From positions 1-43,366 of the forward strand of contig DAHWIF010000009.1 in NCBI GenBank assembly GCA_027345565.1: a stretch of DNA of 43,366 nt, read 5' to 3'. A program made the position numbers and the translations under genes. Source of the stretch: Candidatus Micrarchaeota archaeon. Its GTDB lineage: Archaea; Micrarchaeota; Micrarchaeia; Micrarchaeales; Micrarchaeaceae. Below are positions 1 through 43,366 of this stretch, one piece after another; position 1 is the stretch's first letter, and each line of letters opens with the position of its first letter. Below the pieces are notes generated by a model. It did not search any database, had not been told where the DNA came from, and saw only the letters and a list, made by a program, of their open reading frames with translations.

Positions 1-638
1 TCGTTGAGTGTGTGGTATGTGGTGGTGAAAGGCCTCGCGTTCGAACCCCCGTACACCTCCTGGAGCACGGGCGTCTCGACTTCAAGCGCCCCGCGATTGT
101 CGAGAGTTTCTCTGACATGGCGCAGCACGGTCGCTCTCGTCTGGAGATTTCTCAGAGCCTCAGGGTTCATTATGAGGTCGAGGTACCTTTTCCTGTATCT
201 CTTATCAGCATCGATAAGTCCTTCCCACTTATTAGGAAGCGAGACAAGCCCCTTTGCCAGCATGGTCACCTCTCTGGCTTCTACGCTTATCTCTCCGGTC
301 CGCGACCTAGTCACCGTTCCGTTTATCCCGATTATGTCTCCTACCGCTGTATTCGAAAGCACGATGCCTGGCTGCCCTGTAAGGTTGTCCTTCCTCATCA
401 GGATTTGAATCTTACCAGTCCAATCCTGGGCATCCATAAATGTTATCGCACCGAGATGCCTTTTCTGCATTACCCTACCAGCGACGCTTACTTCCTTGCC
501 ATCAAGCACAGGGAAGTTACCAGTTATTTCAGAGCTGTGATGCGTGATCCTGAAGCTATACGGATATGGCTCTATGCCGGCAGCTCTGAGAGCGTCTGCG
601 CTCCCCTGTCTATTCCTATCTACAGAGATGCTAGTCAC
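1..638 (-). CDS. lysS: Lysine--tRNA ligase, class II (N-terminal part; runs off window start)
   Basis: Not in the ORF track. Manual minus-strand translation from GTG at 638 gives AGIEPYPY..VSVAGRVM..GDIIGING..RYRKRYLDLIMN..LEVETPVLQEVYGGSNARPF, i.e. the class II LysRS OB-fold followed by motif 1. Confidence 0.93.
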   Translation of the reverse strand, partial: MTSISVDRNRQGSADALRAAGIEPYPYSFRITHHSSEITGNFPVLDGKEVSVAGRVMQKRHLGAITFMDAQDWTGKIQILMRKDNLTGQPGIVLSNTAVGDIIGINGTVTRSRTGEISVEAREVTMLAKGLVSLPNKWEGLIDADKRYRKRYLDLIMNPEALRNLQTRATVLRHVRETLDNRGALEVETPVLQEVYGGSNARPFTTTYHTLN

Positions 639-675
639 CCTATCTAATGTACATAAAACTCAACACACGTCCAGA

Positions 676-683
676 TATTTAAG
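676..683 (-). promoter_or_regulatory. Putative TATA box of lysS (CTTAAATA)
   Basis: Archaeal TATA-like octamer about 40 bp upstream of the GTG start; similar octamers recur before other genes in the window. Confidence 0.5.
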
Positions 684-697
684 CATTTTGTTAGGGA

Positions 698-1779
698 TGC
701 CCTGTCCAATAATTCCGCTAAAACCCAAGGGTTTTAACCCCTGGGTCCATACTAGTTTTTAGGCGACTAGTACGGGAACTAGAAGGAATTGGAAAATATA
801 TAATGAGATGTTAGAAAGGAGAGGGGACCTGACACTATTTGTGGACCCTGCAGTATTGAAACAGGATAGTGATTTGAAGGTGCAGAATAAAGGCAAGAGA
901 GGCAGACCATATCGATATAGTTCTGGACTTATTTTCGCGGCGTTTGCGATAAAACAGATAGTCAGGTTTCCATACAGACAGACCAGAAGACTACTCAAAT
1001 CACTGATGAGTAGAGTCACAAACCTTACTGCACCGGATTTCAGGACGATCTGATACAGAGTTTCGTGGATGAAGGAATCGGATATAAATTTTAACATACG
1101 GCCCTTGAACCTTGGAGAAAAGATAGAACTCATATTGGATTCTAGCGGCATAAAGAAGGTAAACGACGGCGAATACAGAACATTCAGGTATGGAAAAGAA
1201 AGGAGTGGTTGAAGCTCCACATCGGGGTAAACGGCACCACAATAGAAATCCTGACGGAAGGAATAACAAAAACCGATGTTGGCGATAATAGAATGTATAA
1301 TGAACTTGTTGAACCCGTAGAGGACAATATATCTATACTGAGGACTGATGATGCGTACGACTGTGGAAGAAATTTCGAACGTGCAAAGGAAAAATGATAC
1401 CAGTGCAGTATACCAGTTCACATAAATGCATCTACAAAATGTCATGGTAAGGCCAGAAGAGAGGCAATAAGAGAACAGTTAGGATTCAGAAAGGGGAGAG
1501 GCAATTATAAACTATTCAGGAATTCGAGAGAACGACGAATTCAAATGCAGAAAGAGTGGAGGACGAGAACACACCACGGCAAACGATGGATGGTGGAAAC
1601 TGCATTTTCAAGGTTCAAGGACATGTTCGGCGAATATGTACTCTCAAAAGGTCTAAGCATGATGAGAAAAGAATTACTGATGAGGACTTACATATATAAT
1701 CTGACTTTGCAAAAATGAGTAACAGTCGGAGAATGCAGACGTTAGTCTGCCTATTTTTCATTATTTATTGGACAGGGCA
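698..1779 (+). mobile_element. Decayed IS5-family (IS903-group) insertion sequence
   Basis: Perfect 15-bp terminal inverted repeats TGCCCTGTCCAATAA (698-712 / 1765-1779) resemble IS903 ends. The flanking 9-mers tgttaggga (689-697) and gtctaggga (1780-1788) share their last 6 bases, consistent with an eroded target duplication. The element is AT-richer than host genes. Confidence 0.88.
763..1718 (+). pseudogene. IS903-like DDE transposase pseudogene
   Basis: Motifs NWKIYNEMLERRG, RGRPYRYS, PDFRT, ILDSSG, WLKLHIGV, DDAYD and RWMVETAFSRFK. Broken by in-frame TGA at 1051 and 1395 and a frameshift near 1200. Confidence 0.88.
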
Positions 1780-2016
1780 GTCTAGGGAATTTCTACAAAA
1801 CCGTCTGGATTATAAAGAAAAAACTATCAACTTTGTAACTTTGGGCCTTTAAACGAACCAGAGAGGTGATACTGCTTATTTTTGATTATTTGTGGGACAC
1901 CACAGTGCACGCGCTTTAGGGTTGGATCCTGGGTGCAACGTTATAAACCAGTCCTGCAGGCAAGCTATTTATATTTATTGACATGATTAGTATACAGCTG
2001 AAAGAGAAGAGAGAAA

Positions 2017-2116
2017 CGGCGGATTTGATGATGCATTATACTTACTTCTACGACGGGAAATTACGCCAAGAAGATAGCATAGGCGCTGTATAGACAGTTT
2101 AGCCGCTGATCCTCCG
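2017..2116 (+). ncRNA. Candidate box C/D kink-turn RNA (dnaG leader element or C/D sRNA)
   Basis: Stem CGGCGGA (2017-2023) pairs with TCCTCCG (2110-2116), with a 3-nt bulge, box C TGATGA (2026-2031) and box D CTGA (2106-2109). A TATA-like TTTATATT lies at 1968-1975. Confidence 0.45.
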
Positions 2117-2140
2117 ACTTTCGGCGCAAAAGGTGCTGAA

Positions 2141-3559
2141 ATGGCAAAATCGTACATAGACATTGTAAAATACATGGTAGAGGCAAGGTTCGAGATATCC
2201 GGCAGCGTCGAGAAGCCCGACATAATAGGGGCGGTGTTCGGCCAGACAGAAGGGCTGCTTGGCGGCGATCTAGACCTTAGGGAATTGCAGAAGAACGGCA
2301 AGATAGGCAGGATAGAGATAGAGAGCTCCACGTCAGGCAACAGGACGTTCGGTAAGCTGTTTCTGCCGTCCTCGATGGGGAGGGTAGAGACGTGCATATT
2401 ATCCGCTGCGATAGAGTCGGTTGACAGGGTAGGCCCGTTCGAGACCAAGTTCCAGGTACTCAAGATAGAGGATACGAGAAACGAGAAGAGGAGAAGGATA
2501 ATCGCAAGAGCAAAGGACCTGGTCAAGAACCTCCTCATTACAGAGATACCTGACAGCAGGGAGATAAGCGACTTGGTGGAAGCAGACGTGAAAACGAGCA
2601 CCGTAGGCACATACGGATCTGAGAACCTGCCTGCAGGCCCGGAGGTAGGAAAGAGCGAAGATGTGGTGCTGGTCGAAGGCAGGGCGGATGTGATAAACCT
2701 GCTCAAGAACGACATAGCAAACTGCATAGCGGTAGGCGGCGCCGCGGGGACGATACCGAAGACGATAATCGACCTCTGCACCGCAAAGGAGACTACCCTC
2801 TTCGTGGACGGCGACCGCGGAGGTGAGATGATAGTCAGGAACATAACCAGCGTAGCTGATGTTGACTTCGTTGCAAGGGCGCCCGATGGCAAGGAGGTCG
2901 AGGAGCTCACAAGGAAGGAGATAATAAAGGCGCTCAGGTCCAGGGTGCCAATAGAGCAGGTGAATGCCGCTGCGAAGCAGAGGCAGCAGCAGCAGGCGAG
3001 ACGCGAGGATAGGTTCAGGGATAGGAGGGAGCACAGGCCGATGGCCCATGAAGCTCCAGCTAGGGAGGTGCTCAGCCCTACAGAGATAACCGCGAACCTG
3101 CAGAAGGCGCAGATGCAGCAGCATAGTGCTGTTGGTGCTGAAGATGAAGCAACCGGCGCCCCATCGTCGCTTGGCATAAAGGACATTACAGGGGAAGGCG
3201 AGCCGGAGGGAGTAGAAAGCATAGCACAGATAGAGGGCATGGAGGCGCAGCATGTCCAAGCGGGCGGGTCGAACCAGACGTTAGTGAAGGCGCTCAACGA
3301 GCTCAAGAACACGCTGCGAGGCAGGGTGTATTCGAACGAAGGCGTGGTCCTTAGCGAGGTGCCGATAAGGGAGCTCATCCAGTCGGTGCAGGACATGAAG
3401 AATATCGGAGCCGTAGTGTTCGATGGGATAATAACGCAGAGGCTGGTTGACCTGGCGCACGAGCGTGGCATAAAGGAGATTTACGGGTTGCGCGCCAGCC
3501 AGATAACCAGGAGGTATCCGGACCTTCTGCTCTACACCGCTGAGCACGGGGTATCCTGA
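2141..3559 (+). CDS. dnaG: Archaeal DnaG-like protein (exosome-associated TOPRIM protein)
   Basis: VEKPDIIGAVFGQTEGLLG, TOPRIM VEGRADV and DGDRGG, C-terminal DGIITQRLVD. Confidence 0.96.
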   Translation: MAKSYIDIVKYMVEARFEISGSVEKPDIIGAVFGQTEGLLGGDLDLRELQKNGKIGRIEIESSTSGNRTFGKLFLPSSMGRVETCILSAAIESVDRVGPFETKFQVLKIEDTRNEKRRRIIARAKDLVKNLLITEIPDSREISDLVEADVKTSTVGTYGSENLPAGPEVGKSEDVVLVEGRADVINLLKNDIANCIAVGGAAGTIPKTIIDLCTAKETTLFVDGDRGGEMIVRNITSVADVDFVARAPDGKEVEELTRKEIIKALRSRVPIEQVNAAAKQRQQQQARREDRFRDRREHRPMAHEAPAREVLSPTEITANLQKAQMQQHSAVGAEDEATGAPSSLGIKDITGEGEPEGVESIAQIEGMEAQHVQAGGSNQTLVKALNELKNTLRGRVYSNEGVVLSEVPIRELIQSVQDMKNIGAVVFDGIITQRLVDLAHERGIKEIYGLRASQITRRYPDLLLYTAEHGVS

Positions 3560-3560
3560 T

Positions 3561-4295
3561 TCATGCGTGCCTCTTGACATTTAGAATTAGCGGCCTAACT
3601 CCGAATTCGTTGAACTCATTAATCAGTGACGTGACGATCTTCTGATCCGTTTTTTCCGTTGCGATCAAGACTGGCAGCAACTCCAATGCATTGCTCATCG
3701 AAAATAGAGGGACGCCCAGCTCTATGAGTGCATCCTCAACTGACTTGCCATCCTTGGTTTTCTCGTTTCTGTTCGTCAGGCACACTGCTGCAACCACATT
3801 AACGCCTGCTTCCCTGAGCTTTCTTATTTCAGTAATTAACGACCCACCAGTAGTCGTGGTGTCCTCTACAACTATAGCTCCACCCCTTGGAATGCCAAGG
3901 AAGGATCTATCCTTGGGCATACCGTAATCCTTTTCCTTGCCTCTGCCCATGGACAGAGCGTGGCTGCCCTCTCCGTAGTCAGATTGCTGGCTGGCCCATA
4001 AGTATTGAGTTATTGTTGCCAGTTTCGTTGCCCCTTCAGGCACGCCATAGAAGGTATCGGGGTGCAGCCCCTTGCCAACAACATAATCAATCACTGTGCG
4101 CGCCAGTTGCTCCGTTAGAAATACGTCTTCCGCTGCCGTACGCCAGTTGACATAGAAAGAAGAGAGCCTCCCGGACTTCAGTCTCACAGGCTCAGCGAAG
4201 AGCCCAACGACCTTGTGGTCTTTTATGAATTGATTATATTTTTCTTGGTTGAACTCTCTTGGTGACATTGCGCCAGCGCTGGCGGTAGTGCCCAT
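3561..4295 (-). CDS. pyrE: Orotate phosphoribosyltransferase
   Basis: LKSGRLSSFYVN, KEKDYG flexible loop and PRPP-binding VVEDTTTTGGS. Start placed at ATG 4295 (uncertain). Confidence 0.85.
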   Translation of the reverse strand: MGTTASAGAMSPREFNQEKYNQFIKDHKVVGLFAEPVRLKSGRLSSFYVNWRTAAEDVFLTEQLARTVIDYVVGKGLHPDTFYGVPEGATKLATITQYLWASQQSDYGEGSHALSMGRGKEKDYGMPKDRSFLGIPRGGAIVVEDTTTTGGSLITEIRKLREAGVNVVAAVCLTNRNEKTKDGKSVEDALIELGVPLFSMSNALELLPVLIATEKTDQKIVTSLINEFNEFGVRPLILNVKRHA

Positions 4296-4388
4296 ATAAT
4301 ACACACCACGTTATCTCATCCCGGTATGATATTTATACCTTATTGCCCGCAGCTTTTGGGAACCTTTTTATATCTTGGTGTCTCTTAT

Positions 4389-4424
4389 TAGTTTAAATTT
4401 AAACTATATTAGGTTTAAACTATA
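4389..4424. promoter_or_regulatory. Putative PadR operator
   Basis: Perfect 18-bp palindrome TAGTTTAAATTTAAACTA (4389-4406) plus a repeat of the TTTAAACTATA half-site (4414-4424), just downstream of a TATA-like run at 4365-4373. Confidence 0.6.
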
Positions 4425-4436
4425 ACGCGTGATGGA

Positions 4437-4793
4437 GTGAAACAGACAACGCACTTCATGCCGGACTTCATGCCCATGGAGGCGAAGCGCATCATACTAA
4501 AGATACGCATACTCGGAAGGCTCAAGCTCAGCGGCCGCACCTATTCGTATGCGCTGATAAAGGAGTTTGGGAAGTCGGGCTTCTCAGAGTTCTACGGTCC
4601 GACGCTGAAGAACGACATGTACAACACGTTGAGGACGCTGGAGAAGGAGGGCTACATAAGGCTGAGCTTGAAGGTGGAGCACGGCAAGGTCAAGAACTAC
4701 TATGCAATAACGAGAAGGGGCGCGAGTGCGCTGAAGTCCGTCGGAAAGATGATGATGCAGACCGTGAAGCAGGCAGGCAAACTATTTGGGTGA
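4437..4793 (+). CDS. PadR-family transcriptional regulator
   Basis: YSYALIKE..MYNTLRTLEKEGYI..KNYYAITRRG winged-helix pattern; first gene of an exporter operon. Confidence 0.85.
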   Translation: MKQTTHFMPDFMPMEAKRIILKIRILGRLKLSGRTYSYALIKEFGKSGFSEFYGPTLKNDMYNTLRTLEKEGYIRLSLKVEHGKVKNYYAITRRGASALKSVGKMMMQTVKQAGKLFG

Positions 4794-5787
4794 TCCAATA
4801 CCAGACATAATAAGAATTGAGAATCTGACCAAGAGGTTCGGGAGCCTCGTAGCGGTCAACAACGTCAGCCTTGGCATAAAGGAGGGCGAGATATTCGGGC
4901 TGCTGGGCCCGAACGGCGCAGGGAAGACCACGATAATAAACATGCTCCTTACGCTGCTTACCCCCACATCGGGAAGGATAACAATCAACGGCATGGACCT
5001 CTCGAAGAATCACGAGAGGGCAAAGCAGCTCATGGGCCTGATGACGCAGGAGACCTTAGTCGAGGCGGACTTGACCGCGAGGCAGAACCTGAGCCTCTTC
5101 GCCCACCTGTACCACATACCAAGGAGCCAGGCCCGCAAGAGGATAGATGAGGCCTTGAGGGAGGCGGACCTCGTCAATTTCGCTGACGTCAAGGCTGGAA
5201 CCTTCTCCGGGGGAATGCAGCGGCGCTTGAGCCTGGTGCGCGCCATGCTGCAGGAGCCGAAGATACTACTCCTCGACGAGCCCACTACCGGACTCGACGT
5301 GCAGAACAGGAGCACCATGTGGGAGAGGATAAAGGAGCTCAACAGGAGCGGCACCACGATACTGCTCACCACGCAGTACCTAGAGGAAGCGGATGAACTC
5401 TGCAACCGCCTTGGCATAATAGACCACGGCAAGGTTATCGCTCTTGGTACTCCATCGGAGATAAAGAGGATAGCCGGCAGTGGGAGGGTACTCGAGATAA
5501 TCGTGAACCTGCAGGATGTCCAGAGGGTCGTATCCATGCTCAAGTCGAGGTTCAAGCTGGCTGCCGCAGCCAGCGGTGATAAGATAACCGCGCCGTTGGA
5601 CAGGGACGGCGAGGGCGAGTTCACAAGGATATCCTCAACGCTGGAAAGGCTGCGGATACCTGTCCTGTCGATAGGCGCACACCTGCCGACGCTCGATGAC
5701 GTCTTCATAAAGCTTACCGGCGCAGGAATGCGAGACGCTGCAGGGGAGATGCAGGGCGGCAGGGCCAACATGAGGTGGAGACGATGA
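4786..5787 (+). CDS. ABC-2 type (DrrA-like) exporter ATP-binding protein
   Basis: Walker A GPNGAGKT, signature FSGGM, Walker B LLLDEPT. True start may be ATA at 4798. Confidence 0.95.
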   Translation: MGDPIPDIIRIENLTKRFGSLVAVNNVSLGIKEGEIFGLLGPNGAGKTTIINMLLTLLTPTSGRITINGMDLSKNHERAKQLMGLMTQETLVEADLTARQNLSLFAHLYHIPRSQARKRIDEALREADLVNFADVKAGTFSGGMQRRLSLVRAMLQEPKILLLDEPTTGLDVQNRSTMWERIKELNRSGTTILLTTQYLEEADELCNRLGIIDHGKVIALGTPSEIKRIAGSGRVLEIIVNLQDVQRVVSMLKSRFKLAAAASGDKITAPLDRDGEGEFTRISSTLERLRIPVLSIGAHLPTLDDVFIKLTGAGMRDAAGEMQGGRANMRWRR

Positions 5788-6908
5788 GCCTGCTGGAGGA
5801 TTCGGTGACAATATTCACGCGAGAGTTCGCGATATTCAGGGCTAACCTGAGGTCGAACATAATCAGAACCGCGATATTCCCGCTTGTGATACTACTCTTT
5901 TTCGGTTTCCTCGGCTCTGCCATCACAAATGTCCCTGTAGTGGTGGTGAACTATGCAAACAACAACCAGGCAACGCAGTTCATAAGCACGCTGGGTTCGC
6001 AGAGCCTCATGGCGGTGCAGAGCGTCACCAACCAGAACGAAGCGCTGGCCATGCTTTCAGCCGGCCAGGTGAATTTCGTGATAGTCATACTGCCGGGGTT
6101 CCCATCGCAGAGCGGCAATCCGACCGTGCAGGTGTACTACAACAACCTTGAGTTCAGCACAACGCAGGAGATACTGCCTGCGATACAGAAGGATGCAGCC
6201 CTCTTCGGACCGGCCAATAATTTCCAGAGTCAGGAGTACCTGCCTGCATCGTCCGGCGACGCCGCTTCCGTGGTCACGCCCATCACTGGGGCGAGCGGCG
6301 GCTATGGGGACTTTCTCTTCTCCGGGGTGATAGGCATGATAATAGTGTTCAGCACCCTTTTCAGCGCAGGCATCGGCATACTTACGGACAAGCAGGGAGG
6401 GCAGATAAAGTCGTTCCTGATAACACCCATCAACAAATCCGCGATAGTGCTGGGCAAGGTGCTCTTCAGCGCCGTGCAGTCGGTCATTTCCGTATTCGTT
6501 GTCATAGTGATTGGCCTCCTGCTCGGGAACACGATCCTGATGGGCGTGACTGGCATAGTATGGATACTGATACTCGGCACGCTGCTTGGCATAACGATGA
6601 CTGGCATATCGATAAGCGTGGCGAGCAGGATGAAGAACATGACCGCATTCCAGATATTCGGCCAGACGCTCGGCCTACCGCTGTGGTTCATTGCAGGGGG
6701 CATAGTCCCGGTGTCGAGCTTCCCTCCCATACTCCAGGCGCTCAGCGTCGGCGATCCGATGACATACGCCATCAAGGGCTTCAGGTACGTGGTGCTCCAG
6801 GGATTCTATCCGTTTAGCAGCATGGTCGTTGATGTGGGCGTGCTAGCCGCACTCGGAATAATCACCACGATTATAAGTATATTGCTCTTCAAGAGCACGA
6901 TAGATTGA
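5784..6908 (+). CDS. ABC-2 type exporter permease
   Basis: About six hydrophobic segments with a large extracellular loop and a PMTYA motif; ATGA overlap with the ATPase stop codon. Confidence 0.92.
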   Translation: MSLLEDSVTIFTREFAIFRANLRSNIIRTAIFPLVILLFFGFLGSAITNVPVVVVNYANNNQATQFISTLGSQSLMAVQSVTNQNEALAMLSAGQVNFVIVILPGFPSQSGNPTVQVYYNNLEFSTTQEILPAIQKDAALFGPANNFQSQEYLPASSGDAASVVTPITGASGGYGDFLFSGVIGMIIVFSTLFSAGIGILTDKQGGQIKSFLITPINKSAIVLGKVLFSAVQSVISVFVVIVIGLLLGNTILMGVTGIVWILILGTLLGITMTGISISVASRMKNMTAFQIFGQTLGLPLWFIAGGIVPVSSFPPILQALSVGDPMTYAIKGFRYVVLQGFYPFSSMVVDVGVLAALGIITTIISILLFKSTID

Positions 6909-6926
6909 TGATAAAAAGGTGAAAAC

Positions 6927-8198
6927 ATGAACAAAAAGGCAATTTTCTGGGTGGCGTCGGCATTCGCTGTGATCTCAATGCTATTCGGGGTAGCTGCTGC
7001 GCAATCGACAAACGCGGCTACCGGCTCGTTGTCCATACAAGGCCTCACTGTGAGCCCGACACCGGTTGTCGCGGGCGACAACATAACAATATCATTCAAC
7101 CTCTTCAATTCATACAGCCAGCCGCTCTCTGACATCAGCCTGTGGGTCAGCGCGCAGAATCCGATAATAAACGTTTCGCCCGCATACAGCACTTACCTCA
7201 GCGGGATAGGCACGGGGCAGTATGGCGGTGTAGTGGCGAACAGGTTCACATATAAGCTGCACATTCCATCGACGCTGCCTGCCGGAGACTATGAGATAGA
7301 CGTGATTGCAAACTACCAGACAACAGAGGGGGTCAGTACCGGCATATCTGCTCAGTCGGTGATGCCGATCTACATATACGTATACGGGAAGCCGCAGGTG
7401 TCGTTGAACGTGTATCCGACAGGCAATATAGTCCCTGGAGAGGATTTCACGGCTATGCTCACTGTTGTCAATTCCGGCACAGACTTGGCAAGGAACGTGA
7501 CGGTCGAGCTGCTCAATTCCACTTACTTCAAGCCTGACGGCGCCGATACCTTCTCGTTCGGGATACTGGGCTCTGGGAGTTCCGCAAGCTCAACAGCCAC
7601 CATATTCACAGACCAGAACGTCACTGGCGGCCTGAACTACGTCAATGCGAGGGTCAGCTACACAACGAATGAGGGAGTGTACATGAGCAACGTGGTGCAG
7701 GTGCCTCTAGACGTGCTGCAGAACACCGCCAAGTTCATCGTGACAAACGTTACTGGAAAGGTTCAGGCCGGGGCTACATACGCGCCAGTCACCTTCACGG
7801 TCCAAAACACAGGAAATGAGGAGGCTACGGACGTTGAGTTCAGCCTCCAGACGGTCTACCCAATCACTCCTGTCAACCCTGACGTTTTCCTGGCGTCGAT
7901 AGGCCCAGGGCAGTCGGCTCACCTGACGTTCTACGTGCAGGGCAACTCGAACGGCGACACAGGGCAGTATCCAGTTACTCTCTACGCGCAGTGGAACCAG
8001 CCCAACGGGGCAGCCAACCAGCAGTTCTCTGGTTCGGCCAATTACTACGTTCCGGTAGAGGGCAAGGTCGGGCTCTTCACCGCAGCGAATGAGAACTACT
8101 TCATAGTAGCGGCCGTGGTGATAGTAGCGCTTGTCGCCATCAGGGTTGTGGTAGCGAGAGCGAGAAAGAAAGCTATAAATTCGAAGCCAAAGAAGTGA
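6927..8198 (+). CDS. Secreted, C-terminally anchored Ig-like / S-layer-domain (COG1361-like) protein
   Basis: Signal peptide, repeated beta-rich modules (V.N.G...A..V), many N-x-S/T sequons, C-terminal transmembrane helix and basic tail; GGTGA RBS. Confidence 0.78.
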   Translation: MNKKAIFWVASAFAVISMLFGVAAAQSTNAATGSLSIQGLTVSPTPVVAGDNITISFNLFNSYSQPLSDISLWVSAQNPIINVSPAYSTYLSGIGTGQYGGVVANRFTYKLHIPSTLPAGDYEIDVIANYQTTEGVSTGISAQSVMPIYIYVYGKPQVSLNVYPTGNIVPGEDFTAMLTVVNSGTDLARNVTVELLNSTYFKPDGADTFSFGILGSGSSASSTATIFTDQNVTGGLNYVNARVSYTTNEGVYMSNVVQVPLDVLQNTAKFIVTNVTGKVQAGATYAPVTFTVQNTGNEEATDVEFSLQTVYPITPVNPDVFLASIGPGQSAHLTFYVQGNSNGDTGQYPVTLYAQWNQPNGAANQQFSGSANYYVPVEGKVGLFTAANENYFIVAAVVIVALVAIRVVVARARKKAINSKPKK

Positions 8199-8208
8199 TG
8201 TTGGTGCA

Positions 8209-9147
8209 ATGAAGACTCTATACAACGGCCTTATCAGCGCGGCGATGAAGAGGTACAGGGTGCCAGATTGGATAGCCCCGTACATATACAGGTATGCAAA
8301 GCAGAGCGACCTTTTCACCATAAGGAGGGCGATCAATTTCATAAACGTGCGCAGGAAGAAGGGCGTCCTTACTGGCAGGCAGGTAAGGCTGCCAAACGGC
8401 GTTACATTCGACATAAAGACCGTATCGCACATACTCAACCAGTTCTATTACGGAGTAGATGCCGAAGCGAGGATATCGGAGGGGTGGTCTGCTGAATACA
8501 CTGACTACGATCACGCGAACTTCACGAAGCACTATAAGGAGCTTGCCGAGCTCAGGAGGAAGCATGCGAGGGCGCTTAAGAACATGATAGAGGGGCTGGG
8601 CCACAAGATAGACGGACCGAGCAAAGGGGTAGAGCGGGTGTTCAACACGATCGCGGAGCTCGATGAATGGCCTGACAGGCTGATAGCGACAGAGATAATA
8701 CTGAGGGATTCGTACGCCAGGCCATTCGGCTTCATCTTCTACAAGGTGTTTTACCCCGTTTCCCCAGAATTCATGAGATCGCTGGGCAAGCTCTTCGCTA
8801 AAAAAGATGACGGATACAGCTGGGCCGAATCTGAGATAAGGAGGGTCGTGGGGGAAGGGGCGCTGACCAGCGAGCACATTATAGGGCTAGCAGAAAGGAT
8901 ACTCGCTGAGATATACCGGTCGATAGAATCAGAGATGCCGCTGGCGAGAAGGTCGAAAGTGGAAGCCGAGACCATGCTGCTGCGCGACGTATCGGTCGCA
9001 TACCCGTTGCATACGCTGAAGGAGCTCGGGGTAGAGCTGGACATTGACGCGGAGATGAGGAAGATAGCCAGGATCGGGAAAAAGGGCGGTCGGAGAGGCG
9101 GCAGACCTGAACAGACGCGCAACAAAGCCCAGCGGAAAATGATTTAA
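8209..9147 (+). CDS. Hypothetical alpha-helical protein, possibly degenerate ferritin-like fold
   Basis: Long ORF with host-like codon usage, GGTG RBS and in-operon position. Fold is inferred only from the helical pattern (KHARALKNMIEGLG). Confidence 0.6.
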   Translation: MKTLYNGLISAAMKRYRVPDWIAPYIYRYAKQSDLFTIRRAINFINVRRKKGVLTGRQVRLPNGVTFDIKTVSHILNQFYYGVDAEARISEGWSAEYTDYDHANFTKHYKELAELRRKHARALKNMIEGLGHKIDGPSKGVERVFNTIAELDEWPDRLIATEIILRDSYARPFGFIFYKVFYPVSPEFMRSLGKLFAKKDDGYSWAESEIRRVVGEGALTSEHIIGLAERILAEIYRSIESEMPLARRSKVEAETMLLRDVSVAYPLHTLKELGVELDIDAEMRKIARIGKKGGRRGGRPEQTRNKAQRKMI

Positions 9148-9210
9148 AGCTTATCCACCTGATATTAGCTAGTTCAATCAAATTCAGGAAAATCACAAGA
9201 GTCGGACAAC

Positions 9211-9831
9211 ATGGCAGAAACCACAGTCGGCGAGGAACGTCAGGGGGCACCGGACAACATTATATACGTAGGGAAGAAGCCGGTCATGAACTATGTGCTT
9301 GCGGTAGTCACCCAGATAAACAGCGGTATCGGGACGGTGATGATAAAAGCGCGTGGAAATTCGATATCTAAGGCCGTTGACGTGGCCGATATAGTAAGGA
9401 AGAGGTTCCTGACAGACTTGAAGGACCCCAGCGGAGAGGGCATAACGATAGGTTCTGAGGAGCTTCCAAACGAGGACGGCACAAAGTCGAAGGTCAGCTA
9501 CATACAGATCGCGGCGGCGCTCGGCAAACTCAAGGGTGACGGTGCCGCGCAGCAGAAAAGTGGCATGGTCTACATCGGCAGGAAGCCTACAATGAACTAT
9601 GTGCTTGCGGTAGTCACCCAGATAAACAGCGGTATCGGGACGGTGATGATAAAAGCGCGTGGAAATTCGATATCTAAGGCCGTTGACGTGGTTGAGATAG
9701 TAAGGCACCGGTTCCTCCCTGACATGCAGGACCCCAGCTCTGAGGGCATAACAATAGAATCCGTGGAAATCGCCAACGAGGACGGCACCAAGTCGAAGAT
9801 AAGTTCGATACAGATATCGATAAAGAAGTAG
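9211..9831 (+). CDS. albA: Tandem two-domain Alba (Sac10b-family) nucleic-acid-binding protein
   Basis: Two complete Alba domains, each G(K/R)KPx[22 protein letters not shown](V/I)SxIQI. Confidence 0.95.
9286..9691 (+). repeat. 100-bp perfect direct repeat (9286-9385 = 9592-9691) within alba
   Basis: Base-by-base identity over 100 nt at an offset of 306 nt; the flanks diverge. Confidence 0.93.
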
Positions 9832-10191
9832 TCAGATCAGGTCGGAGCTGCTCACTGTGCCCAAGCACCTCATGCTCTTCTTAGAATCAACTACAGGCAA
9901 CCTCGTCAGGCCGCATTTTATAAGCATCTTGCGCGCGTCCTCTATGCTCCCGCTCTCCTCTATGAATATCCTGTGCATCATGGCGCTGCTGACTCTGCCC
10001 GAATCCCCGCGCAGGGACGATACGTCGAGCACTCCGACAAGCTTACCCTCGGATATAACTGGCAATACGCTCACGCCTGAGTTGCGCGCCAGCTGCTTCG
10101 CTGCCTTGAGCGACGCCTCGGGAGTTATGGCAACGATGTTCCTGTCTATAACATCGGCCAACGAGCCAGCCATGATGTTATTACCCAGCAT
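9832..10191 (-). CDS. Stand-alone CBS domain pair protein
   Basis: VSVLPVISEGKLVGVL and LTRLPVVD..LGTVSSSDL. Start may be ATG 10173. Confidence 0.88.
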   Translation of the reverse strand: MLGNNIMAGSLADVIDRNIVAITPEASLKAAKQLARNSGVSVLPVISEGKLVGVLDVSSLRGDSGRVSSAMMHRIFIEESGSIEDARKMLIKCGLTRLPVVDSKKSMRCLGTVSSSDLI

Positions 10192-10312
10192 ACCTATTAA
10201 TAGGTTTTTACCGATATGCTAGGTATGGGCGAAGGTGCGGCGGCTATTTTGCAGTTCATCATGCGTGATCCCGGAATTGCGTGGAAAGAATAGATATGGA
10301 ACCGGTGAATTT

Positions 10313-11350
10313 TTGCTATACAACATTACACACGTTGCCGATCTTGACGGGATGGCGAGTGCCGCTTTCCTGGCGCGGTGCTACGGCATGCCTACAGGCA
10401 ATATCATATTCGTAAATTATGGCGCACAGGACGTAGGACGCGCTATGAAAGAGCTCTCCGGCATTGAGGGTACAGGCAATGTGCTGGTCATAACAGATTT
10501 CAGCATGACACCGGAGAATTTCTCAATTATGGAGAAGGCGCTTGCGCGGTTCAGGAGGAAGAATAACAGCATAATATGGCTGGACCATCACCCATGGCCC
10601 GAGAGTATTATCAGGAAAGCATCAAAATACTGCGACATGATGATAGTAGGGGAGAACGCTTATTTCTGCGGGGCGGAGCTTGTATACAACCTTCTCTGCA
10701 AGAGGGACAGATACGGGGATAGGCTGGCGAAAATAACCCACCTATCGGACTTCTGGCTCAAGTCGAAATCAAGGAAGGACAACGAGACAGTAAGCATGGT
10801 GGCTTTTGGCATAAAGCAGATGCGCAGCTATGCGGATGGGGAGGACAGGCTACGCGGCTACGTGCATGATCTTTCACAGGGCCGAATCGGCTCTAGGCTC
10901 ATACGCGACGCCTATGAAGAGTACATGAGGAGGACCAGGCCAGAGCTGGAGAGAATGCTGAAGGAATGCAAGATAATAAAGTCAGCGGGCATAAGGATAG
11001 GCGTGGGCTTCGGCATTGTTCTCTCTGCGCAGGAGGCCTGCATGGCGATAATTGACAGGCTTAAGTGCGACATAAGCATTTACATATCTAATGACAGCAT
11101 GCACGGTAGCATGAGGAGCAGGCGCAACAAAGGGACCTGGGGCATCGACATACTTAAACTGGCTAAGAGCCTCAATGGGGGAGGCCACCCTCTAGCCGCC
11201 GGCTTCAGCATCGAGAATGAGGGATACGACCTCTTGAAGGCGCATGACAGGGAGCTTCTCGTTGACAGAATAGGGAAAGTTGCAGAGAGGCTTTACGGAA
11301 ATAGGGTCAGGTGGTTCCAGCAGAGCACAGGAAGGAGTATCACGAGATGA
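10313..11350 (+). CDS. DHH/DHHA1 phosphoesterase (nanoRNase-like)
   Basis: THVADLDG, ITDF, WLDHH and GGGHPLAAG motifs. Start placed at TTG, 4 nt after GGTGA. Confidence 0.88.
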   Translation: MLYNITHVADLDGMASAAFLARCYGMPTGNIIFVNYGAQDVGRAMKELSGIEGTGNVLVITDFSMTPENFSIMEKALARFRRKNNSIIWLDHHPWPESIIRKASKYCDMMIVGENAYFCGAELVYNLLCKRDRYGDRLAKITHLSDFWLKSKSRKDNETVSMVAFGIKQMRSYADGEDRLRGYVHDLSQGRIGSRLIRDAYEEYMRRTRPELERMLKECKIIKSAGIRIGVGFGIVLSAQEACMAIIDRLKCDISIYISNDSMHGSMRSRRNKGTWGIDILKLAKSLNGGGHPLAAGFSIENEGYDLLKAHDRELLVDRIGKVAERLYGNRVRWFQQSTGRSITR

Positions 11351-12566
11351 TCCCATAGCCTGTGAGCCTCCACCTTTGGGATATGTTGCGCAGCACCGCT
11401 ATCTTGGTGTTCTTCTCTGCACATACTGGTTTCCTGAGCTCTAATTCGATCGTGTCCTTTTTGACCTTCTTTGCGTGGCCGACGACCGTAGCCGTGCCAA
11501 TGCCCATCAGAAGCGGCTCGTTCTCCTTGACCTTCTGCGATGGCACATCGCTCCTCTCTATGTTGTAGTACCTTATCGTTATGCCTGTGGAAGATTCCGG
11601 CATCTTGCCGACATGACCCACAAGGTTCCCAACAAGGCTGTCCGCCTTGGTGAATGATGGATCGACCTCGGTTGAGAGCCCTATGAGCCCGCCGGGGCGC
11701 GCGCTCTCCATCTGGTCGGTCCCGTTGCTTATGCCGGTGACGACAGTCACGAAACTCCTGTAGGAGCTTTTCTTTGAGCCAGGCTCGGCGAAGTCCCCGC
11801 CAGGCCTGACCTCTATCCTGTCACCTACCTTTATCACGCCGCGCTTTATCGCCCCTCCGATCACGCCGCCTGAGAGCTTTGTCACGTCGCTGCCCGGCCT
11901 GTTAACATCGAAGGACCTGACAACGTACATTATCGGGTCTGATGTGAGGTCTCGCTCTGGCTTAGGCATGTTCGCTATCGCCTCCAGCACGGCATCGATA
12001 TTGACGCCCTGGTTGGTCATCACAGGTATGACTGGCGCGTTCTCTATGGCGCTGCCCTTTACGAACGCCTTAATCTGCCGGTAATTGCTGACCGCGGCTT
12101 CCTTTCCGACTATGTCTACCTTGCTCTGCACTATTATCACGTTCTTTATCCCGAGCAGGTTGATTATCATCAGGTGCTCCTTTGTCTGCTGCATCGGCAC
12201 CGGCTCTGTAGCCGCTATCACAAACAGTATCGCGTCTATCACGCTCGCTCCTGCTATCGCGGTAGCCATGAGCGTCTCGTGGCCTGGCGCATCGAGCATC
12301 GATATCCTCATGAGCGGCTCTGTCACGGACCCGTCAGACCTGCATTTCTCTTCGGTGGTGTATGCGGCCGCGCCCTCGCACTCCTGGCACTTCCTTATTA
12401 TGGCATCGGCATAACCGAGCTTTATCGTCATGTTTCTCTTCAGGCTTTCGCTGTGCTTGTCAGTCCACACATGCGTTATCGCCCTGGTGAGCGATGTCTT
12501 GCCGTGGTCTATGTGGCCGAGAGTGCCTATGTTCATTATGCTCTGCTTTAGGTCATCCAATGGCAT
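11340..12566 (-). CDS. eif2g: Translation initiation factor 2 gamma subunit
   Basis: GHIDHGKT, TIKLGY, DAPGHETLMAT, RSFDVNRPG and WRLTGYG; adjacent to rps6e. Confidence 0.96.
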   Translation of the reverse strand: MPLDDLKQSIMNIGTLGHIDHGKTSLTRAITHVWTDKHSESLKRNMTIKLGYADAIIRKCQECEGAAAYTTEEKCRSDGSVTEPLMRISMLDAPGHETLMATAIAGASVIDAILFVIAATEPVPMQQTKEHLMIINLLGIKNVIIVQSKVDIVGKEAAVSNYRQIKAFVKGSAIENAPVIPVMTNQGVNIDAVLEAIANMPKPERDLTSDPIMYVVRSFDVNRPGSDVTKLSGGVIGGAIKRGVIKVGDRIEVRPGGDFAEPGSKKSSYRSFVTVVTGISNGTDQMESARPGGLIGLSTEVDPSFTKADSLVGNLVGHVGKMPESSTGITIRYYNIERSDVPSQKVKENEPLLMGIGTATVVGHAKKVKKDTIELELRKPVCAEKNTKIAVLRNISQRWRLTGYGIIS

Positions 12567-13006
12567 CAGCCCTTTGCCTCGGTAGCATGGTCCTCGGGCT
12601 TCCCTGCGCCTTTGGGAGGCTCCGCCGCTTTCTCCTGCTTCGCTGCCTTCGGGAATATATCGTCCGCGCCCTTCTCTCCGTACTCTATTATTATGGTATT
12701 AAGCTGCTCGACGTCGGTGCTCACCATGTTCCCCCTCACGGTCTGCATCTTTGGCTTTCCGGCCGACTTGCCAGTAGCCGTTATCCTGCTGGTCCTCGTC
12801 TTTATTGTACCCTGTATGCTCCTCTCCAACGGGAAACCGCTGTTGTCGCTGCCGCCGGTTATCTTGAGCTTGCAGCCTGTCAGGCCTATTATGCCTCCGT
12901 CTATCGTGTCTCCGATCTTGTAGTTGAGCACTAGCCCTGCCTTGTCCTTGCCGAGCTCGGCTTGGGCTGTTCTGCCGCTTTTTGGGTCTGAGTAGACTAT
13001 CTTCAT
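12566..13006 (-). CDS. rps6e: 30S ribosomal protein S6e
   Basis: KIVYSDPKSG, LKITGGSDNSGFP, TVRGN and QLN motifs. Confidence 0.95.
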   Translation of the reverse strand: MKIVYSDPKSGRTAQAELGKDKAGLVLNYKIGDTIDGGIIGLTGCKLKITGGSDNSGFPLERSIQGTIKTRTSRITATGKSAGKPKMQTVRGNMVSTDVEQLNTIIIEYGEKGADDIFPKAAKQEKAAEPPKGAGKPEDHATEAKG

Positions 13007-13122
13007 TGATTCACCGGAATTAGCAGGGAGTTAAACAGGGCAGGAATAGATAACTGCCGTATTTTCTTATATTACTCTGTGTGCAAACAATAAAAAGGTA
13101 TCGACCTGGCGCTCTGGGAAGG

Positions 13123-13196
13123 TGCGATCGCCGGGATTTGAACCCGGGTCTTTGCCTTGGAGGGGCAAAGTCCTAACCAGGCTAGACTACGATCGC
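13123..13196 (-). tRNA. tRNA-Gly (TCC), with C at position 33
   Basis: Cloverleaf with GCGATCG/CGATCGC acceptor, T-loop TTCAAAT, anticodon stem TTGCC/GGCAA and loop CCTCCAA; no intron, CCA not encoded. Confidence 0.9.
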
Positions 13197-13302
13197 ACGC
13201 TACCTATGCTACATCAACAAATATAAAGAGGCATACTGCTGTTATGTGGAAAAATAAAAAATGGCGGCCTCATAGCTGCCTCGGCCGCGCATCACTGCGT
13301 GA

Positions 13303-13587
13303 TTACCACCTGTCCTTTTCTGCGGCGATTATCAGCGCCGCTGCGCCGAACCTTGTCCCCCTCTTCTTCGACTCCTGCACCGCCCTCATTGTGTATTCTG
13401 CTGCCTTCTCTGCAAGGATTGCTTTGAGTGCGGATCCAGCTGACTCGTCGAAGTCGCATGCGCCCGCTTCGCTAAAGACCTGGGCTATCTCGCTCTCCCT
13501 GAGTGCGTCCTCAGCCATCCTTCGCACCCTGTACTTAGTGCCGAGCCCTAGCGCAGACACCCTGCCTCTGCTTTTTCTCTCTCGCAT
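13303..13587 (-). CDS. Divergent archaeal histone-fold protein with basic N-terminal extension
   Basis: Residues ~28-77 align by eye without gaps to HMf-type histones (L..I..V..EAGA....A..AL..IL.E.......A.......G). Has its own TTTAAATA box at 13638-13645. Confidence 0.62.
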   Translation of the reverse strand: MRERKSRGRVSALGLGTKYRVRRMAEDALRESEIAQVFSEAGACDFDESAGSALKAILAEKAAEYTMRAVQESKKRGTRFGAAALIIAAEKDRW

Positions 13588-13804
13588 CCCCTCACTCTCT
13601 CCACCACTTCACCCTTAATGTTAATGCGGAGTTGTGATATTTAAATCTTTAGGAGAAGTTTCCAATAATTACTTGGAATTTTTCTGAATTCTGGCGCTGA
13701 TGTATAAAGTTAATTTTATTTCCAAGTATTTTTACCTCGACAGCCGAAAAAACGGAGAAGAGCGTACCGCTTTCAGTGTTCGTCAACGCTTTCGGTGGCA
13801 TCCG

Positions 13805-14386
13805 TCAAGTGCCTATGCTCGCCCAAAGCTCGTCGAAATGCCTATCAAGCGAATGAACCCTACTAGCGTCGTGTATAAGCTCTATGTGCTCTATATTCTT
13901 GTGCAAGCCAGCATACGTCAAGTTCGCACTGCCGACTATTGCGGAGTTGTCCGATAGGTAAACCTTCTCGTGTATGAAGCTTTCGCTCGCCACCTTTACC
14001 TTTATCCTTTGGCGCCTTGGCCTTGCGTAATGCGCTACGGTCAATCCGACAACCAGCGCTGTTATAGGCACGGCGGCCAGCTCCGCTGCATAGAACCGGA
14101 ACGCGTAGAACAATATGCTGAGTATTATGAAATACGCTGAGAGGGTAACGTATGGGAACCTCCTTCCCCTCCTCATTATCCTTACAGCCGACCAGCTTAT
14201 CTTGGAGCTGGACGTTATCACAGATACGTCCTTCGAGCCGGATTGCCGCACGAGCATCTTTGCGTATGCAGGGCTTATGAACGGGCATATGACCTTCAGG
14301 CTCTTGCCACTGCCCGTTATCAGCGGCTCTATATATCTGTATGAGCTGCTGCCGCTGTAGCCCTGGCCGCTTTCCATGCTATGCAA
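13805..14386 (-). CDS. Single-HKD phospholipase D/nuclease-family protein with inserted transmembrane hairpin
   Basis: VICPFIS and HEKVYLSD..IVGSANLT..GL.KNIE; two hydrophobic helices in mid-protein. Confidence 0.82.
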   Translation of the reverse strand: MHSMESGQGYSGSSSYRYIEPLITGSGKSLKVICPFISPAYAKMLVRQSGSKDVSVITSSSKISWSAVRIMRRGRRFPYVTLSAYFIILSILFYAFRFYAAELAAVPITALVVGLTVAHYARPRRQRIKVKVASESFIHEKVYLSDNSAIVGSANLTYAGLHKNIEHIELIHDASRVHSLDRHFDELWASIGT

Positions 14387-14466
14387 TTCGTCTTAACATA
14401 TAAATTGGTTCTGAGCAGCAAGCTTAAAAAAGCAAAATGCGGTATTACTTCACGTCTTGTGGTTTG

Positions 14467-17400
14467 ATGATTGACCTTAAAGGGAGGGAGGAAAAGGTGC
14501 TGGCGTACTGGAAGGAGCACGGAGTAAACGGCAGAGTCAGAGCCAGGAACAAAGGCAGGAAGAAATTTTACTTCCTGGATGGCCCGCCCAATGCCTACGG
14601 CCTGGCGGTCCACCACCTCTGGGTCTATACGGTAAAGGACCTGATGCTGAAGTACAAGCGGTATAGGGGGTTCGACGTGCACGACCGCCCCGGCTTCGAC
14701 GTGCACGGGCTGCCGATAGAAAACAAGATAGAGAGGAGGTTGAACCTCAAGTCGAAGCAGGAAATAGAGAAGATGGGCGTGGAGAACTTTGTTAAGGCAT
14801 GCAAGGACTATGCCGAATCGGGGATAAACGGGTCGATAGAGCTGCTCAAGAGGTTCGGCGTCTTCATGGACTTTGATAGCACGTATATACCGTACACAGC
14901 CACCTACATAAACAAGGGATGGCAGATATTCAAGAGGATTTACGACAAGAAGCTGCTTTACCGGGGCCTGAAGCCACTCGCGTACTGCCCCCATTGCGAG
15001 ACCGTCCTTTCCGCGAGCGGCCCCGAAGTGGAGTACAAGGACGCGCAGGACACGTCGGTGTTTGTCAGATTCAAGGTAATCGGAAAGAGCAGCAAGATAG
15101 AACTCTCTCAGGACACCTACCTCGTGATATGGACTACAACGCCATGGACCTTGCCGTCGAACATGGCGATTGCTGCAAACCCGAAGGCTGTTTATGTTGC
15201 CGCAAGCCTTGAAGGGAAAGACTACATAATAGCAAAAGACCGGCTTGACGTTTTTACGGAAGCGGTAGGCAGCACGGTCGTAAAGAAGGAATTTTACGGC
15301 TCGGAGCTTGTCGGGACCATGTACGAGAGCCCTCTTGCTGAACAGGTCCCGGCCCAGAAGAAGTTCGCCAAGTACCACAGAGTGCTCCCTGGAGAGGCGA
15401 TAGTCTCGCTCGGGGAAGGCACCGGGCTGCTGCACATAGCGCCGGGCCACGGCCCGGAGGATTTTGCGGTAGCAAAGGCGAACGGGATACCGGTTTTCTC
15501 ACCTGTAGACATGCATGCCAGATACACAGCAGATGCAGGCAAATACGCAGGGCTCGAGGTCCCGGGCGCGGCAAACGAAGCAGTGCTGAAAGATTTGAGG
15601 GCGTCTGGCGACCTCCTCTTTGAGGGGCAACTCGTCCATTCATATCCGTTCTGCTGGCGCTGCGGCAGCAAACTGATCTATAGGGCCACGGACCAGTTTT
15701 TCATAAATGTTGGGAAGATAAGGAGGAAAATGCTTAGCGAGAACCAGAAGGTAAAATGGTATCCCGGCTTCGCCCAGAAATGGTTCGCTGATGCCGTGGA
15801 GAGCTCTCCAGACTGGTGCATCTCGAGGCAGAGGTACTGGGGAGCCCCCATACCGCTGTGGATATGCGGCGCATGCAATGCCTTCGAAGTCATGGGCTCT
15901 ACAAAGGAACTGGAGCTGAGGGCGAAGCTGGACGCGCCCCTTGACGACATGCACCTGCACAAGCCCTATATCGACAGGATAGAATTCGGATGCAAATGCG
16001 GCGGGACGATGAAAAGGACGCCGGACCTGTTCGACGTGTGGTACGAATCAGGCATTTCCCACACGGCAAGCCTCACCGATGAGGAGTTCGTTAGACTATA
16101 CCCGGCTGACTGGATAACCGAAAGCCTGGACCAGATCAGGGGATGGTTCAGCACGCTGCTCAGGACAGGCGTCGCCGCAAATGGCAGAAGGCCGTTCAAC
16201 AGCGTAACGATAGGGGGCATGATGAAGGATGAGATTGGGGAGGAGATGCACAGGAACAAGGGCAACGCGATTACCCCTGACGACATAATGCGCATGGTAT
16301 CTGTCGATGGCTTCAGGCTGTGGTGCGCCTCCAAGCCGCGCTGGCAGGATCTCAAGCTGAAAAAGTCGGAGTTGAGGGACTCGGACGGCGAGATAATAAT
16401 GCTCTACAACATAGCGGAGCTTGTGAAGGAGCTATCGGTCATTTCGGGGTACCCCTCGCGGGAGGTCAAGCGGCCTGGCACATCAAAGCTGGAGCCAGAG
16501 GACCTCTACATACTCTCAAGGCTCAACTCGCTCATATCCGAGTTCACCGAGCATATGGACAGCTACCAGATAGATGACGCAATAAACAAGCTGAGGACAT
16601 TCATAATAGAGGACTTCAGCAGGTTCTACCTAAAGTTTGCAAAGCAGCGCGCGGTTGATGCGACAAGAGGGCAGCTAAAGAGGATAGCGGGGCTGACTAG
16701 CTACGTGCTCTACAACATCTCGATCATGGTGTCTGTTGCCGCACCGCTGGCAGCCGAGCATATATTCTCAGAGCTTTTCTCGAAGGATGGAGACTCGGTA
16801 TTCATGGAGGGCTGGCCGAAGGCGAGTGCGAGGCTGGTCGACAAGCAGCTCGAGGGGAAGATGCAGATTGCGAAGGATGCGATATCAGCGATACTCAACA
16901 GCAGGGAGAAAGCGGGAGTGAGCCTGAGATGGCCCATATCAAGGGCGGTGGTCGAGGTGACAGGGGACGACGCCTATGCGGCGCTCCAGGAGCTCTCCGG
17001 CATCGTCGAGAGCTATGTCAATGCAAAGAGGCTTGAGCTTAAGCGGGTTTCCGGAACGAAGAAGGAGGTGGTGCCTCTCTTCGCTGAGATAGGCCCCGCA
17101 TTCAGAGGGGAGGCGCAGGCGGTGGCGGATGCGCTCAAAGACGCTAGTGCGGACGAGGTGCTTAAGGCTATAGAGACAGCGGGCTCGTACCAGCTGCACA
17201 CCAAGAACGGAATGGCGGAGGTCACTCCGAAGCACTTCACCGTTGTCGAGAGGCCAGAGGCAGCCGAAAGCGCAAGCTTCAGGCATGGCATAGCGTACAT
17301 AGACAAGGAGCTGAGCAGGGAGCTGAAGGATGAGGCGCTGCTTAGGGAGTTCGAGAGGAACATTCAGATGGCAAGGAAGGAGATGGGCCTGAGCAGGATG

Positions 17401-17592
17401 GATGGCATAGAGCTCAACTATGAGGCCGTAGGCGAGCTCTCAAGGATAATACCGATGCGCATGAAGGAGCTGAAGAGGAGCATAAAAGCAAGGAGGATCG
17501 GAAAGGGCATAGATTCATCTGCGCTCGTAAAGCGATTCGAGATAGAGGGAGAGAGCGTAGGGGTATCCCTTAAGAAAATCGACGCCACATGA
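14467..17592 (+). CDS. ileS: Isoleucine--tRNA ligase (archaeal / type 2)
   Basis: FLDGPP, GFDVHGLPIE, IWTTTPWTLPSN, GTGLLHIAPGHG, DWCISRQRYWG and DQIRGWF. Confidence 0.97.
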   Translation: MIDLKGREEKVLAYWKEHGVNGRVRARNKGRKKFYFLDGPPNAYGLAVHHLWVYTVKDLMLKYKRYRGFDVHDRPGFDVHGLPIENKIERRLNLKSKQEIEKMGVENFVKACKDYAESGINGSIELLKRFGVFMDFDSTYIPYTATYINKGWQIFKRIYDKKLLYRGLKPLAYCPHCETVLSASGPEVEYKDAQDTSVFVRFKVIGKSSKIELSQDTYLVIWTTTPWTLPSNMAIAANPKAVYVAASLEGKDYIIAKDRLDVFTEAVGSTVVKKEFYGSELVGTMYESPLAEQVPAQKKFAKYHRVLPGEAIVSLGEGTGLLHIAPGHGPEDFAVAKANGIPVFSPVDMHARYTADAGKYAGLEVPGAANEAVLKDLRASGDLLFEGQLVHSYPFCWRCGSKLIYRATDQFFINVGKIRRKMLSENQKVKWYPGFAQKWFADAVESSPDWCISRQRYWGAPIPLWICGACNAFEVMGSTKELELRAKLDAPLDDMHLHKPYIDRIEFGCKCGGTMKRTPDLFDVWYESGISHTASLTDEEFVRLYPADWITESLDQIRGWFSTLLRTGVAANGRRPFNSVTIGGMMKDEIGEEMHRNKGNAITPDDIMRMVSVDGFRLWCASKPRWQDLKLKKSELRDSDGEIIMLYNIAELVKELSVISGYPSREVKRPGTSKLEPEDLYILSRLNSLISEFTEHMDSYQIDDAINKLRTFIIEDFSRFYLKFAKQRAVDATRGQLKRIAGLTSYVLYNISIMVSVAAPLAAEHIFSELFSKDGDSVFMEGWPKASARLVDKQLEGKMQIAKDAISAILNSREKAGVSLRWPISRAVVEVTGDDAYAALQELSGIVESYVNAKRLELKRVSGTKKEVVPLFAEIGPAFRGEAQAVADALKDASADEVLKAIETAGSYQLHTKNGMAEVTPKHFTVVERPEAAESASFRHGIAYIDKELSRELKDEALLREFERNIQMARKEMGLSRMDGIELNYEAVGELSRIIPMRMKELKRSIKARRIGKGIDSSALVKRFEIEGESVGVSLKKIDAT

Positions 17593-17681
17593 AGCCCATT
17601 CCGCATGCGGTCCCGATATGTTATAGTGCGCGGGCAGGATGCGCGCAAAAGTCGGATACCCTATGAGGCAAACCTGTTAGG

Positions 17682-17897
17682 CTACTGGTTCTCCTCAATA
17701 ACTACTGCGCTCCTCCTGTTCTTGAAGGCCATCCTCCTCGGCATCATCCCCCAGCAGTCCTTGCATATCACAAGCCGCCTGGTCTTCGGGCTCCTTTGCG
17801 AGCTCTTCATGCAGCTGTAGCAGATCTTCCGCTTGCAGTAGTTGCACTGCTCGTACTTGAAGACCTGCCTCTTGCACCTCTCGCACGAAATGATCAT
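17682..17897 (-). CDS. Small basic zinc-finger protein (4x CxxC)
   Basis: CERC, CNYC, CYSC and CKDC within 71 aa; divergent from mtaB. Confidence 0.75.
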   Translation of the reverse strand: MIISCERCKRQVFKYEQCNYCKRKICYSCMKSSQRSPKTRRLVICKDCWGMMPRRMAFKNRRSAVVIEENQ

Positions 17898-17946
17898 TAA
17901 CTCACATGTTATAAAAAGTTTGGCTGTGTGTAAAACACAGAGTATC

Positions 17947-19209
17947 ATGAGAGCATATATAAAAACTTATGGCTGCACGCTCAACCAGGCTGATGGCGAC
18001 CTCATGGCCTCCGTACTGGAGGGCAACGGGGTAGAGGTCACAGATGATATTGATGGTTCAGACGTTGTGGTGCTGAATACCTGCACCGTGAAAAAGCCGA
18101 CCGAGCAGAGGACCCTTCACATGCTGAAGAAGCTGCACGATGCGGGGAAGAGGATAGTGGTCGCGGGGTGCATGGTCGGTTCGAGGAACGATGCCATAGA
18201 GAGGTACGCCCCGGAGGCGAGCCTGATCAATACAAGCAACGTGCAGCGCGTGTACGATGCCGTATCCGGCGCGTACGGCTCAAGCAGGGTGGTGTTCGAC
18301 GGGCGCAGCAGGGTAGACAAGCTCGCTTTCTTCGGCCAGCGCGACGGCGTGATAGCGAGGGTGCCGATAAATGACGGCTGCATCTCGTCCTGCTCGTTTT
18401 GCGAGACCAAGCACGCGAGAGGCAGGCTGAACAGCTTCTCTGAGGAGCTGATACTCAAGGCCGTGGAGCGCAGCGTGAGAGGCGGCGCGAAAGAAATCCA
18501 GGTAACATCACAGGACGCAGGCGCTTACGGCGCAGACAGGAATACCGATATAGCTGAGCTGATGGAAAAGATATCGAAGATCGATGGAGACTTCAAGGTC
18601 AGAATAGGCATGCTCAATCCGGAGCACCTCAGCAAATGCTTGGAGAGGTTCGCAGAGGCGATGCGGGGCGGCAAGTTCTACAAGTTCGTGCACCTTCCAG
18701 TGCAGTCGGGCAGCAACAGGACGCTGGACCATATGAGGAGGATGTACACGGTAGAAGAATTTGCAGAGTGCGTGCGCAGAATAAGGCAGCGCGTCCCCGG
18801 AGCCACGATTGAGACCGATGTGATAGTCGGCTACCCTGTAGAATCGCTGAGCGACTTCGATGCGACAATAGAGATGATAAAGGAGGTGAAGCCTGATGTG
18901 ACAAACGTGTCGAAGTTCTGCGCAAGGCCGCACGCGAAGGCGTCCAGGCTAAAGGCTATAAATAACAACGAGGTAAGTAGAAGGAGCATGTTTCTGTCGA
19001 GGCTGGTGAGGTCTGTGCAAAACGATATAAATCGGCGCATGGTAGGCACGAGCGTAAAGGCGCTGATGACAGAGATTACAAGCAGGTCGGTGAACGGGCG
19101 AAGCGAATCCTACAAGCAGGTGGTCATGCCGGGGATGGCGGCGCGCGCTGGCGATTATGTTGTCACTAAGATAGTCGCGGCGTCCGCCAACGCGCTTTAC
19201 GGGAGCTAG
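17947..19209 (+). CDS. mtaB: tRNA t6A37 methylthiotransferase (MtaB/CDKAL1-type radical SAM)
   Basis: TYGCTLN, NTCTVK, VAGC, GCISSCSFC (CxxxCxxC) followed by TKHARG, HLPVQSGS, C-terminal TRAM-like region. Confidence 0.9.
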   Translation: MRAYIKTYGCTLNQADGDLMASVLEGNGVEVTDDIDGSDVVVLNTCTVKKPTEQRTLHMLKKLHDAGKRIVVAGCMVGSRNDAIERYAPEASLINTSNVQRVYDAVSGAYGSSRVVFDGRSRVDKLAFFGQRDGVIARVPINDGCISSCSFCETKHARGRLNSFSEELILKAVERSVRGGAKEIQVTSQDAGAYGADRNTDIAELMEKISKIDGDFKVRIGMLNPEHLSKCLERFAEAMRGGKFYKFVHLPVQSGSNRTLDHMRRMYTVEEFAECVRRIRQRVPGATIETDVIVGYPVESLSDFDATIEMIKEVKPDVTNVSKFCARPHAKASRLKAINNNEVSRRSMFLSRLVRSVQNDINRRMVGTSVKALMTEITSRSVNGRSESYKQVVMPGMAARAGDYVVTKIVAASANALYGS

Positions 19210-19216
19210 TGGTTTG

Positions 19217-20545
19217 ATGTACTCGGAAGAGATAGCGGGATTCCTCAAGAAGCATGGCATAAAGGCCGGCGACCGCATCAGGGTGGAGTATTCCGGCATA
19301 ACAGTAGAGGGCGAGCTGATGCCGAAGACCGAGGTCGGCAGTCCCGATACGCTCATAGTGAAGCTGAAAAGCGGCTACAACGTCGGCGTGGCTTTCGGCG
19401 GCGCAGTGGTCACAAAGATAGCGGAATCGGAAGGGCCTGTGGAATTCCCGACAGCAAAGCTTAAGGAGGACAAGAGGCTCCCGAAGGTATCGCTGATCGT
19501 GACCGGCGGCACGATAGTCAACAAGATAGACTACAAGACAGGCGGGGTGCACCCGGTGATTACGCCGGAAGAGCTGCTCTACGACGTGCCGGAGCTTTCC
19601 GGGATAGCCAGGATATCGATGAGGAACCCGTTCAGCATTGCGAGCGAGGACATGTCGTACCGCGAATGGAAGGCGGTTGCCGATGAGGTAGTCAGCGAGC
19701 TGGACCACGGGGCACGCGGCGTTATAGTCGCTATGGGGACCGATACAATGCATTACGCATCCGCAGCGCTCAGCTTCATGCTGCAGGAGCTGGATGCCCC
19801 AGTCGTGGTCACCGGAGCACAAAGAAGCAGCGATAGGGGCTCGAGCGACGCTTTCATGAACCTCATCTGCTCCGCGCAGATCGCCGCAAAGTCCGACATA
19901 GCCGAGGTGGGGATATGCATGCACAGGTCAAGCTCTGACGATGAGTGCCAGTTCATAAGGGGGACAAAGGCGAGGAAGATGCATTCGACGAGAAGGGATG
20001 CATTCAGGCCAATAAACGATTCCGCGATAGCGTACATCAAAGCCGATGGCAGGATAAGGTACGGCAGCCAGTACAGGAAAATAGCCGGAAGAGGCAAGGC
20101 AAGAGCGATGACAAAGTTCGACGGCAAGGTCGCGCTAGTGGCCGCGTATCCGAACTCCGACCCTGAGCTAATGGATTTCTATGTCAAGAAGGGCTACCAC
20201 GGTATCATAATAGCTGGCACCGGCATGGGGCACGTGCCCGTGCTGCCATCAAACATTGACAGGTCATGGATAGAGCACATAGGGCAGGCGATAAAGAAAG
20301 GGGTAGTGGTCGGCATGACAACGCAGACGCTATACGGCAGGGTGAATACAAATGTCTACAGTAACCTGAGGAGGATAAGCGAGCTCGGGGTAGTATACTG
20401 CGAGGACATGCTGCCTGAAACGGCTTACGTGAAGCTCGGATGGCTCCTCGGCAACTATGGCCCGAAGAAAGCGGGCGAGCTGCTGAACAAGAACCTCGCC
20501 GGCGAGATAAGCCAGAGGACCGAGCTGGGCGAATTCCTGGTGTGA
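19217..20545 (+). CDS. gatD: Glu-tRNA(Gln) amidotransferase subunit D
   Basis: KLKSGYNVG, TGGTI, GTDTMHY, GAQRSSDR and RKMHSTRRDAF. Confidence 0.96.
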   Translation: MYSEEIAGFLKKHGIKAGDRIRVEYSGITVEGELMPKTEVGSPDTLIVKLKSGYNVGVAFGGAVVTKIAESEGPVEFPTAKLKEDKRLPKVSLIVTGGTIVNKIDYKTGGVHPVITPEELLYDVPELSGIARISMRNPFSIASEDMSYREWKAVADEVVSELDHGARGVIVAMGTDTMHYASAALSFMLQELDAPVVVTGAQRSSDRGSSDAFMNLICSAQIAAKSDIAEVGICMHRSSSDDECQFIRGTKARKMHSTRRDAFRPINDSAIAYIKADGRIRYGSQYRKIAGRGKARAMTKFDGKVALVAAYPNSDPELMDFYVKKGYHGIIIAGTGMGHVPVLPSNIDRSWIEHIGQAIKKGVVVGMTTQTLYGRVNTNVYSNLRRISELGVVYCEDMLPETAYVKLGWLLGNYGPKKAGELLNKNLAGEISQRTELGEFLV

Positions 20546-20547
20546 GG

Positions 20548-22392
20548 ATGCCGGACGAGGAATACTACAAGGGCATAGGCTTCATGTGCGGCCTTGAGCT
20601 GCACCAGAGGCTTGCGACATCAAGGAAGCTCTTCTGCGACTGCCCGACGAACATAATACCCAACGGCGGAAAGGGCAGCGTATCGCTCACAAGGCGGCAG
20701 AGGGCCATAGCGGGCGAACTTGGGACTATAGACATATCGGCAGGGTTCGAAGCGCAGAGGGGACGCACATTCGTATACAACGTAGCGGAAGGGAGATCCT
20801 GCCTCGTAGAGGTAGACGAGGAGCCTCCGCACAGGATAAGCGAAGAGGCGATGAACACGGTGTTGGCTTTCGCGAAGGCGCTCAACATGAAAATAGTAGA
20901 CGAGATACAACCGATGAGGAAGGGGGTGGTGGACGGAAGCGATCCGAGCGCCTTCCAAAGGACGGCGATGGTGGCTTTCGAGGGCCATATAATAGTAGAT
21001 GGGAGCAGGGTCGACATACCTTCGATATTCCTTGAGGAGGAATCGTGCAGGGCGGAAGCCACACGGGGTCGCGAGATAACCTACAATGTCGAGATGCTCG
21101 GAGTGCCTCTGGTCGAGATAGATACATCACCGTACATAAGGACACCGAAGGAGGCGAAGGATATTGCGCTCTACCTTGGGACTATGATGCGAATATCGGG
21201 CAGGGTGCAGCGCGGCATAGGCTCTGTCAGGCAAGATGTGAACGTGTCGATAAGGGGCGGGGCGAGGGTGGAGATCAAGGGGCTGCAGGAGATAGAATAC
21301 GCAGACGCTTACATAGACACCGAGGTAAAGAGGCAGCAGGAGCTGCTCAAGATCAGGGATGAGCTTGTGGCCAGGAAAGCCTCTGTCGGCAAGGCCGTAG
21401 ACCTCACAAGCGCTTTCGAAGGAACGAATGTTGGCCTGATATCAAACCATGCTGGAAAGGGCGGCAAGGTGATCGGATTCAAGCTTGCTGGATTCGCAGG
21501 CATCCTGGGCAGGGAGGTGGCGCCGAGAAGGAGGCTCGGCACGGAAATAAGCGACTACGCCAGGTCGGCAGGCGTTGGCGGGCTCATACACGGAGATGAG
21601 GACCTGAAGGGCTACGGATTCACAGATAGCGACATAGAAAGGCTCAGAAAGAGGCTGTCGTTGGGCGAAGGCGACTCATTCATAATAATAGCCGGCAGCG
21701 CCGAGAGCGCCAGTAGAGCGGCAGGGTTTGCTATAGATAGGGCAAAGTATGCGCTTGTCGGGGTGCCGCCAGAGACGCGCGGCACGATAGGGGACGGCAC
21801 CGGCACTACAAGGTTCCTCAGGCCGCTGCCTGGAGGCTCAAGGATGTATCCTGAGACGGATGCACGGCCGATAACAGTGACGAAGGAGATGCTCTCGGAT
21901 GCTGAGTCATCCGCGCCAGACATAAAGGCGGAGGAGCAGAGATTGGTCGTGCAGCTGAAGGACAGATCGCTCGCCTGGAGGATTATGCTTTCGCCGAGGC
22001 TGCAGACGTATAAATCGATCGCCCAATCGGCCAAGGACCCAGCGTTCGTGGCGCATGTGCTCTTGCAGAAGCTCACAGAGCTCAGGAGGGCTGGCTTCGA
22101 CGTTGAATCTATATCTGATGAAAGGCTGGCAGAGCTGTTCAAGGCATATGACGATGGAAAGATAACCAAACAGGCAGTTGACGAGATACTGAAGATCCTA
22201 TCGAAAAAGGATCAGGATGTTATCAACATAATAGAGCAGAACAAGCTGGAGAGAATAAGCGGAAGCTCGCTGAAGGAACTTGTTGATGAAGCAAGAAAGA
22301 AAACTGATAACAAAGACCAGGTTAAAAAGGGGATAATGTCGAAACACAGGCTCAATGTTGATGGCAGCGAACTGAACAGCTACCTGGCATGA
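20548..22392 (+). CDS. gatE: Glu-tRNA(Gln) amidotransferase subunit E
   Basis: GLELHQRL..KLFC, VVDGSD, RGIGSVRQDVNVSI and RPLPGGSRMYPETD; immediately follows gatD. Confidence 0.96.
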   Translation: MPDEEYYKGIGFMCGLELHQRLATSRKLFCDCPTNIIPNGGKGSVSLTRRQRAIAGELGTIDISAGFEAQRGRTFVYNVAEGRSCLVEVDEEPPHRISEEAMNTVLAFAKALNMKIVDEIQPMRKGVVDGSDPSAFQRTAMVAFEGHIIVDGSRVDIPSIFLEEESCRAEATRGREITYNVEMLGVPLVEIDTSPYIRTPKEAKDIALYLGTMMRISGRVQRGIGSVRQDVNVSIRGGARVEIKGLQEIEYADAYIDTEVKRQQELLKIRDELVARKASVGKAVDLTSAFEGTNVGLISNHAGKGGKVIGFKLAGFAGILGREVAPRRRLGTEISDYARSAGVGGLIHGDEDLKGYGFTDSDIERLRKRLSLGEGDSFIIIAGSAESASRAAGFAIDRAKYALVGVPPETRGTIGDGTGTTRFLRPLPGGSRMYPETDARPITVTKEMLSDAESSAPDIKAEEQRLVVQLKDRSLAWRIMLSPRLQTYKSIAQSAKDPAFVAHVLLQKLTELRRAGFDVESISDERLAELFKAYDDGKITKQAVDEILKILSKKDQDVINIIEQNKLERISGSSLKELVDEARKKTDNKDQVKKGIMSKHRLNVDGSELNSYLA

Positions 22393-22590
22393 TATAGTTT
22401 GTGATCAGGATGCAACGACCATGCAAACGAAATTTATCACAGCTGTAAGTCCCCGACTACCATTACATTCTTGATCTTGGATGATCTGTTCCATAGGTGC
22501 CTTACATCAAGCAGAAAACCAGGAGAGAAATTCTTAGTTATAGAGTATTCATGTGATTGACCTATCACTATGATCTTGTCCTCCATTCAG

Positions 22591-23064
22591 TCATTTCATT
22601 CCTCTAGATATTTTTACTATTCTGTCACGCAACGTTTTCAGCAACTGGTCTCCAGCCTTGGGTCCCATCAATGTTGTTACATATCCTGGATAACGATTGA
22701 AATAGATATTTTTCTTCACTACAAATTCTTTGAATCTGCGACTTTTCAGCCCTATTGCAGGATACAGCTTCACATGCATGTGGTTGATTCCGGTACCCTC
22801 AAGTACGAGATGGACCCTCACCACTCCAAGTTTTGCTTCCAACATCCTCGCAACCCTTTTCGACACTTTGATAAGGCAAGCCAGCTTTTTGTCACTCATG
22901 TCAAATGCATAGCTTCCAATATGCTTGCGCGTTACAACAATGGTCTGTCCCTTTATGTTTGGAAATATGTCCAGGAACGCAATGTAGTTTTTGTCTTTGT
23001 ATATGATATACGCGGGAATCTCGCCGTTCACAATCTTGCAGAATGTGCAATCTTTTTTCATCAT
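22591..23064 (-). CDS. HIT family hydrolase
   Basis: CTFCKIVNGEIP, AFLDIFP and HMHVKLYP; AT-richer than its neighbours. Confidence 0.9.
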   Translation of the reverse strand: MMKKDCTFCKIVNGEIPAYIIYKDKNYIAFLDIFPNIKGQTIVVTRKHIGSYAFDMSDKKLACLIKVSKRVARMLEAKLGVVRVHLVLEGTGINHMHVKLYPAIGLKSRRFKEFVVKKNIYFNRYPGYVTTLMGPKAGDQLLKTLRDRIVKISRGMK

Positions 23065-23106
23065 GATAATCCCAAGGTAGTGGCATTATAATCATAAGCA
23101 TACCGT

Positions 23107-24192
23107 TCAGAGGAACTTGCCGCCGCTCTTCGTAACAAGCACATCGTCCTCTATCCTCACTCCGCCGAAACCCTCTACGTATATGCCAGGCTCGTCGCTG
23201 AAGACCATGTTCTCCTGGATCTTTTCCTTGTAGCCTGGCGAGAGGTTCGGACCTACATCGTGCACGTCTATGCCTAGAGAGTGCCCGAGCCCGTGTATGA
23301 ATTTACCTTTGTAGATGCCATTGTGCGCCTTGTTTATGTACTCCATTGCATTGTTGTGAGGCACCTCGCACCTGACTCCAGGGCGTATGCTCTTCAGCGC
23401 TATCTCCTGCGCCTCCTTAACCGTGTTGTACATGTCTAGCATGCGCCTGTATTTATCCGATTTCTTGTCAGGCTTGAATATGAAAGTTCTAGTGACATCG
23501 GAGCAGTACCCCATATACCTGGCACCGGCATCAATCAAAACAAAGCTGTTCTCCTCAAGTTTTGTCCTGCCCGGGACATGGTGCGGCACAGCCGAATTCT
23601 TGCCGAAGCAGACAATCGTCTCGAAAGATGGGTCGTCGGCGCCGAACCACCTCATCAAGGAGTTGAACTCGGCAGCCAGCTCCTTCTCGGTGATCCCGAC
23701 CCTGAAACGATCCTCTATCTTGGAGAACGCCTTTTTCACTATGTTGTTTGCTATGCCGATCAGTTCTACTTCAGGCCATTCCTTTACCTGTCTGGCCTTT
23801 GCCAGCGCGCCGCTAGCGTCTACCATCCTTTTCGGTTTTCCGATCTTCCTGATCCTCTTGTACAGGTTTACCGGCAGGAACGTCCCGTTTATCCCGACGA
23901 CATTGCCCGCAAGCTTGCGCTTTAGCAGCTCCATCGTCTTGCTGCGCGATTCTGCTGCAATTACCTTGACCTCCTTCGGGCACATCCTCCTGGCGACGTC
24001 GTATTCAAGGATCGTTGTGATCAAGGTAGCCTTCTTCCTTTCGGCTACCAGGATGGAGCTCTCGAACGAGCCGGCGTAGAGCCCGGTGAGGTAGACGAAG
24101 TGGCTGTCCTTCTGCGTGGTGTTCATCAGCAGTATCCTTTCCGCATCCGTTCCATCGAATATCCTTTCAAGCCTGGAAGCTATGCTCATCAT
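23107..24192 (-). CDS. Xaa-Pro peptidase (M24B family)
   Basis: SAVPHH, IDAGARYMGYCSDVTRT, HGLGHSLGIDVHD, EPGIY and GVRIEDD. Confidence 0.94.
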   Translation of the reverse strand: MMSIASRLERIFDGTDAERILLMNTTQKDSHFVYLTGLYAGSFESSILVAERKKATLITTILEYDVARRMCPKEVKVIAAESRSKTMELLKRKLAGNVVGINGTFLPVNLYKRIRKIGKPKRMVDASGALAKARQVKEWPEVELIGIANNIVKKAFSKIEDRFRVGITEKELAAEFNSLMRWFGADDPSFETIVCFGKNSAVPHHVPGRTKLEENSFVLIDAGARYMGYCSDVTRTFIFKPDKKSDKYRRMLDMYNTVKEAQEIALKSIRPGVRCEVPHNNAMEYINKAHNGIYKGKFIHGLGHSLGIDVHDVGPNLSPGYKEKIQENMVFSDEPGIYVEGFGGVRIEDDVLVTKSGGKFL

Positions 24193-24244
24193 GGTAAAGC
24201 ATTGCACTGAAAAGGATAAAAGCCTGCTCTGTCTGATGTATCCG

Positions 24245-25507
24245 ATGGAGAGGAAGGAGATACTCGAGGAGATTGCCAGGATGCAGAAGGGGAAGGAAGG
24301 CTATTCAGTCAAGAGGTCGCAGATAGCCTACCAGCACATGCGCGACCCTGCGCTGCTCAGGCAGTATTACCGCATGAAGATGCAGCCGATGACGGACAGG
24401 CTTGAGATATACGGCTCATCGCCGACAGACATCTTCATAGGCAGGCACAATTACCCGAACGTCTACATAGGTCCGATGGTCCCTCCGGAATTCGGCGACA
24501 CATCTCTGATGGGCATGCCTGAAGGCTGGGTCCACTTCTCTATGGAGACCATAGTGGACTTCAGGTCGAGGCTTGTCAGGGGCATGCACCTCTCACGGGT
24601 CACTGATGTCAACAAAGGCAGGGTGCAGCAGCAGATAACAGACCTAGCGCTTGCTGAGAGACCGGCAGATTCAGAGGTGCATTTCGCAAAGAGGCCTTTT
24701 GTGAAGATGACGCTCATGGATGAGGTGCAGCCTTTCGGCCCTAGCGCACTGATGAAGGGCTTGGAGATCTCGAATGTGAGTGCTGACAGGAAGGTTGAGC
24801 GTCTCTACCTGGATACCGACGCCAAGGCGAGCACTGCGATAAAAGAGCTCTACGATAAGGGCGTGCAGGTCTCGAAGATACAGAAATCTCTATCAGCCGG
24901 GCTCTTCGGCGTAGGCAGGAACAGAAGATTCGTGCCGACAAGGTGGAGCATCACCGCGGTGGATGACACCCTCGGCAAGGACAACCTCATCGAGGTGAAG
25001 AGCTACAGCCCGATGGACGTCGTCTACGCCTATTACCATGTATCGTTGGACAATAGATGGATGATCCTCTTCATGCCGGGCAACTGGGAATACGAATCCG
25101 CGGAGGCGTGGTGGCCGAAGACGGTTTGGAATGCCGATGGGACAAGCATCTCGATATACTCGTCGTATGAGGGCTACAACGGCAGGAAGGACTACGCCGA
25201 GATAGGAGGGTGCTACTATGCAGCTAGGCTGGCGGTGAGCGAAAGGCTCAAGGAGCTGAGAAAGCAGGCGGTGGTGCTCATCCTCAGGGAGGTGCACGAG
25301 GGCTACCTCATGCCCGTAGGCGTATGGAACGTGCGCGAGCACGTAAGGGAGGCGCTGAGGAAAAAGCCGGACGTGCTGCACAGCGTGGACGATGTATTCA
25401 GCTACATAAAGGGCAAGATGGACATACCATTAGCCGATTGGATCAGGAACTGCCGCATCCTGAGGGAGATGCTGATGCAGAGGAAGCTGCAGAGCTACAT
25501 GAAATGA
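24245..25507 (+). CDS. nreA: Nre-family PCNA-interacting DNA repair protein
   Basis: GSSP..FIGR.NYP.V..GP, RRFVPTRWSITAVD, GGCYYAARL, PVGVWNVRE and C-terminal PIP-like QRKLQSY. Confidence 0.92.
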   Translation: MERKEILEEIARMQKGKEGYSVKRSQIAYQHMRDPALLRQYYRMKMQPMTDRLEIYGSSPTDIFIGRHNYPNVYIGPMVPPEFGDTSLMGMPEGWVHFSMETIVDFRSRLVRGMHLSRVTDVNKGRVQQQITDLALAERPADSEVHFAKRPFVKMTLMDEVQPFGPSALMKGLEISNVSADRKVERLYLDTDAKASTAIKELYDKGVQVSKIQKSLSAGLFGVGRNRRFVPTRWSITAVDDTLGKDNLIEVKSYSPMDVVYAYYHVSLDNRWMILFMPGNWEYESAEAWWPKTVWNADGTSISIYSSYEGYNGRKDYAEIGGCYYAARLAVSERLKELRKQAVVLILREVHEGYLMPVGVWNVREHVREALRKKPDVLHSVDDVFSYIKGKMDIPLADWIRNCRILREMLMQRKLQSYMK

Positions 25508-25511
25508 GCTC

Positions 25512-25868
25512 TCAGTGGGTTATCCCCATTATGCTGCCTATGAGCGCGAGCCCGAACCCTATTATCATTAAGCCGTATGACCCACTGTTGGCCAGGCCTA
25601 TTATGCTGAATATCAGCGCTACAGCCGACCAGATGTGCACGGTCGTCTTGTGCGGGTGGTGCATCGCGACTGCCACTATGACAAGTATCACTGCGGATAC
25701 TATCGCGAGCCAGAACGCGCCTGCGAACCCGATTGAATATCCAGGTATCGGGTTTAGCCCGATGCCGATGAAGGGAAGCAGCAAGCTGCCAAGCACTCCG
25801 AGAAGCCCGCCAACCAGTATGAATGCAAATGCCTGCGTTGGTTTTTCGCCCTTAGCTCTAGTTGCCAT
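25512..25868 (-). CDS. Small Gly-rich multi-pass membrane protein (paralogue B)
   Basis: PTQAFAFILVGGLL..IWSAVALIFSIIGLAN..IIGFGLALIGSIMG; similar to the adjacent gene. Confidence 0.8.
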   Translation of the reverse strand: MATRAKGEKPTQAFAFILVGGLLGVLGSLLLPFIGIGLNPIPGYSIGFAGAFWLAIVSAVILVIVAVAMHHPHKTTVHIWSAVALIFSIIGLANSGSYGLMIIGFGLALIGSIMGITH

Positions 25869-25877
25869 GTTATCACA

Positions 25878-26219
25878 TCATTTTTTGTAGGCAAGGCCGA
25901 GTATGCTGCCCACAAGGCCGAGCACGAATCCTATTATGAAGCCGCCGCCATTAGCCAGGCCTATTATGGTGAATACAAGCGCTATTACCGACCACATGCG
26001 TATGCTGCTGGCGTTGCCCGATCGTATCATGAAAGAAGCGACTATCATTATTATGCCTGAGAGTATGCCGACTACGCCTATCAGTCCGCCTACAGCGCCG
26101 AGCGCTACAAGGGAGAACAGCGATGCGCCTATAGCGGCAACCACTATGCCCCCTATCAGGGTTAGTATTCCTCCTATCAGTACCAGCACGAAAGCCGCTG
26201 TGGGTCCTTGCTTTGCCAT
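25878..26219 (-). CDS. Small Gly-rich multi-pass membrane protein (paralogue A)
   Basis: PTAAFVLVLIGGIL..MWSVIALVFTIIGLANGGGFIIGFVLGLVGSILG; GGTG RBS. Confidence 0.82.
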   Translation of the reverse strand: MAKQGPTAAFVLVLIGGILTLIGGIVVAAIGASLFSLVALGAVGGLIGVVGILSGIIMIVASFMIRSGNASSIRMWSVIALVFTIIGLANGGGFIIGFVLGLVGSILGLAYKK

Positions 26220-26271
26220 CTCAGCACCGATTAGCTTTCAATCGATATCTTTAAATACCTTCTACAAAGGC

Positions 26272-27345
26272 TCACACGAATCCAGGGGTGTAGCTCTCGC
26301 CGCTCCCGTTTATGAATACTGTATAGGTAGCGCCGACGAAGGTGCTGTTCTCGCCGCTGCCGCCGTTAGACAGCCATACCATTATCGTGTACTCTCCGGC
26401 GCCGTACTGCGATACCTGCTTGTCGATGTTGAAAGAGATCGAAAAAGACTGCCCGTTTATCAGGTACCTGTTTGCATCTATAGTCTCAATTCCCTGGTAG
26501 TAATACAGGGGGCTGCTCGCCACTCCTGCTATCTCCTGCCCATAGCTGTAAGAGCTTGTGTTCCACAGCTGGGCTACGCTCATGTTGCTCACCGGGGCAT
26601 CGTAAGAAACCAGCACTTGAGATATGCTGTAGCCGTTTTGCGCGCTCCCTGAGAGCGAGACGTCGCCGTTCGAATACATCGGCGTGCCACCGCTCCATGT
26701 TGTGTAGTTGTCTATGAAGTCCTCAACAAGGTAGACGGTGCTTGAGTTGTACGCTACGCCTATGCTCACCTGGTTGTGGTTGGGATTTAGTATGTTGTAC
26801 CTGTGGCCATTGTTGCAGCACTGCGAGTCGTTGTAGAGCATGCTGTCCTCCATACTCCTTATCGCAGAGTAGACGTTTATCGTGCCGCGGCAGCCGAAGA
26901 TGCCGCAGGATTCGTTCCGTATATATGCGACATTCTCTTCTACGGCGCCCCTGCCGCCGAGCAGCGTGTATCTCATGTAAGGTTTCATCCCGTAGATGTC
27001 CCAATGGCTCAGGTAGCCGTACTGGAGCATGCTCTCCGCGTGCTGCGGGCCGGACTGCTCCCCTGACAGGCTCACATTCTGCAGCCCGTACGACGAGCGT
27101 ACCTGGTTTATCAGCGAGAGCGCGTACAGCACAGGCTGGCTTGCGTTTGATGGACCTGCCGTGCTGGTCTGCATGGTTGTGTTGCCGGTATAATTAGAAG
27201 TCACAAGCGTAGTGCTGCCCGGTTGTGGCACGCCAGGTGGCATCAAGCCATGGATTCCTGGGAGCATGCCGTTGTAATAGAGATAGAAAAGCGCAAACGC
27301 TATGAGGAACCCTATTACGATACCGGCTATGAGCCCTGCTGCCGT
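26272..27345 (-). CDS. Membrane-anchored CAP (SCP/PR-1) domain protein
   Basis: LINQVRS, QHAESML..YLSHWD, EENVA and GHRYNILNP..VSIG. The frame stays open upstream of the track ATG (27267) through a transmembrane segment to ACG 27345. Confidence 0.85.
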   Translation of the reverse strand, partial: TAAGLIAGIVIGFLIAFALFYLYYNGMLPGIHGLMPPGVPQPGSTTLVTSNYTGNTTMQTSTAGPSNASQPVLYALSLINQVRSSYGLQNVSLSGEQSGPQHAESMLQYGYLSHWDIYGMKPYMRYTLLGGRGAVEENVAYIRNESCGIFGCRGTINVYSAIRSMEDSMLYNDSQCCNNGHRYNILNPNHNQVSIGVAYNSSTVYLVEDFIDNYTTWSGGTPMYSNGDVSLSGSAQNGYSISQVLVSYDAPVSNMSVAQLWNTSSYSYGQEIAGVASSPLYYYQGIETIDANRYLINGQSFSISFNIDKQVSQYGAGEYTIMVWLSNGGSGENSTFVGATYTVFINGSGESYTPGFV

Positions 27346-27461
27346 TCCATCACCTCACATAAGCTTCATTAATGCGTAATTTAGAGGTTGCGTTTTCCAT
27401 TGGGATTCATAAGATTCAGGCAGATTAATAAAGATTTAATGCGCATGCGTTGCGTGGTAGC

Positions 27462-28025
27462 ATGATACTTTCAGATTATGACCTGATGAACGCGATAAGG
27501 AGCAAGCGCATAGTGATAAGGCCTTTCGAAAAGGAGACGCTGCGCGAGAACGGCATAGACCTGCGCATAACAGACCAGGTCGCGCACCACAACGAATTCG
27601 AGGAGGGGTTCGTCCTCGACCCTGCAAACCCCGAGCATGTCAGCAGCGCGTACAGGATAATCAAGAGGGCAAAGAACATAGTGATAGGCTCGAAGGAGCA
27701 GGTCCTGCTCTCGACAAACGAGTATGTGGAGCTTCCTGACGACGTGATGGGGTTCGTGGAGATAAGGAGCACCTGGGCGAGGCACGGCCTCTCGATGCCA
27801 CCCACCATAATAGACGCGGGCTTCAAGGGCGACATAACGCTTGAGGTGATAAACAACGCGCCGTACGCGATAGCGCTGAGGCCGAAGCAGAGGCTCGCGC
27901 ACATAATATTTGAGAAGATAAACAACCGTGTAGAGAGTGTCTATTCGGGCAGATACCTGGGCCAGCGCGGTGTCAGGATACCCAAAGTAATAAAGTGGGA
28001 GTCGCCATCAAGCAAGGACAGATAG
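27462..28025 (+). CDS. dcd: dCTP deaminase
   Basis: MILSD, ENGIDLR, RSTWARHGL and IIDAGFKGDITLE. Confidence 0.94.
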   Translation: MILSDYDLMNAIRSKRIVIRPFEKETLRENGIDLRITDQVAHHNEFEEGFVLDPANPEHVSSAYRIIKRAKNIVIGSKEQVLLSTNEYVELPDDVMGFVEIRSTWARHGLSMPPTIIDAGFKGDITLEVINNAPYAIALRPKQRLAHIIFEKINNRVESVYSGRYLGQRGVRIPKVIKWESPSSKDR

Positions 28026-28068
28026 CTAGCATACCTTTTTCTGGCTCAAGTCGATTGTAGGTTTTCGC

Positions 28069-28143
28069 TGCTCCCCCCGGGATTCGAACCCGGGTTCTAG
28101 GGTTGAAAGCCCTATGTCCTTGGCCGGACTAGACGAAGGGAGC
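28069..28143 (-). tRNA. tRNA-Glu (TTC)
   Basis: GCTCCCT/GGGGAGC acceptor, anticodon stem TAGGG/CCCTA with loop CTTTCAA, T-loop TTCGAAT. Confidence 0.94.
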
Positions 28144-28168
28144 TCGTTAGAAATAGGAAATCAGATTA

Positions 28169-28786
28169 TTAAGATATGTGTCTTGATACCTCTTCCATTA
28201 CCCTGCTGTGCACTTCGTCTGCACTCGCAGCGGCATCTATAACTCTGATGTCTCCCCACTGCAGCCTCGGCAGCCTAGCCAGCTTCATATATCCCTCCCT
28301 GACCTTTTTCTGGAGTTCTATGTTCTCGAACCTCTCTGGCCTCTTGTTACTGGTCTCAATCCTCTCAGCGGCAACCTCTGCAGGGAGATCGAATATGAGG
28401 GTTAATGAAGGTTTGGGGAATAGCGTCCAATTCACGTGCAGGAACTCCCCCATGTCCAGGCCGAACGCATACGCATATGCTGCAGTTGAATGATAATACT
28501 TGTCGCATATGATTGTGCTTCCGTTTGCGAGCCGCGGTTCTATTACCTGCAATACATGCTGTGATCTGTCCGCAGTGAAAACAAGCTGCATTGTGCGCGG
28601 ATCCAAGTTCCCTCCGGCCGCTTTCAGGTCATTCCTTATTATCGCACCAATGCCGTTATTTGTGGACTCGCTGGTCAGCACGGCAGGGTGGCCTTTCCTA
28701 AGCAGCTCATCGAAGAGAATCTTTGCCTGGGTGCTCTTCCCAGAGCCGTCTATTCCCTCTATGGCTATCAGCTTTCCACTTGCCAT
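28169..28786 (-). CDS. tmk: Thymidylate kinase
   Basis: IAIEGIDGSGKSTQ, FTADRSQH, DKYYHS (DRY variant) and ERFE..QKKVREGY. Confidence 0.92.
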   Translation of the reverse strand: MASGKLIAIEGIDGSGKSTQAKILFDELLRKGHPAVLTSESTNNGIGAIIRNDLKAAGGNLDPRTMQLVFTADRSQHVLQVIEPRLANGSTIICDKYYHSTAAYAYAFGLDMGEFLHVNWTLFPKPSLTLIFDLPAEVAAERIETSNKRPERFENIELQKKVREGYMKLARLPRLQWGDIRVIDAAASADEVHSRVMEEVSRHIS

Positions 28787-28870
28787 CTACGCACCTCCGA
28801 TTGGCCGGCTTGCACAACAATAGCGAGGCGCGGCTATTTAATATCCATGCATGGCGTGTAGGGCGTTTTG

Positions 28871-29158
28871 CTACTTAGAGAGGTCTGTCACTTCTGGGCT
28901 CGCTGCGCTCTCCTGCCTGTTGGACTGCCCGGAGCCTGACACCAAGACTACATCTCCTATGTTCTTGACGTTCTTGAAAAGCACGCTCTTCTGCTGGAGT
29001 ATCTTCCTTACCTCTGCCTTGTCTGAGCTCCTCCACTCCTGCATCAGCAGCCTGCTAACCTCCCCCCTCTCAAGGTCGACTATAGCATCCCTAACCTCGC
29101 CGAGGTACTGCCCATTGTCCCCGTATATGTCCATGCTGTATATCTCGCTGATCTTCAT
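28871..29158 (-). CDS. PRC-barrel domain protein (CdpB-like)
   Basis: ISEIYSMDIYGDNGQYLGEVRDAIVD..VKNIGDVVLV. Confidence 0.85.
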   Translation of the reverse strand: MKISEIYSMDIYGDNGQYLGEVRDAIVDLERGEVSRLLMQEWRSSDKAEVRKILQQKSVLFKNVKNIGDVVLVSGSGQSNRQESAASPEVTDLSK

Positions 29159-29290
29159 CTAATCGCCAGCATTCCCTCGTATGGTATGCTTAAATATCTT
29201 GTGCATGCGGCTATTGACTGGAAGTGCAGGCCGTGCCGGCTATCCGTGCCGCCCGCGCGCGGGTTTTACCGAGAGCAGCATACCGGAAGG

Positions 29291-29298
29291 TTTAAATA
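29291..29298 (+). promoter_or_regulatory. Putative TATA box of tfb (TTTAAATA)
   Basis: Consensus octamer preceded by purine-rich GGAAGG (BRE-like). Confidence 0.55.
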
Positions 29299-29394
29299 TC
29301 TATTTGTTCAGTATATTAGTGGCTAATTTTAGTAAAATTTAAAAAAGTTCCTGTTTCCTCAAAACGAAACCAGGACGTGTAGACGGTGAAAACG

Positions 29395-30513
29395 ATGGCA
29401 GCAAAAAGGCATACCAAGAGTAAATCATCCAAGGAGACTCGTCAAATAGCAACTAGAAGGATAGTAGTGAGTGACAACAAGCTTAACATAGAGGATAGCT
29501 CCATTAGGAGGCCGCGCGGCAGGCCGAAGAGCAATTTCGGCGAAAGCGCATACCTGCCAGGGCCCCAGCTGCCCGGCATGCCTGGAGGCGAACCGGAATC
29601 GCAGGAGGTACAGAGGAAATGCCCGAGCTGCGGCTCGATAGACATAATATTCGACAGCGAGCGTGGGGAGCGCGTCTGCAACAACTGCGGCCTTGTGATA
29701 GAGGAGAATGCGACAGACTCCGGCCCGGAATGGAGGGCTTTCGACGCTGACCAGAGGAACGCACGCGCAAGGACCGGCGCGCCGATAAAGTACGCTAAGC
29801 CGAACAGGGGCCTTGTAACAGAGATAGACCTCTACAACAAGGACATACGCGGAGTGAGGATACCGTCCAAGAGGCAGGCGCAGCTCTACCGCATGAGGAA
29901 ATGGCACAAGAGGGCGAGCATATCCAGCTCCAGCGAGAGAAACTACCTGATAGCCCTGCCGGAGCTCAATAGGGTGTCAAGCTATCTCGGGCTGCCGGAA
30001 AACATACGCGAGAACGCAGCGCTCCTTTACAGGAAGTGCGTGCAGAGCAACATGATAAGGGGAAGGCCCATAGAGACGGTTGTGCAGGCGGTCATATACG
30101 CAGCTTGCAGGAGCGCAGGCATGCCTAGGACTCTTGATGAGATATCGAGCATATCCGGGCTGCCGAAGAAGGAGATCGGCCGCGCTTACAGGGTCATATC
30201 CCACGAGCTTGGCCTCAAGATACCGCTTACGGATCCGATAAGCTACGTGCCGAGATACGTGAACTCGCTCAAGCTTAGCGGGGAGGCTCAGGAGAAATCC
30301 GTCGAGCTGCTCAGGCAGGCGATGAGGAAAGGGCTCGTATCCGGAAGGAGCCCGACAGGAGTTAGCGCAGCAGCGGTGTACATAGCAGGCGCGCTTTGCG
30401 GCGAGAGACGCACCCAGAAGGAGGTCGCCGATGTCGCGGGCGTGACAGAAGTTACGATAAGGAACAGGTACAGGGAGCTGAAGGACCAGCTCAACATCGA
30501 TGTGAACCTCTGA
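29395..30513 (+). CDS. tfb: Transcription initiation factor B with long N-terminal extension
   Basis: Zn ribbon CPSC..CNNCG, B-reader GPEWRAF, two cyclin repeats and GVTEVTIRNRYREL; ATG 5 nt after GGTGA. Confidence 0.97.
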   Translation: MAAKRHTKSKSSKETRQIATRRIVVSDNKLNIEDSSIRRPRGRPKSNFGESAYLPGPQLPGMPGGEPESQEVQRKCPSCGSIDIIFDSERGERVCNNCGLVIEENATDSGPEWRAFDADQRNARARTGAPIKYAKPNRGLVTEIDLYNKDIRGVRIPSKRQAQLYRMRKWHKRASISSSSERNYLIALPELNRVSSYLGLPENIRENAALLYRKCVQSNMIRGRPIETVVQAVIYAACRSAGMPRTLDEISSISGLPKKEIGRAYRVISHELGLKIPLTDPISYVPRYVNSLKLSGEAQEKSVELLRQAMRKGLVSGRSPTGVSAAAVYIAGALCGERRTQKEVADVAGVTEVTIRNRYRELKDQLNIDVNL

Positions 30514-30736
30514 GTTGGATTTCCAGCCCGGATCTTTTCCTTTTCGCTGCAGCTGCGCATTGCACTTGACAGGCAGCGCGAGTCCTTTCGGTCATGTTAG
30601 ACATATGGCGAATTTTCTGGAATCTGCAGAGCAGCTTTAAATAATCTGCTGTCAAAATTTCTCCAAGGGTTAAGTGGAAGGTAGTTCACTCTGGCGAGAC
30701 TACAACCACGGATGGATCACTTAAAGGGTGTAGAGA

Positions 30737-30979
30737 ATGGACGAGACGGAATTCGTAGAGGAGGGGGGAGTATATGACCTGCGCGTAAATGCAAAGGGCG
30801 CGCGTGGCGAGGGCATCGGCCGCATAGGGAGCCTTGTTGTCTTTGTGAACAATGCGAAGACAAGGATAGGGAACAACTACAAGGTCAAGGTGACTAAGGT
30901 GCACAGGACCTTCGCTTATGCAGAGCTCAACGGCGGCATGAGAGAGATAATAGGCAACGGAAGCCAACTTGAGTTCTGA
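30737..30979 (+). CDS. Single TRAM-domain protein (RNA chaperone-like)
   Basis: VEEGGVY..KGARGEGIGRI..LVVFV..KVKVTKV..FAYAE; TTTAAATA at 30636-30643. Confidence 0.9.
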   Translation: MDETEFVEEGGVYDLRVNAKGARGEGIGRIGSLVVFVNNAKTRIGNNYKVKVTKVHRTFAYAELNGGMREIIGNGSQLEF

Positions 30980-31094
30980 CGCGGAATCAGATAGCCTTAT
31001 ATACTTAATGGTGTTAACCCTATTGGGCGTGAACTTAAGCATCGAATTCCATGCTTGAGTGCATTGGTTTATTTCGTTCTCACGGGTCATTTAG

Positions 31095-31730
31095 ATGAAG
31101 TCTGAGTATGTGAAATACCTAAAAGGCACAACCACCATCGGGGTGGTCTGCAGCGACGGAGTAGTGATAGGCGGCGACACGAGGGCCACGATGGGCAACT
31201 TGATAGCGAACTCCGAATCGAGGAAGGTATTCAAGATAGACAACAACCTGGGCATAACCATAGCAGGGGCTGTTGGAGACGCACAGGAGATAATAAGGAT
31301 ACTCAAGGCGCAGAACGAGATATACAAGATGAATGAGGGCAGGCCGCTCTCCCCAAAATCTGCCATATCCCTGCTTTCGGTAATATTCCAGCAGAACAAG
31401 ATGATGCCGTATATGGTGGCGAACCTTGTAGCAGGATTGGACGGCGATGATCCGCAGCTCTACTCGATCGACCCGTTAGGCGGCGTCACCGAGGAGTCGA
31501 AGTTCGCGTCTGTCGGCAGCGGTTCAGAGACCGCTTTGGGCTACATAGAGGACGCTTACAAGAAGGGAGTGGCCACCAAGGATGCGGTGAAGATGGTGGC
31601 CAAGGCGCTGAGCATAGCGATGAGACGTGACTCAGCGACCGGAGACAGCATGATAGTTGCAGCGATAACAAAGTCCGGCTATACAGAATACAGCGGAAAG
31701 GACATTGAGAAGGTCGTGGCGGCGAAGTAA
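31095..31730 (+). CDS. psmB: Proteasome subunit beta
   Basis: Short propeptide then KG|TTTIG, DTRAT, GSGS and RDSATG. Confidence 0.96.
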   Translation: MKSEYVKYLKGTTTIGVVCSDGVVIGGDTRATMGNLIANSESRKVFKIDNNLGITIAGAVGDAQEIIRILKAQNEIYKMNEGRPLSPKSAISLLSVIFQQNKMMPYMVANLVAGLDGDDPQLYSIDPLGGVTEESKFASVGSGSETALGYIEDAYKKGVATKDAVKMVAKALSIAMRRDSATGDSMIVAAITKSGYTEYSGKDIEKVVAAK

Positions 31731-31783
31731 GGACCGGCTTGCCGCAATGAAGGAAGCGATCGCAAATACGCTAAGTCCTACCA

Positions 31784-33739
31784 GTGATAATTTTGGACGA
31801 GAAAGAATCGAAAGAAAAGGCCAAGGAGCAACTTGGCCAGATTTTTGACAAGATAAAGTCGATGATGCCTGACGAAGCCGGGTTCATCAAGGCGGAGTTC
31901 GAGGGCCCTGACATCGTGATATACCTGAAGAACGCCAAGGCGGTCTACCAGGATGACATGATAGTGAGGAGCATAGCCTCGGCTGTGAAGAAGAAGCTCA
32001 TAATCAGGAGCGACGAGGCGCACCTGATGGAGCCGGAGAAGGCCAAGGAAGCCATATCCGCGATTGTCCCGAAGGAGGCGGTGATAGCAAACATAAGGTT
32101 CATGCCTAGATTCTCGGAGGTATACATAGAGGCGATGAAGCCTGGCCTAGTCATAGGCAAGGGCGGGTCCACTCTGAAGGCGATATCTATGCAGACGGGG
32201 TGGTGCCCAAAGGTGCTGCGCACCCCGACGATGAGCAGCGAAACAATATCGGGGGTAAGGCAGCTGCTGTTCAACGAGGAGGATTTCAGGAAGAAGTTCC
32301 TTACGAACGTCGGCAAGGACATAAACAGGGTGATAGCGAAGAGCGACTGGCTGAAGGCGACGGCGCTCGGGGGCTACAGGGAGGTCGGGAGGAGCAGCCT
32401 GCTTCTCGAGACCCCGAACTCCAAGATACTGGTGGACTGCGGGCTCAGCCCAGAGCCATCCGCAAGGGGGAGCGACGCGGATGCGAACAAGGCGTTCCCC
32501 TACCTCGACAGCGCGAACCTATCGATAAACGAGCTTAACGCAGTGGTCATAACGCACTCGCACATGGACCACATGGGTTTCATCCCCTACCTGTTCAAGT
32601 ACGGCTATGACGGGCCGGTTTACTGCACGCCGCCCACGAGGGACCTATTCGCGCTGCTACTGAAGGATTACGTGAAGCTTGTGCAGAGGGCCGGCGGCAC
32701 GCCGCTATACGACGAGAAAGACGTGAGGAAGATGCTGCTTCACACCATAACGAGGGAGTACAACGAGGTTACGAACATAACGGATGAGATGAAGCTCACA
32801 TACCACAATGCCGGCCACATACTTGGCAGCGGGACCGTGCACCTGCACGTAGGCGAGGGGATGCACAACATAGTGCACACCGGCGACATGAAATACGGCT
32901 TCACCAGGCTGTTTGACTCCGCGAACGTCAGATACCCGAGAGTTGACTCGCTTTTCATGGAGAGCACCTATGGCGGCCAGAACGACATCACGCCGAACAG
33001 GCACGAGCAGGAGCGCATGCTCATGGAGACCATAAAGAGGACTGTTCAGGGAGGCGGCAAGGTGCTGATACCCGTCTTCGCGGTTGGCAGGGCGCAGGAG
33101 ATACAGATGGTATTGGAGAGCTACCTGGCGAACGAGGGCCCGTACAAGATGGAGGTTCCGGTCTACCTTGACGGCATGATACTGGAGGCTAGCGCCATAC
33201 ACACAGCGTATCCGGAATACTTGAAGGAGAGCCTGAGGAACAGGATACTGAACAACAGGAGCCCGTTCGAGAGCGAGATATTCGAGATAGCTAAGGGCGA
33301 GAGGGCTGAGCTTATGGAGAAGGGCCCGTCAATAGTTGTGGCGAGCGGCGGGATGATGAACGGGGGCGCCAGCGTCGAGTACTTCCGCATGCTGGCTGAG
33401 GATCCTAAGAACACGCTCATATTCGTGGGGTTCAACAGCGCCAACTCGCTTGGGAGGCGCCTGCAGAACGGCCTCAGGGATGTAGTCCTCCCGGACCAGG
33501 ACGGAAAGCTCGCGCCGCTGAAGGTGAACATGAACGTCGTAACCGTTGAGGGCTTCTCCGGCCACAGCGACAGGCGTCAGCTGGTCGGCTTCGCCGAGAA
33601 CCTTAGGCCGAAGCCGAAGACGATTTTCACGATGCACGGGGAAGAGAGCAAATGCGAGGACCTTGCGAGGACCTTGGGAAGGCTGATGCACGTCGATTCG
33701 AGAGCTCCGATGAATCTAGATACGATAAGGCTGAAATGA
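31784..33739 (+). CDS. fttA: aCPSF1 / FttA KH-beta-CASP ribonuclease (transcription termination factor)
   Basis: KH PGLVIGKGG, LGGYREVGRS, HSHMDH, AGHILGS, ESTYG, FSGHSD and NLDTIRL; adjacent to psmB. Confidence 0.95.
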   Translation: MIILDEKESKEKAKEQLGQIFDKIKSMMPDEAGFIKAEFEGPDIVIYLKNAKAVYQDDMIVRSIASAVKKKLIIRSDEAHLMEPEKAKEAISAIVPKEAVIANIRFMPRFSEVYIEAMKPGLVIGKGGSTLKAISMQTGWCPKVLRTPTMSSETISGVRQLLFNEEDFRKKFLTNVGKDINRVIAKSDWLKATALGGYREVGRSSLLLETPNSKILVDCGLSPEPSARGSDADANKAFPYLDSANLSINELNAVVITHSHMDHMGFIPYLFKYGYDGPVYCTPPTRDLFALLLKDYVKLVQRAGGTPLYDEKDVRKMLLHTITREYNEVTNITDEMKLTYHNAGHILGSGTVHLHVGEGMHNIVHTGDMKYGFTRLFDSANVRYPRVDSLFMESTYGGQNDITPNRHEQERMLMETIKRTVQGGGKVLIPVFAVGRAQEIQMVLESYLANEGPYKMEVPVYLDGMILEASAIHTAYPEYLKESLRNRILNNRSPFESEIFEIAKGERAELMEKGPSIVVASGGMMNGGASVEYFRMLAEDPKNTLIFVGFNSANSLGRRLQNGLRDVVLPDQDGKLAPLKVNMNVVTVEGFSGHSDRRQLVGFAENLRPKPKTIFTMHGEESKCEDLARTLGRLMHVDSRAPMNLDTIRLK

Positions 33740-34257
33740 TGAAAGTTATCCTTTATATGGCAACAACGCCCAATGGCATGATTGCAAGAAAGAATGATGA
33801 CTCTGATTTTATATCGGGAACAGAATGGAAGGAGTACCTTAAGATGATAAAAAGATGTGGCAACGTTATAATAGGCAGGAGGACTTTTGAGATTTGCGCT
33901 TACGACCAGCACATTTTTCCATTCCCCAATGCCCTGAATGTGGTAATGACAAAGGGACGGATAAAGAACAGGTGGCCTATACAGGTGGTGACCACGAATA
34001 AGTCGCCAAAACAGGTCATATCGATGCTTAAGGAGAAGGGGTTTGCATATGCATTGCTAGCTGGCGGTGCAAAGCTCAATTCGAGCTTCATGAAGCAAGG
34101 ACTGGTTAATGAGATTTATCTCGATGTTATACCTCGCATGCTTGGAGGAGGCATAAGTCTATTTTCTGACTCTAATTTTGAATCCAGACTGAAACTGATT
34201 GGTACCAGAAAATTTTCACCCAACATAATACAATTGCACTACAAAGTGCTCAGATAA
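33736..34257 (+). CDS. Dihydrofolate reductase / RibD C-terminal family protein
   Basis: KVILYMATTPNGMIA, IIGRRTFE, AGGAKL..GLVNEI and P.MLGGGISLF; ATGA overlap with fttA; AT-richer. Confidence 0.88.
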   Translation: MMKVILYMATTPNGMIARKNDDSDFISGTEWKEYLKMIKRCGNVIIGRRTFEICAYDQHIFPFPNALNVVMTKGRIKNRWPIQVVTTNKSPKQVISMLKEKGFAYALLAGGAKLNSSFMKQGLVNEIYLDVIPRMLGGGISLFSDSNFESRLKLIGTRKFSPNIIQLHYKVLR

Positions 34258-35373
34258 TCAGAACAGCCCGAACTTCTTCTTGCCGCTGTGCGTCTTGCCG
34301 CCATCGAGTTCGGCGAACCTTTCGAGCAGTGCCTTCTGCTCGGGGCTCAGGCTTTTCGGGACGTCCACTATGACCCTTATCACTTCGTCGCCATGCCCGT
34401 TGCCGTTGAACTTCGGCATGCCCTTGTTCTTGAGGTAAAGTTTCGTGTCGGTCTGCGTGCCGGGCTCTATTTTTACCCTTTCGCTTCCGTCAAGCGTCTC
34501 CACCTCTACCGTTCCGCCGAGAGCAGCCACATAGAAAGGCAGGTGCAGGTCTACGCGCAGGTCATTGCCATTTCTCGTGAAGAGCTTGTCCTTCAGCACA
34601 TTTATGTCGACGTAGAGGTCCCCCTGCCTCTCTTCGCCATAGTCCCCCATCCCGCGGACCCTGAGCCTCGTGCCCGTGTCGACGCCTGGCGGCACCTTGA
34701 AATCTATCTTATCCTCAACGCGGATCCTCCCTTTGCCATTGCACTTCCTGCAGGCCTTCTCTACGCTCTTGCCGGAGCCACCGCAATCCGGGCACGGCGT
34801 TATCGTCTGCATCACCCCGAACGGCGTCCTCCTGGTCGTCCTCACCTGTCCTGTGCCGTTACACCTCCTGCATTTCTGCACGCCGGTGCCTCCGATGCCA
34901 TCGCAAACGTCGCATCTCTTCACGTGGTTGACGAACACCTTCTTGTTTGTACCGGTTGCCGCCTCGCTGAGAGTGACATCGACCCTGGCGAGGATGTCGC
35001 TGCCAATATCAGAATGCCTGGATGCATGCCTCCCCATGTCGAATATGCTGAAGAGGTCGCTGTCGCCGAAGCCGAACTGTATGCCCATCTGCTTGAATAT
35101 CTCGTCTATGTTGAAGTTCCTGAAGATGTCCTCCTGCGTGAACCTCTGGCTGAAGCCCTCAGGCCCGAAGGTATCGTACTGCCTACGCTTCTCCGGATCG
35201 CTCAGGACCGCATACGCCTCGTTCACCTCCTTGAATTTTTCCTCTGCGTCCTTGTTCTTGTTCCTGTCTGGGTGCAGCTTCAGGGCAAGCTCCCTGTACG
35301 CTCTCTTTATCTCCGCTTCGCTAGCGCTCCTCGGCACCCCCAGGATTTCATAGTAGTCTTGCTTCCCTGCCAA
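34258..35373 (-). CDS. dnaJ: Chaperone DnaJ
   Basis: J-domain [13 protein letters not shown] region and four CxxCxGxG repeats. Confidence 0.97.
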
Positions 35374-35379
35374 GGCGCA

Positions 35380-37212
35380 TCACTTCTCTACCTTGAAATC
35401 GGTGTCGGTGGCGTTGGGGTCTGCCCCCTGGTCCGGGTTCTGTCCATCGCCGGGCTGCTGCCCCTCGCCGCCCTTGTACATGCTCGCACCGATCTCCTCC
35501 ATCGCGCCTTTCAGCTCCTCCATTCTGCTCTTTATCTCTTCGTAATCTTCCTTCTTCACAGCTTCTGCGAGTGACTCCTTTGCCTTCGTTATCTTTTCGA
35601 CCGTCTCCTTAGGCACCTTCTCCTTGTACTCCTCCAGGGAGCGCTCGCTCGTGTAGATCAGCGACTCGGCGCTGTTCTTGAGCTCCACCTGCTCGCGTAT
35701 CTTCTTGTCTTCCTCTTCGAACTGCTGCGCCTCCTGCATCTTCTTGTCGATATCGTCCTTGCTCATCTTGTGCGGCGCTACTATGTCCATGCTCTGCGAC
35801 TTGCCGGTCTTGACGTCCTTGGCCGTCACGTGCAATATGCCGTTGGAGTCTATGTCGAAAGTGACCTCTATCTGCGGGATGCCCCTCCTAGCCGGAGGTA
35901 TTCCGGTAAGGGCGAACCTGCCGAGGTCTATGTTGTCTTTCGAGAGGGCGCGCTCTCCCTGCGTTATGTGTATGTCGACGCGGTCCTGCATGTCATCGGC
36001 TGTTGTGAATACCTGCGACTTCTTGACAGGTATGGTCGTATTCCTCTCTATCAGCTTTGTCGCAACGCCGCCAAGCGTCTCTATGCTGAGGGAGAGCGGG
36101 GTCACATCGAGAAGGACTATGTCCTTGACCTCTCCGGTCAGCACCCCGGCCTGTATGGCGGCGCCGAGGGCGACGCACTCCATTGGATCGACTCCACGCT
36201 CCACTTTCTTGCCCAGAAGCTGCTCCACATACCTCTGCACTATCGGCATCCTTGTCGGCCCGCCTACGAGTATCACCTTGTCGAGCTGGTTGGGCTCCAT
36301 CTTCGCGTCCTTCAGCGCCTGCATCACTGACTTGGCGGACTTCTCTATTATCGGAACCACCAGAGCCTCTAACTTCGCCCTCGTGAACTTGTAGGTGAAG
36401 TTTATCGGGTTGCCTTTCTGGTCCTTGCTCAGGAAGGGCAAATTTATATCTGTGTCGAGGACCGTGGAGAGCTCTATCTTGGCGCGCTCCCCGGCCTCCC
36501 TGAGCCTCTGCATCGCCTGGCGGTCCTTAGTTATGTCGACGCCGGTCTTCTCCTTTATCTCTTTGGCCAGCATGTCAACTATCGCATTGTCCATGTCGGT
36601 CCCGCCGAGCTGCGTGTCGCCGTTCGTCGAGACGACCTCGAAGACCCCCTTGCCGAAGTCCATGATCGTCACGTCGAGGGTGCCCCCGCCTAGGTCATAT
36701 ACCAGTATCTTCATCTCCTTATTCGCCTTGTCGATGCCGTATGCGAGCGATGCCGCGGTAGGCTCGTTAACAAGCCTCACCACCTTCAATCCCGCAATCT
36801 CTCCTGCATCCTTGGTGGCCTGCCTCTGGTTGTCATTGAAGTATGCAGGCACAGTGATGACGGCCTCCTTGACCTCCTCGCCCAAGAACGATTCCGCATC
36901 CTTCTTTATCTTCTGGAGAAGCATTGCTGAGAGCTCCTGCGGCGAGTACTCCTTCCCGAATATCTTGTACTTGTAATCTGTCCCCATCTTCCGCTTGAAC
37001 GCGAATGCCGTGCCATCAGGATTCGCCACCGCCTGCCTTCTTGCCGGCTCTCCAATCAGCCTCTGCCCGTCCTTCGTGAACGCGACGAAGCTCGGAAACG
37101 CCTTGCCGTATAAAGACGTTCCTTCAGCGCTTGGAATTATTACCGGGCGTCCGCCCTCCAGCACTGCTGCTGCTGAATTTGAAGTTCCGAGGTCCACTCC
37201 TATTATTTTCAT
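35380..37212 (-). CDS. dnaK: Chaperone DnaK (Hsp70)
   Basis: [28 protein letters not shown] and [10 protein letters not shown]; ATG 5 nt after GGTGA. Confidence 0.98.
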
Positions 37213-37231
37213 GTTTTTCACCTTTTTATCG

Positions 37232-37744
37232 CTATTTTTCCTTTTTCTCCTCTTCAGTCTCTTTCGCTATTATCACAGATGCAGGTCTGAGCATTATCCC
37301 ATTGAAGGTGTATCCCTTCTTTACCACCTCTAGTATCGTGCCTGGCTTCTTGCTGCTCCCAGCCTTCACCACCACTATCTCGTGCTTGTACGGATCGAAC
37401 GCTCCATCGGTGCTTATCTCCGTGAGCCCTTCCCTTTCAAGGGAATCCATGAGATTCGAATAAACCATCTCAACACCTTTCGCGAGGCTCCTGTCCTGCG
37501 ACGAGCTTATCGAGAGCATCGCGAGCTCGAATTCGTCAAGCACTGGCAGCAGGCCCTGCAGGATTTCCGCCTTTCCGAGCGCCTGGGCCTTCTCCATGTC
37601 GGATTTGACTCTCTTCTTGTAGTTGTCGAACTCTGCTGCAAGGCGGAGCATTCTCTCCTTCATCTCGGCCTGCTCGTCCTTCGGCTTTTCCTCCTTGTCG
37701 CTCTTGGCGTCTACTTTTGCCTTTTCCTCTTCGTTCTCGGTAAT
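37232..37744 (-). CDS. grpE: Nucleotide exchange factor GrpE
   Basis: [25 protein letters not shown] and KKGY..LRPASV. Acidic N-terminal extension open up to ATT 37744; first in-frame ATG is 37663. Confidence 0.94.
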
Positions 37745-38172
37745 GCGATCACCTTTCTATCCTTTTGCGGCTCCAACTGGCTGTAAAACATCCTGTCGAA
37801 CTCCTTTGCCATGTCAAGCATACGCTGCATCTCCCTGTTTATGTCGTATTCGAGTTCCTCTATCACTTTGGACATCTCGGTAGCTCTCAAATGGTACTTC
37901 CTGCCGTGCTTCACTATTATGCCGGCATTAATGAACCTGTTGAGGTGGTATATCACTGTGCTCCTTGCAACATCGCGGTCGAACTTGAGCTCGGAGCTGG
38001 AGAGCCCCTCCTCCCCTTCCCTTGCCGCCTCCGTGAAGTCCCTGAGTATCTGCTCCTCTATGCTGTTCTTCTCATCTCCAGATAGGCCGAGCACGGCGAC
38101 AAACCACCTGATTATCTTATCGGGATCCTTCTCGTCGGGCTTCTCAATCGCTCTGATCTCTATCTTCTCCAT
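37711..38172 (-). CDS. Winged-helix transcriptional regulator heading the grpE-dnaK-dnaJ operon
   Basis: GLSSSEL..VARSTVIYHLNRFINAGIIVK..YHLR helix-turn-helix and wing, followed by a coiled-coil. Confidence 0.82.
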   Translation of the reverse strand: MEKIEIRAIEKPDEKDPDKIIRWFVAVLGLSGDEKNSIEEQILRDFTEAAREGEEGLSSSELKFDRDVARSTVIYHLNRFINAGIIVKHGRKYHLRATEMSKVIEELEYDINREMQRMLDMAKEFDRMFYSQLEPQKDRKVIALPRTKRKRQK

Positions 38173-38304
38173 AGCACCCCATCGTAGTATTATGGGGTTA
38201 AGATATAAATATCTTGCGTTTTGTAGTATGTTTTATTGACATATCAAATAAAAGCTGTAGAAAGAGGCTGGAGTGCGATTAGAGGGGGCTGCAGTCCGGC
38301 TGCG

Positions 38305-38904
38305 CTAAGCGTCTGCGCCTGCCCTCTTGAATGCTGGCAATGAGGCTGCGCGGCCTTCATAATACTCCCTTTTAAGATATGTCTCCATTGTCTCGGCGCG
38401 GTACAGCTGCTCTGTGAGTGCTCTGGATCCCATCCTGATTGCCATATCTACGTCGGAGAGCGTGTCTTCGAACGTGCGGTATCGTACAGGCACATAACCC
38501 CCTCCGCCGCCGATCGGCACCTCCAAGACGCCCCCGCTCGCGGCTGCAGCCATAAGCGATGCCATATGCTTCGTCCTTATCTCAGGCGTACCGTAAATAG
38601 CCTCTATGACCTTGCACCTCGGGTATGTGTGCTTGAGCGCGTTCGAGAGCCTGTCTATGAGCGGTATCTCGACCGGATCGCCGAAGTACCTCCTCAGTTG
38701 GTCCAATGTTGGCTCCTCCATGAGATACCCGAGCAGCCCGTGTATCCTCGATACGTAAGAGAGCTGGGTGTCGTCCCCACTCTTCCTATCCATTCCGCGC
38801 ATGAGCACCCTATCGTAGTACTCGTTTTCCACCGCTATAAGAGCGTTTGCGTAGTCCGTAGCAGTTTTGGCTGTTTTACTCATTTTATGACCCATATAAA
38901 CCAT
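38305..38904 (-). CDS. Hypothetical protein
   Basis: 199-aa ORF filling the gap between fni and the chaperone operon; no motif recognised. Confidence 0.55.
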   Translation of the reverse strand: MVYMGHKMSKTAKTATDYANALIAVENEYYDRVLMRGMDRKSGDDTQLSYVSRIHGLLGYLMEEPTLDQLRRYFGDPVEIPLIDRLSNALKHTYPRCKVIEAIYGTPEIRTKHMASLMAAAASGGVLEVPIGGGGGYVPVRYRTFEDTLSDVDMAIRMGSRALTEQLYRAETMETYLKREYYEGRAASLPAFKRAGADA

Positions 38905-38948
38905 GTCTTTACCAGATATATATTTGTTTTGCTAGCCCTGCTGGCTTT

Positions 38949-40001
38949 CTAGCTCCTGATGCCCCTGTCGATCAGCACGCTCTTCAGCGGATCCTTGAAT
39001 GCTACCTTAGCCTTGGCGAGCTCCTTGAGCGATTGGAAACCCAGCCTTGCCATTTCCTTCCTGATTCCATCTGATGTCCCGCTCAGGAACCTATAAACGC
39101 CCTCGCTGCCCCCCTTCCTCTCACTGATTATAACAGGCTGCGCAATCCCGCAACGCTCCGCGCCTATGGCCAGCGCCTTGACCACGTCTTGCGGCGTCCT
39201 TATCCCGCCGCTTGCCCAGACAGGCCCGCCGAACACGCTCTTCGCTTCCAGCACAGAGAGCGCAGTCGGTATCCCCCAGTCCCAGAACGCGTCGCCATAC
39301 TTGCTCCTGTTCCTGTAGGTCTCTACTCCTATCCATGTGGTGCCGCCTGCGCCCTGCACGTCTATTGCGTACACCTTGCCGTTTAGCTGCCGTGCCACCT
39401 CCTTCGATATGCCATTGCCTACCTCCTTCACTATGACAGGCTGGTGTATCCCCTTTGCGACCTCGATTATCCGCGCCATGACCCCGCGGAAGTCCATGTC
39501 ACCCTCAGGCTGTATGCTCTCCTGCCCAGGGTTAGTGTGCACAGCGAGCATGTCCGCCCTTATTGAATCAAGCATCTTCTGTATGCGCTCGTTCGCGTAT
39601 GCCGGAAGTTTCGACGCACCTATGTTGCCTATCAATATCAGCTCAGGCGCAAACTTCTTCACGTCGTAAGTGTAGAGCAGGTCCTCTTTCTCTATCATGG
39701 AGCGCTGGCTTCCCACGCCCATTGGTATGCCGAGGCGCGCGGCCGCCATCGCTATATTCTTGTTTATCTCTAACGTTGCTGGATGCCCTCCTGTCATGCC
39801 TGATATGAATATTGGGGCGGATACCGGCCTGCCGAGCAGCTCAGACTCTGTATCGACATCTTTCTGGTCCAACGCGCCTCCATTAGGCTGCACCTCGACC
39901 AGCTCAAGCATCGTCGTCTTCTTCCTGTACTGCGTGTTCTTTTCGACTATTATCTGGATATGCTTGAGCTTCCTTTCCTGGGTTATGCCGCTGTCTGGTA
40001 T
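38949..40001 (-). CDS. fni: Type 2 isopentenyl-diphosphate delta-isomerase
   Basis: RKLKH, ISGMTGG, GVGSQR, GNIG, HTNPGQESIQPEGD, VKEVGNG, GAGGTTW, WGIPT and ASGGIR. The 5' end is extended to ATA 40001 to include RKxxH. Confidence 0.95.
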   Translation of the reverse strand: MPDSGITQERKLKHIQIIVEKNTQYRKKTTMLELVEVQPNGGALDQKDVDTESELLGRPVSAPIFISGMTGGHPATLEINKNIAMAAARLGIPMGVGSQRSMIEKEDLLYTYDVKKFAPELILIGNIGASKLPAYANERIQKMLDSIRADMLAVHTNPGQESIQPEGDMDFRGVMARIIEVAKGIHQPVIVKEVGNGISKEVARQLNGKVYAIDVQGAGGTTWIGVETYRNRSKYGDAFWDWGIPTALSVLEAKSVFGGPVWASGGIRTPQDVVKALAIGAERCGIAQPVIISERKGGSEGVYRFLSGTSDGIRKEMARLGFQSLKELAKAKVAFKDPLKSVLIDRGIRS

Positions 40002-40005
40002 GTTC

Positions 40006-40431
40006 TCACTTGAACCTGTATATCGGCGCCTGGCCTAACGCGCCTATGTTGATGGAATTCGTCAAAAACATGGCGATCCTGAGCTGCTTCATAAACATGC
40101 CGGCGCTGTCCGCGTCAGACCTTTTTATGCACGGGAGCACGGAGTTGCCCAGCAGCCTTATCGCTTTCGCAGCGTCCAGCCCGTCCTCGACCTCGACAGT
40201 TTGGCTGGACTGGAGCCTGACCGCCAGCTTGCCGTCGACAAACACGTTTTTCTGGAATACCGATGGGATTGCGGCTCTGCTGGAAAGCTGCGCCGCCTCC
40301 TCATTGCTCGACGCCTGCACTGCCATGGGGCAAGGCAGCGTAAAGCCTTCATTAAGCGCATACCTCGTGTCTGCCTCGCTGAGCGCCATATCGGGTATTG
40401 CGCAGTGCACAAACTGTATGCTATCTATCAT
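40006..40431 (-). CDS. Truncated IDI-2-like paralogue (N- and C-terminal segments only)
   Basis: IQFVHCAIPDMALSEADT..L..P matches the IDI-2 N-terminal segment; GLDAAKAI and QLRIAMFLT....AL match the C-terminus; FMN/catalytic core is absent. Confidence 0.7.
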   Translation of the reverse strand: MIDSIQFVHCAIPDMALSEADTRYALNEGFTLPCPMAVQASSNEEAAQLSSRAAIPSVFQKNVFVDGKLAVRLQSSQTVEVEDGLDAAKAIRLLGNSVLPCIKRSDADSAGMFMKQLRIAMFLTNSINIGALGQAPIYRFK

Positions 40432-40588
40432 CTACATCGCACCCTCGTCATAATAGAATCGAGATAAAGAGATATAAATACTATTTGGTGGGTGTCATAA
40501 AACGGACTAGTTAGCAATTTATTCCTTTAGAGCGTATGATATAACTGGTGGGGAAGTGCTTTTCAACAGCGGGGCAAATGAGGTCAGG

Positions 40589-41773
40589 ATGGAGGAGCTG
40601 GAGGGACTGCTCAACAGCGCCTTCGACCAGAAGCTCTCGTCAATCAACTCCAAGGCCTCCGCGCTTATCCTGAACATAGAGCAGGCGAAGCTTATGCTGG
40701 AGGAAGCGTGCGACCGCTTTGACAAAAGCGGCGCGCCTCCGGACAGGGAGAGCATACGCGCCGCCAGCGAGAGCTACGTGGTGGAGCAGAAGTCGGTGTA
40801 CACGGCGTCGCTCCGCAGGCTCATAGACGCTGAAAGGCCATTGGATGAAAGCAACCTTTACACCTCGTACCACTCGAAGCTCGTTGCAGCGAGGGCGCTG
40901 ATGGATGAGATACTAAAGGTGAACAACAAGTTCAGGATAGTGCTGGAAGCGTACGCGAACGAGCTGGGAAGGTTCAGGAGCGCATACAGCGCAATGGAAA
41001 GGGCGGTAAAGGATCTAGGCACGAGGCTGGAGACCAAAGAGACGGAACTGAAGGAGTACAACAGCCTGCTCCAGGAAATAGAGAGGCTCGCGGCCTTCAC
41101 CAGGGAGCTTGAGGGGCTTGGTAGGGCTGAGAAGGAGGTGGATGCCGAGGCCAGCACCGCAAAAGCCGGGAGCACAGATTCCGCAGGGCCGCTGAGGGAG
41201 AGCCTCTCAGCTAAAAGGGCGGAGATATCCAACATCGACAGGGCGATATCCGATGCAAGGAGCACCATAGCGTCGAGGCTCGCCCCGCTTGAGAAGCCGG
41301 CAAGGAAGTACGAGCATGGGGCTACATCCAAGATGCACCTCACATACTATCTTGAGGATCCGGTGAACGCGCTCTCTGGAAAGGAGGAGGGGGTACGCGA
41401 GTTCACGAAGCACGTGATGTCGCTCAAGAAGGAGGTGCAGGAGAACAGGATAGCGGTGAAGAATGCCGGCGAGATGCTGCAGGCAGCTGACTTCGTTATC
41501 AACGAGGACCTGATGCGGTTCATCGATGAGGTTGAGATACTAAAGGGCAAAAGGAGGGGTGCATTGCAAGAGGCCTCGGAGCTCGAGAGGGCAATCCGCG
41601 ATGTGGAGAGAGCCGAGGGGGAGAAGATGAGGAAGGTGAAGGCGGCCAGCGAGCTGAAGGAGGAGCTCGCAAGGATAGCAAAGGCGAAGGAAACAGCGAG
41701 GGCCAACATAGAGAGCATGTTCGAGAGGTTCTACAGGAGGAATATCAAGGTGGTGGATCACCAAGGACGATAG
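40589..41773 (+). CDS. Long coiled-coil protein of unknown function
   Basis: E/K/R/L-rich heptad pattern; no ATPase motif; GAGGT RBS-like site. Confidence 0.75.
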   Translation: MEELEGLLNSAFDQKLSSINSKASALILNIEQAKLMLEEACDRFDKSGAPPDRESIRAASESYVVEQKSVYTASLRRLIDAERPLDESNLYTSYHSKLVAARALMDEILKVNNKFRIVLEAYANELGRFRSAYSAMERAVKDLGTRLETKETELKEYNSLLQEIERLAAFTRELEGLGRAEKEVDAEASTAKAGSTDSAGPLRESLSAKRAEISNIDRAISDARSTIASRLAPLEKPARKYEHGATSKMHLTYYLEDPVNALSGKEEGVREFTKHVMSLKKEVQENRIAVKNAGEMLQAADFVINEDLMRFIDEVEILKGKRRGALQEASELERAIRDVERAEGEKMRKVKAASELKEELARIAKAKETARANIESMFERFYRRNIKVVDHQGR

Positions 41774-41777
41774 GCGC

Positions 41778-42569
41778 TCAGCCTCCTCCGCTGGTGTACT
41801 TTTTCATGAGGTGGTTGCACGCGCTGTAGCTCAGCGCCACCATGAGCATCGAGAGGCCTGCCACGGCAGCAAACGTTACAGGCGAGACCTCGCCGAGCAG
41901 CACTGTAGAGGGGTAGTAGTACGCTAGGCCTATCGGGAAGAGCAGCGTGAATGCGAGCTGCCCGACCAAGCCGTAGACGCTCAGCGGGTAGGTGCTTATG
42001 CTCTGCGAGAGGTTGAGCAGGCGCTGCACAGAGTTCGCGCTCTTCATCACATGATACGCAAGCAATGAGAGCATCAGTATGAAAAGCACTATAGCTATCG
42101 TCCCGATCACCAGCAAAGACGCGTATTCCAGCAGGAAGAGAGGGCCGAAACTCACGTGCGAAGCTGCATAGATGAGCAGGACAAGCCCGCTGATTATGGA
42201 GACGTTGGAGACGTTGCTGTAGTTGTTCGAGAGCAGCACGGTAATCCTGCCGTACGGCCTTAGCAGGTACGGGTCGAGGGAGCCGCGCTGCATGCCCTGC
42301 ACTATCGCCCACGGGTTTATCAAGTACCCGACAGCCCAGAACGCGAGGCTGCCCGTCGCCGCAAGGAAGAGCATCTGGTAGTAGTTCCAGCCGGCTATCC
42401 CGCTCGAGACCTGGTAGATGACGCTTATAGTTATGAACGCCGAGAGCACGGAGAATGAAGACGTCAGGAAGAACAGCGCCGCGTTCGCCCTGTATGTGAG
42501 CAGCCCCTTCCACGCATAGTGCTGCTGCTTCATGAAGTACGATATCTCGCTCCTAATGCCGAACCCCAT
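41778..42569 (-). CDS. ABC-2 family transporter permease
   Basis: GIAGWNYYQ, GSLDPYLLRP, YPLSVY, YYPS and KKYTSGGG. Confidence 0.88.
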   Translation of the reverse strand: MGFGIRSEISYFMKQQHYAWKGLLTYRANAALFFLTSSFSVLSAFITISVIYQVSSGIAGWNYYQMLFLAATGSLAFWAVGYLINPWAIVQGMQRGSLDPYLLRPYGRITVLLSNNYSNVSNVSIISGLVLLIYAASHVSFGPLFLLEYASLLVIGTIAIVLFILMLSLLAYHVMKSANSVQRLLNLSQSISTYPLSVYGLVGQLAFTLLFPIGLAYYYPSTVLLGEVSPVTFAAVAGLSMLMVALSYSACNHLMKKYTSGGG

Positions 42570-43366
42570 CTAACCACCAACGAAGCTTATTCTCTTCTTT
42601 ATGTGCCCCCACCAGTACGCCGCGAAGAGCATTATGGCGGCGGCCCATGCGATGCCGACGAGGATGTTCTGCACGGCCGCGCCTGTAGTTATCACTCCGA
42701 GCAGCGTAGCGGCAGGAGCATAAGCGATGAACTGGAAGGGCGTGAACGCGATGAAGCCCTGGAGCGCCTTCGGGAACAGGTTCAGCGGCACGAACACGCC
42801 CCCGAGTATCTGGAATATGTAATAGGCCAGACCTGACGCACCGAATATGTTGGTTGTGTAGACCGCGAGAGTGCCCATCATGAAGAACACGGTGTTGAGG
42901 ATGGAGAACCCCAGCAGCAGCTCTGCGAAAGTGAGCAGCGCTGTTGCCATCGATACCGCCATGTGCGATATCAGCGCCGCTATTACGATCAACGGCACAG
43001 AAATGAAGGCTACCTGCAGTATCGTTCCTGGGAGCGAGTAGAAAAACACCTGCGCAATGTAGTTGACAGGCCTGAGCATTGACGTGGTAAGGCTGCCGCT
43101 GTATATCGCCTGCTGAACAGAGCCGTCTATGTCCATGTCTATCATCGTGAATATCGCGTTAATTATGAAGAAGTAGACGTACATCGACAGTATAGTGTAG
43201 CCGCCTATCTCTGCCCTGCCGGTAGCCATATAGATGGCCGTCCAGACCAGTATCATTATCACTGAGGCAGAAAGCCTGAAGACCAGCGAGATGGCGAGGT
43301 CCGACTTGTACGCGAAGTTCTCCTTGAAGCCGGCAACCATGTATGCGAGGTGCGCCTGCCAGTTGC
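42570..43366 (-). CDS. ABC-2 family transporter permease (5' end outside window)
   Basis: IGGYT..M..YF, IYSGSL...MLRPVNY, GGVFVPLNLFP and C-terminal VGG; the frame is open to the window edge. Confidence 0.88.
   Translation of the reverse strand, partial: NWQAHLAYMVAGFKENFAYKSDLAISLVFRLSASVIMILVWTAIYMATGRAEIGGYTILSMYVYFFIINAIFTMIDMDIDGSVQQAIYSGSLTTSMLRPVNYIAQVFFYSLPGTILQVAFISVPLIVIAALISHMAVSMATALLTFAELLLGFSILNTVFFMMGTLAVYTTNIFGASGLAYYIFQILGGVFVPLNLFPKALQGFIAFTPFQFIAYAPAATLLGVITTGAAVQNILVGIAWAAAIMLFAAYWWGHIKKRISFVGG

Follow-up and report, generated by a model that had tools for sequence, protein, structure and literature searches.

Four genes in the 43,366-nt stretch of Candidatus Micrarchaeota archaeon DNA analysed here (hereafter, the window) raise the question of where their translation begins. 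An earlier note on this DNA had described near-cognate codons at a fixed 4-nt distance behind a Shine–Dalgarno (SD) motif and had proposed relaxed initiation, with SD position dominating over codon identity. We assessed these ideas by reading the frames directly and by comparing orthologues and the remainder of the genome.

Near-cognate codons in the window

The near-cognate codons are present as described (ATA in fni and the ABC ATPase gene, ATT in grpE and ACG in the gene for a CAP-domain protein; Table 1), and all four sites have a 4-nt spacer after (G/A)GTGA. Direct reading also bore out the ordinary starts that had been placed 4–5 nt after GGTGA, namely ATG 6927 (GGTGA-AAAC-ATG), rps6e (ATG 13006; GGTGA-ATCA-ATG), dnaK and the TTG start of the DHH gene (TTG 10313; GGTGA-ATTT-TTG), and frame reading confirmed that no in-frame ATG, GTG or TTG precedes the family-typical sequence of fni, grpE and the CAP gene.

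The fni frame opens after TAG 40037-40035 and reaches its first in-frame ATG, GTG or TTG at ATG 39911, placing ATA 11 codons from the frame opening and 30 codons ahead of the first canonical codon; the TGA within the SD is the stop of an upstream 141-aa ORF (40431-40006). Positions 1-335 of the TIGR02151 profile align with residues 9-334 of the protein read from ATA, and a start at ATG 39911 would drop residues 1-30. For grpE, the frame opens after TAG 37759-37757, with ATT 4 codons from the opening and 27 codons ahead of the first canonical codon (ATG 37663), and positions 5-165 of the Pfam GrpE profile align with residues 3-161. The expectation that standard gene callers would truncate such proteins is matched in public collections, which carry shortened products beginning at the downstream ATGs (fni, 320 aa; grpE, 143 aa).

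Orthologues came from as many as 12 further genomes in the genus (given by G numbers, the source genome being G000). This comparison, which the earlier note had suggested, found ATG or TTG in some species and ATA, ATT, ATC, ACG or CTG in others at the same codon position. The homologous codon of fni is ATA in G000, G003 and G001 and ATG in G004, G002, G005 and G009 (3 of 7 near-cognate). The grpE start 4 nt after GGTGA is near-cognate in 8 of 11 genomes, being ATT in seven genus genomes (at 64-86% protein identity), ATA in G012 and ATG in three; in G007, an in-frame TAA lies immediately 5' of ATT.

The frame of the CAP gene opens after TGA 27357-27355, with ACG 3 codons from the opening and 26 codons ahead of the first canonical codon (ATG 27267). 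The ACG is kept in G003, with an in-frame TGA immediately 5' of it, and G001 has ATG one codon off and retains the hydrophobic helix. Within the SD of the ABC ATPase gene, TGA 4791-4793 is the stop of an upstream PadR-like gene (4437-4793). The ABC ATPase start is near-cognate in 2 of 13 genomes (ATA and ATC): in ten genus genomes the very same codon is ATG, G005 has ATC and no canonical start upstream, and G004 is canonical in a part of the alignment that is less sure. In the window, the SD motif is overlapped by a TTG in the same frame (4786), which was rejected as the start because G001 has the same TTG 5' of its ATG.

Table 1. Coordinates of starts, SD motifs and candidate starts (window positions, or contig and position for candidates elsewhere)
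Feature	Position	Strand	Details
fni (type 2 IPP isomerase), CDS from ATA 40001	38949..40001	-	350 aa
fni SD AGTGA, spacer GAAC	40006..40010; ATA 40001-39999	-	direct reading
grpE, CDS from ATT 37744	37232..37744	-	170 aa
grpE SD GGTGA, spacer TCGC	37753-37749; ATT 37744-37742	-	direct reading
grpE extended SD AGGTGATC	37747..37754	-	8 contiguous nt complementary to 16S 3' tail
dnaK start, for comparison	GGTGA 37222-37218; ATG 37212	-	AAAAC, 5-nt spacer; HSP70 profile
CAP-domain protein, CDS from ACG 27345	26272..27345	-	357 aa, N-terminal hydrophobic helix; Pfam CAP
CAP SD GGTGA, spacer TGGA	27354-27350; ACG 27345-27343	-	direct reading
CAP extended SD GAGGTGAT	27349..27356	-	8 nt
ABC transporter ATPase, CDS from ATA 4798	4798..5787	+	329 aa; Pfam ABC_tran
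ABC ATPase SD GGTGATC, spacer TCCA	4789..4795 (GGTGA 4789-4793); ATA 4798-4800	+	direct reading
Class II LysRS head, ATC 5 nt after GGGTGA	627..629	-	candidate start; in-frame GTG 638 inside motif
MFS, CTG	C10:41253		motif-based candidate
ATC	C5:10922		motif-based candidate
DedA/VTT, ATC	C12:10369		motif-based candidate
ATCase, ACG	C15:35940		motif-based candidate
AGG	C8:488		motif-based candidate
CTG	C4:77752		motif-based candidate
AGG	C11:43708		motif-based candidate

Recurrence across the genome and the genus

The source genome is a 600-kb draft (16 contigs, 84% complete), and its gene set comes from a home-made ORF/Markov caller rather than a validated annotation. GTGA stands at spacing 4 in 56 of its genes and in at most 8 at any other spacing; the SD consensus is gGTGAt at positions -9 to -4, and the 16S 3' tail reads ...GATCACCTCGT. 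At the near-cognate sites, the SD is complementary to this tail, with the spacing found in canonical starts.

The genome-wide tally of codons behind the SD, also suggested by the earlier note, was anchored upstream of the first canonical codon in 555 ORF-called genes, with spacings of 1, 7, 10 and 13 as controls; this gene-anchored form was preferred over a plain motif tally because TGA and GTG inside GGTGA themselves open or close frames. Near-cognate codons were enriched 4 nt after (G/A)GTGA (7 of 19, versus 7 of 102 at control spacings; Fisher P = 0.0014), and a weight-matrix tally of the same class of codons gave 11/35 versus 9/332. Where a near-cognate codon stood at this position, the extension scored as coding in 7 of 8 cases, versus 0 of 14 for other codons (scored non-coding in 14/14; sites whose first canonical start lies 10 or more codons on). 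This comparison does not support the claim, as worded, that SD position dominates over codon identity: only one-mismatch relatives of ATG are start-like, and codon identity therefore still matters. Pairing between the SD and the 16S tail extends over 8, 8, 4, 7, 6 and 7 nt at six near-cognate starts, significantly longer than at 102 canonical SD-led starts (mean 5.0 nt, at least 7 nt in 5 of them; one-sided Mann–Whitney P = 0.003).

Comparison with relatives supports three more putative near-cognate starts, those of OGG, Bud32 and MetRS, all CTG in the source genome. The Bud32 start is CTG in G000, ATT in G002, TTG in G003 and ATG in nine genomes, and that of OGG is CTG in four genomes and TTG or ATG in the remainder, with an in-frame stop immediately 5' of the near-cognate codon in G000, G003, G007 and G002. 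The MetRS CTG is conserved in 6 of 6. In G000, translation could also begin at a GTG that lies in frame within the SD; G008 lacks any in-frame GTG and has a stop three codons upstream. Altogether, at least seven comparatively supported near-cognate sites occur among the ~565 genes of the source genome, with CTG and ACG as frequent as ATH codons.

Other candidates were more mixed (Table 1). The LysRS candidate, for which the in-frame GTG within the SD offers another possible start, has best relatives that are only 41-45% identical, too distant to serve as orthologues. An ACG at 24095..24097 (+), 5 nt after GGTGA, was rejected as the start of an NreA-like gene: relatives match only from residue 34-50 on, and the signal-peptide-like extension has two stops in G003. 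An 'ATA' in an FAD-oxidoreductase gene (C4:58624, 6 nt after AGTGA) was also rejected, relatives having ATG two codons upstream, where the source genome has a TTG that is the actual start. Both had emerged from the same pipeline and failed against relatives, so motif calls alone overcount.

Initiation machinery and alternative explanations

Several changes in the translation apparatus were considered as causes and rejected. aIF1 (PF01253, SUI1) was detected in 29 of the 31 genomes searched, the source genome among them, and its loss was set aside: an alignment of the source-genome protein with aIF1 of M. jannaschii spans 94 residues and shows the zinc knuckle and basic loop retained, and loop 1 looks intact, keeping its basic and aromatic character (KKAKFNR, versus TKRRFGK in M. 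jannaschii). An altered initiator tRNA was dismissed on its CAU anticodon; this tRNA-Met(CAU) (C4:73011-73098) combines an A1-U72 pair with an anticodon stem containing three G-C pairs, features that we take to be initiator marks. Reassignment of ATA or ATT was rejected on the alignment of both with Ile inside genes and the presence of tRNA-Ile(UAU), and missing t6A machinery on the presence of Sua5 and Bud32. Of the proposed relaxed initiation, the near-cognate sites themselves stand, being conserved and swapping with ATG or TTG; a lineage-wide relaxation is at most a possibility, given the ordinary look of aIF1 and the initiator tRNA.

If translation instead began at the next downstream ATG, the upstream in-frame stretch would be an untranslated leader and the proteins would be N-terminally shorter than elsewhere. 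This is what automatic callers report, and the shortened forms of fni and grpE have been recorded accordingly, but the downstream ATGs lack an SD (matrix scores -14.8, -11.2 and -15.3) and the extensions have the signature of coding sequence. They score +7.5 to +12.5; the 4-nt spacer is freely variable, whereas codons past the start change mostly synonymously (8 synonymous versus 3 non-synonymous changes in OGG, 5 versus 4 in the CAP gene); profiles reach into them (TIGR02151 for fni from position 1, GrpE from position 5, Bud32 from position 1 and OGG_N from position 5); and relatives with an upstream ATG encode the same N-termini, making a downstream start very improbable. Assembly or sequencing error, or recent start loss in decaying genes (pseudogenes), deserves still less credence. 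The sequence is a draft of 16 contigs at 84% completeness and slightly deleterious changes build up in reduced symbiont genomes, yet the same codons occur in separately assembled species (the grpE ATT in seven genomes), the ORFs are intact, without internal stops, and an independent Logan run assembly, possibly of the same source sample, is identical over 37200-40500. In two metatranscriptome runs of the same study, no contig fell on 37200-40500, a result with no bearing either way. Editing of the mRNA to AUG before translation has precedent in plant organelles, where ACG is edited to AUG, but turning all five codons (ATA, ATT, ATC, ACG and CTG) into AUG would take no fewer than four different base conversions, spread over three codon positions, and we know of no such mRNA editing system in archaea; we regard it as a negligible prospect.

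Codon-independent reinitiation is a more serious, if unlikely, alternative: a ribosome ending the upstream gene at the TGA within the SD, or a few nt off, would restart at the closest codon, with the near-cognate codon tolerated through coupling rather than through SD-driven de novo initiation. In 5 of the 6 well-supported cases in the source genome, the start is overlapped by an upstream gene or follows its end by 0-4 nt (stop within the SD in fni, ABC and Bud32, adjacent in OGG, and a 34-nt overlap in grpE), and termination–reinitiation coupling of this kind has been described as requiring short distances in both Haloferax and E. coli (PMC10666635). However, no gene lies upstream of the CAP gene, and 51 of the 102 canonical SD-led starts also lie within 20 nt of an upstream gene or overlap it, a proportion from which 5 of 6 does not clearly depart; dependence on the SD is also suggested by the longer pairing at the near-cognate starts.

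Proposed initiation, known systems and implications

Judged from sequence comparison, translation very probably does start at the near-cognate codons, both those of the window (ATA, ATT and ACG) and those found in other parts of the genome and genus (CTG and ATC). Under this preferred reading, GGTGA(TC) of the mRNA would pair with the 16S rRNA 3' tail (...GAUCACCUCGU), the fixed 4-nt spacer would then bring the following codon into the P site, and the initiator Met-tRNA (anticodon CAU) would then pair with two of the three bases of that codon; the first residue would be Met and output would presumably be reduced in efficiency. Such a weak start might be under selection to tune dosage, as for grpE, or might represent drift tolerated in a small-genome symbiont.

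AUU starts occur in E. coli infC and pcnB, and the starts of NCBI table 11 include ATT, ATC, ATA and CTG; to our knowledge, ACG is absent from them. As in infC and pcnB, a single-mismatch codon would here be read by the initiator tRNA, probably at low efficiency; infC is autoregulated via IF3, and archaea are without IF3. In S. aureus and B. subtilis, AUA and AUU starts that follow extended SDs are conserved (infC, cvfC1, ccpN and citZ); they give ~10-30% of AUG expression in S. aureus and are read as lowering expression (Nat Commun 2026, PMC13009471). Like those, the starts described here combine a near-cognate codon with an unusually long, well-spaced SD, both conserved across species. However, those bacteria use IF3 for fidelity and this archaeon aIF1/aIF2, and there a whole genome yielded four sites, in contrast to at least seven putative sites here, including ACG and CTG.

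SD-led initiation as described for Pyrococcus abyssi and Sulfolobus shares its SD core and spacing with the sites here (for aEF1A of P. abyssi, the leader is GGAGGUGAUUUAAAUG; PMC6237735), and aIF1 is present here. Sulfolobus aIF1 is reported in a review to reject AUU in vitro (PMC4705826), an observation that, with aIF1 looking intact in the source genome, counts against near-cognate starts; unlike in Sulfolobus, AUU, AUA, ACG and CUG are apparently used here in vivo despite this intact-looking aIF1. At the level of titles and abstracts, the literature on near-cognate and non-canonical starts in archaea and DPANN yielded no account for small-genome archaea. Near-cognate starts behind a strong SD are known from bacteria, and what we describe is a dense archaeal example, with no new mechanism.

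Gene callers limited to ATG, GTG and TTG shorten the affected proteins, by 30 residues in fni, 27 in GrpE, 32 in OGG and 60 residues of the kinase N-lobe in Bud32, and deprive the CAP protein of its membrane or secretion anchor; where small-genome archaea are known from metagenomes only, such truncation skews the calling of domains, localisation and completeness. Within the genus, the start codon of a single homologous site alternates between ATG, TTG, CTG and ATH, and it is the weak codons that have the longest SDs; this matches S. aureus, although the initiation factors here are eukaryote-like. These starts provide a natural set of leaders for studying the trade-off between aIF1/aIF2 proofreading and SD pairing. 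More tentatively, the lineage, perhaps the order, might operate at lowered stringency, an extended GGTGATC-type SD at 4 nt admitting any one-mismatch codon (AUA, AUU, AUC, ACG or CUG) despite intact aIF1, with about one in ten SD-led genes drifting among ATG, TTG, CTG and ATH between sister species. If so, this would constitute a natural archaeal trade-off between SD strength and codon–anticodon proofreading by eukaryote-type factors.

Probable near-cognate starts at four window loci

The window is the whole of contig C14 (43,366 bases) of a 600-kb archaeal genome (G000; 16 contigs, 84% complete, G+C 0.53), and the genomes of its relatives span 0.5–0.9 Mb. An earlier note had placed near-cognate codons (one mismatch from ATG) 4 nt after a (G/A)GTGA Shine–Dalgarno (SD) sequence at four loci, tentatively so at the ABC ATPase, and on direct reading the coordinates matched at all four (see table). 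The same held for four of the ordinary starts cited beside them: the spacing from GGTGA is 4 nt at ATG 6927, the rps6e ATG (13006) and the DHH TTG (10313), and 5 nt at the dnaK ATG (37212).

Near-cognate codons behind SD sequences in the window
Gene	Codon	Position	Strand	SD–spacer–codon
fni	ATA	40001	-	AGTGA-GAAC-ATA
grpE	ATT	37744	-	GGTGA-TCGC-ATT
CAP-domain gene	ACG	27345	-	GGTGA-TGGA-ACG
ABC ATPase	ATA	4798	+	GGTGA-TCCA-ATA

The open frame of fni, grpE and the CAP gene begins 11, 4 and 3 codons before the near-cognate codon, respectively, and no canonical start precedes the extension, the first ATG, GTG or TTG lying 30, 27 and 26 codons downstream. As proposed, these extensions supply family-typical sequence: the fni and GrpE profiles require them (residue 9 of fni, read from ATA, matches position 1 of TIGR02151, and residues 3–161 of GrpE, read from ATT, match positions 5–165 of Pfam GrpE), and CAP gains a hydrophobic helix. 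Two other codons were rejected as starts: an ATA in an FAD-oxidoreductase gene, where an upstream TTG stands at the place of the ATG of relatives, and ACG 24095, the surroundings of which are non-coding in relatives.

Several features lie beside these loci. A four-codon mini-ORF (27358–27372, - strand; ATG AAG CTT ATG TGA) ends right before the CAP GGTGA, and an out-of-frame ATG (27350) that opens a frame of only 7 codons overlaps this SD. A 10-mer, ATACCAGACA, is common to the fni and ABC ATPase starts (40001–39992 and 4798–4807) and encodes I/M-P-D; aIF1 likewise begins MPD, and the match is probably a coincidence of a frequent N-terminus. A 153-aa ORF without a Pfam match (37711–38172, - strand) and the start of grpE share 34 nt in different frames; the ORF is conserved 5' of grpE in relatives and could encode a heat-shock regulator of the grpE–dnaK operon. 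At the contig end, a class II lysyl-tRNA synthetase (3–638, - strand) has a candidate near-cognate start at ATC 629; its closest genus relatives are just 41–45% identical, neighbouring genes matching at ~75–90%, and the gene is possibly a xenologue or encodes a second type of LysRS.

Start-codon turnover among relatives

We aligned start regions of orthologous loci from 12 other genomes of the genus (G001–G012) and from beyond it. Near-cognate codons in some species corresponded to canonical ones in others. In fni it is ATA in G000, G003 and G001 (IPD...) and ATG in G004, G002, G005 and G009 (MPD...). In grpE, ATT lies 4 nt behind GGTGA in G000, G003, G008, G007, G001, G002 and G011, with varying spacers (TCGC, TAGC, TGAA, TTAA, TAAA, TAAA and TCAA, in that order); G012 has ATA, with an open upstream frame free of canonical codons, and G010, G006 and G009 have ATG. 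In G007 an in-frame TAA abuts ATT on its 5' side, which precludes translation from further upstream in that frame. The CAP codon is ACG in G000 and G003, an in-frame TGA abutting it 5' in the latter, and G001 has ATG one codon off, with the helix retained. For the ABC ATPase, where an in-frame TTG (4786) overlapping the GGTGA motif itself offers a canonical alternative, ten genus genomes have ATG at exactly the homologous codon, and G005 has ATC 4 nt behind GGTGA with no canonical codon upstream; G001 keeps the same TTG ahead of its ATG, which identifies TTG 4786 as part of the end of the upstream gene.

Comparison with relatives also indicates that the near-cognate codons of the window are not assembly or sequencing errors. 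Interspecies differences 3' of the starts are rich in synonymous changes (synonymous versus non-synonymous: OGG, 8 versus 3; CAP, 5 versus 4; fni against G001, 8 versus 7). Over 37200–40500 the window is identical to a Logan assembly made separately from a single DNA run, a weak support because that run may be the source sample.

Further cases lie outside the window. The OGG glycosylase gene (C10:4823) has a CTG immediately 3' of an in-frame TAG in G000, and the OGG_N profile requires the extension read from it. The codon is CTG also in G003, G007 and G002 and TTG in G011, G008 and G004; the remaining genomes have ATG or an unclear start. The Bud32 kinase (C10:8962) has CTG in G000, TTG in G003 and ATT in G002, with ATG in a further nine genomes; read from CTG, its residue 7 matches TIGR03724 position 1. 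In MetRS (C9:11973), CTG is retained in six of six close orthologues. The G008 frame begins 3 codons before the CTG and includes no GTG; in G000 the SD harbours a GTG in frame, which is a possible alternative start. In genus loci retrieved for different purposes, 119 genes gave one new, unrelated case (GGTGA-TTTT-ATT at the ABC-2 permease gene of G004), and among 84 genes of the order that belong to other genera there was one good case, GGTGA-ATAA-ACG immediately after a stop, heading a small protein with an N-terminus that we take to resemble ribosomal protein uL29. A gene that adjoins Bud32 in G003 (locus L076, contig C22, oriented position 432) encodes a 76-aa zinc-ribbon-like protein (…CESCGRKVPRSKAV…) and may have its start at a CTG 4 nt behind GGTGA, the next canonical codon being 7 codons further on.

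SD sequence, spacing and codon identity genome-wide

In G000, gene calling with a periodic Markov model, for which long ORFs served as the training set, gave 565 genes occupying 90% of the genome. The consensus 5' of first ATGs is g-G-T-G-A-t at -9 to -4, and a 4-nt gap separates GTGA from the start in 56 genes (at most 8 at any other spacing). GGTGATC is the complementary SD core because the 16S rRNA ends ...GAUCACCUCGU; the tail, reading ...GATCACCTCGT where the usual one is ...CACCTCCT, fits this core rather than GGAGG. The 16S match itself (C15:4894–7251, locus L133) spans 2,358 bases against a 1,478-position model, and the gene thus holds ~880 extra bases (intron or insertion).

A tally of in-frame codons 5' of the first canonical codon found an enrichment, with near-cognate codons 4 nt after (G/A)GTGA at 7 of 19 sites versus 7 of 102 at spacings of 1, 7, 10 and 13 (Fisher P = 0.0014). 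When sites were scored by a weight matrix of 12 columns (threshold ≥6 bits), the counts were 11 of 35 versus 9 of 332, and 102 genes had a canonical start with an SD at this threshold. The broader proposal, that SD position may dominate over codon identity, was not supported as stated: among sites with at least 10 codons before the first canonical one, the extension scored as coding at 7 of 8 near-cognate sites versus 0 of 14 with other codons, so codon identity still matters and only one-mismatch codons act like starts.

Initiation and the known class

The SD–anti-SD helix with its fixed 4-nt spacer would set the near-cognate codon in the P site, and the initiator tRNA would pair with two of its three bases. 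No factor-level cause was found in the initiator tRNA, aIF1, Sua5 or Bud32, since the tRNA gene shows nothing unusual (its anticodon is CAU, and it has an A1–U72 pair and three G–C pairs in the anticodon stem, the latter features presumably marking this tRNA-Met as the initiator), aIF1 (found in 29 of 31 genomes searched) retains its zinc knuckle and basic loop in G000, and Sua5 and Bud32 are both present. Elsewhere in the tRNA set (28–34 found, the genome being incomplete), tRNA-Ile with anticodon UAU lies at C4:63426–63500, and introns interrupt several tRNA genes (Met, Trp, Tyr, Ser).

Near-cognate starts are set apart by the length of their SD: six of them show 8, 8, 4, 7, 6 and 7 nt of contiguous complementarity. 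The 102 canonical SD-led starts average 5.0 nt, with just 5 reaching 7 nt (one-sided Mann–Whitney P = 0.003), and the grpE SD of other ATT-bearing species is likewise 7–8 nt. The upstream gene's stop is 0–4 nt away or overlapping in five of the six best near-cognate cases and in half of the canonical SD-led starts; the CAP gene has no upstream gene. Coupling may help near-cognate initiation and seems not to be required. By analogy with bacterial work, lower output and Met as first residue would be expected: AUA and AUU starts behind extended SDs in S. aureus are reported at ~10–30% of the AUG level (PMC13009471). The reported in vitro rejection of AUU by Sulfolobus aIF1 (PMC4705826) stands against easy acceptance.

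The expectation that gene callers truncate such proteins was borne out for fni (320 aa) and GrpE (143 aa), which public collections hold in shortened form; the 331-aa form of CAP is not on record there as such. SD-led near-cognate starts are known from E. coli infC and pcnB. In S. aureus they are reported for infC, ccpN, cvfC1 and citZ (PMC13009471). The putative starts described here agree with this class in every sequence-level feature. The literature searched, mostly titles and abstracts, contained no description of such starts in small-genome archaea. With 7 comparatively supported starts and ~7 candidates among ~565 genes, near-cognate initiation would account for an estimated one-tenth or so of SD-led genes; the class of mechanism is already known, and what stands out here is the density, the turnover of start codons inside a single genus, and the occurrence of ACG and CTG alongside ATH.
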